Shown here: piece after piece, positions 1 through 64,000 of the stretch | Layout: each line of letters begins with the position of its first letter | Position numbering within the stretch: the stretch's first letter is position 1 | Source of the DNA: Amoebophrya sp. A120 | Lineage: Eukaryota; Protista; Dinoflagellata | DNA: 64,000 bases | Reading direction: 5' to 3' | Assembly: GCA_905178155.1 (NCBI GenBank) | Contig: CAJINV010000017.1 | Coordinates: forward strand, 175,639-239,638 | Position numbers and translations under genes: made by a program | The notes under the pieces: model-generated | Told to the model about the DNA's origin: nothing | Database searches by the model: none | The model's input: only the letters and a program-made list of their open reading frames with translations

Positions 1-312
1 ATGAAAGAAATTCAAAAACAGCTTACCAACTTTCGTGCCTGGATGGAGCTCTATCGGGCGGACAAAAACTGTCCCGATAAACCGGACAGAGTCGGAAAGA
101 TCGATGAAAACGGAAACGGGCTGTACGCAGCGTTTCTACGGGGCGTCTTGCGAAAAGATTGGGAAGCGAGGCAGTGGATCCAAATGTTGGCGCGGACCAA
201 ACAAAGTGTGCAGAGACAATTGGCGGAGGTTGACAATTTCTTAACGTGCCATGGTCTTTCCGGAGAAAATTCGGCTTCGATGCGTGCTGGATCCGGTTCT
301 TCATCTACTTAG
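1..312 (+). CDS. Probable 3' end of a hypothetical protein gene (may be truncated by the window edge)
   Basis: Open frame from base 1 to TAG at 310-312 with protein-like composition, followed by AT-rich sequence. No recognisable domain. Confidence 0.4.
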   Translation: MKEIQKQLTNFRAWMELYRADKNCPDKPDRVGKIDENGNGLYAAFLRGVLRKDWEARQWIQMLARTKQSVQRQLAEVDNFLTCHGLSGENSASMRAGSGSSST

Positions 313-2008
313 GCGGAACACATAAAGACGAAAGTAGATGAAATAAATTAAAATTTGCTATTTACAACAATCGCACGCGCTCACCCAGCGTCGCGCAACT
401 AAACACCTTGTAGAAATGAAGAGCCCGACATGTATGATCTTTTGTAGTGCGTGCCTGCTGGCAGTGAGTGTACTTCTTTCTTCTCTAATCCTATCAAGAC
501 ATATTGCAATCGCAACTACCACGATCTGCATTTTGTTGTGTCTGTTTTGAAGCTTGCCTGCTGTAAGATGAGTTTTCAAATGTTTGTGTCTGCTCGACGA
601 TAGAGTGCTCCTTCTGGTGCTTTTTTGTTCCAAATGGAATTTTTGGCCAGAAGTTGGGGCACAGCTTTCACGTTGAGTACAAACCGGTTTACGTTTTGGC
701 ATGTCGAATGTAAGTGTTTGAAATCTTCATGATTTATTTGAGTGAGACATCAGGTAGGCCACTTTCGCCGTATTTGGTTACTTTCTGTCACTTTTACACA
801 CGTCGTCGATGACGAAGAAGGAGCAAGAAGCGCACTAACGTGCGCTCGTCGCCACTAGCACAAGCTGGTAGACTACTTCTCGACTGTCTGAAGCACAAGG
901 AAGTACTTACAGTGAACCAATGCCACATGGAACAAATTCTGAAGTACAGTGAAAGAATGCAAAAAATCTTAGCGACCCGTCGCCGGGCATGCGCATGCTT
1001 GTTTTTGAAAGGCAGAGGAGCTCCAGTGTGTGTAGTTATTCAGTTGGCACCAGTTGCTCCTAGTCCTACCTCCACTGCTTGGTTTTATTCGCGACTACGT
1101 CCAGCTCTGCCTCCGTGTCCAGCATGTTTTTTATCTTACCTTGATCTAGTGGTCTATGTCTATCTTCTCCTTCGCCCCCTCTTCATCCTGTTTCCGTCCC
1201 TGTCCGCCGTCAGCGTGGAAAGGGTTTAAGTGGAGGGCTTTAGGGAATTAGGGTTCTTAGTTTGATCTTACTTTGATCTAGTTTATGTCTAGTCTCTCGA
1301 GATTTTCGCTACTTACCTGCTGATCAACAATGAAGTAAGAGCTAGAGGATCGAAGGAGATTTAGCAGAAGCAGAAGGATCCTCCATCTTGTTAAAGAGCT
1401 AGGTCACCGATCCGAGAACTTCTCCTGTTGAGAAACGACCAGCTCTCGCTCTTTTTGTCAGGACGAATTGCACTTGATGCATATCGGAATAGCAACTTGT
1501 TTTCCTCGCAGTGGTCTTCTCGTGCTTTGTTTTCTTTTGGTCAACCTCGCGTACTATATTTATCTGGTCAGTCCTGATTTGAAGATAATCATAGTTTTCG
1601 TTTCTCTGCCTTCTACTGCGATTACGTAGATCATAGGTACGACGGAGCTGCAACGACAGAAGCTGATTACTACGAGCAGCCATGTTCTTTGAAATGAATT
1701 CCCGACACAGAAACAGAATGGCCTTTCTTCATAAGGTTTTGGTTTTCGCTCTGACTTCTGGTCTGAGTGATTTCCTCACCTTTGATGGAACGCAGGATCA
1801 TGCACCGGCGCAGTTCTCCCGACATGCAGGTGGAACAAGGCAGCCTTACAGAAGCCCGGCACCAGGTGGTACTCTCTATGTTGCAGCAATGAGTCCCCTT
1901 CAAGTCCCGGGTTGTAGTCTGCGCCCTCGCGGCGCCGGCACGAGCGCGTGTCTGCGCCGACGCGCGGGCAGCGTCGGGCCCGCGCCGAGACAGACCGTCG
2001 TGCAAAAT

Positions 2009-3767
2009 ATGAACGGGGAAGCTGCTGGTGCGCCAGCAGCGTCTGCGTCGTCATCCCCCAGCACGACGGGACGAGTTGCTGAAGGTTCAGTAGACCGTCC
2101 GCCCGGTAGCAGTAACACTTCTTCGTCGAGTATCGAAGAAAAAAACACCATCACAATCACATTTAGGAGGTTTTGCATCAGAAATTTCTCTCGCATGACA
2201 AATTTTTCTTGTATTGCAAAAACCCAAAGGGAAATCGCCAATAGCTCGTGACTGTCATGCATTTTTGCGCATGACAAAAATTTTTGTATTGCAAAAATAT
2301 GCAAATGTGATTGTGATGGTGTTTTTTTCTTGAATATCGAGGACGTCCTCGTCGTGGTTCGGATTACTACTTGGGACGACTGCGACGACCGAAGAAGATG
2401 ATGCAGACCATAGACATAGTCATCGTCATACAGTTAATACAGATCCTGCAGCTCATAACATAGAAGGTGTTGAAGACTTGAGTACCCCTGCAGCAGCGGG
2501 TCCGAGTGCTGTTGACTCGTCCTCAGCAGGTTTTCTTTCATCTGCTTCCGGCGCATCTACCGCTTCTCACCGTTCCTGCAGCCCGTCTTTACTGGAACAC
2601 GGACGAGAACAAACAGGCAGTTTTTCCCATCATGCGGGTGATGAACAACGCGAACAAACTCCAATCGCCCGCAATCCGCTCGATGTATTCGGCGCTCGAC
2701 AGGACCTTTGTTGCTTCTGCATGTACCCACTGATAAGTAGCGCAGCTGCTCCTCCGGACGAGGAGCAAGCGGGACAAGGCGGAGGACGAAGACCTTGTTC
2801 GCCGGCAAGAACGCAAGGGACCGCGGCAAACGAATCTCAGCAGGAGGAGGTGGTAAGTGGAACACAATCTTCATGTGGTACTACAAGTTGTCCTTCTACT
2901 TGTTCGAGGACGACAGAGGAGCCCCAGCTGCAGGAGCCGGCAGATAAAGTGGTCCAGAACAGCGTTTGTGGGCACTTTTTTCACAAAGCTTGCGTCGATG
3001 TTTACCTGCAGAAGCAAACGAAACACTACCGCGTGCGGTACGCTACCTGCCCACACTGCCGCGAACCCTGGATCAAAAAAGAAAAAGTGAAGTGGATAGA
3101 GACTTTCAAAGACCGAGCCGAGTCCGTCTGCCTCCATCTCGCGGACCAGTTCGGCCATTGTTGCTCCGCTTGGAAACAACTGCTGAGACTGCAACCGCTT
3201 TCGGATTGGCTCCCGGAGGAACGGCGCTACTTTCCAACGCGTAATGAGTTTATCGGCCTTACCAGCGGAAACTGCATTTGCATACACGCAATTTTGCAAG
3301 CAGTGAACTTCCAGCCGGAGAAGGCATGCTTTAATTTCCTCACCACCCCGGGCTTACCGAGTGTGGAGGAACTTGTGGCGCAGGCAACTGGTGTGCTCTC
3401 CAGTCTTACGGAATTACCGACACACCAGATCCAAGCGTTAAAACACGCTGTGGTGATGTGTTGCATTTGCAACGGCTGCTTTGTTCTCCGCAGACCGCTG
3501 GTGGAAGGGGTGCGGAGAGGCTTCCACTGGCCCTGTCTGCCACCGAAACGCGCGGAACAGGAGCAGATGTGGGAGGTATGTTACGATCCTGCAGATGACC
3601 AGGAAAGAGAGAAGTTTAAAAATAGCGGCCCTTGTATTCACGACGACCTTAGGCGCCCGAATGATGTGAACCGTCATCACGGACATGGAGTCGCAGTGCG
3701 CCAGTCAGGAGCCGCAGGAGCATGTTCACAGGCAGCAGTGCCAAGCCAGCTGAGGATGTGCGAGTAA
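2009..3767 (+). CDS. RING-H2 zinc-finger protein (putative E3 ligase), 2 exons; start uncertain (2009 or 1682)
   Basis: CxxC at 2709-2720, CGHFFHKAC from 2967, CPHC at 3048-3059. Removing 2131-2341 (211 nt) joins ORF 1682..2251 to the open frame leading into ORF 2478..3767 (SSS-RTSSSW). Confidence 0.7.
2131..2336. mobile_element. TIR intron-like element (introner), family F
   Basis: Perfect 29-bp inverted repeat at 2136-2164/2303-2331 inside TAT...ATA ends. Direct repeat TCGAG at 2126-2130 and 2337-2341. Removal restores the frame. Confidence 0.9.
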
Positions 3768-5196
3768 ATAAAGGCACCCTGAGGCTGCACACGAGATGCA
3801 GGCTCTCCACATTTTTTACTGAAGTTGTCCTGATGCTGATGAAGATGTAGTGAAGCCGTGGTGCGCGTTGATGAAGATGTAGTGTGGTCCGCGTCCATGC
3901 ATCGACTGCTGCTCCGCGTTTATTTGATCTTCATTTAATGGCCCTCATCACAAAGAACCGATGGATCAGGATCTTGATTCGATGTGGGCGGTTTGGAAAG
4001 ACAAAGGGTAGAAAGCGCCTCGAACAGCGACGATGGATTGCTCGCGTTTGGTGTTGAGGAGGACCTCGACCTCGTTGTATGTAACTATAAAAGTTTCAGT
4101 TAGTCCGAACCCACTCACTCCAGCATGTCGGAAGAGAAACGAGCACTGGTGACGCTTTTAACGGTTGTAGGGAACAACAAGTTCTTTCAACAGAACGACA
4201 ACGAGCGTGGACGTGGAGGACTCACTGTCCCCGTAGTAAGTAAGTACTTGGACGACCGCTTTCTTCCGTACTTGTTCTTTCTGTGTATCATGTCAGGCAG
4301 AACAAGTCCCGAAGTACTTAATCCATAATCGGGAGTGTAAAGAAATATCAAGATCATCCACTTCTTGAGGAAGATACTCAATGGTTCCCCAGATCTTGAG
4401 TTCGTCCCTAGATCATGAACATGATCAGCGACTGTGGTATTTTCATTGATCCTCATCCTCTGAATCGAATCCGATCCTATTTTTAGGTCAAGGTTCATCT
4501 TGCATCGTTTATTTTCCGACGTATCTAATTCTAGATGATGTACTAGCTCAAGCTCCGAAATCACAATCAGCAACGAACGAAAAGGATCTGAAAAGAGCTG
4601 AATGATCATCCATTGCAACTCGAAAGCCATGCATTGAAAGTCAAGTAATCGTGATCCCAATTCATCCAAAAATCGGTCAAGATCAAATACAACCAAATGG
4701 TGTTGTACGCATGGTGATGATCCTTTGCTGCCTTGAAGAATTGACTAAAATGCCTCACGAGAAGATATGGATCTTCATGACACGCTGTGAAAAATATGAA
4801 GGAGAGCCACATGATCAAGTTACGACCGCACATTTTCATTTTCTCTCCCAAAAGCCCTTGTCAGCCTTCCAAATCACTTTTGCTTTTCGTTTTGTTAGAA
4901 AAATATCCCACATTTTGGCAAAGGCTTTATCCATTTACGCTGTCTACTTACGCTTTTTGAATGATGAAGATTTGACCCTCTTGTATAATTTCTAAAGTAT
5001 GTAATGATGTTTTCGCTTCGGCAGTACTAACAAACACGCTTTATCATGTTCTCCTGCATTCATAATTTGTCGTATCGAAACGAAGCAAGAAGAATTTAAA
5101 CGGTCGCGCAACAACATTGTCTCCCTTCATCTTATATGTTCTAGCTTTTCATCTTTCTTCACGGCGACAAACACAAAATAAAAACACTCGACTATC

Positions 5197-7792
5197 ATGG
5201 TGTCGCATGATCGTACAACAAGTTCTGCAGCGCCTGCCGCAGCAGGAGCAGGCGTCAAAAGAGCCTCCACGGATTCCCGAGTATACGACACTAGTGCCGG
5301 CACAAGAACTCGTTTGGTCTACTACCAGACCGGGGACGGGCAGTGGGTGACGATGGCCGAACCGGAAGATGACACCTTTGAGGAGGACCGTTCCTCGAAC
5401 ACCAGCAGCATTTGCGGTTGCGCCGTGTGGGTGTTTGTCTTGATCATCGTGCTGATTTCCGTCCTCGTGTTGGGGGGTATCATCGTCGCGATTGTCCTCT
5501 TAGCGGCGAACAACGCCTCGGACACCGGAAACAACCATACTCCGGCGCAGCCCCGCCCGCCCCCGACCGGCGACGACATTTTGGATTCTCTGGTGAACAT
5601 GAACAAGGACGTGCCGGAGGAAAACCTCCCGGGTTATCACCAACGCCACGTGTCCGCCTATACCCGGCTGGCGAGCCCGAGCGGGAATCTGCTCGCGGAG
5701 ATCACGAACAACGTGATCACGGGGGAGGACCGCTATTCGTACACGGCTACCGACCGCCTGTTCGACGACGGGCAAACGATTGTCGCGTTTCTGAGCCGGA
5801 TCGGAGTGCGCAGTCGCTCGACGCAGACGGTGCTGCCCCAGAACTTCACCCAGCTGGCGCAACGGGACGTCGAGTACCGCACGTCCTTCGGACTGCGCGT
5901 GGACATTGGGGACAGCCCGGACTGGCAGAACCATTTGGTCCTCCTGGATACGGGCGGCGGCGCCATGAGCTACTTCCTGGCGACGCAAAAGCAGCTGCAA
6001 GATTCTGGGTTCCGGAACCGCAACACGGGCCGCGGCCGGACGCACAACAGCACGACGAAGAAGGACATTCACATTGTATGACAATGCACAACCCCCCCTC
6101 GTCCCCCTCATTTGTATTTCTATTTTTGCATGAGCAGCATAAATACAGACACCCTCACGACCTGTGGAGCCAATGCTTGCATGATAAATTTTTGTTGTTA
6201 GTAGTGTAGTACTCTTTAGGCCGCTTCCGGAGTTTGTCCTGCGAACAGTGCCGAAGGGAAGCACTTTGACTTTGGTTTGGGGTTTTGCATGACAAATGAG
6301 GTCGTGGTGGAGGGGGAGTTGTGGACTTTCATACATTGTGACCAAGTTTCAGAAGGACCGGGACTACGTCGAGTGCCGCTACGTCGGGGGCTGCCACAAG
6401 GGGCGATTGGTGGGGGACCGTTGGAAGATTGCCGGAAGCAACGCGCAATTGCAGTTGAAAGACAACAATTTCGTCCCATCGGACCAAAAAACCCTGCCGC
6501 TCGTCTACGTGCAGGAGCCCGGCAGGCGGGACAATCCGGACGGCGGCAACTTTGGGCTCGGTTTCCGCACGGAAACGTGGAAAAGCAACATGTTCACGAG
6601 CGAGATCAGCACCATTCTGGACCAGTTTCGCCTCCACAGCGTCTACAGAGGGGCAGCTGCGGGTCTTGCAAACGACCCCTTTCGCCCGATGGTGTACAGC
6701 TTCCAGCTGGCCCGGCCGACGGGGGAGAAGACCACCGAGTGGCATGTGTACCCGCAGCTGGTTATCAACAGCCTGCCTCCGGACAGCGGCGACCGGCTCC
6801 GCGCGTTCGACCTGGCTCAGCAAAATTTCGCCGTCCGGGCGGGCGACGTGCTACTGCAAAAGCTGGAGTCCGAGTGGGGCCAGGAGGGTGCGTATCCGAG
6901 GGAGATCTTCAATAAGATCAAATCCGCACGTATTGACAAGGATGAGCACACCTTGAATTACCTGCGGTCGAAGGTGCTGCGGAAAATCTACAACGGCGAC
7001 TTTGGAACGCCGCAAAAACGGGAGCAGACCACCACCAGCCCGTTCTACAAACAGATTGTCAAGCCAGCGACGGATTTTCGCCCGACCTTCTGGCAGCTCC
7101 ACATCACGCGGGTGCGGATCGGAAAGACAGTCGTGGAGGCGGAAAAGGACATGTTCAAGTACAAGTTCAACGACGCGCGGGCCCGCATGCCCGAGCCGGA
7201 CCCGAACAAACGGCTCGACGCAACCTTCAAGCCGACCACCGACTGGGAGTACGGGTGGGACGCGTTCGACCAAAATTTGGCCGACCGGAGCGCGAGCGTG
7301 TTTGACCAGACCGATTTGAAGCGGAAAGTCCACCCCATCAACGGCCCGCTGCACACCACGAAGATACGCATGGTAGCGGTGGATGGGACGTTGGCGGACA
7401 ACTTTGACAAGGACCAAGACGAACATGTCCACCCGGACAAGCGGTACCTCGCCGTGGTGGACTCCGGGTGGTCCATGCTGTCCCTCGCGAAGCCGCTGTA
7501 CCGGATCTTTCACCGGAAGCTGGAGCTGGTCAACTTTGTGTGCGAAGACGGGCCGGAGCTGGGCTTCGAGTTCGAGACCGGCACGGAGCGGCACTGGTAC
7601 TTTTTGACGCCGAAGGACTACTGCTTCTGCCAAGGGGTGTATCTCGGCAACAAAAAAGTGAACAGTTGCGTGGACGACGGCGGCATGGATGGCCGCGACG
7701 GCACGGCGGTGATGCTGGGCATGCCCTTCCACCGGGCTTTCTACGTAGGCTACGACTACAACAACCGCAAGCTCTGGCTGCCGAAAATGTAA
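5197..7792 (+). CDS. Pepsin-like (A1) aspartic protease with N-terminal membrane anchor, 2 exons (5197-6076, 6339-7792)
   Basis: Hydrophobic segment VWVFVLIIVLISVLVLGGIIVAIVLL. Catalytic motifs LLDTGG (5947) and VVDSGW (7460). C-terminal MLGMPFHRAFYVGYDYNNRKLWL matches the A1 ILGxxF..FD pattern. Removing 262 nt joins the two ORFs in frame (DIHI-VTKF). Confidence 0.85.
6077..6333. mobile_element. TIR introner, family B
   Basis: Ends tatgacaatgcacaacccccc and gggggagttgtggactttcata. Direct repeat CATTG at 6072-6076 and 6334-6338. Frame restored. Confidence 0.9.
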
Positions 7793-9734
7793 ACAAATGT
7801 GTCTAAGTTGTAATACTACGTAGAAGATGAACAACAACTTGCTTTTCTGCGTCTACTGCCACGATTTTTTTGTGCTGTGGTACCGCAAGAACATAGATTG
7901 TGTTACCATGTAGGATTATTTCAAATTTTGAAGAAGCGCATCACCTTGTCGTGGCCTTGCTATCAGCACATGCGCGACACTGCAGTTGAGCAAGCTATCA
8001 ACAGAAATCCTTACGCTAAAACGGAAACGAAAAGTGATCGGCCAGTGCTGGTCAAGCAAGAAACAAAAAAGTACTTATCACTAGGCCAAGCACACTTTTA
8101 CGACAAAAATCATGACTATGACCACCGACGCTGCTGCTTTCTTTCAATTTGGCCACTTTTTTCGCTTTTGATTGGTCCAAAAACTTTGCTTTACGTGTAT
8201 GATGTAAGTACTATGAGTTGAAACAAACTACGCACGCACGCGTGCTGTCGCTACACACAATTATCCTTTTTCTGTACAAACAGTGAGAAAACTGTTTATC
8301 TCTCACTTTGAATATCGTCACTCTCAGAAAAACGCAGCAAAGCAAAAGCTTGTTAAGTAGCAAGCTAAGTTGTACGTATGCTTCCCAAATCTGTTTGACA
8401 GCGACACTGTGAATTGAACGAACTCAGAGCATTTTGAAAGAGGAGTAGACCGAACACTTTGAAAATTAACTGGAAGTCCTATATGTATTCTTTGGGCCTT
8501 CGCCTTTGGCTGCACAGAAGTACTAGATGTTGTGGACAATAGTCATTATATACAGAATTGGTCATAGCGCAAATAATTCCAGTCGGCACAAGGACGCTAT
8601 ACCATAGGATAGCGCCGTCCTATGTATAGGTATTTCGCATCTGCACAGGCCAGCTCTAAGTAATCGGATCCGATACAATCAGCATCGCATGATGGCACCA
8701 CTGGCGGCACGTGCAGCCTTGATGCTAAACATAGGGGACGCAGGAGCAAAGCACTCTCCTGCTATATTTTGGTTGGAACAGTTGAAGCTACAAATAGTCA
8801 ACTTTTTTTATTCTCGCACGTATACTACAGAAGAAAGGTAAAGGATAAGGAAGGACCACAGGTGTCGAGTGATGCTCGAGCCACAGTGGAGCTAGTCCTT
8901 ACGCATTTCATTTTGCATAGCGATAGTTTACCACGAGAAAAAAAAATAAAGGAAGACGAAGTCGAAGTTGTCTCTACTCATAGTTATAGATTTATCATAT
9001 GTGATCATGGTCCTGTTTTGTTTTCTTAAAAGTGCTTTTGAGTTAGTTCATGTAGCTAGTTACGTTTTCGCGTTCGCCTTTATTTGATGTGTATGACTGC
9101 TTGAGCGATCGAAGAGTACTAGTCCCTCCCTCGTAGTTCCTCTTTTACAATTGTTCCGTTTCCGAGAACATACGTCTCTTTCCCCTCTACAACACCAGCT
9201 GCGTCATGGTAGTGCTCTCATCAAATGCCTTTATTTTTCCGTCAGGCTTTATTCCTGAGGTCAATTGCTACAAGGAAATAAAGGAGTCAACAACATAGAA
9301 CGCTACACGACGAAGAAGTAATAGATACTGTGGCACATCACCCAGTATTTTTCGTAGGGGATCAACACACCAAAGGAACCCATCATGTCGTGGTCGTCGA
9401 GTTATTTACAGACTTAACACACATGAATTTCGCCCCCTTCTGGAGCTGGACGTCGGAAAGCAAAACCTCATTTAGAAACTTGTGTGCCCACAGCTTCGGG
9501 TCGAAGGTTGCGGAGGTTGCGGCGCTGCACTGAGAGGCGCTGTCCAACCGATTTGATCGCAGCGTACGTTGTTTGTTCTCCCATAAAAATCCGGCGAAAA
9601 ACAGTCAGACCGAATGGCGCACGCGAACTATGCAGACTGCGAAGGCAGCCTCCGAGCTGCAGCATTCTCTTGTTCTAATCTAAGTGTGTCAATTATGTAA
9701 TCTCCGCAAGCAGGTGTAGGGGCACGACCACCCC

Positions 9735-12197
9735 ATGATGATAATGTCGCCTCTAGTACAAAAATCGTCCTTCGACATGTGTTTCTTCTTTGTTGCGATC
9801 CCGCTAGCCATGGTTTGTCCGCCCGTTCCTGTTGCGATCGTACCTGTCTGGTCCCCTCTCGATGTCTTTGTCGGAGTGGTTGCTGAGGAACAGGCAGCCC
9901 ACCGGAACACTGTTGAAAATGATTCTACATCTACTACAGATTTTGTCAACATAACACAGACGCATTCCGATTCCGAGGATCGTCTTGAACAAGTGCCTGC
10001 TTCTGCTGCACTGGAAACAAGTCGTGAAGCTGCTACTGACACTGCAAGTAATCGTCCTGTTGCTTCTCATACAAGAAATGTGGAGGCACGAAGAGACAGA
10101 GACTTACAGCACGACAAGATCCTCGTGAAAATGGATGACATACACATAGATGAAAAACCACCAGAACAACACATCAAACAGGACAACGCCACACACAACA
10201 AACCCGGTGGAAGTTCTGCAGCTTCTGGTGCGCCGCATGGAGATCTTTCCACCACCTCCAACATCCATGCTCAACCCAAAGAGGAAAATAAGCAACGGAA
10301 ATCATCAGACGATTTGCAACATCCCCTGCTGCTAAACTTTTTTCGGCGTAGCAGCCGTTTTAGTTACACGGTTGGCGCAGCGGTGTTTTTTCTGGATTTT
10401 CTGTTCGATAGCTACGAGTTTTTTGCGTCGTCCTTGCGGTGGATTTGGATAAACTGGCTGATGCCAGGTAAGGACCAGCGTCCAAAGTCAAACACAACTT
10501 TCAAGGATGCAAGTAGTACGGCGACGAGCTCCTCAACGGCCCGAACGAAGCTTTTCACCCAATACACGCAACAGCATTCGCTCTACTCAAGGCGCAGACT
10601 GCCGAGCGGTGGGACGCTAGAGGAAAATGGAAAAGATGAGAAGAAGAAGCACCAAAACGAACGAAAGGATCTGGATCAGGAGCAACAGCAGGAACCCGCA
10701 AGAGGAAGAGGAAGAGCTGCGAAGCATCTTCTCACGGAAAGCGATCAACAGCTGGAAGCGGCTCATCGAGATCAAGTCCGAGAGAACGAAACAGCTAAAA
10801 TGGCTAGCGGTAGCGCCACCAGCTCCAGCAACGACACCGAGCGTGACTTGAACAGTACGGTGGCTACGGCCGAGGTAGAAGATGAAAAAACGCCGGAAGA
10901 AGGACAAACTCAGCCGACGCCTGCAGCCAAGGAAGCGGATGTTGACCAACAAGCGCTGCAAGAAGAAGAACACTCTCCCACCGCTACGCACGAAAAAATT
11001 GATACCAAGTCCTCCGCCGCGGCAAACAGGAGCCCCAGCAAGGTTTCTTCCTCCGAGATGAATTTGAATGATCCCCACGAACAAGAACAGCTGAAGAAAA
11101 GAAACAAATCTTCCTCGCACAATCTGAACCACTCTCTTCTGCACTGGATCCTGCGCATCATGGAGCTCTGTTTTTTCACCGCGCCAAATTTTGGTCTGTA
11201 CGGACTGGGGGCAAAGGTGTTCTATGAACTGAAAATATGTTGTCTGGGTGCAGGAAAGACGCCACGAATTTGTGTTATTGAGTGATGCATGATGACACAA
11301 CGATCTTTTGTATGGCATCCACGAGTCACAAGCTTTTCCTGTGGTATTGCGAGACCCATCGTGATCATTTGCATGACAAACTGAGTTTCACAGCATGACA
11401 AAAAAACTGCCCAATTGTATTCATTTTTATGCATCACAAAGAAATCATCGCTGTCCTTGAAGTTTCGCATCACAAATCCAGACCCAGACATATTTGCAAT
11501 GCATATGCTCGAACTGTTGACCATTTCCGCGGAGGAGTTTGACCGGTTGGGCGAGAGCATTGACATCGACCCGGACCAAGAGCCGCTTTTCCTGGTGGAC
11601 AAGGTGATGCGCGGGGTCAGTGACTCGGGGGAACTGGAAATCGTGCAGCAACTGCGCGAGGTGGCTGAGGATTTAGAGAAGATGAAAAACTTCTTCCAGT
11701 ACCACCTTGGTTATTCTACCGACCCGGACCACGCCCATTGGCCAACCGCGAGCTCAAACCAGGCGAGGAAAAGAGCAAAGGATCTTAAAGACCGGCGCAG
11801 TACTCTATCTTCACGGACCGCGACTGCAAATCAGACTGATGGTGCAGACGGTGTAATACTTTCGTCCGATGAGAACAGCTTCGGCGGGGGCACATCAAGT
11901 AGCAGTCACAACTTCAAAAATCCGCCGGTATTTACTCTCGAGGACCTGGTCCACCACACACAGAAGGGGGTCGAGAAAGTCTTTTCCTGGCTGCTTTTCT
12001 TCGCACACTACCTTTTCGTTTCTTTCGGGCTTTTGGTCTTTTTCAACGTGTTTTTCGTGTGGCTGGTGATGTGGCTTATCGTGTGGGGAAACGTGCGACT
12101 TACCGTGGACGGGCAGTCAGTGCTGGGCGAGCGGTGGATGGAGAGACGCCAGAACGACTTGAAATTTTTCCAAGGCTTTTTCCAACTGGCAATGTGA
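9735..12197 (+). CDS. Hypothetical membrane protein, at least 2 exons (start uncertain)
   Basis: ORFs 9735..11285 and 11415..12197 join in frame after removing 11223-11510 (288 nt). Several hydrophobic segments separated by low-complexity linkers. Confidence 0.65.
11223..11505. mobile_element. TIR introner, family A
   Basis: Ends tatgaactgaaaatatgttgtctggg and cccagacatatttgcaatgcata. Direct repeat TGTTC/TGCTC (4/5). Frame restored. Confidence 0.85.
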
Positions 12198-13179
12198 GTG
12201 GAACGATGATGAGACAAAAAAAGTAAGTACTTACTAGTACGGGAGACGCGATTCTGATTTTAAAAGAATGATCTCTCGACCGAAAGGCTGCATCTTATTT
12301 CGCCTGAGCTCTATCGAATTGACGGCTTTTCAGTTCGTCGGACTGTCGGTAGCGCAAAGTGACCGGCATAATGCATCTTCACGGTAGAGTACGGCACACA
12401 ACAACAAAATTATTCCTTCCTTGATTTTCAAAGATTTGAGGCAGAAGCGATTTTTTGGTATTGTAAAGAAGCCGATGAATTGAGAAAATTTATACCACTC
12501 GTGTTTTTTCTTGATTATCTTTATCCCCACTCGTGTTCGCGCTCGTAGGTGCCTCGTGTCGTGCAAGGAAAACAAACACAGTGTTGTGAAAAGAACTCGA
12601 CGCATTCGTACCAAATGGGGAATGATTCATCTGATTTTCGGTCCGATCTATCATAGTGCAAGGCAGATTCATCATCCACAATTAACATTTCATTACCGAG
12701 CTGGTGTGGCCCTTGTTCGGTTCGTTCCTTTTTGTTCCTGAGTAGGAAAACCAGCACGAAGTCGTACACCTTTATTGACAGTAAGTAGTACTTGCGGGGG
12801 CACTGACCCCCGGCTCGCGAGCAAGTAGATCGGGGAAGGTTAAGGTTTTAATAAGTACTCACACACTACATTGAAAATAGTGCACAGTCGTTCAATGGGG
12901 AAGATACTTCAGCGTCGTCATCTTCGTCAGCAAACACAAACATCAGAAAGACTTGACTCGGCCAAGTTGAACCTGCAGTTCCTATTTTTCCCTACCAGTA
13001 CGCCACCCACTAGACTGCTCTGTTTGATCAGATAAGCCCAAGAAGAACATTTTCTTTGCCATACGACGCAGTTTTCTGAAGCACTAGAAGACGAATACAC
13101 AAAGACTTCGTCACAACTTTGTACGCGTTTAGCATAATCACTCAGCAGTACTGGATCTGGATCCGACAAAGATATAAAC

Positions 13180-13986
13180 ATGGCGATCAACCTGGACAAG
13201 GCGTCCCAGCTGTACGCGCAGTCGATGGAGCTGCCCATCCCACTCAACACCGCCGCCACGAACGTGATCGACCACGTCGACCAACTGAAAATCAGCAAGG
13301 TCCAGCAAATCTCCACGAAGCAGCCCAACCCCTCCCTGGTCCACCTGACCAAGGTTCCCTTCGAGAACTGGCAGGCGTGGCGGGAGAAAAACCACGACGA
13401 CCGAGTATTACAATGAAAAATGCCCCCACCCCAGAACTTGGCAAGTTTGTCTTGCAAACCTTTCCACTAGAAACATTCCCCGTCTTGCATATATCAGCAT
13501 CACAAATTTTAAATGCGGAACATCTAAAATTTGTGTTGCGCAAGAGCCCAGCAACAGCCGGGCCTGTCATATGAAAGACGCCTTACTCGCCTATATTCTG
13601 CATCAGAAAGATTCATAGTCCTTTCATGCAAGACAAAAAGTCTTCATTTGGAGACTTTGCATCGCAAATTTTTGAAGCATTCGGGGTGGGGGCATTTTTT
13701 CTTTTGATACCGAAAAATCCGGTTTTTCATCCGGTCCGTGATGGGCCGGTGCGTGCCGATCGAGTGCGAGCCGTGGAAAACCGTCGGGGACCTGAAACAA
13801 CTGATCTTTGAAGCGGAAGACATCCCGAAGCACTTGATCCGACTGCGGACAAAACAGGGGTTGGACCTGGAAAAAGACAACCACGTGCTGGACAAGGACT
13901 GCGGGTTTACCTTCGAGAAGGCAAAGGGGGACCCAAACAACGTCACGCTGCGCTGCATCTGCAGGGAGAGCGTGATGTGGAGGTGA
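13180..13986 (+). CDS. Small protein with C-terminal ubiquitin-like domain, 2 exons (13180-13405, 13715-13986)
   Basis: The spliced product reads IRFFIRSVMGRCVPIECEPWKTVGDLKQLIFEAEDIPKHLIRL, resembling ubiquitin [43 protein letters not shown]. No terminal GG. Confidence 0.75.
13406..13709. mobile_element. TIR introner
   Basis: Ends tattacaatgaaaaatgcccccacccc and ggggtgggggcattttttcttttgata. Direct repeat CCGAG/CCGAA. Removing 309 nt keeps the frame. Confidence 0.9.
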
Positions 13987-14914
13987 GCACGGAGGTGTTG
14001 AAGCAGACGAGAGCGACCGAAATAAGTTGTAGCATTTTGAGACTTGATGTTGTTGCAAAAGTTGTGACGTCGACTCGATTTGCAACTTCTAGGACCCGTA
14101 GCACCAGCACAAAGTAGAAGGATTAAAACGCTCTCCTGCCAGCACTCTGAAATTCTCAAAAGCATTCAGCGCCAGTGGTGTCACTTCTCTCTGTGAAAAC
14201 GTCGACCACGATGAATGCGTTCATCTTGAGGTTTTAGACGCTTCAAAAAATGCACCTTTTTTGACACACATCTCCGGGCGATGGTCAACATGATATATAA
14301 CTACGAAAATGCAATGTTATCTAGACATCAAGTAGCCCTTGTTGATCTTTTTGATGCCTACCCAAACTACGTGACCAGTGTCACCAGCATACTGTCGCTA
14401 TAGCTTTTTTCAGCTGCTTTTGAATATCTCTACCACGTCCTGTCTGGATAAAAGCCGAGTGATCGAACATGATCGGCTTCTCGGGGCAGCCAAAAGCGGC
14501 TTCTCGTCGTGGCTTGTTCCTCTCCTGACCAACGGTCGGGCGTTACTAGTACGAGAAAGGTGATCCTAGTAATTCAGCGTGCGTCGTTCTCACGTAATAA
14601 GTACTACAAGTACGAGACAATGCAAGTTCTATGCGTCGGGTGAAGTTTACTCGGCACACCGCTGTACTGGTGGTTGTGGTGGAGCTCAGCCACTATGAAC
14701 GACATAAGTAAAGTAGTTTTCAATTTCGTCTTACTTTTCTGGCAATCGGAAAGGTAATCGTAAATCGCGAAGTTTTGGGTCGTCTTCTATACTCGTTACA
14801 TACAGCACTCGTGGTCGTGTGTGGATCAACGCCGCGGTCCAACGCAGGGCCATGTCGATTCCTTCTCAAACACATTATTTAATGTCGATTCTACTTCGTG
14901 TGGTGCTGTCATTC

Positions 14915-14983
14915 GTGCTACCCTCGTCAAAACAAATTTGGCGTTCCCTTGGTGCTACCCTCGTCACAACAAATTTGGCGTTC
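14915..14983. repeat. Tandem duplication with ~37-bp period upstream of the hydrolase gene
   Basis: gtgctaccctcgtca(a/c)aacaaatttggcgttc occurs twice, followed by tatataaa near 15000. Confidence 0.7.
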
Positions 14984-15246
14984 TTGCCGCTGGCATGATA
15001 TATAAAGCCTCGTCCTGGGGGACGGAGAAGGATCATTAGGTTAAGCTCGCTCTAAAAGTTTCGCTTAGATTCGTCGTGAAGATCGATATCATTCCTTCGT
15101 GAAGATTTTTCGTACAGGCTCTAGCTCATTGATTTTGATGAAATTTGACCGGTCTACATCTTGATACAAGTAACCAAGGTTTGTGAACTCGAAAATCAAT
15201 AAAAACGTTTTCATATCAAAGCGTGGAAATTTTTGATTGTCGAAGG

Positions 15247-18200
15247 ATGTCCACCTCGACTGCCGCCGCACCGAGCAACATGTTGTTCTTCGCTCCTCCA
15301 AAGAGGTATTGCACCGGCCGGGAGCTCCAGAACGCGATGGCCATGCTTTTACTCCTGATCACGACGTTCTACTTCACGGTCTTCTACGCGCAGCTTTTTT
15401 ACGACGTGTCTGGCGGTCCCCACGATTGGATGTGGGATTGCCGCTCGTTTCGCCGGGTCGACTACACTACACGACCTGCCTCTAGTACGTCGCAGCACTC
15501 GTCCTCCTCTGCTACCTCTTACAAAGAGGACGACCCTGGCCCACTCGCGCTCGGTGGCGCCTTGAAAAGGTACGTTCCAGTGTACGCCTATCTGCTGTTT
15601 GGCTTTTTCTGGTGCTGGTGGCACTTGCTGCACGCGATTTGTGCGGAGAGTGTGGCGGCGGCGGTAGGGGAGGAAGCGGCGATAACATTGAGGCGTGGCT
15701 TAGATTTAGAAAGTCAAACGAGATCGCAAGTAGAAAAGCGGCAAACGGAAATGAACCAATCTGAAAGAGGAACAGGAAAGAACCTAGTAGGGCAGAATCA
15801 ATCTAGTACAGCTCGTCCTGTCTCCCCGTCGACAACGCCGAGCAGCTTGCTGGCGCCGGAATTACTACAAAGCCGCAATCAAAATGTTCAGCAACAGCAG
15901 CCACTTTTCACGGAGCAACAGAAGATCGAATTTCTCGATGACGAAGAAGATGAGGAATTTTTGTTGCTGCAAGGATCCGAATTTGATGTCAGCAGAGTCG
16001 CTAACGATGTCGGGACGGTGGACACAGTAGAAGGCAAAAAAGCACAACGCCGGGGGTTCCTGCACGAACATCAAGACCAGCAAAAACTCGCGACCGCAGC
16101 CGCGTTCGTACCTTTCTTGGTATACCGAAACTTTTTCTGGGGCGTGAAGTGGGTTTTGGTGCCAACCTTTCTCGTGTTTTTGTACCGGGGCAGTGTAGCT
16201 ACGTGGAAAAATCGAGGCGAGCTGCGGGACTGGTTGGATGTTGACGATGGAGTAGTATTACCAGAACAAGGTAACAATCTTCCTGAAGAAGGTGACCCCA
16301 CCGAAAGCAGTAGTTTTGGCGACAACTTTCGCAGCAGCGAGACGAGAGAACAACCAGCAAAGGACTTTTCTTTATTTTCACAGGCACACGGCGCGCAACT
16401 CACGTCTTCTACTACTGGAGGTGCAGTATCTTCCACCCCCGCAACGGCGAGCTACACAGCGAATTCCGGTTTAGACCGCGCCAGCCGGAGAACGCGAACT
16501 ACCTCCCGCGCAGGACTATCAAACGAGGAAGACAGCACTGACAGCAGCTTTTATGACCAGGCGCAGCGTATAGCATCTTCTTCATCTTCTTCTTCTTCAT
16601 CCAGAACCCGCGACAACAAACTCCTGAGTCAGCACGCAGACCCCCTGCGAGCAAGTACAACCGCAGCTTCGGAAAGTGACGAAGCAGAAGATGGAACAAC
16701 CATGACACCAACTCCAACAAGGCAAGCTTCGTCGCAAATGAACCGTAGACTGCGCTCCTTTCTTGCCCAACAAGCGGAAAAGCTGAGATCCGCGGCCGCA
16801 ATGCGGCTTGTATACGGGGAAGGGTATGTCCCCTCAAGGTATTTCTTTTACCCCTTCGGGCTGCTCGCACACGAAGAGGAATTCCTGGTCACCGTCTTGT
16901 TCTGGCGCGTGCTGCTCGGCCGGGTGGTCCTGCACGTTTTCTTGCCGATACTGGTTTTCCTGTGCAGTGTTTTGCTGTACGAAAGAAGACTCAACAACTT
17001 GGACAACATTTGGAAAACGTACGGGACGAACATGAACAAGAGCAACTGGAACTTTTTTGCAGCTCGTGGCGGAGGAGATGCTGCAACTACGACATCTATC
17101 GCTGGTTATGACGAAGGTAATATTCGAACCAGTCTGGTGCTGGCGGAGACAAGCAGCTACGGGTCCGCGAAGAGTTGTGCAAAAGTGGGCGTGGGAATTA
17201 AAATTATGGGTGGTAATAATGATAATTCAAATAGCGCAACAAGATCCCCACCCGTATCGACGAGACAAAAGAGTCTAGAGCTTGACTCGCCGGATGACAT
17301 TGGAAACAAAAACGCCCAGCACGAGCACCAGCAGCTCGAGGAAGGTGATGCTCTCAACGGCGCAACCGCGATGGCGGAAAATAAGCGAAATAGAGGACTG
17401 TGCTGGAAGTCGTGTGGCAGCACCAGCAGCTTGAAGTTGTTCCTCTTTTCATTTCCAATGAACCTGATAGCGGCCTTAGCAAAGCTCTTTCAACTTTTCT
17501 ATCGGTTTCTGGGCCGAAGGTTCTTCCGGCTGTTCGTTTCAAATTCGAAACGACAAGTCAACTATCTGGAAGGAGGACGGCATGAACATGAAGCGATGTT
17601 TCGGGTGGATAACAACATTGCTGGATGTGGATCATCGTCAAGTGGGAGAACTTCCACGTCACTGGGCGTGCAAGAAGAACAGCGACCGACCGCGTCGATA
17701 AACTACCACCGAAGAGATAAGGTGACGCGCTTTCTTCTGAACCAAATCGCAACCAATTCCACCATTCTGCGGCGGGGAACGGAGGAAAATTTGAAGGTAC
17801 AGCTATTGTACGAGCAGGGATATAAACTGGATGAAGAGGCTGAAGAGGTGGACTTGGGACCATCAACAAGTGCTGCAGCAAACAGCAACACGACAAATGT
17901 TAACAACGACGTCAACTCGCGGATTCTGCAGCAAGGTCCTACTGCTACTGGCACAGCTTCCCTCGCAAGCACGGCTTCTGCAGGAGCTCTAGTACAGCCA
18001 TCTGATACAACTTCAAGTAGTAGGGCGGTTCAACTTCAAGCGAGTCTTCCTGTAGTTTCCTCCACCGCTTCTTACCAGATCAGGCAAAAGAAAATCTCCT
18101 CAACCGTTGGAACATTCCGCAAGACGACAACGAAATTCGCGGTATTCTGCATTCTGCCGATCTACTTCGTCTTTTCCCTGGTGCTGTTCCTCTTCTGCAG

Positions 18201-19824
18201 GTTCATGCTGTTTCCGATGACGATGCAGTCACCGAGCATCGATCCGCTTTACAATGCGTTGGTGCTGGTCGGGGAAAGGAAAGCTCCAACAGATGCCGAC
18301 TTGTTGGAACAAGAAGACATTGAGCAGGAACTGGCTGGTACTAGTGGCGCAGCATCGACGTTCGACTTCCTTCCGTCACAACAGGAGCCAACATCTTCCG
18401 GGACAACATCTCGGGGCGACAACAAAAATCCCGCAGCACAAAGAAATCGCTTGCTGCAGAAAGCCGCTTACTCGCTGCTCGCGGCGGAGTTTGGGTTCCC
18501 GCCTGGCGATGTGGCTTACAACTGCGGCACCTTAGTGAAAGAAGTTTTGGAGCAGCAAATCGAGCAAGAAGCATTGACAGCCTCTCATGACGTCGATCAT
18601 GACAACACAGCTGCTAATGAACTACTAGCGGCCGCTACTAGAAACAAAGTCGTCGACCCGGCCTTTGCTCCGGGAAGCGTGTTGAGGTGCGAATTTTCGT
18701 CCACGTCTGTTTCTGGCGGGAATTTTTATCGTGAACCAGTGGAGGCAGAGGAGGACCCCATCATTTACATCTACACGCACGGAAACGGGGGAAGTGCTGC
18801 TACCAGTCACATGATCCTGCAGGAAATCTACGCCAGAGTGTTTTTGGCACCAGGGAAGAACACAAACAAACACCCCCGCCGCCGACCCCGGCGCCTGATC
18901 GCCTACCTCCCGACCTACCCGGGGTATCCGGGCACCATGGAACAAATCCAGCACGTTTCGTACGGGGGCAGGGCTGTACTTTTTTTGAAGAAATTGCTCC
19001 ACCACGTCATGCGGAGGTTTCGCCGAAACAGAAACGCGAAAATCGTCCTGCACGGCATGTCCATCGGAACTATCGCCATCACCGCTGCATTCGATCAGTA
19101 CTTGGAAGAGGCGGTTGATAACATTACCGCAACGAGGACAGGCAGAAGTTTGTTCTCGACGCTTCCCTTTCTACCAACCCTTGCTTCCGCCGTGGGACTT
19201 GCCGGAAATAAGGCAACGAGCGGAGAACAAGCAAGTGACGGAACAAAGTCGAACCAGGATAAAAATTTTGCAAGAGTCACGCACTTCCTGCTAGAAGCCC
19301 CACTAACCTCTGTCTACGACATGGCAATTCGGTTCGTGCGAGACCGGATCCAGTGGAAAGTAATCGAATACTTCAATTGGCAATTCTGGAACTCGTGGCA
19401 GACGCAGGCGGAAAGCTCGGTGGCGCATCTGCGCAACATCATGGCCGCGGGGGTGGTATCATCTTCTACCTCACAGAGTAGGACAACAAGTCACGCCGAA
19501 GATCACCCGGATCAAGAGCACGCTCTCGCTCTTGAAGGAACAAGGGGAACAGCAACAGCAGTGAAGGACTTGCATGTGAGGATCATCATGAAGGAGGTCG
19601 ACGGTGTTGTCTATCCGGACATGGCGACACAACTTGCCGGTATCGTGGATGAATACGAAACGAACCAGAAGAACGCCGATAAAGGCACAGTGCGTTCGCC
19701 AGGTGATGATGAAAGTACTTCGTTAATCATCCAGACCGACGCACGGCACAACGATCTCATCTTTGAAGCGAGCCCGCACTCCGAGGCTTTTTCGCGATGG
19801 AAGAATTTTTTGCTGGAGGACTGA
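15247..19824 (+). CDS. Large multi-TM protein with C-terminal alpha/beta-hydrolase domain (ABHD-like), apparently intronless
   Basis: Uninterrupted ~1525-codon ORF with several TM segments. Motifs IYTHGNGG (18778), YPGYP, nucleophile elbow LHGMSIG (19051), LLEAP, and candidate catalytic His in RHND (19747). Confidence 0.8.
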   Translation: MSTSTAAAPSNMLFFAPPKRYCTGRELQNAMAMLLLLITTFYFTVFYAQLFYDVSGGPHDWMWDCRSFRRVDYTTRPASSTSQHSSSSATSYKEDDPGPLALGGALKRYVPVYAYLLFGFFWCWWHLLHAICAESVAAAVGEEAAITLRRGLDLESQTRSQVEKRQTEMNQSERGTGKNLVGQNQSSTARPVSPSTTPSSLLAPELLQSRNQNVQQQQPLFTEQQKIEFLDDEEDEEFLLLQGSEFDVSRVANDVGTVDTVEGKKAQRRGFLHEHQDQQKLATAAAFVPFLVYRNFFWGVKWVLVPTFLVFLYRGSVATWKNRGELRDWLDVDDGVVLPEQGNNLPEEGDPTESSSFGDNFRSSETREQPAKDFSLFSQAHGAQLTSSTTGGAVSSTPATASYTANSGLDRASRRTRTTSRAGLSNEEDSTDSSFYDQAQRIASSSSSSSSSRTRDNKLLSQHADPLRASTTAASESDEAEDGTTMTPTPTRQASSQMNRRLRSFLAQQAEKLRSAAAMRLVYGEGYVPSRYFFYPFGLLAHEEEFLVTVLFWRVLLGRVVLHVFLPILVFLCSVLLYERRLNNLDNIWKTYGTNMNKSNWNFFAARGGGDAATTTSIAGYDEGNIRTSLVLAETSSYGSAKSCAKVGVGIKIMGGNNDNSNSATRSPPVSTRQKSLELDSPDDIGNKNAQHEHQQLEEGDALNGATAMAENKRNRGLCWKSCGSTSSLKLFLFSFPMNLIAALAKLFQLFYRFLGRRFFRLFVSNSKRQVNYLEGGRHEHEAMFRVDNNIAGCGSSSSGRTSTSLGVQEEQRPTASINYHRRDKVTRFLLNQIATNSTILRRGTEENLKVQLLYEQGYKLDEEAEEVDLGPSTSAAANSNTTNVNNDVNSRILQQGPTATGTASLASTASAGALVQPSDTTSSSRAVQLQASLPVVSSTASYQIRQKKISSTVGTFRKTTTKFAVFCILPIYFVFSLVLFLFCRFMLFPMTMQSPSIDPLYNALVLVGERKAPTDADLLEQEDIEQELAGTSGAASTFDFLPSQQEPTSSGTTSRGDNKNPAAQRNRLLQKAAYSLLAAEFGFPPGDVAYNCGTLVKEVLEQQIEQEALTASHDVDHDNTAANELLAAATRNKVVDPAFAPGSVLRCEFSSTSVSGGNFYREPVEAEEDPIIYIYTHGNGGSAATSHMILQEIYARVFLAPGKNTNKHPRRRPRRLIAYLPTYPGYPGTMEQIQHVSYGGRAVLFLKKLLHHVMRRFRRNRNAKIVLHGMSIGTIAITAAFDQYLEEAVDNITATRTGRSLFSTLPFLPTLASAVGLAGNKATSGEQASDGTKSNQDKNFARVTHFLLEAPLTSVYDMAIRFVRDRIQWKVIEYFNWQFWNSWQTQAESSVAHLRNIMAAGVVSSSTSQSRTTSHAEDHPDQEHALALEGTRGTATAVKDLHVRIIMKEVDGVVYPDMATQLAGIVDEYETNQKNADKGTVRSPGDDESTSLIIQTDARHNDLIFEASPHSEAFSRWKNFLLED

Positions 19825-20758
19825 AAATTACCAGATTATGGCGGTGATACAAGTTTTAGTTTTGAATTTAAACCTGGTTTATTTCCACCAATAAAGACGA
19901 GCAAAATTTGAAAATGTAAGATGGAGGCTGTGTAAAAATCTCTTGTAGCTGTAGTTCTTTGTTGAGCGAATCTATCATAATCATGTTTACCCCTTGTATG
20001 TTGTCGTATTTTTACGAATGTTATTCGCTAGCTGCAGCCGCAGATTGTAATTTTCTTATGAAATTGGTATGGCTATGGATCGATATGCTTTCAACACCCA
20101 CACTCACTTTCTCCTGCAGTGGCTTGACACCCTCAGCAATTTCATGCAAATGCAAATCTCAATTTCGAATTGGATCATGTTATGCCATAGTAATATTCTC
20201 AGTTTCCGCTGGGCGTGGATCTATTGATGATTTTCGTCTGAAATCGTCCTTAATGTTGGCTGTGTTAAGTTAGAATGGAGCCTTGCATGTCCTGTGCTTG
20301 ATCGTTTTCCTTTTTCGCAAAGCCAACATTTTTCTTTTTGTTGTCGTAATCGTCCGGATGATGGATGAACAAATATCATCCTGAATCTCGTCCCCATTAA
20401 GAGTATGGAATTATCATCGTGCAGGGTAGTCCTCGTCCTCGTTTCCCTCTTCGTCCGTGTGGCCAAGGACTGCAACTTATCGTGGTGGGCTTTCAGGTAT
20501 TACCTATGACCGTTGTCAATCTGGGGATGTATCACGTACGCAAGGCCGTGCTGTCGTTTTCCGCTTCGATGCAACATGGACATACGAGGAAAAAACAGTC
20601 TCTTTCTGCACAGGTAGTCGTCCCCGATAATGTTTTGATTTTGCTAGGACCCTGTAACAATTTCCGTCTAACTGCTTCTACCCACTATTTCTATTAATTC
20701 AGCCCACCATACCATCGCTTTTTGCAAGCTTGAGCTACCAAGAAAACCAACATCAACA

Positions 20759-23700
20759 ATGGCGTTCTCTTTATCGTCCCGCTTTGCCCCTAGAAGGGCA
20801 GACGCTCTGTTCTTTGCATTACTCCTCTCAATCACCAGTTCCATCCCAGAAGTTTCAGTATTTTTCCTGAACATTGGTCTCCCGCCGCTGTTCGCCGCCG
20901 CTGACACCCTTGCCGATTGCATCATCAAGATCCGCGACAACGGCACCGCCTGCGACCTCGACCCCGGGGTGCACACCTTAGGGAATGAGACCATCGACTT
21001 CCTTCAACTGCCCTACAACGACTTGTACCTGAAGGGCGCCGCCGACCGCACGACTGTGATCGACGGCAGTGAGGACATCACGAGTCTGCTCACCTGGGAG
21101 GAGTGCAGCACGTTAACCAGCGGCAACTACAAGCAGATTTGCGAGCAGACCCTGCAAAACGAGCCGAACGTCAACAGCAATACGAAAATCTACTCCGCGC
21201 TCCTTCCGAAGTACAAGCCAGTGTACCAGCTGTGGGCGCAGACAGAGACCGGGTTGCGGGAAAAGATTTCGCGAAAATGCTGGTACCCGCACGGTGGCCG
21301 GACAAGATTTCGTACGAAGACTTCACGTCGAACAACCACGACCGGTTGCTGGAAATCAACCCAGATTTGAACAACCACTAGGGTGAGGTCCCGGACTGGA
21401 TTTCCCTCTTCGACACGGAGCAGACGTGGGCCAAGATTGTCAACGGGTACCACGGCACAGTGCTCGAGGACGCTTCCACCTTGGCCAATTCCTGGGTCCG
21501 GGCGACGCACGGCTACGATCCGCCCAACACGGGCCACGGCTGGGTACAGGACGACCAAAACCAGCTGGCCACCGTAGCGAATCCGAAACGGACGTACGAG
21601 GTGGACGGCGACGTGGGGGGGCTGATCGGTGCGAACAAGGGAAGCTACACGGTACCGACCCCGAAAAATCTGAACTCCGCCTTTCCAAACAATCCGAGTT
21701 CAAGCAATTCTCTGAACGTGACCGGGTCGACGATTTCCATCAACTGGGGCAAGCAGATGACGGAGCAGGGCTACGTGTACGAGATCAACGGCACAAACTC
21801 TGACTTCCTCTATTTCAACCGCATCCGGTGCCACCAGCACGGCGGGGGCAATGACGCGCCCCCGTTTCAGCGGAGTGTCGCGTATTTGTCCTGCTCGGCC
21901 ACGCCGTTTCTCTCGAAGGGCAACAACAGCGACGAGGAGCGGGGGCGGGCGAGCTACTACTTGTCGAACAAACTGGAGTTTCTGAACAAGGAAAAAGAGT
22001 GGTTTTTCCACTTCTTCACCGCCGAGGACGCAGCTTCTTCTCCCGGGGGCGAAAACACCGACGAGCTTTACTCCGGCCGACTGTTTGTCCGCATGCCCTC
22101 GCACCCGCAGAACTACAAGTTTTTCTCCCGGCAGGTGGACGTGGGGCTGAACTTCGACTGCAGCGGCAACAAAATGCAGCGGTTCGAACTGTCCGGCATC
22201 ACGTTTTTCGCGAACAGCATCACGGGGCACAAGTGCCACTATTGGAAGGTTCTGAACAACGACTTTTTGTACTCCTCCACCTCTCGAAAGGCTTTGAAGC
22301 ACGAGTGGCCGAACAATGTCGATCTGAACTTTCCAGATCTCGACCACCCGTTCAGCAACCGGTTCTACCTGTCGAATTTCGCCCAGATCACCGGCAACAG
22401 CTTCAAGTTCGCGGAGGGGAAGGCCTTGGAGTGGCAGGGGAACGAGGTGGTGTGGGAGCAGAATTTGTTCGCTTTCAACGGCTGGCAGAGTTTGGACTCG
22501 GCGTCGACCATCCGTATCAAGGGCTCCAGTTCGGACGAAGACGCGATCCCGCCCGCGAAACTGGCGCTCAACATATCAAATGCAAATATGTCTGGGGCTG
22601 GCGCTGGAATGATGCAGATTTTTGTCATGCTGTTTTTCCATGACCCTGAAGGTCTGGCAAGCAAGGTTGAGCATTACAGGTTTTGAGAAGCTGCGTCGAT
22701 GCCTAATCCGCACGACGAGTCACCTGTTTTTTCGGTGACAAAAATGGGCAAGTCTTGCTGTCTATGCATGAGAGATTTTTGTGTGTTTGAGATGCGCATC
22801 ACAAGTTCCGTCTTTCCAGATGACCCAGATGACATTATATTTGCAATTCATACAACACGTTCAAGTACAACGGGCAGGTGAACGCGATGATCGCGACCAA
22901 GGCCGGCTCGGTCCTCGAGAAGAACCTGATCCAGTTCCAAAATTTCGGGAACGCGCAGGCGGGGGGCGTCGTCACCTCCGGGCCGGCGGGCACGGCCAAG
23001 AGCCGCATGGAGTACAACTGGATCGTCGATTCCGGGGCGTTTGCCGACGCGTTCCGGTTCGACGCCTGGGCCAGTCACACCTTCGACACGGTAACCAAAA
23101 ACGGCACGCTGCGGTACAATCTCGCCTGGAACGATATGACGCCGAATGTAATGGTGCCAGGAGGAACAACAGGATCAGCTTCTGGTGCAGCTTCTTCCAG
23201 CACAACTATCGTCGCCGCCACGACCAGTGTGCCCTTCATTCCCAAAGTTGCCCTCCAGGGCGACGACCACACGGTCGAATTCAATTCCCTGCTCCCAACG
23301 GGGCAGATGGACGTGCAGCGGGACCTGGGGGTAAATTTGTGCGGGATGAACATGAACAGTAGCATCCGAAACAACCTGCTGAGCTACTTCAACCCGTACG
23401 GGGAAAATTGCATCAGCGACGTGCCGGGGACGACCGGGTTCGGGACGGAGGTGATTTCCGGCTTACCGGCGAACACCGTGGAAAATAAACCGCTCCAGCC
23501 GTTCTACTACACGGATCTGAACCCCTGCAGTGAATACCTCCGCGACTGTGAGAAGTACGACTTCCGGCCGATAGCGGTTGCAACTACAAGTGCAGCAGCT
23601 TCTGCAACTTGAACTTCTGTCCAGTACGGAATGTACGCGGAAAACTCCTACAACACGTCGTCGTCCCCGTTCGCCAGCTACTTCATTCCCGGACAGCGGC

Positions 23701-26279
23701 ACAGTGTGTATCCCACGCCGTTCTCCGTGTCGCGGAACCACAAGCTTTTCGCGCAGAACCAGCAGAAGCTGGCCGCCGGGCAGTTTGCGCAAATGATTGA
23801 CACGGACGTGGCGCTGCTGTTCATCGAACAGCGAAACTGCAGCAGTGTCGGAGCAGTGCTCGGCGGGGGTACTAGTAGTGGTGCAACTACTGCTTCTACT
23901 GCTCCTACTTCCCACAACATTTCCCTCTCCTACCGCCTGACCGATGGGTCGCTGTTTCCGGTCACGGAAATCGTGGTTCCTGCCGGGTCCAACGTGGTGC
24001 ACGTGGACAGTTTTCTGCGCGGCTGGAGCATGTACAGCTGGAGCATCGTGAGCAACTGCGAGGAGAGTAGTGGTTCTTCTAGCAGTTCCACCGCGGCGAA
24101 ATCAGTCAACGGCACGGACTTCGAGGGGGGTGTCGGGCCGATGACTTTATTGGGCGCGAATGTGTACTCGAACCTGTACTACGCGACCACGACCACGACG
24201 ACCACGGTATACCCGATTTCCATCGCAGATCTGTACAACACAAATCCGAATGGCGCGCCAACTTCGTCTTCTACTACTGGTACCAAGGGTGGTGCTACAG
24301 CAGGAACCACTTCTCCCCTGGTTCCGGCGAGCGCCTACGTGGTGGAGTCTTCGGTCACCATCAGTTTCGGCTCCGCGGCAGCGGACAGTGCCTTTTGGAA
24401 CGCGTGCGGCACCACCTCCAAGCTGAACGACGCGAGTATTCCCCTCTGTGCGGCCTTTATCACGGCGCTCAAGGCCTCGGTCTGCAACACCGTGAACCAG
24501 ATGCTCCCGGAGGGGAAGAAAGTGGAGTGCATTTACATTTTTTACGTGAAAATCGCCCTGCAGGTCGTCGACGCGACCACTGGGCTTACGAGTGCGCTGC
24601 CGCGCAGGCTGAAAATCGAAGTGAGCATGAACATTGGGGAGGATTTATCGCCGTCGCTAGCTGCTGGTGCTGCGCATATCGAAAATAAAAATGTTGGCAG
24701 GTCTAGTGGTGCCACATCGACAGCAGGAGCAGTGCGGTTGCGCCGAAGATTAATAGATGCGGCGCCAGTACTAGCACAGCAGGACATGATCAACATCGTG
24801 GACAAGAATCCGAAGAAGATGTCCGCTCTTCAATATACCGGGATGGTGTCATCTTCAACGTCTTCCCTTGCACGGGCAGATGAGGAAATAGTAACAAGAA
24901 GTGCTGTCAAGAACCACCTGCTCAGGAGCAGCACTTCTGCGCCGGAAGATGGTGCTCTTCTTGAAGACACGACCACACGGTCGTTAGTACCCGAAGACCA
25001 CAACGAAAGTGTTACCATGATATCTCCAACGCGGAGGTCTTTGACGGCTGCGGTGAGCATCAACTCGGGCAACGTGCAGGTCCTTGTGGAGTACGAAATC
25101 CGGTTTCCGGATCCCGCGGAGGCCCTGACCCCCGAGAAAGCCAACGAAATTTATACACTTCTGCAGGCGGCCGCCGCCGCGGCGGCCGCCTCGGGGACCA
25201 CCGCCGGAGGGGGATCGATTGCCGGCGGGGGAACGACTTCTACGACGAGCACAGCTGCGGGTGGAAGCACCTCGTCCGGGACGAGCGGTGCAACGGCGTC
25301 CACATCTACCACTTCATCCGGAGGGGCTGGGGCAACTACTGCCAGTACGACCGGTGTCCCGAGTTTCGCCTCGTTGCTGGCTACCGCACTGACCAGCGCG
25401 ATCGCGGCCGCGCCCGAGCTGCAGACGGCCAAGCTGACCTCCCCCGGGTCGTCGATTTCCGTGGAAAAGGGCCCTGACGCCGTGAAAAACTTTACGGTTT
25501 GGATTCCCGAGGCGATCTTCGACTCCGTGCCAAACGCCACCCGGGTGGACGTGCCAACCGTGGCTTCGACGGCGGCCGCCGGAGACGGCAACTCCTCCCC
25601 AGTCGATGTGATCCTTGGCGTCGTGTTTGCGGTTCTGTTCCTCGTAGTCTTTGGCGTGTGGGCCTATCCGGAAAAAAACCGGGAAAAGGTGCGGAAGTTT
25701 GCGCAAACGGTACGAAACCGCATCAGTGGCCGCGTAAATGACGACTTGATGTCGGGAGCTGGCAAGGAGGACGAAGAAGCTGCTCCGGGAGACGGAATGC
25801 TCGAGATGGCAAATGCTGGCGATGGACAACCGGAGCTGCAAGTAGAGGGGCAGCAACATGGTGAAGGAGAGCAAGGCGCCGATCCGGATGCAATCAAGTT
25901 GGATGTGGGGCAAGAAGAAGAGGCAGACAGCGATGCCCTGCAGCTGAACAAGTACGACAGCGCGCTGGCGGCCATTCCGAAAGCAGGCAAACCGCTCCAA
26001 ATGCGCAAAAAGAAGGCAGGCGGAGGTGGACCCGTCTTGCCGCCGTCGGCGGATATAATTCTGGACAGCGTTGCGGTGGAAGAACAAGCTGGTACAGGGG
26101 TTGCGGAGAAAAGCGGCGAAGCACAAGCAGCGACAGAAGTAGAGGACAACAGAACCAAACCAGGTACCGCAGCGAGTGGAAGCAGTTTGCTCACACCACC
26201 TCCTCAGCAAGAGTCAGGGTCGGCACTAGAGCCCCCTTCGCCGCGATCGCTCAGAAAGCCGAAGGCAGGGGCGAAGTAG
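20759..26279 (+). CDS. Large type-I membrane/secreted protein, probable right-handed beta-helix; paralog of 56313-62363; interrupted as assembled
   Basis: N-terminal hydrophobic leader. Motifs PARWPD, NKLEFLNKEKEWFF, Asn/aromatic ladder repeats and YDFRP. Thr/Ser stalk, then a TM segment (VILGVVFAVLFLVVFGVWA). Collinear with the paralog. Contains one introner (22574), a frameshift near 21262 and in-frame stops at 21379 and 23610. Confidence 0.75.
22574..22852. mobile_element. TIR introner, family A
   Basis: Ends tatcaaatgcaaatat and atatttgcaattcata. Direct repeat CAACA at 22569-22573 and 22853-22857. Removing 284 nt gives LALNTFKYNG, matching paralog FWYNTFRHNG. Confidence 0.92.
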
Positions 26280-27939
26280 GCGGAGGAACGATCATCGTGA
26301 CAGGCTTGGTTGACAGAGGACAAGACTCGTCTACTCATCATCCTGGCTGCGGATACATCATCTTCATCACTCTTCTAGCTTCGCGATGTGGTACGATCTG
26401 CATCACTCAGTATCTACTTCAGGCGCGGGCTACGTACTTACTTCCAATTATGTCTCACCACATTGATTTAATCACGATGTCAGTACGAGTGCCAGTTCCT
26501 TTCAGTAAAAAGGCTTTTACACGCGCCAGTACTTGTCCTTGCCTTGATGCAAGTGAGTAGGCTAGTACGACGCTGCTAGATCTACTGGCCAAAAAGGTGA
26601 CTCAATAAGTTGCAATCTTATCGTGTTCTGTAGAGCTAGAGGCATCCCGAAGCTTTGCGGGCGTCGTGTTCTAGTGTTCACAAAATCGTCTCTCGTGTTG
26701 TAGTTTCGACCCGTCTAGACGAGGCAACCTCGCAAAGTCGGTTTGTTTGTTCCAGCAGTGGTCATCATTTGCCATATCTTTTCTGCGCCGACCGCGATTC
26801 GGTTTCTGTACTTATGTTAAATTCGTCACAGTGTCGCTGTCGGTCATCATCTTGCATATATTGCTGCAGCAACTACAACCAGTGGTCGCATGGTCGTCGC
26901 TGTGTCGCAGTTACATCAATTATTTGAAGCGTAGCTACGTACTGTATCTATAACTTTTTGTTTTTTTTATTTTGATGTGCAGAAGTCATCTGACACTGAC
27001 ACTGACACACAGTGTAAATCAAAATCTACCATTCGTGTTTATTAGCAGAACAAGTCGTTGGCTGGTATGCTTCAAGGAGGTACTTAATCCTAATCGGCAA
27101 GATAAGTCTTGTGCCCTCGTCCGACCAGAGGCTCCTCCGCGTCATATCGGTTTATTCTTCGTTGGTCGCCAGCACTTTGTTTCGGTTTTATGTTTGGCCA
27201 CGCCACAAGCACAACCTCTGTTCGTCCTTGTTTCGTGATATATCGTTGACCACAACGACCTATGGAGCCTGTAAGTACGTACACATCGTCCCTATCCTGC
27301 CTGTAGGCGTGATCGTGAACATGAGTAGCCTACTATGTAGTTCACATAATGGTAATGCCACCGTGACCGTCGTAACCGTAAGTAGTAACATGGATTGCAT
27401 CCAAAGAACGGCGAAAGCAAGACAAAGACTTGGAGCACTGCATGCTGAGGATGCTGCGCCAGGAGCACGACTCTGAAATGTACCTAAAATCATCGGAATT
27501 CAAAGAACAGGCTTAGCCTATTCCAATTCTTCCGGAGTCGGCTTCATCTTTTCCTACTGTTTCAATCCCCCGTGTAGTTTCTACAAAAATTTACGATGTT
27601 TAACGTACCCCGTTGATATCGTTTCAAAACGTAAACATAGTTTATCCATTTTCTACATTATCATTAAGGAGAGCGTGCTTGGGCTCTTACTTTCTCTGTA
27701 CTACTGGTGCACCCGCACTAAAACAACCCAAAGAAGCTTTTGATTTACCAAAATCAAACTCAGACTCAAACCTCATTCGACCTAAAAGATGCTTGCTGCG
27801 GGTGCGGTCAGGGTCCGAGAGGACAAACGGTGAGTACGACGCGGATCCCGACCCGTCGTCCCAGTCCAATTAACTTGAGGGAAACTAAATCTTTCCTGAA
27901 GAGTTCGGAAAATCTTCTCCGGGTTCAAGAACCCGGCTC

Positions 27940-30604
27940 TTGTATGGTTTTTCACGACCTCGTTTCACTTCTACAACGAAGATGATCAAACAGAAGCGAA
28001 ATAAAGCAAAAGAAAAAGACCGGAAGAAAGCCTCCGGTCGGGCTGCGAAAAATTCTGCTCAACAAGCAGGTAAAAATAAAACGAGCAAAGATGGAAGCGG
28101 AACCGCGCCAGATCATGTTCTTGATCCTAATGGACAACAATCCCACAGGAGAAAAGCGGTAGCATCGATCTTCAGCCGCAGCCCTTCCTCCAGTTCCTAT
28201 GCCTCGTCGTCCTGTAGCTGCTACACAAGCAGCGACACAGGTGGTGCAGATGAAACGGTTCTGGACGTGTACGACATGGAGCACCTCGAGGTTTACCGAT
28301 TACGAAAAGAGCGACCTCCTGCTGCAGCCGATCCTCCTCGTCGGCAGGGCAAGAAGCCAAAGAACAAACAGAACCAGTCCGGCTCTGCTACTGCTTGTTC
28401 ATCATCAACATCATCATCAACTTCCTCCGCGACAGCGACCTCTTGCGAAGAGGAGGACGAGAGCAGCTCTTCTTCTGACCCCGTCGCCAGTCCACCCAGT
28501 GTAGGCCTGCTTGTTGCGCCGGCCCCGGCATCATCCGATCTATTATTTCACGATCACGTTCTACTCGGAGAAGCAAATTATAGTCCAACGTCGGTCGTGG
28601 ACGCTGCAGAGCTGGAGCAGCAGAAAGTGATGATGAAAACTCGTGTGGGAGGAGGTGAAGCACTCGAAGGTGACGATTCACAACTCGTCGCTCGCACGGA
28701 CAGCAAAAGGAAGAAGAAAAAGAAGAAGAAGAACAGCACGCCGACCACCAGCACGACCGCAACGACCACTACAAACGCAACAACTACAACAACGGCGTCC
28801 TCCGACGAATCATCATCTTCTTCTTCTGATGAAAAAAGAAAGAAGAAGAAGAAGAAGAAGAACAAGAAGGCAGCGCAGCAGGTCGTTGCTCGTTCCAATG
28901 TCATGTACGACCTCAAGAGCGACAACCACTTGCAAAGCGTCGCACGGCAGGGCGGAACGGCTCGCGAGCTGAAAACTCTCCTCCAACAAGGACCACTTCT
29001 AGTGCTCACAGTTATACTGATTCTTGCTGCAGCTGTAGGTGCCTGGTTCTTCTTGCTGGGTCACCTTCCGGAGCCGGAACGAGGAAATGTGAGCGGCGCA
29101 CAGGTCGTGGAGCACGAAAGTCCCGTGGCTTCGGGGACGATGCAAACGAAAGAGCTCCAGCCACAGCAGGCATTTGTGCAAAAGCGGAGAAAAAAGACAA
29201 ACCTTCGGGGAGGCTTTGCTCCGCCAACGGTACAAGACAAAGTGCCTCCTGCGTCCTCGGACGGTGTGGTCGCGTCAACCCCCCCCTACCAGAAGGACTG
29301 CGACGAAGCCACCAGCACACCTTCTGGTGTCAACTGCACCCCGAAGGAAGAAAAGGACCAAGATGCGTTCGGATTTCACGGCGACCGTCCTGCCGCAAAA
29401 AAGCAACGCCAGCAGGGCCACAGGGCCAGGGGAGCAGGGACAGAAAGAAACGCCAAAACTAATCCCGCCTTGGACTTTCTCGAGACGCTGGATGACGTAC
29501 CCGCAGGAGCCTCGGGAGAAGGAGGAACAAGCGCTACTTCCTTTGCCTCGAAGGGGAAGGCAGGTGCGACACCTGCAGGTGGAGCTCTTTCCTTGCGTCT
29601 GCCGCACATGGCGCCGCCGCCTGCGAGCGGTGCATCGCTGCTACTTCTCGCCGGTGCCACGAACGGAACTCTACCGGGGGCGGCGGACGGTCTTATCGGG
29701 GGTCAAGAAGAAGAAGCCATGACGCGGGTCAGCAAGACGAACTACCCCGTAGCCGTGACATCGTGGCTGCAGGAAGTGCGGGAACATACGGGAACGCGAA
29801 CTGGCGGAGGAGTACCACAGGCTGTCGCTGCGACCACCTCTACCGTGACCGCGTCTCGTCAAACGACGCTACCGGCTTCGGCTCTTCAACAACAACAACA
29901 CGCGGTGGACAACGACGACAAATTTGTGCAAAGCAGTTACCTCGCGTGTCCGGAGTTTCTCAACGACTCAGAAGGCGGGGCGCTGCAAAGACCACCGACA
30001 ATGCAAGACCTGATGGAAGCGAAGATGAACAGTGATGATGAGTTTCGACCGAAAACGTGCCCGAAGTACCACATGCTTTTTCAGCACTTCCATATGGCCT
30101 TCTCAAATGTTACATTCTCAATTGTTGCATGAATTTGTAATGCAAGAACGGCAAAAGAAGTGAAAGGGGGAAGATTGCGCCTTTTGCGTTGCAGATTTGG
30201 CGCAGATTTAGATGCTGTCTAGCCCTTCGAACATTTGTCACGCGAAGCAGCTTAATCGTGGCGATCTTGCGCACCCCTCGGACCCCGCACCCCCCGGGCT
30301 TTAGCCGCGCAGTCTGTTAAGCCTGGAAAATCATGTAACAGCTGGGAGTGTAACGTTTGAGAGTCCCATACTCCAGGGGCTCCGTGTGTGCCCCGACTAC
30401 TATTTCTCAGAGGAAGCTATGAACGAACCGGTCTGCCAGCACACAGAAACAAGTTACACGGTTGCTTCTCGGGGGCCTTCAGGCTGGTGGCAAAGTTTCA
30501 GGTTGCCGAATGATATTTCAGAAGCGACCTATCAAAAATTTAAAGAGCAGGCCGGAGAAATGGAGCGCGCAAATCCTTTGTCGCAATTGCAACTCTACAA
30601 TTTC
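27940..30604 (+). CDS. Hypothetical Lys/Ser-rich single-TM protein, at least 2 exons; 3' end uncertain
   Basis: 730-aa ORF with poly-K, poly-S and poly-T tracts and TM LLVLTVILILAAAVGAWFFLL. Joins ORF 30386 in frame after removing 30093-30375 (QHFQGLRVCPDYY). Confidence 0.65.
30093..30370. mobile_element. TIR introner, family C
   Basis: ~40-bp imperfect TIR: tatggccttctcaaatgttacattctca and tgggagtgtaacgtttgagagtcccata. Direct repeat TTCCA/CTCCA. Frame restored. Interior is the reverse complement of 60455-60698. Confidence 0.9.
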
Positions 30605-30936
30605 TATCAACTGCAAATCTGTCTTGCTCTGCAAATCATATGCTGACGCTTCAAGAAATTAGTCAATTACATGCTGCTGCAGTGCCGGTTTCGTGTTTGC
30701 ATAACGCTCGCACCAGGAGATAGAGATTCAGACATGCACATGCTCTGGATCAAGGGCTCCTCGATTCCTCTCGCTACTCAAAGAAAGTCATGTATATGTC
30801 CTGCATGTTGTTGGGTTTCGGCACCGATTGCGATTTTCATTCTTTCTTGTGCAAATCAGCAAGGCAAGCAACATCATCTTCCCAAATTGAAATTCGCGTA
30901 CTACTTCTGCTAATCCAAATATATTTGCAGCTGATA
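30605..30936. mobile_element. TIR element, family A-like, no matching direct repeat
   Basis: Ends tatcaactgcaaat and atttgcagctgata. Flanks ATTTC/GGGTT do not match, and the downstream exon is uncertain. Confidence 0.55.
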
Positions 30937-31820
30937 GGGTTGAAGCGCGGAAAGACAACAAACGCAAACATATGCAAGCGTCAACAGGCGGGAACAGTTC
31001 AGAGCGGAGGATGAATGTGCACATGAAGTGTGTCAAGAAAGAGAGAAATTCTGAAATTTGATGTGGTATGGCTTTGCTCAACGTCAACTCCAAACAAAGG
31101 AGGTAAACGGATTTTGCTGCGATAATTCGCAATTGAAGTCTTACGGTGCGCGATGCTAGTGCTGCTGCTGTGTCAAATGCCTCACGCCAGGAGTGTGAAT
31201 GACCCTAAAAGCTCCTCTCGAAGCTGGTTGATGCCACTGAAAATTTTTGCTTCCCGCCGCCCCGCCCGTGTGGTTGACGAAAGCGGCATTTGTTGTTGCT
31301 GCTCATGATGTAGATTTAGGTTTTGCAGACTGCAACACTGTGGTGCTTCAACCGAACCTTGTGCTGCTGCTTCAGCCTAGTATTGTTGACGGTGCCGTGA
31401 GCTGATGGTGCACGAGACAACACACCTGTCCCCCCGTACCGGTGCCACCTGCGCACGAAAAAGGGGGAATATAGAAGTGGCCTCCAAGCGGCCCTGGTGT
31501 CTGACTGCTCGTAGATAGTGCAACTGTTTATTGCTGACGTATCCGGGTAACGGTAGGTAGTGGGAGGAAAAGTAGGATGGGCGAGAATTGCTTCATGATA
31601 CGTAAAGGCAAGTGAGATCCTCACCAGACTTGGGGACAGAGCTTTTCTCTACTGGCTACCAAAGGGAAAGCCGTGTTATGTGCCTCTTAGAAAAAGAACC
31701 TGCCTGGATGATTCTGTCTTCACGAACAGGAACACAAAGAAAAATGCTCCATTTTGAAAAGTTCCACCTCCGCGGCCTTCCATATGTCACCCCGTCAGAA
31801 GAAAGGAGTTCTGCCTGGCG

Positions 31821-34800
31821 ATGATCTTGGGCTTTGCTGACACTGCGTTTGGCTTGGCAGCCGAGATCCAGCGTGATCCTGAACAAAATCGTGATGTACT
31901 AGCGAGCAAGGTTGCAACCGTTAAAAACTTGCCTGATCGGAGCTGGGCCAACCTGTTGAGTTCAAGGTTCATGACTCAGGGCTGTCATGCGTATCTCCTC
32001 GACAAGAAAACGGCGTATAGCGAAGGTGACGAGGTGGCGTTTGCGAAGAAAAGAATTCCCGAGCTGCTCAAAATAGCAAGTGATACAACACGCTCACTGC
32101 AAGATGTTCGACAGCGAATTACTACAATCAAGATGTTCCAAAGAGAAAGCGACGGTGGAATGGAGATGGACACCATTCCCTTTCCCCATAATTACCGCAC
32201 AGAAAAATCTTGAGTTCTCATTTCACAGAATCATGAAGACGAATAACACTCTTGCATGAGCGATAGCCGATGCCGATCACTCGATGATACGTCTATCACG
32301 TGACTGTGACCGCTGCACTTAGATGAATTATTTCCTTGCGTACGGTCACACGCAACAAAACCGAATTGGAGCGTGTCGCTTTGACTCAAGATTTTGATTC
32401 AATAGCGGTATCGATGGCGGCGTCAACCTTTACCCCGCCACCGACGGCGTTATGCCGTGGCTTGCGTGGGCGATCTTCTGGAGCCCCAGGAACCAAGCAA
32501 ATCTGTTCAAGTTGTACCAGTGGGGGATCTCGCTTGGGCGAAAACACATTCCCGAGGGAGAGGACGACTCGGAAAAAAATTTCAGTGTGGGCAACTCAAA
32601 CTCCGGGGACCTTGTAGAGTGCCCGAACACGGTCACGATTCTGGGGCAGGACTGGTCCCAAGCCTTCGCCGAGCCGCAGATCGCCCAGAACGCGGAGGTG
32701 GCTGTCCAAATTTTCAACGCGCTGGCTGAGAATAACCTGAGACACAAGGAACTGGGGAAAAACGGCTGCAAGCGGCGGATGTCCAATACCAAAGTGCGCA
32801 ATTCCGTCTACTTTACTTCATGCGTTATGTTGCACAGGCGCCATGAGTTCCACAGCTAGAGCTCTTGCGGCCATTGAAGTTGCATTCTTCCTGACTGTAT
32901 CTATCATTATCTGTCACATGGGAATCTGCAGCACTGTTGATCCGGTGAAGCAGTAAGTAATATGTACTAGACGCAGCTGCTTGATGTCTGTGGATCATTT
33001 ATTTTTGTCACGCATAGACTACAAGAACAGTATGTGCGCTGCATCTGCGATGCTTCTCCGTCTGCTCTTCCCGTGCATCAACAAATGCGGCCGAGGGCGG
33101 CCTTGCGCACTTTCATAATACATGGAAAACCCGAGATGTGGGGGTTTGCGGTGCCCGTTGGAGGCCAAACCGCAGCGGACCGGGGACAAAATCCACCGTC
33201 CAGCGCCAACGGCAACAAGGTTGACCAAGAAGACTGGAAGTCGGAAGATTGGCGCGTGGAGAACACGGAGGGCGGCGTGTTTGTCATTGTTGGACTGCTG
33301 GAGCATGGTTTCTCCTACCAGGGAACCGTCCGTGTGCCCATGAAAGAAATCATTTTGCCCGAATCTAAGGACGGCACGATCGAGCTCCCGTCCAAGTCGG
33401 GTAGCAAGCAGGGGGTTCACGCGATTCGGCTGCCCCGGAAGGACAAGCCCGAGGCGAAAAAATTCTGGGACGCGTTCGACGAGCGGGTACGCACCACGGA
33501 TTTAGAGTACCACATCATGGAGAAGAATGGCTATCACGTGTACGTTTGGGCGGGACCGAGGGGAGAAAAGCATGTTGCGCGGCATTTGCGGCGCCTGGAG
33601 GCTTGGGAGCTGGAAGGACACGTCGATCTGGCCGGGAAATTTTTAGAATCCATTGACAACCATATCCTGAGTAAAAACGTACCCACACCAGAGTCAGGAT
33701 GGGGATTTTGCAACACAAACGTAGGAGCTTTGTGAGTCACGCATGACAAGTTGCACGATGCAGTGCAGTGCAGGTTAGCAAGTGCAGCCGCATCACAGAT
33801 TCGTCTGCTCCTCCTGTTCACAGCATTACAAATTCCAAAACACGATTGGAAATGGCTCTCATGGGGATGCGCATTACAACTCTTCCTGTCTTTGCAAATC
33901 TGCATTACAACTCTGGTGTGGGTACGTTTTTACTCAGGATAAACCACAAGAGCCTGGACCTCCTCTCTACCACCACGCAAGAAAACATCGTCGAAGTCCT
34001 ACTGTGGAACCTGATTCCCCTCTCTATACTCAAAACGAAAATATATGTGATTTTGATTTGATGAATGTCGTGGCCTCAAATCGCACTGCAGGAAGCAGGC
34101 ACAAATGCCACAGGTGGTGTCCGCCGCATTGCCATTGCGCACTCGGTTTCTGGTGTTGTGGAACTTTCATGACAGCCGTCTGGCATAGGCATGCGAACAC
34201 AGCTACACACAAACGTCCCGACTCATCTGCTTTAAAAATCACTTCCTTGTTCAGCCCCCTATTGCGTGAGAGATATGATTTGCGTACGTGTACGCACTTT
34301 CTACCCTCGTCCCCTGCAACGAAAAATTGTCCCCTCGCCAATAACAGGCGTTACCGTCCGCGATTCTTGTCCCATGCGTCCGTACTAACCAACACCGTGC
34401 GAACCGGGATATCGCGAGGGAGACCTTGGAGGCCTGGGCCACGTCTGCAGTTGTGGACGCGGCCTAAGGTCGACAGGGGTAGCTGCTTGCTGGGCAGGGT
34501 TATGCAGACTCCGGGGGTATAGCGGGCGTTCCCTAAAAATCCAAAACCTGCAGAAGTTGGGCAGCCAGTCCGGGCACTTGCTCGACGCTGGCCGTTTTTG
34601 TATGATAAGCGCGACAATTTATGCATGTGTGTTAGGCGCCTGCTTGCCTTCACCGACTAGTAGAGCAGCCCTCTCTGGTAGAGGGATCAACTGACTATGT
34701 CGGAGGCAGCAGGAGGACGTCGCTACGTCATTCACTCACATTCGTACGCAATAAATCCGGCATCACATTTAGTTTCGCTTTTGATGTAGGGCGGGATGAT

Positions 34801-37800
34801 TTTTCATTTTGATTAATCATGCTGGCACAGCAGGGGCTGTTGTACGTCTTCAAGGAGAAACACCAGCGGCTTGATGACTATGAAACCATTGGAAAAGAAG
34901 AAAAAAGGAGCGTGAGCCTCGTCCTCAGTGGCGTCTTTCTGACTATGGCCTACAATCAAGGCTCCCGTGGTTTCATCGCGGCGCAATATCAGCAGAATTG
35001 TTTCAAAGGGGGGAATATGAACTGCAAATATGTCTGGGTCTGGGAGAAGATTGCGAGGTTTGTCATGCTTGTCTGGCACGACTCTGGACTCTGTGTTGCG
35101 TGGCCGCAAAGAGCTCCTCTTGCCGTGCATGCAAAGACGCAGTTTCTCATGCGGAGTACGCAATTCAAAACTACGAAAAAACGTGCCATGCTTGGCGGCG
35201 CATTACAGTGTTCTCCGCTGTCCCTTCCTTGCATCACAAGTTCCCAGACCCAGACATATTTGCAATGCATAGGGAAGTTCAACCAGAGCAAACTGACGTC
35301 ACGAAAAGATCCCAAAACCGGGATGGAAATCTACGAGCTTGAGCAAGCGGAAGACAAGAAAGATTCCCAGCGCGGGGTCTCGTACTCGGTGTTCAAGGAG
35401 TGCTATATCATGGCCCAGGCATCCAAGGTTTATTTCATTGCCCCAACCGGAAACCCGAGGAAGAAGATCAAGACACTCTTCCACGCCACGCGTGACAACG
35501 TGCACAGTTCCTATCAGAGCGTGATAAAGAACATTGGCGCCTTGTCGAGCAACCCGGTCGAGCCGACAAGTGAAGACGTCGACGAAGTGTTCCGGGGAGT
35601 GCGTGAGACGCTCGACTGGCAGGTTCTGGCATGGCTAGGTCTGAGAGTGTCCAAGGCAAATAGCCTGCGGCTGCGGGAGCACCCTGTGGACTGGTCTGAG
35701 CCCATCATGCAGAAATACCAGCCGGGCCTAAAACAAACCTATGGCGACGATGAAGGCGACTTGAAGACGTTTCTAAAAAAGAAGCGGGAAGACGAGACGC
35801 AAGGCACCTTTGCATTGAACGTCGGCTGGTTTACGACGTACGATCTTCTGAACCGCCTTGATAAGATCAGCGATGCTATCCTATTCAAAAACGTCCGCGT
35901 CCGGAGTTGCTTCTTGTGCAGGAGAGTTGCATTTTCAGATTCAGAAACGCAAACGGTTGCCGCTCAATTCCTCTTGAAGAGAGGCCGTCATGCTCATCGT
36001 GACGACGTACCTGTAGTTCTTCGGAATTTCTTCATGCTGTATTTGCAGCATGATGGTAAGTACGCATTTGACTTTATGATGCGCATGCGACTGTGCTCGC
36101 AAGTAGCGCTTCCACTCCATCACAAAAACAAAGATCAAGATGGGAAAGTGCGTAACTCGCAAATAAGTAGAAAGAAACATCACGATGAGTACGTAATCAA
36201 ATCTTAACAGTGGCTGAAGAAGTTCCATCTTCTTGTTAACTTATGGGCGGGCACGTTTTTCCACAGGAGAAAGATCGTGAAGCGCAAGGCAACCTCCAAC
36301 GCAGGCGCGGTATGAGGGTGCACATCTTTATTCCCTTCTTGCCCTCGTTTGTAAATGCAGAATACAAAATATACACTGGGCCCGGCCTTGAGTTACGACA
36401 AATTTTGCAACGTCAAATAATAATTACTACAATGCGAATGCGCACGAAGAGGCAGCTGTGTCATGAGAAATGGCGTTGCAGCTGTTCACGCGCTTACAAA
36501 CAGGGGAGGAGGGGGAGTTGTGCACCCTCATACTCGGTCGAACTGCAACACAAGAAGAAAAACGATGACCAGGAACGGCGCACCGCTACGACTTGCAAAT
36601 ATGTCTGGGTCTGGAAGATTGCGCGGCTCGCCGTGCAGTCTCCATTCTTCCCCTATGACGACGTCTGGAAAAATGCAGCACGTAGCGTTTGAGATTCTGG
36701 AGGGTCCTCCACCTCCTGATCTATATTATTCGTAAGAACCCGGCTCTCCAGTTGACCAAAGCAAACGCGTTTTTTCAGTAGTCATGCAACAAGAGAGATT
36801 CATCTCTGACCCACGGGACGCTTTACGAGTTTGCAGTGTTTTAGAACCAGACATGTTTGCAGTGCATAAGCAAAAATGCCGTCCGACTGATCAAGCAGTG
36901 CCCCGGGGGGTTTTCGACCGACGTGCAGCGCGGGGGAGCCCCGTTGGAGGGGCGCGACGCGGAATTGGCAAGAAAAGCTCTCGGCTTGCTTGCAGTCCCC
37001 GTCGCCAACGAGCAGCAGCAAGAAGATAAGCCTGAGCCTGTGACTGTGTACTGCATTCGCTTTGACAACCCTGCGTTCCAGAAGGAGCAATTCTTGCTGC
37101 TGGGTCACGAAAGTGTGCCCTTTCTCCAGGCAAAGGCTCCTGAGAATCGCTTGGGCTTGGGAGACGTAGCACTCTTCTATCGAAATGAAGAACGTACTAA
37201 AGCCCCGCCCTTGCGAAGAACATTTCTATTTCAAGGGGTTTTTGTCATGTGTTGTGAGATTACCAACTTCGGGGTCTTTTATGGAAGCCAGGCCCTAGCG
37301 GAATCTGGGCCCTGGGTCGCCGAGAGGCGAAATCTGTTTGTGGAGTTGATCGACCCCCCTTAGATGGTGCCTTTCTGGGTATTGTATATGGACAGGCCCT
37401 GCGAAATAGAGCAAGAAGGAACAGCACCCGGGCAACAAGTCCCAGCGGCCCCTTCTGATGTAGAAGCGAAGCTTCCCTCTGTGGCCATCGGTGTTCGGGT
37501 GTGCCAGTTCCTTCTGGCCCGTTATTGCCCAAGCAACTGCAAAAAACAGAAACAACACGACCTCGCAAGCCTTGAACCGTCGAGGGCACGTGGCTCGATG
37601 GTGGTTGTACACTGTTCCTTCCAGCATTTCGCTGCTGCTCCCTCGCTAGAAATAGAACCCACTGTGGTCCCCGAGTGTCCGCGCGACCGTGTTGGCCACC
37701 GCCTCCGCAAGATTCCCGGCACACCATCCACAGCACCGACTCCTGTGGGGTTTGTATTCTGCGGCCAGGTGGGCATCGCCAACGATGATGATCAATATCA

Positions 37801-37918
37801 AAAATATGAAGATATTTATGATCTATCATCATCGCATGAAGATACATTCTCCTGTCTGTGGAAGACAAGGTGTGAAAATGAAGTAGTAGAGGAAAACGTT
37901 GAAGATGAAATAAAGTGA
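31821..37918 (+). CDS. Unknown family X protein, copy 1; multi-exon with at least 8 TIR introns; ends uncertain
   Basis: ORFs 31821, 32452, 33034, 33768, 34819, 36243 (part) and 36857 join in frame on removing the elements. Homologous to 49405-52519 (CPNTVTIL/CPNAVSLL, VYVWAGP/VYVWGGP, FIAPTGNP, LDWQVLAWLGLR/LDWQMLGWLGLR, LIKQCPGGF/LIQKCPGGF). The last exon (37364-37918) is tentative. Confidence 0.7.
32193..32410. mobile_element. Degenerate TIR introner
   Basis: Ends taccgc..aaaatcttgagt and actcaagatttt..gcggta. Direct repeat decayed. Removing 223 nt joins ORFs 31821 and 32452 in frame. Confidence 0.65.
32787..33117. mobile_element. Degenerate TIR introner
   Basis: Ends taccaaagtgcgcaa and ttgcgcactttcata. 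Removing 336 nt joins ORFs 32452 and 33034, which are contiguous in the paralog. Confidence 0.7.
33663..33941. mobile_element. TIR introner, family E (perfect 32-bp TIR, probably young)
   Basis: tatcctgagtaaaaacgtacccacaccagagt and its exact reverse complement. Direct repeat AACCA at 33658-33662 and 33942-33946. Removal gives IDNHKSLDLLST, matching paralog IEQHRSLDLLST. Confidence 0.95.
34000..34814. other. Long (~0.8 kb) intron in family X copy 1, possibly a decayed or nested introner
   Basis: Required by paralog collinearity (QENIVEV..LAQQGL vs QEATLEMMLAQQGL). Removing 820 nt restores the frame. TIR and direct repeat are weak. Confidence 0.6.
35016..35271. mobile_element. TIR introner, family A (in-frame, stop-free)
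   Basis: Ends tatgaactgcaaatatgtctgggtctggga and tcccagacccagacatatttgcaatgcata. Direct repeat GGGAA at 35011-35015 and 35272-35276. Length 261 nt with one repeat copy. Absent from the paralog. Confidence 0.93.
35877..36270. mobile_element. Degenerate TIR introner, family E
   Basis: Ends tatcctattcaaaaacgt and acgtttttccacaggaga. Removing 399 nt keeps the frame. Direct repeat decayed. Confidence 0.6.
36311..36532. mobile_element. TIR introner, family B
   Basis: Ends tatgagggtgcaca and tgtgcaccctcata (14 bp perfect). Direct repeat CGCGG/CTCGG. Confidence 0.88.
36587..36868. mobile_element. TIR introner, family A
   Basis: Ends tacgacttgcaaatatgtctgg and ccagacatgtttgcagtgcata. Removing 287 nt gives ERRTANAVRLIKQCPGG, matching paralog SIKENALKLIQKCPGG. 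Direct repeat decayed. Confidence 0.8.
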
Positions 37919-40900
37919 TGAAGCCATATTTATAGTAACTACTAGCGCAAGTAGAAAATCGATTCTTTTTGTTCTAAACGACTCGGGGGGTGGGGCAATT
38001 TCGCACATGATAGGAGCCACGTCAGTAACGCGAACAAAGCAGCTGACAAGAGTGTTAGTGCCGGCTGTTGTTGAAGAATCGCCAGTTTTTGTTGAATTTG
38101 CTTTAAATCGGACCACGAAGTGTCTAGTGGGAAATCGACAAAATGATAATTTGTCATGAATCTTCCACCTTAAAGTTAAAATGACATAGAAAACCAGCAT
38201 GCCCAGGAATTGGCTCGCTTGATGGCCTCAGCTTATTTGTTGTATAGGGCGCTCGCGTATTGCAATAAAGAAAAATAAACTGTAATTTATTTCGAGACGG
38301 CGCTTCTACTGATGTATGATCTACTCTGCTGTAGTTGCGGGCAAAGGCGATTGCTCCAGGCATGCACTCCAGAAATTCAATTTTTGTTGAGGCTAGGTAC
38401 CGAGGCTGACTGTCAGACAAGCGGGCTCAGCTGCCTGTATTTATATCTGTACAACCTACAACGAAAACTCACACTTTTAACTTTTCAATCAAGCTTTTCT
38501 TACGAAACTACTAATTCTAAAAACCTAAAAATTCTAACATAAGAACGAACCTCCTTTTGTCCATTTACGACCATCACCATTCACCAAACCAATATAATTC
38601 TTAAGCAGAAAACGCACAAGCAACTTTTTTGATGATCTGAAACAAGTAACAAGCCGCAACCCTGGGCGAAACACCAGCGTCTTTGTATACTTTTTTTTTG
38701 ATCTAACATACTTAACTACTCCCGTACATGTGGTATCCCGATAAATGAAATGATTTCACCCCAGTCAAAAATTTTGAGATAAAGGAAAAGCACCCAGCAG
38801 GAAGTTTAATAACTTTGATCAAGCTAAAAGTGGTCTTATATACATTTTTTTTCTGCATCATGCACTTAAAAGAACAAGCGTCTCCTGAAATAAGATTTGT
38901 TACAGTGTCTTTCTATGCACCCAAATATCAAAATCAAAAAGCAAAACAATGCAGATCCAAAACAAAAGCAAATGCTATGTGCAAGTCTAGATGTTATCTG
39001 GATTTGGATAGATAGTATACATGCAAAAATTACAATCTTTATGGGAATGTTAAAGCACAAAAGGCACTTCAATAGTACCCATTCCATCATGTAGAGATCA
39101 AGTATTTTCGTTTTTCGTTTTCATATCTACTAGACAACACGTTGGTTGGATGCTGTGAGCGACTCGGACTCGTCTGTTCGATGAAGCAGTGCGTGTTCTG
39201 TTCGAAGTGTTGGCACAGATAAACTGAAAGTCGGAGTTGTGGTGCGTCATTCATGGCTGGAATTGACCAGGGGCATCAATCCCAAACCTCGAGCATTTTT
39301 TTCAATTTCATCGGTTTCTCGTAACAAAGGCACCAGGTCGCCCATCATCTTTGATGTGCCCTGCGCCAGAGGAGTCGGTTCGGAGGTCTCTTGCTGCCGT
39401 TGCGTCAAAAAGTTGTCGGTAAACGAGGGAGCTTCACTTTTCGTTTTCGTTTTGGTCTCATTTCGGTCCTCTCGTTCCTCGTGCGGACAGGAGGCTTAGC
39501 GTACGTGCTTTCGGTTTCATCCGTACAACTCGTGCATGTAGCAGTTAACGCTCGTCGAGAACAAAAACGTCTTCGTCCATACTGTTGAATAACGCCTCGT
39601 CTAGATGAACAAGCATGCCGCCACAGGCGCAGGCACAGATTTGACGCGCTCTCGCCGTCTTGGAACGAGGGCAGTACGTGGTCGGTCGTAGTTGTATTTT
39701 TCCTAGCTGCTCGCCTCGTCCTGTATGAAGAGCATCTTTTGAATGGAAAAAAACATCGTGCTTCTTGTGCTTCAATATTACTTAATTTGAGGATAAAAGT
39801 TGTTGCTTTGCTTGCGTGGTCGTAAAGATAAAGCATTTTCACTATTCATCACAGGAGCGGCTGTGGTTGTGAGTTCGTCTCACCACCGATAGTTTTCTTC
39901 CAACTCTTTTCCCCTTTTTTCGCTACATTAAAGACTTGCATTTCCCCATGACAAGAAAGACGATTCGGCCCCCCGTTTCGTCGCAAAATTAAGAATACCA
40001 CGGAAGAATTTACTTATTTGATTCGATTACTATGTATGTTCAAAAAAACGCGAAGAGTTGCATATGTGTTTGTGAACAAGAACTGTGTTGATTGTCGAGA
40101 TTTAGTTCCTAATGCTGCACTAGATGTAGTGATTGCCTAACGCCAAGGGACCTCGTCCAACGTCGTTACTTTTCACGACCACGGGTACTAAGGATATCCT
40201 CCTTATATTTTTGCAACGTATAATTTGAAGAGCTGTATTGTTTTTAATTTTCTGTATTCCCCCCCGAAAATCAAAATTTTCAAAAAAAAAAGCAACCCCA
40301 TACATACACATGTAAACGACGCACGACAAAGGCTCCCCGTCGAAGTCGTTGTCGAATTGAAAAGTTTTGTCCCTATTTTTTACGACGAAATTCATCACAT
40401 GAGATAAAGATGAAATTGAAGCAGAAGAAAATCATCAAAACCCCCCGGGAGCAACGAGCGCAAGCCACGAGGAGGCGAACAGCTGCGAAGGCTCGACGCG
40501 TGGAAAAAACGCAAGAAGAAGAAAAAGACGAAGCAGAGGAAAAAGTCGCCACCTGTGATGGGCGAGCGAAAACGGACATAAAGGAGCATGGCTCCACCGC
40601 AAGCCTGAATCTGTACAAGTACTACGCAAGTGCGAGAACAGAAACGCTGAAGCACGTCCACAATACACAATTACCACCAGCTCCTCCTCGGGGGATGGCC
40701 GCCCTGATCAAGAGCACGCGGCACCAGAAGCTCTACTTTGCGACGCAGCTGGCCTTCCTTTTCCTGCCACTGGCCGTGCTCGGGAGCGCCCCCGCCCTCT
40801 TGCTCTTCGACCAGACCGAGCCCGCGCCTGCACCGGTAAGCTTTTAAGAGGGCATCGGACATCACTGTAGTGTGGCCCAACGAGAGTGAGAGACAATTGA

Positions 40901-42110
40901 GGTTGCTCATTTTGGTCATCATGCTGCCCGCTAAGGTTTATCAAAGTAAACAAAGAACATGAGCAGGAAGCATGACCAAACAATCCATGCCGTAGGCAGT
41001 AACTGTAGCTAGGCTTCTTCCTTCTTTCTTATCAACAAATTATGCTCTGTGCTGCTAGCGCACCCCGAAGATCATCGCAAGCAGTTGACTTCAAATGAAA
41101 ATTTTCTGTGTGTGACGTAGCTAATCCAGCCAGAAAGAATAAATTAAGTAGCTCTACTTCTTATCTTTGCGATGCATAACAGGCGCCAGCAGCTATCAGA
41201 TGCAAAAAAACCAATACGCAGGCGTGCCGTTCTAGTTGCAATACTTCAATCAATTTTCTGTGCGCGTTTGTCACTTTAGACAAAAAATAGGACGACGAAA
41301 GTGCTGCAGCGACACAGTTCAACATGGAGCCCAGCATCGTGCCAGTTTTTGCTTCTTCCCGCAAAGAGGATGCTTTCGCACGTGCTGCCGAGACGAGCTC
41401 GCGTTTCGTTTGCATGGTCAAAGAATATACTCGTGCGTATCTCCACATGTGCGATTGGTTTTTTTCGTCTCATATCACATTGCAACTCCGATGGTGGCGG
41501 GCCGGAAGGATGTACTAAGGCTGCGGCTGGTGCAAAGATTAAGATTATCCCAGAAACAGACCAGAACTACATCGACTTCTGAGAAGATAAATACCATATC
41601 GAACAACTACAAAGTACTTCTGACAGTACTAAAGCAAAGATACAGAAATCGGCACCGGTGGCAATAAAAAAGAAATTTATGCAATACAACAAGACTTTGA
41701 GTTAGACTAGAACTAGACTAGAACCAGATCTAGACCTCGTCGGAAAAGCTGCAATACTAGCACATCAAGGAGTTCGATATTACTTGGTCTTCGTGAAGAG
41801 AAAGAGTATGGTATTAATTCTACTCTAGCGATGTTGAACTACTTTTCCTTGTGACACAACGCAGCGAGGACAAGGATGAAGCTGTGGAGCAGCTGCCATA
41901 TCACAAAAAAGCATGGGGGGAGGGTGATTGAATTTCTTGAAAAAACTCGTTCTCGCAGCTCTACAGAGAACGAAGCAGTAAGTATGATTCTGTTTTTTTC
42001 TGTGGCGTCGTGCAACAGCGCAATGTCCGTTCTCTTTTCGAAAAGACGAGAGCGAAGGTCTATCAAGTACACGGTTGATGATGAGCAGGCCAGTGCTGAA
42101 ATTGAAGATA

Positions 42111-43219
42111 TCCCTTGATGATTTTTGCCTCCTTCTCGTAGAGCTTGTTTTGGCGAGGTATTCACCGATGGGTTATTTGAAACGTATTTCCGACAGACTG
42201 CAATTTTTTTTCGGCGAAAAAAAAAAATCGCTAGGCTGAAGAGCCCTGATTGCCTTGGCGCTGGCAATCGGCGTTGTGGCGTTTAAGAGCCGTCGTCGCC
42301 TGAGCTTTAAAGCCACTAGCTGTTGACGGACATTGGCCCCCATCGCACTGCTCAATGTTTTTCCGGGTTGGCCTGTTGCGCCCGGCCGGGTCGGGCGGGT
42401 CAGGACCTGCTTGGCTTGCCGCGCAATATCGCGCGCAGAGCGCAGCGTTTCCAGGCGTCTTCGTGGCCCCCGTCCTGTGACAGTGCGGCCGCATTGAATT
42501 CGGCCTGGCGCACCAGTCACACCGGCGCCAGACGGTCCCGGCCAAGAAGACGCCGCGGCGCGGTGAAGCGCTCTGCGAAAACTTTTTTGCTATAAAACGG
42601 CGGCACGGCAGATGTGGCCGCCTCCTTGCGCGGCCCCCCCCCTGGCTTCGCGATGGCTTTGGTGGTTGGCCGGCTTCGGGCCTCTCCCAAGCAAAGGCTG
42701 GGGTCTCGCATTGGCAGCGCTGCTTGAGGAGCAACACGCCACCCGCGGGCCATAAAAGAAGAGCAGGCTTCGGCGGCTGGGCATGTTTGTGGGCCACCGC
42801 CGTGCCCCGCCGCCTGGGCCCGGTTGCGGCGTTCCTTTTCCGGGCTCTCCGCGCGGAAGGGGGGGCAGACAGTTGCCTAAGAAAAATGCCCCGCGGGCGG
42901 CGGGGCGGGCGTGCAGGGAGACGTGCCGGCGGCGGGCCGCGTTGCCTCTTCGCCGGGCGCGTGTGCATGTTTCTGAACTTCCCCCGCACCGGCCGGGCTT
43001 CTTGCAAAAGGGCCCCCGTTTGTAATGCGCAAACCGGCCGAACAAAGCCGGCGCGCAGCGGATGGCCCAGCGCTTCCTGTACCATGCCGCTGCCCCGACG
43101 CTCCGCTGGAGCATCCTGGCAAGAAGCCTCGAACGACACGGAGCAGGGGCACGCGCAGCCGGGCAGCGGCCACACAGGTCCCTTGATGATTTTTGCCTCC
43201 TTCTCGTAGAGCTTGTTTT
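42111..43219. repeat. Perfect 41-bp direct repeat bracketing a ~1.03-kb GC-rich segment
   Basis: tcccttgatgatttttgcctccttctcgtagagcttgtttt at 42111-42151 and 43179-43219. Confidence 0.9.
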
Positions 43220-43385
43220 CGGAGTTCTTTTACAAGACCACACTGTCACCGCCGGGCGAAAAAAATGAAAATCTGACGTGGAAATAAATGATGAAGATGC
43301 ATGCGATAGACAGACTCGCACTTCTATTAAAGAGCGACCACAAAAACTAGAAGCTGCTTGCGGCGGGCGCCCCCACATCACTTCA

Positions 43386-44808
43386 AAGAAATCAAATCAC
43401 TCTGCTCTTTCTCCCGTCGATACGCGAACAACCCCTGCTCCAGCGAAGCTGGAGCAGGGGAGGAGGTGGGCCGGGTTGGGTTGGGGAGCGAGGAGGTGGG
43501 AGGACGGCGGTTGGGGAGGAGGCGAACACGCCTCTGGCACTCCGGGCCGGGTTGGGGAGGAGGTGGGAGGACGGCGGGCCAAGCCGCTCCGAGAACGCGT
43601 TCTCGAGCCGATTTGGTCGGGGGGCGCAGGCGTTCTCGAGCCGATTTGGTCGCTCGCGGATGGGCCAGAGGTCGGAGCGGCCGAAGTCGGCCCGGAGTGG
43701 CGGTTTGGTCGGGAAGCGATGGGGCCCGGCACGCCGGGCCGGGTTGGGGACGAGGCGGGAGGGCGGCGGGCCAGGTCGGATGGGCGGCTGGCTCTGGCAC
43801 TTCGGGCCGGGTTGGAGAGGGCGACCAAATCGGCGTGAGGTCGCGTTCTCGAGCCGGTTTGGTGGGGTTGCTGACCAAATCGTCTCGAGATCGCGGTCTC
43901 GCGCCGATTTGGTCGCCCGCGGGTGGACGCCCCAGGACGGGTTGGGGAGGGCGACCAAATCGGCGCGAGACCGCGACTTGGTGAGGCTGCTGACCAAATC
44001 GTCTCGAGATCGCGGTCTCGAGCCGATTTGGTCCACCTTTGGTGAGGCTGCTGACCAAATCGGCCCGAGCCCGCGTTCCCGGGCCTTTTTTTAGTGCGAT
44101 ATCGTTGCCCTCGTTCAGTTTGAGAAATCGCCGGAAGTCACACTGAGTTCGGTTTTGCTAACATCAAATACAAGCACCATACCAACAACTTACGCGCCCA
44201 AGGAATTAACAGCTGCTCAAGCTGTAACCAAAGAAATCAAATCGCTCTGCTCTTTCGCCCGTCGATACGCGAACAACCCCTGCTCCAGCGAAGTGTGGCC
44301 GACCTCTCCCGGTTGGGTGGGCTTCCTCGGTGGGGTGTTCTTTGGTTCAGGAAATGGCTAACGCAACTCCCCCGGGTGGCCCGGCCCACAAGCGAGCCGG
44401 CGGGCGGGGGCCCCGTGGCCCCTCTGGTATGTTGCCCTCCAGCACGAGCCTGCGTGCCTGGGTGGTTTGCCTTCTCTTGTAAGATGTAGGGCGATGTCCT
44501 GTGGGTGGTTTGCCTGGGTGAAAAGGCGGTCGCTCGGACTTCGCCGATTACCCGCGGCACAAGAGGAGGCGTCGGCGCCCAAAACCTCGCAGGCGCCCCT
44601 GTTCTGTCGTTTGGAGTATCTTCGTTGCGTTTTTTCGTTCTGAGTCGCATTACCAAATCGTTTTCAATACCCTCAAATCCTGAAAAGTCAAATGAAAAGT
44701 TTTGGAAAAGTTCGAATCGCCCGCCAATTGGTGCTGTACTTTTGCAAGAAATCAAATCACTCTGCTCTTTCTCCCGTCGATACGCGAACAACCCCTGCTC
44801 CAGCGAAG
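43386..44808. repeat. Three 63-bp direct repeats separated by unrelated 782-bp and 452-bp spacers
   Basis: aagaaatcaaatcactctgctctttctcccgtcgatacgcgaacaacccctgctccagcgaag at 43386-43448 and 44746-44808 (identical) and 44231-44293 (2 mismatches). Confidence 0.92.
43590..44070. repeat. GC-rich patchwork of inverted and direct motifs (ctcgagccgatttggtc / gaccaaatcg)
   Basis: The motif recurs about 10 times in both orientations and forms hairpins such as gaccaaatcg-N22-cgatttggtc near 43873 and 43993. Confidence 0.8.
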
Positions 44809-45225
44809 CGAAACCTCCGTGGCCGCGCCGGAAAGCCACGCAGTACCAGCAACGAAGAAAAGGCCCCGAACGCAGCGTGGGCGTTTCTCCAGAAATACGC
44901 AGGACAATCATGTCAGTCTGGGTCGGGTCCTGTTGGATGTTGAAGGTTGTCAAGATAGTAATATTTTGTGAATCTACTTCGTCTGAACTCTGAAGAAAAT
45001 ACCATCGATCCAGCTGATGAAGTGAAGAAGAAGATAAACAAACGCTCCGACCAAGACATGTTCTTGAGTTGTTGTAGTAGATACTCATGCTCATCTCTCT
45101 ACTACTTGCATAAATTGGTAGGTGCTGCGCATCACAAGCCGCGTTCTCGCGTGACCACATAAATCATCAAGCACGTCTAGCGACGTCCCGCACCAAGGTG
45201 GGGCGTCAGCACAGTTTTCAGTGGT

Positions 45226-46522
45226 ATGATCGTCTTGAGCCAAACTACGTGTCTCTCAGTTGCAACCATGTCCCACAGGAGCACCCAGGAGACATACATT
45301 TTTGTCCGTGATAAGAGAGTCGCGCACGCTTTTGGGAGCGTGTTTCCGTTTCGGGACGCCACCAACAATTTTTTCGTGGAGGAGACGGACCTGCGTCGCA
45401 CGAAGGAGGAAGTGTCGAAGCAGCTTATGCATGGCAAATATGTCTCGGTCTGAAAGAATGCACTTTTTCCACCTGCAAGAACAAATAGCTGCAGCTATGG
45501 TTTATGGATAATTTTTGTACGAGTTACAATGCAATGCTCCAGACCCACACGACCTATTTGCAATGCATACGGCTTGAAGGCGAGAAAACGAAATCTTCGG
45601 AAGAACCCCCGCAAAAATTGCTGCCGATGAGCGGGGCTATCAGTAAACGAGCGCCCCCCGGCGTGGTAGAGATATCCTGAATAAAAAAGTCCGGATCATC
45701 TTCCCCGACTTGTCATGCGAATTTACATGCTCACGCGACTCAGCCAGGATGTTTGTCACGCGCCTCTCACTGTCAAGCATGCACCTCTTCGACATGAGAG
45801 CTAATTCATCTTGTTACTGTTCCTGTTTGAAAATCTGTCAAGTGTTGACCAGGAGCAAAAGAGAATGGGTCTGTAAAAAAAAATGCAATCGGACGAGCCA
45901 GGCACGTCTGCATTGCACCGCCAGGCGTGTCATGCATGAGATTCAGAAGTTCCTCTGGGTGCGTCTTGCGGATGAGTGCGTTTTTTTTACTCAGGATAGA
46001 ACAACTACAACGAAAAGCTTCAGTTTCTCGAAAAAGAGCCTCTCGCCAACAATCTTCGGGAGTTATCGAACTACACACCTCGTCCCCCTGCCCTGATTTG
46101 TCGCGCAAGGTACCAAATCCACTCTTTGTCTTTTAGCACTGCTCGCATGAAGTTGAAGTGGTGCAGGCGGGCATGCATGAGAAATTCCAACTAGTGCTGC
46201 CCTAAACGGTACTACAACATTCTACCAAGTGTGGACTTTCCATATGGAACTAGCAGTGTTGCTGTGAATGCCATGCATGTGAGCGGGGAGATGAACTTGT
46301 GCACTCTCATATTTTTTTCTCGACGTGCAGAAAAACGAAACACTGGGATTTCTGGACGAGAGCAACGACCCACGGCTGCCGTATGTGACCCCTCCTGCTA
46401 CGCTGTACGTGACAACTCCTCCTCCCTTCGCGATGCTGCAGCAAATGCAAAGAACGACGACTGGCTTGGCACTCCGAGCGGACCAAGATATGTGGGCGCT
46501 GCATGGGAATGCTTCAAAATGA
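45226..46522 (+). CDS. Hypothetical protein split by three TIR introns (possibly degenerate)
   Basis: Removing 45426-45574, 45673-46003 and 46064-46316 gives one continuous frame (EEVSKQLEGEK...GVVENYNEKL...LREFLDVQKNETLG). Ends uncertain. Confidence 0.5.
45426..45569. mobile_element. TIR introner, family A (short)
   Basis: Ends tatgcatggcaaata and tatttgcaatgcata. Direct repeat CAGCT/CGGCT. Confidence 0.85.
45673..45998. mobile_element. TIR introner, family E
   Basis: Ends tatcctgaataaaaaa and ttttttactcaggata. Direct repeat decayed. Confidence 0.75.
46064..46311. mobile_element. Degenerate TIR introner, family B
   Basis: Right end ttgtgcactctcata is typical of family B. Left end tatcgaactacacacctcgtcccc is diverged. 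Frame restored. Confidence 0.6.
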
Positions 46523-47133
46523 GAGAGCTCTGGCAGCACACGGGGGCGCAAGCCTTGTGCTGGCAGTTCAGTTGTAAAACGAAAACTATCTTGGAGGGTT
46601 GGCATGCTTGTGAATCGGAACCTGTCCCTCGATGCCATCAACTGAGGAAACAGGATGTAAGTGTATATTTCAAGGGATAACCCGCTGCAATTTACACATA
46701 TATCATGTTGCTCTTAGTATATTGGGTACAGCGTGACTCTCTCATTTTGATCATTCTCAATTGACGCCCTCATAGATGGTACGATACTTCGATTGATGAA
46801 ATAAATTTTTCTGCGTCATAAGCATGAACTGTTACTCTGGTGTGCTGTCTGCCGCCTGAATGTTTTTGTTTGCGTCGATACGCGGATTTGATTCCTATTC
46901 CAAATCTCCTCTTTCTGTGCGTGCCCATCTTCTCGGTTTACAAGTATCTATTTCCATTCCGGTCAAGAAGGACAATATACGTGGGGAAGTCTCAATTTGT
47001 TCCGACGGCCCCGTGAAGATTTTCCCCAGCCTTGCATCCATCGCAACTATGTTTCTGTTTCTTTGTATATTAAAATTTTCCGATTTTTCAAGCGCATGGC
47101 TTTTGGTGATCCGTCCCTCAGCCTTGTTTGCGT

Positions 47134-47201
47134 GCCTTCCCCGCCCGCCTGCCTTCCCCGCCCGCCTGCCTTCCCCGACCGCCTGCCTTCCCCGCCCGCC
47201 T
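47134..47201. repeat. 17-bp minisatellite, 4 copies
   Basis: gccttccccg(c/a)ccgcct in tandem. Confidence 0.85.
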
Positions 47202-47696
47202 ACCGGACCGCACCGCTCGTTGCCGCGGCCGCGCAAAAAGGAGCTGCAGAACGAGACCAGGAAAAATAACGAGCGGACCCTCTTGCTGCGAGTTTAGTCG
47301 AGAACCTGCAGCACGCAAAGGTGAAGCTCCACCTCCTGTGACAGACTCCTGCTCACGCGAATCAGGGGCATGTAGCATGAGCATGATCGAATGTCGAGTT
47401 CCGTCTTCATGTTGTGCGTTCCCGTTTATCTTTGTCGCTCCTTGGCATTTATCAGAGTCAACAAAGATAGGAAACGCCGGAAATCCCGCACTTTCCATCT
47501 CCTGGTCCTGCCGAAAATTACTAATTACCTACTAAGAACGATCCGCTTAACGAATTAAGGATGAGTCGTGGTTCTTTTCGTTTTTTGTTCTTTGACCCTC
47601 GGTTTGATGTTTTTTGTCTCTCTTTTTCCGCCCTGATGCCTGGTCACATGAGGAGGTGCATCGTAGCTTTCATCTTGTTAAACCAACTATGGAAAA

Positions 47697-48695
47697 TTGC
47701 TTGATGTAGAACAATGTGCAGAGTATCGCCCTCGAAAACAGAGGACACACATAGCGCCCAACCTATTATATGGCATGCATGACCCTTTCTTCAGTTTTGA
47801 ACATGTATGGCTCACAGGATCGACGGGCGCAGGAGCTCCGCCACCTCCTTGGCGAGATTTTTCTACAAGTACAGCACAGGAATGGACATGGAGGGCTCGA
47901 ACCGGCGTTCGACAGGCTTGCACGGAGACTAATAGCGAAGTCGTTCAACAAGGAGCTTTTCCGGTGTCAGCAGCACAACTGAACAACTTGGAAACTCCAA
48001 CGGAATGTAAAAACCCGAACAAGCAAACTGTGATTCACGAATCGATACCCATCTGTCTCGAGTACTACTTCGGAGACGCGGGTCTACGAATGAAAAAAAG
48101 GGACAATGTTGGGCTTTGCTACTACACAACTCAGCAATATCAGAGGTTCGGACATAAAGCATGGCAGACAAAAGGAAAAGTGGGCCAGCATCAGCCCAGC
48201 GACGCCACAGGGGAAACAGGAGTAATCGCGGTTGGAGACGCGGAGCAAGAAAGGATGCGACAAATTGCCAATCGAGCCCTTTATACTAGATCGAGTATCG
48301 CGTCGGGCTGGTTCTACGAAGATGTCGAGCCATTCGAGTTCTGCGTCGCCGCATATGCATGTCGCCCCAAAGACCTAGTTCTAGGCGACATAACCTTTGT
48401 CGAATACAGCACAGGAAGAAAACATGCAACAAACGCGTGCGCGCCGATTATCTGGTGGGGAAAGACTTCACCAGCGGAGCCTTACATTATGGGAGATTTA
48501 TCAGACTTCACGCGGTGGAAACAGGCAAATGACCCTAGGTCGAAAAAAGAAATCCCAAATGGCGCCGGCCAGACAGCAACAATAACCATGAAGACATTCG
48601 AACAATCAGCAAGCTGTGGTTGGGAAAAAGCGGAGAACAAGGCGCCCAGCGGATCTTACAGCGGGCCAGTTGAACCCCGGTTAGCATTATCTTGA
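47697..48695 (+). CDS. Hypothetical protein (Cys/Trp-containing); start uncertain
   Basis: 332-codon ORF on the gene strand with globular-like composition. No domain recognised. Confidence 0.55.
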   Translation: MLDVEQCAEYRPRKQRTHIAPNLLYGMHDPFFSFEHVWLTGSTGAGAPPPPWRDFSTSTAQEWTWRARTGVRQACTETNSEVVQQGAFPVSAAQLNNLETPTECKNPNKQTVIHESIPICLEYYFGDAGLRMKKRDNVGLCYYTTQQYQRFGHKAWQTKGKVGQHQPSDATGETGVIAVGDAEQERMRQIANRALYTRSSIASGWFYEDVEPFEFCVAAYACRPKDLVLGDITFVEYSTGRKHATNACAPIIWWGKTSPAEPYIMGDLSDFTRWKQANDPRSKKEIPNGAGQTATITMKTFEQSASCGWEKAENKAPSGSYSGPVEPRLALS

Positions 48696-49404
48696 ATAAC
48701 AACTTTTCCTTCCCAGCCTCCATCATGTGATGTTTCATTGCGCGCGCACGCCTCTTAGTTTTATTGCGGCGTGGTCCAAACGAAAACGATTACTCCAGTC
48801 GTGTTTTCAACGAGAAACTACGCAGTGCACATAACAAAAAATGAATAATCATGAGCAAATTTTTCATGTGGAATAAAAGATAAACATCGGTGTCCGTGGT
48901 CTTCGACGAAGGACACTATTTTTTGTTTGCAAGGTGTGCGCCGGATTAAAAAATAAGAATATGAGTCTGCCATGAACCGATGGCGAAAGCGACACACTGC
49001 ATGTCCATGGTGCGCTAGGGCTTGCTGCAAAGGTTGTTTTCTTTCGCATGCGCATGGGCGTTGTTTTGGAGTCCGAGAAATCAAGAAAACCTGCTGTCGA
49101 CGTACCAGCTTGGGATGTATCCAGTCTTCAGCCACGGCATAGTCGGAAGAGAAATATGCATCAGGCAAGCAACTAAGAGTTAGAGTATGAAGAGAAGGAC
49201 TGCAACTATGGGTTGGACTAGGAGCACATTAAAAGGCTCCAGCATCATGAAACATCTGCGCAGGGAAGAAACCTACTATCTTCGCGATTATTTGTCGCGA
49301 GTTTTTAGTTTTACATAGTATGTACTATGCCGCGGCGGAAGCAAGCAGTCGCCCGGCGCCGGGCCCGATAGGTTTCTATTTTCCACGACCGTGGCGGGAC
49401 TACC

Positions 49405-52400
49405 TTGCATAGCATGACTCTCGGAAATCTGCATAACCCGACGTGGCAGGGCACGACCTATTGCCCGAACGCTGTGTCCTTGCTTGCGCCGGATTTCGAT
49501 GACCCCTTTGCTGAGGTGCAAATGCGGACGATGGCGTATCGGGCTGGGAAGGTTTTTTATGCAATGGCTACCCGCGTTGATGAGAATGGAAATTTGCGAT
49601 CGTCTCCGCCGGATATCAGCAACCACGATGAAAGCTCCGTCACAAAAAATTGCAAAGCGAGACCGGGTCTAACATACCAGTGGGCCCTGGTCATGCCCAT
49701 CGGCGGACAAACACAAGTCAGCAAAGGCGATCTGAGAGTAAAGAACAATTTGGCGGGCACGTTTGTGATCCAGGAACTGCTTCGGCATGATTTTGAATAC
49801 ACAGGCACGCACAGTGTTGCAATGGCTGAGCTATTCCCGAAGAACTTTGTCGCGTATTTGCCGTTCACCAGTCCCGGAGAGGCAGAAGATCACAGTCAGC
49901 AGCCAGATGGAAAGAAACAACCACACTACGTTCGGCTGCCGCCCAGATCCCGAGCGCATGAGTTTTGGGAAGCTTTCAACGAACGAACTGAAACCTATTT
50001 GGAGTATCATGCATTCCAGAGGAAAGATTCGGGCCTCGTCGTGTATGTGTGGGGCGGACCGGTAGGGAGACAGCACTGGGACCGGGTATTAAGCAAGTAC
50101 GACGGTGATGGTGCAAGTTTTCAGGTCCTGAGAGAAGCAGTTGGCGAAGGCGGACGTGTGCATCTGGCTGGACGGGCCATAGAAAACATCGAGCAACACA
50201 GAAGCCTCGACCTTTTGTCGACCAATGCGCAAGAAGCTACTCTTGAAATGATGTTGGCGCAGCAGGGGCTGCAGAAGGTACTAAAATACCAGGGGCAGAC
50301 TGTTGAGCAGACCCGTCTCCAACTCAGCGGTGTGACTTTGACGATGGTACCCAACCAAGCGACCCGCAGCTTTATTACGCAGCAGCACCAACAAAATTGC
50401 TACGAGGAGCGCGGTGATTCTCATCAAACAGATACAAAGGAGAATGTGCGACAAGGTGTTTTCGCCACATGCGGAAGGATGTTGGGGGTGGCGCGCAAGA
50501 TCTTTATCGCACCGACCGGCAATCCGCAACAGAAAATCGCCACACTTTTCCACACCACTCGCGAGAACGTCGAACAGTCGTACAAGAGTATTATTGACAT
50601 TATGCAGTTTGGAAATCGTGGCGACGGTGAGGTGGAGTTTGTAAGCCCATTGAGCGGCAAAAACGCCAAAAACATCCCGGGCAGCGACGCGGATGTGAAA
50701 AAAGTATTGGAAGGAATGCGCAAAACGTTAGACTGGCAGATGCTTGGCTGGCTCGGTTTGAGGCTGTCACAAGCAGATAGCCTCGACCTGCGAGAGGAGG
50801 TAGTTGAGTACAAATTTACGGGCACTGCAAATAGTTTTGACGCGCTCCATTACGAGCGCAATATTGAAAAAGCCCACGAAAAAAGCCCGCAGACGAACAG
50901 GATCAATCGCAACAAATATTTGGAGAAGCAGAAACAGGCGGAGGTCACGCGTGGTGTCGTCCCCTTCGATGCTCGGTGGTTCACGACGAGGGACACCATA
51001 TCAAATGAAACCGCCCGGACTTGTCATTGTCTTTCCCATTCTTATCTCCCGTGCGCGCACTCCCAACGAGGATGAGCTCACACTGAGTATATGCTAGAGC
51101 TCACTCTCACAGGCGAATGCATGAATGGCGCACAAGGTAGGTCGGCGCTTGAAACTATTTCTGAAACCACGAGCAGCCCCCTCATTTCGCGCAATGGCTT
51201 GATGTTGACTACGAACATGAAGCGCGAACGCCCACTCGTATTGCTTTGGATGTTGAGGTCTTGGCCTCTCGCGGCCACGGGTCGAGTTCTCGATCGAGCG
51301 TAATCGTGGGCTCTGTGGGTGGCTTTTCGCTTTTTTCTTACTGTCACGACTCCCTGTATCCTCGCTTATCGGTTTTGTGGCGACGTCCCTAACGAGTCCA
51401 CTCTTGAAAAGTTCAACTTTTTTAAGCCTCCCTACATCCTCGTCGCCATGAGTGAAGTTGCAGTTGTTGGCGCCGCTGCCGGCCCGCCGTTGCTTTTCCA
51501 TTTATTTTTTTCAGTTGCTACTACGTGTCTGATAGCGTTCTGAATTCTGTAAAAATAGAGCCTGCTAGAAGATAGTCACTTCTTCAGCTACTTATTTTGC
51601 TGTCGATAGACAGTACTGGGCCCACTGTGAATGTCTGTGTGTTGTATTGTACGCAGATACCCGAGAGCCCTCGACCCCCATGCAAGAAGCCGATTTTTTT
51701 CTTTCCCGGCCTCTCCTCGGTTTCGGTCTTTCAGACTTACGGCTCGTGGGCTTTTGGTAAGAAACCCCGTAATATCTTCGAACAAATAAGCAGTCAGCGG
51801 AAAAAAATAGGAGCGTGGGCCGGCAGCAGGCGTGGCGCCACGTGATGTAATATTTTGACATCACGGAGCGCCGCTGCGCGACAACTGCATGCAGCAATCG
51901 CTGAACTACGTAGTAATAATAATGAAATGCGAGAAGGAGAAAGAGAAGACAAAAAACTTCAAGTGAATAGTTTGCCCGGCGCCTCAAGCAGCTGACACGG
52001 TTCATGTCGAAGGAACAGAACCACGAAGAAGAGCTCTCTATTGACCCTGATGATGACGTTGTCGCTGTCGAGATGACGCCGGATCAACACAATGCGAAGA
52101 CCAAAGAAGAAGAACAGTCCATCAAAGAGAATGCACTTAAGCTGATTCAGAAGTGCCCCGGTGGGTTTACCACGGACAAGCCAAGCCCAGACGCACATTC
52201 CCTTGAAGACCTGACACCGGATCAGAAGAAGAATGTGCGGTGGGCCATACATCAAACACGGACGCTGAAGAACTTCCTGCTAGAAGGAAATCGTGAGGCG
52301 CCAGTGTATTGCTTGCCGACACCGCCGCAGGGTGCTGCCCCGCTTCGGCAGTTCCTTGTTCTAGCGCACGACACTGGGATGCAGAAGGAGTTCGATTACA

Positions 52401-52519
52401 CTTTTCTGCAGTCGCGCCCACGCGACGGGGCAGACCCACCGAAGGTTGCAAATTTTCAAAGGTTATCCGAATTGGGAATGCTTTTCGCTTTACTCCGAGC
52501 ACCTCTCGGCGATAGATAG
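49405..52519 (+). CDS. Unknown family X protein, copy 2 (exons ~49405-51000 and ~52004-52519; intervening structure unresolved)
   Basis: 556-aa and 171-aa ORFs are collinear with the reconstructed copy 1 at 32452-37200. Confidence 0.75.
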
Positions 52520-52694
52520 GACTCGTAGGCATGCTTACCCGTTGGATTGCTGTCATAGCAGACGTCTAAAATCTCAGAAAAAAGAAAGCAACCACCATGA
52601 AAGTTTTCATGTAGGAATGAGCAGGCCTCGCCCCGGCAATTGCATTCGGACCAATGCAAATCGCAGTCGCACCTTCACTTTTTTTTTTTTCAGT

Positions 52695-52820
52695 GTGCAC
52701 GGCGGTAAGATTCAGATTCAGATTCATGGAGCGGCAAGATTCATGTGCGTGGCGGTAAGATTCAGATTCATGGAGCGGTAAGATTCAGATTCAGATTTCA
52801 GTGTGCATGGCGGTAAGACT
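52695..52820. repeat. Degenerate tandem repeat of ggcggtaaga(ttcaga)n
   Basis: About 5 copies of gcgg(t/c)aaga, most followed by variable numbers of ttcaga units. Confidence 0.8.
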
Positions 52821-55800
52821 GACTAATATCAAGAATCGAAAAGGAATAGCGCGAAAGCCCGTACAAATTGCGCAGGCTTTATTCCTATATGCAGTTTGCT
52901 TATTCAGGCGCGCGGAATGAAGAAACCGACAGACCAGCACAGCAAGAATTGACAGCATAGAATAGTCGCGCAGCGACCTTCGCGGCGCTCAGAAGCTAAA
53001 GCAGTTTGTTACCTGCTCGGTAGCGCCACTGCCTGAGCGGCTGGGGCCGAGCCGCATGTGGCGTTAGCTTGCGGACGTCGGCGGGCAGGATTTCTCTTCT
53101 TGTTTTATTGTTAGACTCGCTTGTTAAGTAAGCAAAGCAATTCCCTTCCATATCGGACCGTCAACCCGCTGGAGCGTCCCCCCTCGCAGATGGGATATGG
53201 TCTGTGAAGTGTGGCAGCTTTTGGTCGTTGCGCCGGGTCTTTTCGTACTTCGTGGCACAAATCACGGAAAGGCCTCCATGTATGTATCTCATCGCGTCGC
53301 TTCCGTTTGGTAAAGCAAAGTCCTGTGACTTTCTCTTGTATTTTGGCGCCGCGCTTGCAGGGACTGGGCGGCACCTGCACTCGCATGAGAATACTAGGCA
53401 CCTAAGTTATAGATAGAAGAACGAATAGCGCAGCGAATTGTAAGAATGAGCTATAACTGACCCCGAGGCCTTTCCAATACTAGAAAAGAAACCAAGGTAA
53501 GCAGTGGGTGCTTAGATCTCAAACTGCCACACAGCGGACGCTATAAGACGCTCCACGACGAAGACGACGACGAAGAAGACGACGACGAAGACGCCCTCGC
53601 GGAGTCTGGAGGGGTGCGCCCTGGCGCTGGGTCAGGTGCGCCATCAACCAAAACCACAAAAACCAAGAAGAAAAAAAAAGACGAGAACAGTGCCTGCTGT
53701 AGTTGATAACGGCTGCGAGGCTTCTATCGATCATTTACAGTTTATTCGCTCCTGTCATTACCTAGAGGCCATATTAATTAAGACGCTTCTCCTGCTTTTC
53801 AGGAGTAGAGGGATGACCGCTATCGCATATTATATTCTTCACTCATTGTCATTTCAAGTCAGCTACCGGCGGTGTGGTCCCAAAGAGTATCTCGCACCAC
53901 CTGAATCGCAAGCAGCTGAAGTAGACGAATCTTCGTCAATTTTGAGATAAGTTTAAGTAACAAGTTGCATAGTCATTTTTTTCAGTCGGAGAGAAGACTA
54001 AGAAAAGCAAGAGCGGGCGTGACTAGGATTTGCACCATTTGCACGAAGTGTAAGTAGAGCGAGAGACCAGCCCGTGCTCTGCTTTCTTATTCTCTCTCTT
54101 CTTTGACCGGCTGGCGTTTTCCGATGCATTTCCATGATTTTTGTGTTTATGTCGAGTTTATTTGTCCTACAGTCACGAAGGAGCTCAACACTCGCAGATA
54201 TAATTGCAGATCGAAATCAGAAAGAGCTTAATGTGTTGCCACAACAAGTTCCGCGACTATTGAAAAGCCCACGCATGGTTTTGATTTGAACTATTTGCTT
54301 TTCTTGACTTCGAAGTAAGAGTAACGCTCAGGACTCCAACGAATTTTCATCCTTTTTCAACTTTTTTCACAGTTTGACTTTGACAAAGTGTTTATCAATC
54401 CGAAAGCATGACAATATTGCATTTTTTTATCATTCACCCAATTAGTTAAAGTAGTCTCAGATCTTCCTTTATTTTAACAGTTCATAAATAACGAGGTGGC
54501 CCCTTTTCAAGACTTTCGTATGTTTCTGCTTTAACATCTCCCAAGAAGAATTTTCGAAATTATCGGCATCTTAACTCGAAGTAAATGTAAGAAAAAGCCA
54601 AACCCAAAGAGTCGTATAACAACTAGCTCTGCAGGTTCATCCACATATTTTTTTTACAACCGTTCCTCCAGACTATAGCATCGCATTCGTCTATTTCTAC
54701 CGACCTCATTTATCATTTTCGAAAGAAAAGACACGGCATTCGTATCTTCAAATTGAAATTTGTTAAAGTACATTAACTATTTGGATAAGAAACCGAACGA
54801 CGATCTTTTTTGTTTCACACCTTCCTAGTACAGCTCTGCCGTGGCAGTGTTGTGCGCATTAATATGTTTCACATATTCTTTTTGTTTCACCGACCAACAA
54901 TCTAACAAGCCAGTTTGTACTGCTGTCTCGCATCCATTGTTCACATCGAGGTCTAAGGTCATACATAGCAATGTCAATGTGTTCGACACCAGTCCTGACG
55001 TCAACTTGGTTCTCTTATTGTCCTCGGTTCTTGCTCTTATTGGCTGAGTAGAAAACGTCCCGTCCCGTCACTTGATACCTCCAAGTCCCACAAAAAAACT
55101 CCGCCTGTATTGAGCTGCATTGGTTGCCGCGCTTCAAGATGAAGGAACTCATTGCGTGGCAGGCTCTGGTTGTATGAGCACGAACGGATCTGGTGAACTC
55201 GTGTGACCACATCACGTAGTGATTTCGAAAGCAAGTTCCGCTTGTACAGCTCGCAGCTAGGCTACGAATGTAATGTGGAGAAGCCTCCGAGAGGTGTCGC
55301 TGTCACCTGCGGGGGAAAAACATAGAAGCATGATGATAATAAGTATATTTAAGATCAACATCAGCAAAGCAGAAGTCCAGTGAAAGAGGTCCATAATCAG
55401 TCGTGGTCGGTTTTTCGTCGTGTCGTTGCAGAAGCAAAATCGCCGGGATGAATAGCAAGCAAGAGCGAACAGAAGCAGAAATACACAAGAAGCAGACTCA
55501 GGTATGGGAAAAAAACATTGATGCGGGAACTTTTGATTTTGTTGCACCGTGGTATTTCCTTCATATTGAGCAGCTCGCTGGATTTACCAGGACCCCTCTA
55601 CTTTTTCTGCAAAACAAGAACGCCCTGCTTCTGCCCGATGATCGAACTCCAATTCGAGCTCGCACCCATTAGAACAGAGATTTTATTGTGAATATTATTC
55701 GTATTTAAAAAAGTCGGAATCGCCCTCGTCGAAGATCAGCTGCAGGTCAGGTTTTAGGTTTACAACTTGCTGTTCGTAAAAATGCAATAGCTCGGTCGTC

Positions 55801-56312
55801 CACGAGCATTGCGTGTCACAACTATTTGTCCGCGTTGGAACAACGACGTAGGGCCACGGGACGTCGACAATGTCAGTGGGTCGTGAAAATCAAAGTAGAT
55901 GTAGATTTTCGTATTAATATAAAGAGGACGTACTTGTTACTCCACTACTTCGAAAAGTTCCTGCGTTACTTCTACATTGTCTTTACAAGAACTGAAACAG
56001 ATATCGGTTTTGTCGTGCCGGTCTTCCACATGTAACTATTACTCTTACGCGCGAGTACGAGATGCGCAGCTACCTATGAAATCGCAAAATAAGAACAAGA
56101 AGCACCATGAATCTACTATGACCGTCGCCCTGATAGAAGATGAAAAAAAGTTCACGGCACTTTTTTTTACTAGAACGTCGAAGTTGCCTACTCATTTCTT
56201 TGAAATTTCTTCTCTCCCCTTCTTTGCAAGGAAGTCGATGTCTCGCCTTCACGTTCGCTAGCCCTAGCGCAGTTTCTCATATTGATTCGGAGAACCGGCC
56301 GTCCGCCCCATC

Positions 56313-59300
56313 ATGATCGTCCGCACCATCATGAAGGCTGCTCAAGCTTCCCGTCGCGACCACGGGCGGCGCCCGGCTCCTCTCCTCGTTGGACCGAATA
56401 AGATGCTGGTTCTCTTATTTGACTTTGCAATTCTGTGGCTTCCTTTCGTCGCCCTGCTTCTCCCGACGCCCGCGACTGCGAAGTCGCTGGCTGACTGCAT
56501 CACCGACCTGAATGCCGGTGTGGGTTGTGAGCTCGACCCGGGCGTCCACAAGATATCCTCGCGGACGCAGCTGTCCGGCATCTCCGCGTCCAATATATTT
56601 CTGGCGGGTAGTACCGCGACCAACGCGCAGCCGAGCGTGATCGACGGGACGGAGGACATTTCGGCACTGCTGCAGTGGGAAGACTGTTCCACGCTGCCCA
56701 CCTACGCGGACACGTGCGCTAAGGCGCTGGCCAACGAGACCGCGGGCGCCAAAATCTACTCCGCACTGCTGCCGAACGACAAGCCGGTTTACCAGCTGTG
56801 GATCGACTCCACCGACGGCCTGAGGGAGAGCCACCTGGGCCGCGAGATGCTGATTCCCGCCCGGTGGCCCGACCCGACGGCGGACATGGGAGCGGCGCTG
56901 AATGCCCAGGCGGACGCCCCAATCTGTATCACCCGCTCAGGCGTTACAGTCTCAAATGTTGCGACGAAGTCTGGCACTGGATAAGGATTTTGTCTTGCAT
57001 GAAGACATCAAGACATGAACAATTGTAGGGCCTGCCACTATTCCTAATCCTATTCGCAAGACAAATTATTAAGCCAGAAGGTTCTACTTCCCATGTTTGG
57101 AGTTCAGAATTTGTCGTGCGTACTCCGGTGGTCAGAGTTATTGTTCTTATAGTGCACTGTTTACATCACAAATAATCTCCTCCGCAGCTGCTTCCATGGT
57201 TGTAACTCGTGAATTGTAACACTTGAAGGCGGGCCATAATCCGGGGCTCCATCTTCGACACCGCGCACACTTGGAGCCGCATTATTTACGGCGAACACGG
57301 CAAGGAGTTTGCGCACAGCGGGAGCTGGCCGACCTGGGTGCGCGGCACGGACGGCGACGACCCGCCAAACACAGGCTGGGGTTGGATCCAGGACGCGGGC
57401 GGTCTGACCCGGTCCTACCAGGTCGAAATATGTGAGTGCACAACGGGTCCCCTCCCGCCCCGCATTTGTCATCCGATGGAACCCGAAACCCAGCATGTGC
57501 TACCTTATCCTTATGGCACTGTTTGCATGACAGATTCTGGAAGTCCACAACCAAATACAAACTGTCACTACACTAAAACGAGGTGCACGAAGATGAATTT
57601 TCCATGCACACGCTCCACGTGTGCCGGTGGTGTTGCTTGCATTAAGGCTGTTCATGCAGCTCTAGTACAAATAATGAGGGGGACAAGGGGGAGTTGTGCA
57701 CTCTCATACGGAACCGAGGAAGGTCAGATCGAAACGTTGACCGTGTTACCCTCTGCAAAGGTGGTATCGTGCTCGTACTGACACTGATTGCAATATTGCA
57801 TGACAACAAATCAGCACAAGCAAAACGTGGCTTACCGTTAAAATGAATCACCCTCGTTTTTCTGTGTGAAGGAAATTGAAATTGATGAAAGCGGTATGGA
57901 ATAAACATGTATAAGTGCGATGTGTTTTGCAATGCATACGTGTCTGGCCAGGGTTATCTGGCCGACGCCGGGTTCAATGCGACGGGCGCGGTGATCGTCA
58001 TGGGCTGGGGCAAGCAGATGTCCGAAATGGGCTACGTGCACAACCACACGGGCAACTTTTTGTATTTTAACCGCATCCGCTGCCCCCACCACGGGGGCGG
58101 CACCAACCCGCCCTACCAGAAATCCCCCCCCTACGGGTCCTGTGCGGGCAGCCCCTTTGTCAAGTTGAAGAACGGGGAGGAGCAGGGCATGGCGGCCTAC
58201 TGGCTGGGCAACAAACTGGACTTTGTGAACAAGTACAAGGAGTGGCATTTTCACTCCTTCAACGGATCCAATATCACGGGGACCGGCCCGGGTTACGACG
58301 CCGACGAGGATTTCTTCGGGTCGGGCGTGCCGGACCCTGCGCAGGCTCTGGGCGCCTATTCGGGGCGGCTGTTTGTGCGGATGGAAAACCACCCGTCCAC
58401 GTACACGTGGCACAGCCGCGCCACCGAGATCGGTCTCGATTTTGACTGCAGCGGAAACAAGATGCAGCGCTTCACGCTGCGCAACATCGTCTTCTTCGGC
58501 AATGTGCTCAAGGGCTTCAAGTGCCACTACTGGACCGTGCACGACAACGAGTTCCTGTATCCTTCGTTCGCGAAACGCACCTTCCGGCACCAGTCCGGCA
58601 CCATCGACGCAGGCCTGCCCAACATCGATTTCGCCGACTCCAATAACTTTTACAGTTCGGACTACGGTAAGTGGGAACACGTACAAATTCAGCGAGGGGA
58701 AAGCGATGGAATGGCAGGGGGACGAAGTGGAGTGGAAGCACAACGAGTTCGCCTTCAACGGTTTCAACGCCCTGGACGGCGCGCACACCGTGCGCGTGAA
58801 GGGAGCGAGTTCCGACTACAACACCATACCGCCCCTGAAATTTTGGTACAACACGTTCCGGCACAACGGGCACGTGTCGGCCGTGTTCGCCACGGAGAAG
58901 GCCAGTTTCGTGCAGCGCAACCGGATCCAGCACCAGAACGTGGGCGAGCTGCAGCACGATGGCGAGGCCGTGGGCGCCGGCTCGGTAGGGACAGAGGACA
59001 GTCGGTTCATGTACAACTGGGTCGATTACGGCCACCACTCGCTTTCCCTTCGGTTCGATTGTTCCCAAACCGCGACCTTCTCGGACGTTTCCTATGAATT
59101 GCAAAAGTATCGTATTCGTATAAATGCATTACAAATTTTTTAGCATGAGAAATAGAATTACTTAAAAATTTGTATATGCGGATTTACCTTAAGAAAAAAA
59201 TTTGTAAATGCAAGACTTGCATTTATACGAGTGCGATACTTTTGCACAGGATATTTCCCGGAACGGCACGATGATGTACAATCTGGGGTACGGACTCTCG

Positions 59301-62300
59301 CCCAAACTGATCGTGAAGGGGGAGGACCACCAGATCCACTACAACACGATTCTCGACGGAGAGATGCACATTTGCCGTGACTTCGGGAGCAGTCTGTGCG
59401 GGATGAACCGGGACAGCTTCTTCAACAGCAACATGGCCTCGCTGTACAAGCCCCGCGGCGAATATCAAACAAAAAAAGTTCGTCACGATCACTCATGCGC
59501 ATTTTTGCAATACAAAATTGGCTGTCATGCGTAAAAATGCATGACAGCCAAGCTAGGGGATTTCCCTAGTGTTTCTGCAATACAAGGAAAACTTGTGATG
59601 CTAAAAAAATTTGTAATGCAAAACCTGCAAGTTACTGACTGTGACAAACTTTTTTCTTTCCATAGCGAAGGCTGCACCTCCAACTACGACGGTGTGTCGA
59701 TCGTCAACGGGCTTCCCACGGGCTTCGACGCGGCCTCGAACAAGCTGACCACCTCCGGCACCTCGTGCTCGTTTCTCCGCGACTGCGAGCGCTACGACTT
59801 CCGGCCGCACTCGGCGGCCAGCCCGCCCTACGGCGCCTTCCTGTACCACGACGTGGCGACCGAGGGCGCATTTGACGCCTACAACGTCCCCGGGAAGCGG
59901 CTCTTGCGGAAGCCGCAGCCCTTCACGCGGTCTTCCAACGTTACCGCCTCGGCGATCTCGGACTTGTCCTTGATTTTCATCGAGGAGCGGGACTGCGAGC
60001 TGGCGAACTACATCACGCTGTATTACAACACGGCGGAGTGGCCCATGGACAACGTGTCCACCATCCAGATTCCCGCGGGCATGAACGTGCTCCACGTGGA
60101 CAGCTACCTGCTCGGCTACGCCGCGTACGAGTGGGCGGTCACGAGTGGCTGCAGCGGGGACACGGTGAACGCCACGGGGCTGGGCTTCACGGCGGGCGTG
60201 GGGCCCCTGATCGGGCTCCCGCCGACCAGCACCACCACCACGACGAGCACCAGCACCACCACAACGACCACGACCCTGTACGTCGGGCCTGTCACCCTTC
60301 CGCCCACAACTACGACCACCCCCATCCCGGTCACCAGCCTGTACAACACGAACGCCACGGCGGCGGCCGAGGCCGCTGGCAACAACGCCGCCGACCCGGT
60401 GGTGCCGGCGACCGCCACTTATGTGGCCGCGGGATCCAACCTGACAATGGGGAGTATGCTGGCCTTCTCAACCGTTACATTCTCAACGGTTACATGATTT
60501 GTCATGCAAATTCACCACCAAGATCGCCCTGCTTAAGCGGTTCCGCATGACAAATATCCGAAGGGCCAAACAGCATCTAAATCTGTGCCAAATCTGTAAA
60601 TCTAAATGCAAAAGGGCAATTTTCCACCTTTCACTTTCGCTGTTCTTGCATTACAAATTCATGCAACAGCTGAGAATGTAACGCTTGAGAACCCCATAGG
60701 GAGTGCGAGCTCCAACTTCGTGAACACGTGTGGCATATGCACTACAAAACTTTCATACACCAGTGCCTGGTATTTCTAGTGGTAATTCTAAGTTTTCCAA
60801 GAAGACGCATGTTGAAAAAGGTGCGGAGCAAATTTTAATTTATATCTGTCATGCGAGATAATTAGAATTACATCCAGTGCGATACACTACGACTTTTGCG
60901 CAGGTGGATATGACACGAATGACAAGCTGCTGGACGCGACGCTCAGTACCTGTGCGGCGTTTGTCACCGCCATCAAGTCGTCGGTCTGTGAGGCGACGAA
61001 CAGTATGCTGCAAGCTGCCGCGACGAAAGACAGTACTGTAACGTACACCCGCATCGAGTGCACGCAGTTCCAGTTCACAAAGATCGCGATACGGATCGAC
61101 AGCGTGAGTTCTCGGCGCGCTCTGACGACGCAAGCCGCGAATATTACGATCGCTACCAATTCCACCGCGACGGTGACCGTGGAAACCGAGTACCAAATCC
61201 TGTTCTCGAACCCCGCCAGCGCGCTGGACGGCGGCGCAAGTGCCGCGGCCCTCGCGAGCCAGCTTTCGAGCGCGAGTGAGGATCCCGCGGCCAGCAGCCA
61301 ATTTCAGTCCTCTTTCACGTCGAATTTCGGCACCGCGGTGGCCAGCGACACGAGTCTGAGCACCATGACGGTCGCGTCCGTGGCGCGCAGCGCCCCGGTC
61401 GTGGAGTCGACCACGGTCTACGTGCCGCAGTCCGTGGTCACAGCGGCGCTCCCCCCGACTGCAACGGCGGAAACAAGTGGTGGCGGGGATAGCGACGACG
61501 GGGGCGCGGGGGTCATTTTAGCGGTTATCTTCAGCATCGTCGGGGTGGCGGGAATCGTCGCGGTCCTGCACTTCAAATACAACACCTTCGGGTTGCAGAA
61601 GGCGGCAAGTAGTAACTCGACCGAAGAAGCAGGCAAGATGAACCAGCGGGCCGAGGGCGAGGAAAATTTCGTCGACGTGGAGACTGGCACCCCGCCGGAC
61701 GTGGAGCAAAGCAGACCCAGTCAGAGTTCGCTGAAAAAGCTCGGCACGGTATGCATTGCAAAACAAGTAATGTTGTACCAGTTGTATAAAGTGCATGTTG
61801 ACAAATTTTCTCAAGAAGAAAATTTGAATTTGTAATGCTGATTCAGGTCAGAAATTAGATTTGTCATGCCTGAATGCAATTTGTATATACGAGTGCGATA
61901 CAACTTTTGCAATTCATACACGGTGGGCAACATCAACTCCGACATGCCGGAGATGGCGACCGCCACCGGGGTCAAAACCACCGGCCGGTGGCGCCGGTGG
62001 TACGCCAGCATGCAGTTCGGCTCGAAGGTGATTGAGGACTCGGCAAAGCGGGCGGAGGAGCTGGAGCTGGAAGATGTGCAGCTCAAGTTGGGTGACGGCG
62101 AGAGCGGTTTTTTCCAAAACAGCGCCCCGGTCGTTGTGGTGCAGGGGAACCAAAGTCAAGCGTCCGCGGTGGTGCCGGACGAAAACGACGACATGCTGAG
62201 CGCCGCGTCAGACCACGGTGCAGCGGTGGCGGGGAACACTGCAGCAGCTCCCGTAGTTGCGAGCACCTCGAGCGGCGTTGATCCGTTGGCGGGGACAACC

Positions 62301-62363
62301 CCGAAGAACAAGGGACTGAAAATTCGACCGAAAAAAATCATTGCGGAACATGCGGAGGAGTAA
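56313..62363 (+). CDS. Large type-I membrane/secreted protein, probable right-handed beta-helix; paralog of 20759-26279; 9 exons, 8 TIR introns
   Basis: Exons 56313-56926, 57244-57428, 57714-57746, 57944-59092, 59259-59462, 59670-60454, 60704-60735, 60916-61749 and 61924-62363 join in frame except for one frameshift near 58665. Shares KIYSALLP, PARWPD, FLYFNRIRC, FDCSGNKMQRF, LRDCE.YDFRP and a C-terminal TM with the paralog. Confidence 0.85.
56927..57238. mobile_element. TIR introner, family C-like
   Basis: Ends tatcacccgc..gttaca and tgtaac..gcgggccata. Direct repeat ATCTG/ATCCG. Removing 317 nt restores the frame. Confidence 0.85.
57429..57708. mobile_element. TIR introner, family B
   Basis: Ends tatgtgagtgcacaac and gttgtgcactctcata. 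Direct repeat CGAAA/CGGAA. Length 285 nt with one repeat copy. Confidence 0.9.
57747..57938. mobile_element. TIR introner, family D
   Basis: Ends taccctctgcaaa and tttgcaatgcata. Direct repeat CGTGT on both sides. Removing 197 nt restores the frame. Confidence 0.85.
59093..59253. mobile_element. TIR introner, family D
   Basis: ~36-bp TIR: tatgaattgcaaaagtatcgtattcgtataaatgca and tgcatttatacgagtgcgatacttttgcacaggata. Direct repeat TTTCC. Removal gives FSDVSRNGT, matching paralog FDTVTKNGT. Confidence 0.93.
59463..59664. mobile_element. TIR introner, family F (inverted relative to 2131-2336)
   Basis: Ends tatcaaacaaaaaaagttcgtcac and gtgacaaacttttttctttccata. Direct repeat GCGAA. Removal gives PRGEGC, matching paralog PYGENC. 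Confidence 0.93.
60455..60698. mobile_element. TIR introner, family C (inverted relative to 30093-30370)
   Basis: Ends tatgctggccttctcaaccgttacattctca and tgagaatgtaacgcttgagaaccccata. Direct repeat GGGAG. Length 249 nt with one repeat copy. Confidence 0.92.
60736..60910. mobile_element. Degenerate TIR introner, family D-like
   Basis: TAT...ATA ends. Direct repeat TGGCA/TGACA. Removing 180 nt gives NTCGTNDKLLD, matching paralog NACGTTSKLND without gaps. Confidence 0.8.
61750..61918. mobile_element. TIR introner, family D
   Basis: Ends tatgcattgcaaaa and ttttgcaattcata. Direct repeat CACGG. Length 174 nt with one repeat copy. Confidence 0.92.
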
Positions 62364-62569
62364 GGAGTGGAAACAGGATGGAACTTGAATAAAATATGAA
62401 TATGAAAGAAACTGATACTTGATCATTAATATCTTCTCGTCGTGCTCACGAGCGGTACGGATGCCTTAATCATGCAAGCGCAGATACAGCCTACCGTTTC
62501 GACTAACAAAATGTAATTAGAAGCGAAAACCGTTCATACCCAACAATTTTCACGAGCACCAACAAAAAC

Positions 62570-63032
62570 CCCGACCACCTCCTCCCCCAACCGGGCCACC
62601 TCCTCCCACGCCCAACGCCTTCTCCGTCCAAACCATGACCACCTCCTCCGGTCACCGGGCCTCCTCCTCTGGAACCCGGAGCTTCTCCTCCTCCGGAGGT
62701 TGGAAGGACCTCCTCCTCCGGAGGCCCGCCCTCCTCCCCCGGACCTCAGACCACCTCCTCCGGGGGTTGGACCTCCTCCTCCTCCGGAGGCCCGTCCTCC
62801 TCCCCCGGACGTCAGACCACCTCCTCCGGGGGTTGGACCTCCTCCTCCTCCGGAGGCCGGGCCTCCTCCTCCGCACCTCAGACCACCTCCTCCGGGGGTT
62901 GGGCCTCCTCCTCCTCCGGAGGCCGGACCTCCTCCTCCTCCGGGGGTTGGACCTCCTCCTCCGCCGGAGGCCGGACCTCCTCCTCCGGACCTCAGACCAC
63001 CTCCTTCGGGGGTTGGGGCTCCTCCTCCTCCG
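62570..63032. repeat. C-rich minisatellite (cctcctccgg subunits, ~60-bp higher-order period)
   Basis: Repeated ctcagaccacctcctccgggggttggacctcctcctcctccggaggcc. Translates as poly-Pro on + and poly-Gly on -; coding status unsupported. Confidence 0.85.
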
Positions 63033-63325
63033 TACGTGGCGGCCGCTTTCTTATTCGGAAACGAAAAGACTGGCGCCGGGATGTTCTTACTCACTCGGGA
63101 CCGAGGGGAGACCAAGCGGCCGGGTCGCCTTTATTAGGGCGGCACTGCACTGCGGCAGCAGTCTGCGCAACTGTGGCGAAAACGGTGCGGCGGGGTGCGC
63201 CGAAAGCGGCGCGCTGGAGTCGCTGCCAAAGTCGGCGGCTCGGCCGCTTGCGCCTCCAAGGCTTGCCGGACGTCTACGGATCGCGGACGCCGTAGCCATT
63301 GGCGACCTTCCGCTTTTAAAATTGC

Positions 63326-63587
63326 AAAAAGATGGCAGCCGGGGCACCTCCATTCCCCCTTGTAACGTTGGAAAAAGAGGGGAGCCGGCCCACCTTCATT
63401 CCCCCTTTTAACATTGGAGAAAGAGGGCAGCCGGGGCACCTCCATTCCCCCTTTTAACATTGGAAAAAGATGGCAGCCGGATCGATCACCTCCATTCCCC
63501 CTCTGAACATTGGAAAAAGATGGCAGCCGGCTCACCTCCATTCCCCCTTTTAACATTGGAAAAAGGTGGTAGACGGGTCACCTCCCT
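63326..63587. repeat. ~46-bp tandem repeat, about 5.5 copies
   Basis: aaaaagatggcagccgg-N2-6-cacctccattcccccttttaacattgg units. Confidence 0.9.
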
Positions 63588-63864
63588 CCTATCCCACTAA
63601 TTCATCATAGTTCTTCTGCAGATCGCCACCTGCATGATATCAATCGAAGATTCCGCATTATTTCTTACGGTGCTGATAGGTAAGTAAAAACAGGACAAAA
63701 AGAAAAACCAAAGTCATTGAGTGCACACTGAACCTAATCTGCAAGTGCGAATCTGCAAGAACTGAAGGTTTTCGACGTATGTGCTGATTCTACTATACCC
63801 TTCTTTACGCCCCCTGCAGCTGGCTGCTTCTCCACAACAGTGAGTCGTGCTTCCTTAATCTCNT

Positions 63865-64000
63865 CCGGGCGCCGCGGACAAGAATAAGGGGCCGCCCCGG
63901 CTCCGATGGCCCCGCCCGGGCGCCGCGGACAAGAATAAGGGGCCGGCCCGGCTCCGATGGCCCCGGCCGGGCGCCGCGGACAAGAATAAGGGGCCGGCCC
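63865..64000. repeat. 51-bp GC-rich satellite starting just after an N and running off the window
   Basis: ggacaagaataagggg at 63876, 63927 and 63978 (period 51). N at 63863. Confidence 0.9.

Follow-up and report, generated by a model that had tools for sequence, protein, structure and literature searches.

A possible fixed cut register for the introners of Amoebophrya sp. A120

Described systems and the A120 elements

Introners, or non-canonical introns, with TAT-7 nt-AAA ends and 5-bp direct repeats are described for Amoebophrya sp. A120 in the portions of Farhat et al., 2021 used here (PMC7789003). In these portions, U1 snRNA is reported as not found in A120 and most other spliceosome parts as present, and the legend of Fig. 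3 describes splice sites whose position with respect to the hairpin varies. The portions of Gozashti, 2025 used here (PMC12130899) list A120 family 38, of about 808 bp, with "5-bp TSD, TA/TA Termini" and LTR-integrase-like homology, and without the homology, termini and TSD of Ginger elements. In the covered part of the accompanying Dataset S2 (41 of 58 A120 rows), fam56 and fam160 have the 5′ splice position at start-1, the 3′ position at end+4 and a 5-bp TSD; most rows have other offsets, and the TSD lengths are 2–6. The MITE-derived introns of Fritillaria borealis, as far as the sources were covered, are removed by a changed U2 spliceosome (PMC11282704; bioRxiv 10.1101/2025.08.15.670264). 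Euglenid nonconventional introns have TIR-paired ends, TSD-like repeats and no GT-AG (PMC11282704).

The window, which is the whole 64,000-nucleotide stretch analysed, is DNA of Amoebophrya sp. A120, the very strain of the published introner system. A protein comparison matches its exons at 100% to four deposited A120 proteins with neighbouring accessions. The elements in its genes are almost certainly the published A120 introners, and the intron system itself is not new, having already been described in A120. The elements share with the introners of Farhat et al. the strain, the end motif, repeats of 3–5 nt (5 bp as illustrated), the lack of GT-AG, a mean length of some 240 nt, the occurrence in repeated families and an A120 without transposase. 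Within the covered text there is no difference in kind; the splice position is variable or unknown in that paper, whereas 30 model junctions here fit a cut from 1 nt before the element to 4 nt after it (-1/+4). The A120 families in the covered part of Gozashti are likewise TIR elements of DNA type, two of which (fam56 and fam160) are at -1/+4, but they are automated calls of mixed register, and family 38 is compared by its table description only. The Fritillaria introns also combine TIRs and TSDs with non-GT/AG ends. According to the covered text, they have mostly AG-AC or AG-AT ends and a TAC target, whereas the A120 introns leave their first base and last four bases unconstrained and have targets of variable sequence.

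Elements, host genes and probable transposon origin

The window contains some 37 short inserts with inverted-repeat ends, likely derived from transposons, and the published models remove them as introns without the normal GT-AG ends. The scan, gene models and homologs together gave 37 elements of 144–2884 bp, more than the approximately 26 of a preliminary description. Its element-plus-repeat signature was borne out by a strict scan (TA...TA, flanking 5-mers matching at 4/5 or better, length up to 1000 bp), which returned 15 hits, 14 of them distinct with TIR scores of 10.5–32, versus 2–5 hits and a top score never above 9 in each of five block shuffles. A relaxed scan gave 35 hits, of which several were mispaired (e.g. 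32780-33016, 34224-34814 and 50999-51520) and about a dozen were discarded for want of support; an element start at 57766 was wrong, the correct one being 57747.

The flanking 5-bp repeat is perfect in 10 elements, matches at 4/5 in 11 and at 3/5 or less in 16. The direct repeats of variable sequence, counted earlier in 18 elements, are thus present at 4/5 or better in 21 of 37, compared with 32 of 1332 control cross-pairs. On average, the flanks match at 0.64 for k=5 and at 0.24–0.27 for k=3, 4, 6 and 7, a peak that is partly built in because 30 element ends were set at the intron length minus 5; as an independent check, ATA stands at 24 of these 30 ends and an ATA-like triplet at four more. 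The model introns start with TAT (25 of 30) or TAC (5), and the three positions of AAA in the TAT-7 nt-AAA motif hold A in 19, 21 and 19 of 30. In older elements this motif has decayed. The TIRs were first described as roughly 14–40 bp long, but many are short or decayed: of 30 elements, 13 agree at no more than 7 of their first 15 positions. The repeat is lost (2/5 or less) in 14 of 30. Lengths were said to be mostly 144–394 bp, yet six elements exceed 418 bp (689–2884 bp); the intron lengths do fall in all three mod-3 classes (11/12/7). Two family pairs are inverted relative to each other, 30093/60455 (81% alike) and 2131/59463 (79% alike; 2131 is based on the frame test only). At least two similar candidates, 38926-39125 and 40031-40222, lie outside the coding regions examined.

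With a TIR, a target-site duplication, no coding capacity and high copy, the elements have these features in common with MITEs, and they are probably non-autonomous DNA transposons whose inverted ends read TAY...ATA and whose insertion duplicates 5 bp of the target. In a DNA-like run they occur in many copies with sharply defined ends: contigs with unlike flanks break off exactly at the two ends of 33663..33941 (58 and 43 other contigs) and at 35271 (84). Mobilisation may depend on an integrase-like DDE transposase encoded elsewhere; A120 family 38 is a candidate, being listed with the TA/TA termini and 5-bp TSD found here. The earlier statement that the window has no transposase holds among the ORFs scanned against Pfam. 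The searches returned a RING finger and two low-complexity hits among 28 ORFs (E 0.001) and just the two low-complexity hits among 21 proteins and ORFs (E 0.05), with no transposase in either; they cover part of the 212 window ORFs of at least 100 aa, exclusive of the ORFs (up to 163 aa) inside introns 46489, 50999 and 52464. Because family 38 has no Ginger traits and no such ORF is found among those scanned, the elements are not filed as Ginger.

The features listed below are given on the + strand. Four elements are based on the frame test only: 2131..2336 (TCGAG/TCGAG; TIR 32/34; family of 59463), 6077..6333 (CATTG/CATTG), 11223..11505 (TGTTC/TGCTC) and 13406..13709 (CCGAG/CCGAA). Three others rest on homolog and frame. 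Excision of 56927..57238 (ATCTG/ATCCG) gives W-G-S-I-F-D (paralog W-I-S-L-F-D), cuts -2 to 0 at 57429..57708 (CGAAA/CGGAA) give VETEE (AT5 homolog VETEQ), and excision of the TAC...ATA element 57747..57938 (CGTGT/CGTGT) gives ETLTVSGQGY, as in the AT5 homolog.

The A120 gene models, built from BLAT transcript alignments and consulted here as protein sequences, excise the element plus 5 nt. CAD7969941.1 (P0005, 523 aa; 21757..23612) covers the central portion of a longer, broken ORF and contains element 22574..22852 (CAACA/CAACA; intron 284 nt), which is missing from the relative P0022 (95% identical). P0022 has an unbroken ORF, offset by 284 = 279+5 at this element, and judged from this alignment it is a candidate for the empty site, with exactly the element and 5 nt missing; compared at the protein level, it may be a spliced model and not a genomic ORF. 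An alternative genetic code is unneeded; the in-frame TGA at 23610 is missing from P0022.

CAD7969943.1 (P0002, 1703 aa; 27982..37363) has 11 introns, none of them GT-AG. They correspond to 30093..30370 (TTCCA/CTCCA; intron 283), 30605..30936 (repeat decayed to 1/5; intron 337), the long element 30971..31784 (2/5; intron 819), the TAC-start elements 32193..32404 (1/5; intron 217; cut -1 or 0) and 32787..33117 (1/5; intron 336), the young element 33663..33941 (AACCA/AACCA; perfect 32-bp TIR), the long TAC...ATT element 34000..34814 (TIR gone; intron 820; cut 0 excluded), the young, high-copy element 35016..35271 (GGGAA/GGGAA; TIR 28/30), the TAT...AGA element 35877..36270, 36311..36532 (CGCGG/CTCGG; intron 227) and the TAC-start element 36587..36868.

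CAD7969945.1 (P0004, 1410 aa; 40410..53699) has 14 introns, 13 of them non-canonical. The remaining one, at 40836..41182, is compatible with GT-AG. It encloses an element-like stretch (40939-41178, outside the 37), and the intron's 3′ end lies exactly 4 nt past the ATA of that stretch. A 10-nt micro-exon precedes element 41194..41474, which is followed by the TAT...ACA element 41546..41856 with weak end pairing, and by a 2.9-kb intron with TAT...ATA ends (41899..44782) that contains GC-rich repeats and gave no Pfam hits in its 11 scanned ORFs. Further elements are the TAC...ATA element 44896..45313 (AGAAA/AGAGA; intron 423), the shortest one at 45426..45569 (144 bp; CAGCT/CGGCT), 45673..45998 (2/5; intron 331), 46064..46311 (1/5; intron 253), the TAT...ATG element 48688..49050 (AGCAT/CGCAT), 49118..49411 (GGATG/GCATG), and the long elements 50999..51969 (0/5; end pairing at the control level; cut -2 or -1) and 52464..53152 (2/5; cut 0 excluded). 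Two introns depart at the 3′ side: 46489..47813 (1330 nt), with an N-TAT start, a CAG end and no ATA, may be a hybrid or merged introns, and 53196..53589, with a TAT start, ends in low-complexity sequence without ATA.

CAD7969946.1 (P0012, 961 aa; 58502..62363) has five introns, again none of them GT-AG: 59093..59253 (TTTCC/TTTCC; intron 166), 59463..59664 (GCGAA/GCGAA; intron 207), 60455..60698 (GGGAG/GGGAG; intron 249), 60736..60910 (TGGCA/TGACA; intron 180; weak end pairing) and 61750..61918 (CACGG/CACGG; intron 174). Gap-free alignment to paralogs, first reported as general, applies to junctions in conserved regions (33663, 34000, 59093, 59463, 22574, 49118 and 50999), whereas those in poorly conserved regions are gapped (30093, 32193, 35016 and 36311).

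Two of the host genes have frameshifts or a stop relative to homologs, and TAY...RTA ends resemble the TA-bounded ends of ciliate IESs. Both points count for removal of the elements from DNA, or for plain insertions in dead genes. We regard this reading as very improbable indeed: DNA-like contigs cross the element borders at the flank depth (41–45x) with no differences, the four transcript-based models excise the elements, and one broken gene is still under RNA-like contigs. Removal at the RNA level is very probable, and the preliminary reading of transposon-derived non-canonical introns is sustained, given the strain of the published system and the excisions in the models.

Position of the cut

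GT-AG is impossible for 30 of the 31 introns in the transcript-based models, and none of the 30 non-canonical junctions permits GT/GC...AG ends at any compatible cut. The lack of such ends lowers the membership in canonical U2 introns, not the claim of spliceosomal removal. Strains AT5 and Kv, for their part, use GT-AG. A start 1 nt before TAY fits all 30 junctions, and an end 4 nt past an ATA-like triplet fits 28, the exceptions being 46489 and 53196, which lack an ATA-like 3′ end. The offset -1 is compatible with 30 junctions, 0 with 22, -2 with 20, -3 with 15 and others with at most 11. Four junctions allow one cut only (35876-36274, 36586-36872, 41545-41860 and 41193-41478), and all four are -1/+4. 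Position -7 has retained its A in 28 of the 30 introns, including the AGA, ACA, ATT and ATG variants, while intron positions -4 to -1 are mixed, as is +1 (A 14, C 6, T 6, G 4). The register extends to long elements and is kept in old elements that have lost the repeat and most end pairing; several elements that keep it pair at their ends no more strongly than foreign ends (41546, 50999 and 60736). Judged from the protein sequences of these gene models, a fixed -1/+4 register is probable. The junctions 33662^33947 and 59092^59259 proposed earlier give the right mRNA; at imperfect repeats the cut in the models is shifted one base to the left, so the proposed cut positions are right only because these two repeats are perfect.

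Splicing could also be real with a cut that floats in the 5-bp repeat or varies by family, and the single register could have arisen by chance, given 30 junctions from four models, or reflect a bias of the aligner. This is in keeping with the published wording of variable sites and the mixed offsets in the covered part of Dataset S2, and the 10 perfect repeats are uninformative. It is nevertheless quite improbable: all four unique cuts are at -1/+4, and 0 is excluded by 8 junctions and -2 by 10, so that the cut is neither left- nor right-sliding. In the covered part of Dataset S2, an excess of GT and AT at the 5′ ends was discarded as evidence, because sliding in a perfect repeat yields it under any register. 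In Table S4 of the covered Farhat text (PMC7789003), the nine commonest A120 non-canonical pairs all start N-T; eight of the nine also have an A-N end, which the register would account for only if strands were mixed.

An RNA-like contig covers 35644-35875 and then continues with 20 letters found elsewhere, and its end at 35875 agrees with the fixed register. A second RNA-like contig resumes at 38017, four bases past an ATA ending at 38012, which would be one side of a junction only; a search for the 5′ partner of this end found none. Counting against the main reading, a further RNA-like contig extends 31 nt into candidate element 38926, and sequence of the elements occurs in that run. Two raw-read RNA runs (X7 and X8) gave only 2 and 3 reads on 22000-41900. 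The 15 joints listed for this stretch, of 213, all come from the DNA-like run, and the RNA support for removal is indirect, through the transcript-based models and the first two contig ends. In 56000-63000, the word share is 0.66–0.79 in four contig sets guessed to be RNA and 0.91–0.93 in two DNA-like sets, and 0.711 of the 31-mers avoid introns; these shares are compatible with splicing and are not counted as evidence.

Possible spliceosomal removal and its meaning

Overall, a relaxed spliceosome likely excises the published introners from the pre-mRNA, always at the same fixed register. The removed stretch would begin 1 nt upstream of TAY and finish 4 nt downstream of ATA, so that a target 12345-element-12345 would retain the left 1234 and the right 5. 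Such a cut cancels the 5-bp duplication; an insertion in any phase and either orientation would thereby restore the original mRNA, and the remaining five duplicated bases would be free to decay. Less securely, the TIR may serve as an N-U-A-U-G/C donor, in which the U at +2 and the A at +3 of GUAAG are preserved, the far TIR end may provide a U-run and the -7 A as branch point, and the 3′ cut may be set by distance, not by AG. The tiny introns of Stentor offer a precedent for the proposed -7 A, as their branch-point A keeps almost the same short spacing of 5 nt to the 3′ end, although these introns have GU-AG ends, are 15–16 nt long and are not transposon-like (PMC9505925). On balance we lean slightly towards this spliceosomal ruler.

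The same elements could leave at the same register through a non-spliceosomal endonuclease and ligase that read the TIR stem, with a staggered cut (5′ arm at -1, 3′ arm at +4) of the kind proposed for euglenids. The ends of young elements pair into strong duplexes (-30 to -54 kcal/mol), a symmetric stem would naturally give orientation independence, U1 snRNA is reported missing in A120, and euglenid introns leave as circles (review PMC11282704). In euglenids, however, the end pairing is conserved, whereas A120 has at least three model introns, all of typical terminal sequence, that pair no better than foreign ends do: controls are as strong in 11/36 cases for 41546, 13/36 for 60736 and 24/36 for 50999, and all three elements are removed. 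Two introns (40836-41182 and 46488-47817) have a canonical GT or AG on one side and an element-type end on the other, a kind of hybrid that sets the A120 gene models apart from euglenid introns. The cut is also asymmetric, follows the transcript direction and has a fixed +2 U, and most other spliceosome parts are reported present. We therefore consider the endonuclease unlikely. Decayed elements keep the register, and either orientation is removed (30093 and 60455, which are opposite, are both excised in + strand models), which favours a relaxed spliceosome over hairpin cleavage.

A more specific form of the relaxed-spliceosome reading, which we offer tentatively and would not call probable, is that the A120 spliceosome reads no terminal dinucleotide and recognizes an N-U-A-Y donor, cutting six bases past a branch A that the far TIR provides. 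Insertions would then be perfect introns at birth in any phase, sequence and orientation, and the diversity of splice sites would be one rule seen through sliding alignments. No statement of a fixed register or branch point for A120 was found in the literature text examined; within that text the -1/+4 register is not stated as a rule.

A fixed -1/+4 rule, if true, would make the splicing of most A120 introns without GT-AG or detectable U1 (PMC7789003) testable, as it predicts a lariat branched at the -7 A, covariation in U6/U5 bases and the loss of AG readers. It would provide a simple annotation method for such genomes. It would also account for harmless insertions and decaying direct repeats, since with a fixed cut position the inserts likely leave genes intact.

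Inverted-repeat elements and their mobility

The window was scanned for inverted repeats without bias and, strictly, for TA...TA ends plus a 5-bp repeat. Both scans recovered the inverted-repeat elements of the preliminary description, and the strict scan returned 14 distinct elements with TIR scores of 10.5–32, compared with 2–5 matches per shuffle (scores ≤9) in the shuffle control (n=5). After gene models and homologs were placed, the total is 37 elements of 144–2884 bp, 31 of which measure 144–418 bp. The direct repeat is 5 bp long, lies outside the TIR and varies in sequence between elements; it is perfect in 10/37 and matches at 4/5 positions in 11/37, and a match of 4/5 or better occurs in just 32 of the 1332 control cross-pairs of flanks. 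The motif GCATGA/TCATGC, with 42 copies in the 8460 bases of elements <500 bp versus 27 in the 48072 bases outside all elements, is a candidate transposase-binding or splicing motif.

In the DNA-like contig set the flanks stand at 41–45x, and elements such as 33663 (33663..33941) and 35016 (35016..35271) reach a summed depth >1000x that of the flanks, a ratio that is not a copy number. Contigs with unlike flanks stop exactly at the element ends (58 at 33663, 43 at 33941 and 84 at 35271), which fixes these ends independently of the TIR scan. The element pairs 30093/60455 and 2131/59463 are 81% and 79% alike, the members of each being mutually inverted. No intron position is common to paralogous host genes among those within their alignments. 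In P0022, the protein of a 95%-identical relative, one host gene is a single 1740-aa ORF and the diagonal shifts by 284 nt at 22574, which is the element (22574..22852) plus 5; judged on the protein level, the relative likely carries an empty site there.

As in the preliminary description, no transposase family was found among the window ORFs scanned. The best candidate source of the mobilising enzyme, judged by its table description and not by sequence, is A120 family 38, described in the available part of Gozashti et al. (2025; PMC12130899) with 'TA/TA termini, 5-bp TSD' and LTR-integrase-like homology.

The A120 gene models were made by aligning assembled transcripts with BLAT (Farhat et al., 2021; PMC7789003). 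CAD7969943.1, labelled Amoebophrya sp. A120, is 100% identical to a window exon, and the A120 proteins CAD7969941.1, CAD7969945.1 and CAD7969946.1 also map exactly. The available text of the same paper gives 65% of A120 introns as non-canonical, introner inverted repeats that open with TAT, followed by seven loose bases and an A-run, and direct repeats of 3–5 nt; U1 snRNA was not detected and no transposase is reported there. Because the A120 proteins match the exons and these features are reported for the same strain, the element system of the window is the one already published for A120, with which the initial reading as transposon-derived, non-canonical introns correctly coincides.

Host genes and neighbouring features

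Two pairs of long paralogs (20759–62363) are nested A-B-B-A; relatives of family A reach about 60% in strain AT5 and 30–48% in further transcriptome sets. The gene at 20759–26279 is apparently broken in A120. Relative to P0022 it lacks 4 nt near 21263–21276 and has an in-frame TGA at 23610–23612, a region without differences in a DNA-like contig. RNA-like contigs span 23704–26511, and the deposited model covers the middle 523 aa only. The paralog at 56286–62363 shows a frame break at ~58667 against three homologs, which may be a mutation or an assembly error; the deposited model begins at 58502, using the other frame.

Inside the long model intron 46488–47817, a strong element-type 3´ end lies at 46820 and a 5´ end at 47450. 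The model may have merged two introns that flank a skipped exon, or fused two genes. In the region 41899–44810, the 2.9-kb intron carries its own 3´ end, together with the beginning of the following exon, in three copies (near 43400–43450, 44235–44295 and 44750–44810), a 41-bp duplicate (42111–42151/43179–43219) and GC-rich inverted-repeat arrays; the repeated 3´ ends are possible alternative acceptors.

In gene 5182–7792, interrupted by element 6077, the motifs DTG and DSG and an LGMPF-like motif at the C-terminus are reminiscent of pepsin-type aspartic proteases; its two separate ORFs gave no Pfam match. Element 2131 lies in a RING-finger ORF (1667–3767; PF13639, under the curated cut-off), and the unbroken 1545-aa ORF at 15187–19824 has no Pfam match. 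A proline-rich tandem repeat (62640–63030), a second short tandem array (63330–63570) and the sole N of the window (63863) lie near its end.

Probable removal in a proposed -1/+4 register

All cuts giving back the deposited protein were enumerated, junction by junction, across the four models. GT/GC-AG is impossible for 30/31 introns, and the lengths fall in all three mod-3 classes (11/12/7), as described earlier for the elements. Measured from the TAY start, a distance of the intron length less 5 nt leads to ATA in 24/30 and to AGA, ACA, ATT or ATG in 4/30; introns 46489 and 53196 have neither at the computed end (2/30). With the intron starting at -6, -5, -4, -3 and -2 from TAY, 1, 8, 11, 15 and 20 of the 30 junctions are compatible, at 0, +1 and +2 the counts are 22, 8 and 3, and at -1 all 30 are. 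The resulting -1/+4 register (from 1 nt before TAY to 4 nt after the ATA-like triplet) is the sole possible cut at four junctions, and its application to the unmodelled elements 56927, 57429 and 57747 opens a frame close to the AT5 homolog. The introns then start N-T-A-Y-S and end with a T-run followed by S-A-T-A-N-N-N-N. They show 20 distinct first/last dinucleotide pairs among 30, which gives the same impression of endless variety as the published accounts.

DNA-like contigs contain the elements at the same depth as the flanks, an argument against their excision at the DNA level. Direct evidence from RNA is sparse: raw RNA runs gave 2 and 3 reads over the region, and no joined form is among the junction rows listed. 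One guessed-RNA contig follows 35644–35875 without differences before 20 leftover letters, and a second begins at 38017, four bases past an ATA. Against removal, a third extends for 31 nt inside the candidate element at 38926, which the models do not cover, and the same run also includes element sequence. Element-like ends at 38012, 38926–39125 and 40031–40222 lie outside the coding regions examined.

In Table S4 (Farhat et al., 2021; PMC7789003), the nine commonest A120 pairs all start N-T and eight end A-N; we infer that the latter fit the register only with mixed strands. Among the 41 of 58 A120 rows available from Dataset S2 (PMC12130899), two have -1/+4 offsets and most others do not. The Farhat legends call the splice sites variable or unknown (Fig. 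3) and place the repeats 1–5 nt away from them (S23; PMC7789003). A fixed register was not found stated in the literature searched, whose figures and subscription papers may contain one. This register, drawn from four gene models (30 junctions), is our sole addition to the published system.

Predicted chemistry of removal

The mRNA would retain bases 1–4 from the left repeat and the fifth base from the right one, leaving the remaining duplicated bases free to decay, a geometry that alone would explain frame safety. The repeats match at 2/5 positions or fewer in 14/30 introns. An endonuclease cutting the stem is a less likely agent of removal than the spliceosome: elements pairing no better than foreign ends keep the register, and two model introns combine one canonical with one element-type end. 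We lean slightly towards the spliceosome as the predicted chemistry. The donor consensus is GUAAG, which U at +2 and A at +3, both invariant, would resemble. At the 3´ side, the only base kept in every one of the 28 typical ends is A at -7, close to the 5-nt tail described for branch points in Stentor (PMC9505925). According to the texts accessible, strains AT5 and Kv use canonical splice sites (PMC12005148), some families take both splice sites from the TSD (PMC9860276), and in Fritillaria there is a precedent for spliceosomal adaptation to MITE introns (PMC11282704; bioRxiv 10.1101/2025.08.15.670264).

Follow-up and report, generated by a model that had tools for sequence, protein, structure and literature searches.

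How can one short element, lying in opposite orientations in two genes read from the same strand, be removed from the transcripts of both? The question arose in a stretch of 64,000 nucleotides of DNA from the marine parasitic protist Amoebophrya sp. A120 (the window, analysed as a whole), in which a first-pass annotation had noted the same element facing opposite ways within two genes of the + strand and had proposed that its removal does not depend on orientation, a symmetric terminal inverted repeat (TIR) being read rather than a branch point or polypyrimidine tract. Non-canonical introns, or introner elements, have already been published for A120 (Farhat et al. 2021, PMC7789003), and both that paper and PMC11282704 leave open the means by which tens of thousands of introns lacking GT-AG are spliced out in Amoebophrya, where U1 snRNA seems to be missing too; the main text of the former uses the word orientation four times, on each occasion for genes.

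Elements A (30093-30370, 278 nt) and B (60455-60698, 244 nt), assigned to one family (family C) and to neither strand, lie exactly where the annotation put them, and both begin with TAT and end with ATA. Pairwise alignment of the plus strand of A with the minus strand of B, a check proposed in the annotation, gave 81% identity over 184 nt (E 8e-46), and with 55 nt cut from each end the interiors still aligned in reverse (local score of 142 vs. 21 forward, the highest score among 500 shuffles being 37), showing that similarity extends beyond the TIRs. The statement that the interior of A is the reverse complement of B therefore stands insofar as the interiors align only in reverse, but it is inexact, with 44 of 49 positions agreeing once one of the two quoted 49-mers is reverse-complemented. 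The TIR of A spans about 40-50 nt with two tandem 15-nt subterminal repeats, and a GC-rich insert of about 40 nt near 30269-30308 is absent from B, while B has a 3-nt insertion in its host-5' (left) arm. On the + strand, A is flanked by TTCCA (30088-30092, the first 4 nt exonic under the register inferred below) and CTCCA (30371-30375, one change, intronic), and B by GGGAG on both sides (60450-60454 and 60699-60703), giving a target duplication of 5 bp that matches at 4/5 positions in A, 5/5 in B and 5/5 in a third copy (L065:126-361). These three copies occupy unrelated sites, as do many matching records with other flanks, and all have a length of 236-278 nt, a TIR, a target duplication and no coding capacity. 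A and B are thus copies of one short inverted-repeat element, and being short, noncoding and bounded by TIR and target duplication, the family fits the description of the non-autonomous TIR DNA transposons (MITEs). A metagenome scan with a 16-mer (9 of 64 parts covered) found the element in 1 of 118 loci; viral and prokaryote collections gave 0 matches and Rfam none.

Host gene A (27982-37363, +) has 11 RNA-supported introns, starting at 30092, 30604, 30970, 32192, 32786, 33662, 33999, 35015, 35876, 36310 and 36586. When spliced, it yields a 1734-codon frame on the + strand with no comparable frame on the - strand, which rules out a - strand gene that would equalise the two orientations. In the three pieces of gene A scanned with Pfam, as in all 18 pieces scanned overall, nothing passed the cut-off, and a third protein search had no match. 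Host gene B (56300-62363, +, start approximate) has 7 RNA-supported introns, starting at 56926, 57428, 57746, 59092, 59462, 60454 and 61749, and an additional one (60735-60914, +) fixed by the public protein P0002. Its spliced + frame equals P0002 at 961/961 residues, with element B already spliced out, and skipping of its introns restores similarity to a paralog; P0002, like P0003 below, is an A120 protein (100% identity) and may share its underlying RNA with the contig runs compared here.

In the transcript-like contigs, the A joint (30088/30372; contigs X1 and X2, one sample) skips 283 nt, or 278+5, and the B joint (60449/60699; contigs X1, X3 and X4, two samples of one study) skips 249 nt, or 244+5. 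The reading frame by itself does not decide between element+2 and element+5, as it survives either removal; the RNA joints settle on element+5, confirming that both A and B leave transcripts as the element plus exactly 5 nt. Accordingly, the annotation was borne out on three counts: the two + strand genes do carry the same element turned opposite ways, as alignment, frames and P0002 agree; the same rule restores both host frames; and removal is independent of orientation, with joints at both sites despite interiors that align only in reverse. The joints rest on assembled contigs, from which rare forms drop out (raw-read runs X9 and X10 had 2 reads each), and X1-X4 were flagged 'RNA?', their RNA status being deduced from the reading frames that are regained when 18 segments are skipped. 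For gene A, 15 of 19 joints were listed, of which the 11 of a 5.4-kb contig were used and 4 inside elements dropped; for gene B, 15 of 78 were listed, of which 7 in X1/X3/X4 were used and 8 found only in X5, between element ends, dropped.

The removed lengths bear on a near-canonical splicing in which the introns would be element+2, of the form GT..AG in B and AT..AC in A, with one codon added. Both dinucleotide pairs are present and the frame is kept, a perfect GT…AG of 246 nt being on offer in B, but the assembled transcripts skip 249 and 283 nt rather than 246 and 280, and P0002 lacks the extra residue, so that we consider this reading scarcely credible. As the main form for A and B, element+2 is refuted by the RNA joints; as contigs drop rare forms, it may see minor use. 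A U12 (AT-AC) intron was likewise rejected for A, given the removed length of 283 nt instead of the 280-nt AT..AC form and the reported absence of minor snRNAs in A120 (PMC7789003).

Removal of element+5 also equals the sequence before insertion and, with the RNA status of X1-X4 being a guess, the joints could in principle reflect elements that the sequenced cells lack in their DNA, through empty alleles or DNA excision. Against this, the unspliced run X5 carries the introns of gene B without the B joint (X5 was compared with gene B, not A), the product is a left/right hybrid where the duplications have decayed, and the exons of the gene A contig show 0 differences from the window while all 11 inserts are skipped; we regard this explanation as extremely improbable. 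A hairpin with direct repeats is also the classic setting for a template-switch artefact of reverse transcriptase, and perfect 5-bp repeats at the hairpin foot in 7 of 18 introns, together with evidence from contigs instead of raw or direct RNA reads, would fit such switches. However, joints that share no base (35876 and 36586) and others that match at 1/5 keep the same register, the dominant contig shows skipping at 11 introns, a form that the 1734-codon frame requires, and similarity to the paralog is restored by skipping, leaving template switching very unlikely, if a trace less so than missing elements.

We next considered where exactly the cuts fall. All 18 RNA joints, including the 11 of gene A, can be read in one register, with T and A at +2 and +3 and a further A at -7 (ATA in 16/18), so that the intron opens 1 nt ahead of TAY and closes 4 nt past the ATA carrying A-7. 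For random joints allowed to slide equally far, the mean was 0.68 and the maximum 5 fitting over 20,000 sets. Because duplications have decayed in some joints, the neighbouring registers are excluded, one base later by 4/18, one base earlier by 5/18 and both by 2. Under this register, intron A would be 30092-30374 (+, 283 nt, AT..CC, chosen among 5 equivalents) and intron B 60454-60702 (+, 249 nt, GT..GA, among 7), with lengths taken from the RNA contigs. A GT/GC..AG register is available in 0/18 joints, and neither A nor B has a GT..AG one; +1 can be any base, 13 different last dinucleotides occur among 33 introns, and an AG at -5/-4, present in 5/18 introns, is unused by the contigs. In print, A120 splice sites are described as 'highly variable', whereas here one register fits; the commonest A120 layout given in PMC7789003 has four bases of the repeat lying upstream from the 5' end; its Table S4 gives N-T starts for each of the 9 predominant non-canonical types in A120 and TT for each of the 9 in A25. 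Among the papers searched, we found no fixed splice register for A120 introners.

The two intron ends are constrained asymmetrically. Across 31 fitting introns (of a sample of 33 from 3 genes, with registers chosen by the motif), +2 T, +3 A and -7 A are invariant, while the bases they would pair with show 2, 2 and 7 changes, one of these 11 keeping a G-U pair; assuming both sides to be equally free, the probability of such one-sided change is about 0.004 (calculated by hand). The standard marks of a U2 intron are absent from A and B: beyond GT/GC..AG, there is no YTRAY motif in the last 60 nt and no polypyrimidine tract (pyrimidine fraction of 0.43 at -30..-8 in both), with the invariant A-7 found instead, around which no yUnAy context occurs. 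Conservation of this residue, which lies inside the TIR, suggests that it may be a branch adenosine. The proposal that the TIR is used in place of a branch point and polypyrimidine tract thus holds for the location of the signals in the TIR ends and for the tract, but its exclusion of a branch point is not supported given the invariant A-7.

Reading of a symmetric TIR, as in the first-pass annotation, could mean a hairpin whose paired arms direct an enzyme or the spliceosome to cut 1 nt ahead of the stem and 4 nt beyond it, a mechanism that has been proposed for euglenid nonconventional introns. Offsets constant relative to the TIR ends, the lack of AG, pyrimidine tract and YTRAY in A and B, and the U1 snRNA not found in A120 are compatible with this idea, as is end-to-end pairing between subterminal arms, predicted for 15 of the 16 introns that were folded (fold z of -2.9 for A and -3.1 for B), through which the arms may play a structural role. 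On the other hand, the end pairing is not predicted for intron 57746, and the terminal TIR bases are predicted to be unpaired (P<0.25) in 7 of the 16, including B, where the 3-nt insertion in the left arm accounts for unpaired TAT/ATA and yet the removed length obeys the same rule. Changes hit only one partner of each terminal pair, and arm mismatches of the G-U and A-C types stand at 44:32 (p 0.21; 25 of 28 elements counted), giving no G-U excess and hence no sign of selection on an RNA helix. Judged by terminal-motif pairing as in euglenid introns, the arms pair, the terminal triplets often do not, and co-variation is lacking. Orientation-independent removal does not imply symmetric reading of the TIR, and we consider hairpin-guided removal to be doubtful, albeit a serious contender. 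As the TIR offers the same linear letters both ways, orientation independence cannot separate hairpin from motif reading. We also set aside the bulge-helix-bulge geometry of tRNA endonuclease substrates, whose central helix could not be built from direct repeats.

The gene of public protein P0003 (40410-53702, +) provided an out-of-sample test of the rule. N-TA is allowed at 14/14 of its junctions, and A-7 as well at 12/14; the two that fail as annotated, 46488-47817 and 53195-53593, were re-read by hand from the DNA. The former, annotated as a 1330-nt + strand intron, probably comprises a rule-fitting element intron (46488-46778) with a GT..AG intron (46779-47817) immediately behind it; for the latter, a junction of 53195-53549 is predicted. 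Another GT..AG intron (40836-41182, +) also fits the rule, with ATA at -7..-5 and a 4/5 target duplication, and is possibly an element intron turned canonical; like 46779, it starts with GTA, so that the 5' motif of element introns is shared with GT..AG introns of the window. In a second family, the element at 2131-2336 (no strand assigned) is the opposite-orientation partner of 59463-59664, and its host frame opens on the + strand once it is removed by the rule in sequence. A global score had suggested 6077-6333 and 57429-57708 as another opposite pair, which failed the stricter interior test.

These loci also bear on whether a sequence-specific, non-spliceosomal nuclease plus ligase, or a transposase-derived protein, cuts at fixed offsets from the end motifs. 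Such an activity would account for the linear constraint and the indifference to AG without a very short branch-to-cut distance; however, the 5' motif is common to GT..AG introns, one intron fits both codes, one element intron adjoins a canonical one, and the A120 spliceosome is nearly complete, with U2, U4, U5, U6 and nearly all spliceosomal proteins present and U1 snRNA not found in the account of PMC7789003, making this possibility unlikely. We lean, with modest confidence, toward a relaxed U2 spliceosome that would read linear end motifs and remove A and B in either orientation. A transposase encoded elsewhere in the genome would insert the element, yielding target-TAT…ATA-target; the 5' cut would fall one base before the TIR, which would supply +2 U, +3 A and +4 Y much like a GUAY donor whose first base is unrestricted; the branch nucleotide would be the first A of the terminal ATA, with the 3' cut six bases after it and no AG. 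One plus four, or five, duplication bases would then leave with the intron, so that the mRNA is restored letter for letter for any target, whichever way the element lies. The TIR hairpin may assist in drawing the ends together but is probably not what determines where the cuts fall. Weighing against a U2 spliceosome, the branch role of A-7 is drawn from conservation without a yUnAy context, and the register is ambiguous for A and B themselves. Published family tables for A120 introners have GC and GA starts in about a tenth of copies (e.g. 44/331 in fam12), which break +2 T unless boundaries have slid within the duplication.

More broadly, we speculate, at slightly less than even chances, that A120 uses one code for most introns, an N-U-A-Y donor plus a branch A exactly seven bases from a sequence-free acceptor, which TAT…ATA transposons with 5-bp duplications would match, scar-free at any exon position both ways; the published 'highly variable' sites would be one rule blurred by sliding, and A25 would share T+2 and A+3. 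A fixed register points to the bases to mutate and to where a lariat should be sought, allows ambiguous junctions to be re-annotated and explains the freedom of these transposons to invade exons, while an acceptor set by distance alone, if true, would be an extreme of spliceosome flexibility.

With transcript-backed non-GT-AG ends, a TIR beginning with TAT, direct repeats and unrelated sites, A and B are A120 introners, resembling those described in PMC7789003 (inverted repeats starting with TAT, about 240 nt) with direct repeats over the junctions of 5 bp here vs. 3-5 nt there. Two-way introners having been reported for Polarella glacialis (classes 6, 8, 10, 2, 7 and 3) and Aureococcus anophagefferens (Roy et al., 10.1101/2020.10.14.339549, citing Huff et al. 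2016), the two-orientation observation alone is of modest novelty; their GT/GC/GA…AG sites come from the element or a constrained duplication, whereas neither end dinucleotide is fixed here and any target works. Stentor coeruleus, likewise an alveolate, has tiny introns (PMC9505925) with a GUA start, no strong branch motif and a branch A at a fixed place, the 10th of 15 nt and six bases from the end, but these are 15-16 nt long, GU-AG and not transposon-derived. Euglenid nonconventional introns (PMC11282704), which leave as circles, share with A and B the junction repeats and the lack of a pyrimidine tract; their TIRs pair at fixed end offsets, +4..+6 with -8..-6, while the positions here are +2..+4 and -7..-5, with partners that do not co-vary. 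The precedent for the favored mechanism is Fritillaria borealis (PMC11282704; PMC13326754), whose TIR/TSD-derived introns lack GT-AG and are removed by the U2 spliceosome; they prefer AG-AC/AG-AT ends after an exonic TAC, with U1 conserved, whereas the introns studied here accept any first and last base, and no U1 snRNA was found in A120.

The two copies of the family C element, A (30093-30370) and B (60455-60698), reside in separate + strand host genes (gene A, 27982-37363; gene B, 56300-62363, start approximate). Both copies begin with TAT, end with ATA and are flanked by 5-bp repeats (TTCCA/CTCCA at A, GGGAG/GGGAG at B). The + strand of A matched the - strand of B with 81% identity across 184 nt, and the interiors, with 55 nt cut off each end, aligned in reverse orientation only (142 vs. 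21; at most 37 in 500 shuffles). These data bore out the proposal of the first-pass annotation that A and B are one family in opposite orientations, with similarity extending beyond the family's ~40-50 nt TIRs, each containing two tandem 15-nt repeats. A third copy (positions 126-361, repeat TTTTT) was found in 1 of 118 metagenome loci retrieved by 16-mer (L065), oriented as in A relative to its apparent - strand host. Within the same apparent gene, 51 nt away, lies a second TAT…ATA element (L065:413-679) with a perfect CCGCG duplication. A second family also has a pair in opposite orientations in + strand genes (2131-2336 and 59463-59664), with RNA support at 59463-59664 only.

Removal of both orientations, as the same annotation had claimed, was evident from contigs of sequencing runs matched to the window: 283 nt were skipped at A (runs X1 and X2, one sample) and 249 nt at B (X1, X3 and X4, two samples of one study), in each case the element plus 5 nt. 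A fifth run, X5, was unspliced over gene B, without the B joint (the contig junction where a segment is skipped). While X1-X4 carry a guessed-RNA label only, we took them as RNA because a single 5.4-kb contig skips 11 segments of gene A, is otherwise identical to the window and yields a 1734-codon + strand frame. Gene B spliced by the rule described below equals the public protein P0002 at 961/961 residues; P0002 and P0003, a second public protein, are both labeled as Amoebophrya sp. A120, which assigns the window to that strain; being possibly built on the same RNA, they were not counted as independent expression evidence.

To define the cuts, we analyzed 18 joints, 11 of 15 listed for gene A and 7 of 15 listed for gene B, setting aside those inside elements or in X5 only (4 and 63 further rows, respectively, lie beyond those listed). 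Most joints slide among several equivalent registers owing to target duplication. Among those used, all 18 had exactly one register with TA at +2/+3 and A at -7 (counted from the intron ends), with ATA at -7 to -5 in 16, vs. a mean of 0.68 and a maximum of 5 for this motif over 20,000 sets of random joints. Two joints have this register only; a start one base later is ruled out by 4/18 and one base earlier by 5/18. From this common register, the intron consists of the element with 1 duplication base on its left and 4 on its right, removal of which restores the mRNA exactly. For A and B themselves (5 and 7 equivalent positions), we infer the register from the other joints. None of the 18 joints used allowed a GT/GC..AG register, and AG occurred at -5/-4 in 5/18 introns. 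A 246-nt GT..AG intron that would keep the frame is available in B, but the contigs skip 249 nt; rare use of that acceptor would not show in contigs.

P0003, retrieved only after the rule was fixed, maps to 40410-53702 with 14 junctions, two of which border a 10-nt exon placed by hand whose translation agrees. N-TA was allowed at 14/14, A at -7 at 12/14 and ATA at 10/14. Both misses (46488-47817 and 53195-53593) hold a matching TIR end farther inside. The first reads as a putative element intron (to 46778) directly followed by a GT..AG intron, with a zero-length exon between, which would imply ordered two-step removal. The second ends in a low-complexity GAC/GAA repeat, and the frame stays open with an end at 53549, which conforms to the rule; this public junction is probably misplaced, with a different C-terminus predicted by this putative re-reading. 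GT..AG introns of the window also start with GTA, and 40836-41182 fits both the GT..AG code and the rule.

The first-pass annotation attributed two-way removal to the symmetric TIR rather than to a strand-specific branch point or polypyrimidine tract. The observation was confirmed, but this interpretation was supported in part only: as the TIR presents the same letters both ways, orientation independence is compatible with either a hairpin or a motif, and symmetric reading is not implied. If hairpin geometry set the cuts, which we regard as unlikely, the subterminal arms, predicted to pair in 15/16 folded introns, would be in keeping with it. However, +2 T, +3 A and -7 A were invariant in the 31 fitting introns whereas their pairing partners -5, -6 and +4 changed 2, 2 and 7 times, such that TAC…ATA was present and TAT…GTA absent. 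By hand calculation, such one-sided change has a chance of ~0.004 if both sides are equally free, a figure tempered by use of the motif in choosing registers and by 2/33 junctions lacking A-7 as annotated. In addition, terminal bases were predicted unpaired in 7/16, B included, and arm mismatches showed no significant G-U excess (44:32, p 0.21). Given this one-sided constraint, the termini predicted unpaired in part of the introns and the GTA start shared with GT..AG introns, we lean, on sequence grounds, toward a relaxed U2 spliceosome that would excise the elements with A-7 as the candidate branch point; the TIR hairpin may assist removal. Excision by a separate nuclease-ligase seems improbable, more so than hairpin geometry.

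Several other features of the window deserve mention. At 58660-58670, gene B changes reading frame vs. its paralog (20672-26279), being ~5 nt short; this is not an assembly slip, since X1/X3 contigs and X5 match the window gap-free, and P0002 begins in the second frame. The paralog likewise switches frame, near 21270, contains TAG and TGA in frame (near 21379 and 23610, respectively) and lacks inserts at the intron positions of gene B (60454 and 60735). P0002 fixes a rule-conform intron of gene B at 60735-60914 (+). Judging from where contigs break, this intron appears to be retained often, or else a GT..AG intron nested within it (60770-60903) is used instead; either event would terminate the frame early. 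Gene A and the P0003 gene appear by eye to be paralogs, both resembling the A25 protein P0004. Within 43384-44809, a ~64-nt segment (intron 3' end plus exon start) is present at 43386, 44231 and 44746, amid which lies a GC-rich palindromic repeat array (43470-44090). Tandem repeats rich in proline codons and a second array occupy 62639-63585, and one N occurs near 63925.

In published work, T occupies the second position in all 9 predominant non-canonical types of each strain, A120 and A25 (PMC7789003, Table S4). Among the A120 families of PMC12130899 (rows for 22 of 58), splice sites are mixed, duplications range from 2 to 5 in length and mechanisms differ, and about one copy in ten starts with GC or GA; since the rule requires +2 T, these starts count against it unless boundaries slid. 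In the literature searched, which covered few subscription papers and included PMC11282704, PMC13326754, PMC9505925, PMC11453091, PMC12621601 and 10.1101/2022.06.06.494994, we found no fixed register or -7 adenosine for Amoebophrya, although part of the rule may be visible in figures of PMC7789003 (Fig. 3, S19-S25). A fixed cutting rule with a sequence-free acceptor appears to be new, and renders the splicing mechanism testable. A and B themselves belong to a published element class, and two-way introners are already known elsewhere, with the Roy preprint (10.1101/2020.10.14.339549) reporting introners in either orientation in Polarella and citing the same for Aureococcus from Huff et al. 2016.

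What the first reader, a model, noticed from the sequence alone, without database searches (positions are those of the whole stretch)
33658..33946. Junctions that cannot be GT/GC-AG in any register: unusual splicing or IES-like DNA excision
Seen: with repeats AACCA (33658), CAACA (22569) or TTTCC (59088), sliding the junction through the repeat never gives a GT/GC donor with an AG acceptor, yet removal must be base-exact to match the paralog. Inference: the boundary is set by the TIR stem and repeat rather than normal U1/U2 signals. An alternative is DNA-level excision, analogous to ciliate IESs, which have TA-bounded inverted ends or pointer repeats with one copy retained.
Basis: partly seen in the sequence, partly recalled or inferred. 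Interest (0 to 1): 0.85.

Follow-up and report, generated by a model that had tools for sequence, protein, structure and literature searches.

The report
Amoebophrya transposon intron without GT-AG
This is one of the already described transposon-derived introns of the marine parasite Amoebophrya that lack the usual GT-AG ends; new here is that the gene models in this region all fit one cutting rule (one base before a TAT/TAC, usually four bases after an ATA), which likely means a relaxed spliceosome removes them from RNA rather than the cell cutting them out of DNA.

Summary
33663-33941 is a 279-nt TAT...ATA element with a 32-bp terminal stem between two AACCA copies. None of the 6 registers gives GT/GC-AG, nor at 22569 or 59088. 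The window is Amoebophrya sp. A120: three NCBI models map on it, and CAD7969943.1 already removes exactly these 284 nt. The element fits the A120 introner of Farhat 2021, so the thing itself is known. DNA excision is not supported: DNA contigs run into the element at flank depth without a fork, while contig lengths of an RNA-like run fit exact removal. I did not see the junction read itself. One addition: among 29 non-canonical introns in the three models, only one register fits all. The intron starts 1 nt before TA(T/C), and in 23 of 29 ends 4 nt after ATA; 1+4 equals the 5-nt duplication. U+2 and A+3 are present in 29 of 29, A-7 in 27 of 29. The direct repeat has decayed in 16 of 29, and the stem is not clearly above background in 11 of 29. 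Most likely a relaxed U2-type spliceosome branching at A-7; lariat sequencing would test this.

The parts
33658..33662 (+). left copy of 5-nt target-site duplication AACCA; positions 1-4 predicted exonic, position 5 predicted first intron base
33663..33941 (.). 279-nt MITE-like introner element, TAT...ATA; ends shared with many other loci
   Evidence: loose ends exactly before 33663 (58 contigs) and behind 33941 (43 contigs) in X1
33663..33694 (+). left terminal inverted repeat arm (TAT + 7 nt + A-run, as described for A120)
33910..33941 (+). right terminal inverted repeat arm; its ATA gives intron positions -7..-5
33942..33946 (+). right copy of AACCA; positions 1-4 predicted intronic, position 5 predicted exonic
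33662..33945 (+). predicted true intron (284 nt, ends AT..CC); register inferred from other introns, not readable at this perfect repeat
33122..33661 (+). upstream exon of host model P0001 (CAD7969943.1, no Pfam family)
33946..33998 (+). 53-nt downstream exon of P0001
22569..22857 (+). sister element with CAACA duplication; exact removal aligns gap-free to paralog; no annotated model retrieved
59088..59258 (+). sister element with TTTCC duplication; removed exactly (166 nt) in model P0002 (CAD7969946.1)
30092..30374 (+). intron of P0001; 81% identical over 184 nt to 60454-60702 in opposite orientation
60454..60702 (+). intron of P0002; opposite-orientation relative of 30092-30374
40836..41182 (+). 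the only GT-AG intron among 30 in the three models; also has TA at +2,+3 and ATA at -7..-5

Best explanation
The element is a non-coding TAT...ATA transposon copy with a 5-nt duplication in an Amoebophrya A120 exon that is removed without a scar, likely at the RNA level by cuts one base before TAT and four bases after ATA, and likely by a relaxed U2-type spliceosome branching at the A seven bases from the end. Shown: anatomy, multicopy ends, exact removal in the published model, and a single register that fits all 29 non-canonical introns. Indirect: exact removal in RNA (contig lengths). Inferred: because 1+4 equals the duplication length and the element reads TAT...ATA either way round, any insertion of this family into an exon in either orientation becomes a clean intron whatever the target letters. 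Inferred and untested: N-U-A-(U/C) acts as a GUA-like donor with free +1, A-7 is the branch, the 3' cut is measured from it with no AG needed, and the hairpin helps bring the ends together. My odds: RNA-level exact removal 0.95; fixed 1+4 register 0.8; spliceosomal lariat chemistry about 0.6.
For: Identity: P0001, P0002 and P0005 are named Amoebophrya sp. A120 and map on the window (1701 of 1703, 961 of 961, 1405 of 1410 aa before junction codons are resolved); P0001 is reproduced whole with all 11 introns in the N-TA register. Register: 28 of 28 first-pass junctions admit T,A at +2,+3 (null mean 3.8, maximum 13 in 20,000 draws); offset 1 fits 28 of 28, offset 0 fits 21, offset 2 fits 19; the 29th fits offset 1 only. 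A-7 27 of 29, ATA at -7..-5 23 of 29; all 5 introns with C at +4 keep A-7, a mismatch in a stem. RNA: X3 has depth 0 and 0.68 in an intergenic and an intronic bin where X1 has 46 and 40.6; the spliced model predicts that X3 records 12/13 and 13/14 overlap by exactly 30 nt each. Spliceosome: 83 of 89 proteins and U2, U4, U5, U6 reported for A120. All 9 predominant A120 boundary types and all 9 A25 types in Table S4 have T at +2. Giardia's spliceosomal donor is VTATGTT, with a branch point at fixed distance from the 3' end (passages). The one GT-AG intron here also has ATA at -7..-5.
Against: No junction-spanning read was seen: one search hid 211 joints, and raw RNA runs X10 and X11 laid only 2 and 3 reads. 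The register rests on gene models built from transcript alignments, three genes, all on the + strand; offset 0 is excluded by only 8 of 29 and offset 2 by 10 of 29. I chose the register by TA, so 29 of 29 is partly by construction. First and last intron bases show no pairing preference (14 combinations in 29), unlike the first/last-base contact of known spliceosomes (recalled). U1 was not found in A120. No AG, and no pyrimidine tract is possible in the last 4 nt. Giardia's branch A sits at -8, not -7 (read from the consensus). TAT/ATA are also the transposon ends, so their conservation may partly reflect descent. 6 of 29 lack ATA and 2 lack A-7. Table S4 placements depend on the aligner.
Confidence: 0.6

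Rival explanations
1. Same RNA-level 1+4 cut, but by a spliceosome-independent endonuclease and ligase (or a second, unconventional complex) that reads the closed end of the TAT/ATA stem and cuts 1 nt and 4 nt outside it, as suspected for euglenid nonconventional introns, which leave as circles.
For: +2/-5 and +3/-6 pair in 26 of 29 and +4/-7 in 22 of 29; strong cognate stems in 18 of 29; both orientations are removed; no G+1, no AG, no first/last-base preference; U1 not found; euglenid precedent.
Against: 11 of 29 have no stem clearly above non-cognate pairs, and for 3 of 6 long introns a better partner lies well inside the annotated end by more than 4 kcal/mol. C+4 with A-7 occurs in 5 of 5 cases; +5/-8 pair in only 15 of 29. 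One model joins an N-TAT start to a CAG end (46488-47817). The one GT-AG intron shares the ATA at -7.
Confidence: 0.3
2. Programmed DNA excision like ciliate IESs: the element is cut out of a somatic or stage-specific genome, with one repeat copy kept.
For: TAY ends recall Paramecium IES ends (recalled, no call). Life stages of the DNA runs are unknown to me, and contigs drop rare variants.
Against: X1 contigs run unforked 26 nt into the element from both sides (30271-33688, 33916-35042) at depths 40.6 and 45.3, equal to unique flanks. The element-free form shows in X3, which lacks intergenic DNA. 16 of 29 have decayed repeats, so no pointer. A symmetric element is cut asymmetrically in transcript direction; the mirror register fits only 10 of 28. 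Farhat 2021 validated such introns as RNA-seq junctions against the genome.
Confidence: 0.03
3. The transcript uses nearby canonical sites, most simply GT at 33679 and AG at 33950, adding 4 residues.
For: 11 open in-frame GT/GC-AG options exist near the junction; the right arm ends in a T-run plus CAG at 33937.
Against: The transcript-based model has the exact junction. +12 nt would break the 30-nt contig overlaps unless another junction compensated. 0 of 28 junctions in the three models can be read as GT/GC-AG.
Confidence: 0.04
4. A recent insertion that simply breaks the gene, or an assembly artefact.
For: Other genes in the window carry frame breaks; 284 is not a multiple of 3.
Against: X1 contigs match both junctions with 0 differences; the gene is covered in X3 on both sides (depth about 51 and 71), and contig lengths fit the spliced form.
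Confidence: 0.02

Closest known systems
Amoebophrya A120 introner elements / non-canonical introns (Farhat et al. 2021, PMC7789003; read: abstract, sections 10, 11, 12, 16, 25, passages, supplement part 3 and legend passages; figures not seen)
   Same: Same organism name on the mapped proteins; IR = TAT + 7 nt + A-run; 3-5 nt direct repeat; about 240 nt; multicopy; non-GT-AG; this very intron is in model GSA120T00022039001.
   Different: [quoted passage not shown] Here one register fits all 29 non-canonical introns, with U+2, A+3 and A-7 nearly fixed.
Euglenid nonconventional introns (review PMC11282704, section 6 read)
   Same: Non-canonical ends, terminal stem, TSD-like repeats, MITE origin.
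   Different: The stem core is CAG/CTG at +4..6/-8..-6 there and TAT/ATA at +2..4/-7..-5 here; circles are shown there, product unknown here; unrelated lineage.
Fritillaria borealis non-canonical introns (as summarised in PMC11282704; primary paper not seen)
   Same: MITE-derived, TIR plus TSD, non-GT-AG, scarless.
   Different: Preferred ends AG-AC/AG-AT and spliceosomal removal reported; here the terminal dinucleotides are free apart from +2 U.
Giardia/Trichomonas/Spironucleus spliceosomal introns (PMC6679479, passages)
   Same: Giardia donor VTATGTT with loose +1; branch point fused at fixed distance to the 3' end; end pairing in long introns.
   Different: They keep a CTRAC branch box and a terminal AG, with branch A at -8; few introns, not transposon-derived.
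Ciliate IESs (recalled, no call)
   Same: TAY-type inverted ends, transposon origin, exact removal from coding sequence.
   Different: DNA-level, one TA or pointer kept, needs germline and soma; here both TA ends go, and no element-free DNA was seen.

Membership tests
Amoebophrya A120 introner element | Inverted repeat of 8-20 nt or more joining the intron ends, starting TAT + 7 nt + at least 3 A | tested here: met
Amoebophrya A120 introner element | 3-5 nt direct repeat over the exon/intron boundaries | tested here: met
   AACCA twice
Amoebophrya A120 introner element | Repeated in the genome | tested here: met
   58 and 43 X1 contigs leave the sequence exactly at 33663 and 33941; bin depth 146,776 against about 45 (not a copy number)
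Amoebophrya A120 introner element | Non-canonical intron removed in transcripts | tested here: met
   indirect: model CAD7969943.1 and X3 contig-length fit; junction read not seen
Amoebophrya A120 introner element | No transposase gene inside | tested here: met
   279 nt only; no Pfam scan of the element itself was run
Canonical U2 intron | GT/GC donor and AG acceptor | tested here: not met
   0 of 6 registers
Canonical U2 intron | Lariat with 2'-5' branch, spliceosome dependence | not testable with these tools
   needs lariat sequencing or inhibition
U12 AT-AC intron | AT..AC ends, extended U11 donor box, U11/U12 snRNAs | tested here: not met
   33662-33945 reads AT..CC; AT..AC at 22573 follows from the target letters; minor snRNAs reported absent
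Ciliate-type IES | Element-free junction in somatic DNA | tested here: not met
   X1 contigs unforked at both ends; one run, rare variants dropped, 211 joints not shown
Ciliate-type IES | Kept TA or pointer repeat | tested here: not met
   both TA ends removed; repeat decayed in 16 of 29
Euglenid nonconventional intron | CAG/CTG pairing at +4..6/-8..-6 | tested here: not met
   TAT/ATA at +2..4/-7..-5
Euglenid nonconventional intron | Excised as full-length circle | not testable with these tools
   no raw reads of this strain laid

The most novel reading that the evidence does not exclude
Amoebophrya A120 runs a U1-less spliceosome that has dropped both G+1 and the terminal AG. It reads N-U-A-Y at the 5' end and an adenosine 7 nt from the 3' end, and because 1+4 equals the 5-nt duplication of its TAT...ATA transposons, every exonic insertion in either orientation becomes a perfect intron. 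The seemingly signature-free boundaries of tens of thousands of introns would collapse to one rule, probably shared with A25 (TT-A starts) and with the canonical introns (GT-A).
Probability: 0.4. Interest if true: 0.78.

Novelty: already known. Interest (0 to 1): 0.4.

Why it matters
The element and its odd boundaries are published and annotated, so the finding as written is not new. How these introns are recognised is still open in the papers I read. A fixed register turns that into direct tests (branch at A-7, U+2 requirement, mirror pattern on - strand genes). It would explain why this transposon family could invade exons harmlessly, and it would allow correct annotation of A120 splice sites. 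If the spliceosome does it, it would be a natural case of splicing without the G+1 and AG that are thought nearly universal.

Tried and rejected
No whole genome is held for the window, so the rule could not be tested genome-wide or on - strand genes. No RNA holder was listed on record. Direct display of the 33658 junction in RNA contigs remains open. Pfam: no family for the host gene; of 16 ORFs scanned only 2 had hits, all below cut-off. Rfam: 0 matches in the window, so no snRNA to inspect. The search for a full model of the 57889 gene found none among 701-2000 aa proteins; no model covering 22569 was retrieved. My idea that first and last intron bases pair as in the spliceosome (A-C, G-G, C-A) was rejected: 14 combinations in 29. 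A first tally used wrong coordinates for one intron and was redone; 13406 is off by one. P0003, P0007 and P0008 do not map to the window and were left out of the counts. Earlier scan findings: none returned. Literature searches for a published fixed register or branch point found none, but figures of Farhat 2021 (Fig. 3 logos, S19-S25), Roy 2023 Curr Biol and Henriet 2019 were not seen and may bear on novelty. PMC12130899, PMC9860276, PMC11453091 and PMC12005148 were seen as passages only.

Full report
Observation. The sequence shows AACCA at 33658-33662 and 33942-33946 around a 279-nt element that begins TAT and ends ATA. Its first and last 20 nt pair 20 of 20, and it folds with a 32-bp terminal stem, z = -8.5, 0 of 100 shuffles as stable. 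A scan for 5-nt repeat + TAT...ATA + repeat gave 14 hits within 1500 nt, 8 with 14 or more of 20 terminal pairs. TAT ranked third of 64 trinucleotides, after TCC and GAG, which I attribute to the proline-rich repeat near 62.6-63.0 kb. All 18 registers at 33658, 22569 and 59088 lack GT/GC..AG on both strands; one register at 22569 reads AT..AC.

Identity. The upstream exon found P0001, named Amoebophrya sp. A120 (CAD7969943.1). P0002 and P0005 (CAD7969946.1, CAD7969945.1) also map on the window. P0001 removes exactly 284 nt at 33658 and P0002 exactly 166 nt at 59088. Farhat et al. 2021 (PMC7789003) report 65% non-canonical introns in A120, inverted repeats starting TAT + 7 nt + A-run, 3-5 nt direct repeats and 29,850 repeated introns; U1 was not found, and U2, U4, U5, U6 and 83 of 89 spliceosomal proteins were. 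Their models were built from transcript alignments. The element is therefore an already described and annotated introner.

Mobile origin. In run X1, 58 contigs leave the sequence just before 33663 and 43 just after 33941, so many loci share these exact ends. The paralog P0005, the A25 protein P0006 and the unnamed 87%-identical P0004 align across the site with no gap. P0004 starts in sequence that is intronic in P0001, so it is probably a genomic ORF of a relative with an empty site (inference).

RNA or DNA. X1 may be the window's own source and is not independent. Its contigs match with 0 differences and run 26 nt into the element from both sides at depths 40.6 and 45.3, like unique flanks, so there is no abundant element-free DNA in that run; rare variants are dropped and 211 joints were not shown. 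X3 is a guessed RNA run and behaves like one: depth 0 at 26608-27241 and 0.68 at 31046-31679, against about 40-70 in exon bins of P0001. Laying the spliced model on the record coordinates, record 12 ends at 33998, an exon end, and record 13 runs 33969-37177. That gives overlaps of exactly 30 nt with records 12 and 14, as expected for 31-letter words (the word length is from the tool text and recall). This fits exact removal summed over six junctions including the target. It is indirect, and I did not see the junction read. Raw RNA runs X10 and X11 laid 2 and 3 reads. An in-frame canonical option exists (GT 33679, AG 33950, +12 nt), so the paralog argument alone was not enough; the model and the contig lengths argue against it.

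Where the cut lies. At a perfect repeat the register cannot be read, but older introns with decayed repeats fix it. The three models hold 30 introns. Of 29 mapped junctions, 28 resolved at once: 0 of 28 allow GT/GC-AG, and 28 of 28 allow T,A at +2,+3 (null mean 3.8, maximum 13 in 20,000). The offset of that T from the intron start is 1 in all 28; offset 0 fits 21 and offset 2 fits 19. The remaining junction is two introns around a 10-nt exon: one GT-AG, and one that fits offset 1 only. Over the 29 non-canonical introns: +1 is free (A13, C6, G4, T6), +2 T 29, +3 A 29, +4 T 24 or C 5, +5 C/G 28; -8 C/G 27, -7 A 27, -6 T 26, -5 A 26; -4..-1 are free. So the intron takes 1 nt of the left duplication and 4 nt of the right, which sum to the 5-nt duplication and explain scarless removal. 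Limits: three genes, one strand, model-derived residues, and a register chosen by TA.

What is recognised. The repeat is dispensable: 16 of 29 keep 3 or fewer of 5 letters. The stem is strong in 18 of 29 and near background in several; for 3 of 6 long introns a clearly better partner lies inside the annotated end. All 5 introns with C+4 keep A-7, and +5/-8 are complementary in only 15 of 29, which points to letters more than pairing. 30092-30374 and 60454-60702 are 81% identical over 184 nt in opposite orientation and both are introns of + strand models, so only the symmetric ends can carry the signal. A symmetric element cut 1/4 in transcript direction, with the mirror 4/1 register allowed in only 10 of 28, argues for an RNA event.

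Mechanism. I favour a relaxed U2-type spliceosome. N-U-A resembles the GUA donor, and Giardia's donor is VTATGTT with a branch point at fixed distance from the 3' end. The one GT-AG intron here also has ATA at -7..-5. All 18 predominant boundary types in Table S4 have T at +2 (aligner-dependent). Against: U1 not found, no AG, no first/last-base preference (14 combinations in 29), Giardia's branch is at -8, and TAT/ATA are also transposon ends kept by descent. The main rival is a stem-end endonuclease/ligase as suspected in euglenids. The mobilising transposase is unknown; an A120 family with integrase-like ORFs and TIRs has been noted (passages).

Novelty and verdict. The element type and this intron are already known. 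I found no statement of a fixed register or branch point in the searches; Farhat's text calls the boundaries variable or unknown. Its figures, Roy 2023 and Henriet 2019 were not seen. Interest 0.4: ordinary as a discovery, but the 1+4 rule makes the open question of how these introns are spliced directly testable.

Noticed in passing
window 58660-58690: The 56.4-62.4 kb gene changes frame relative to its paralog at about 58670; model P0002 starts at 58502 in the other frame. Lesion or assembly error not resolved.
   Followed up: no
window 23610-23612 and about 21370-21382: The paralog gene at 20.7-26.3 kb has an in-frame TGA and a frame change within homologous sequence.
   Followed up: no
window 41898-44786: A 2889-nt annotated intron holds a GC-rich array of direct and inverted repeats (about 43.5-44.1 kb), a 64-nt triple repeat (43386, 44231, 44746) and a 332-aa minus-strand ORF (42231-43229). 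The annotated 3' end lies in the third repeat copy, though the same motif is in all three.
   Followed up: partly
window 46488-47817: Model P0005 joins an N-TAT start to a CAG end with no ATA at -7, although a stronger stem partner lies at 46774; if real, the two intron types share one machine.
   Followed up: partly
window 33999-34818: 820-nt CTAC-start intron with a weak stem; X3 depth 8.75 inside and a contig break at its 5' end suggest partial retention.
   Followed up: partly
P0004 C-terminus against P0001 residue about 1362: The unnamed relative diverges into YQTER after IMAQAS, which could be the start of its own TAT element at a site empty in A120 (inference, DNA not seen).
   Followed up: no
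window 2130-2340, 6076-6337, 11222-11509, 13405-13713, 57428-57712: Further elements of the same anatomy with no model retrieved; removal opens the reading frame in the four tested, including a RING-like gene (Pfam below cut-off) and a small gene that looks ubiquitin-like by eye (untested).
   Followed up: partly
window 45672-46002: Intron whose terminal letters nearly match those of the 33663 element, without longer similarity in the all-against-all comparison.
   Followed up: partly
window 62553-64000: Proline-rich coding-like repeat (21/24-nt units) followed by 46-nt and 51-nt tandem repeats.
   Followed up: no
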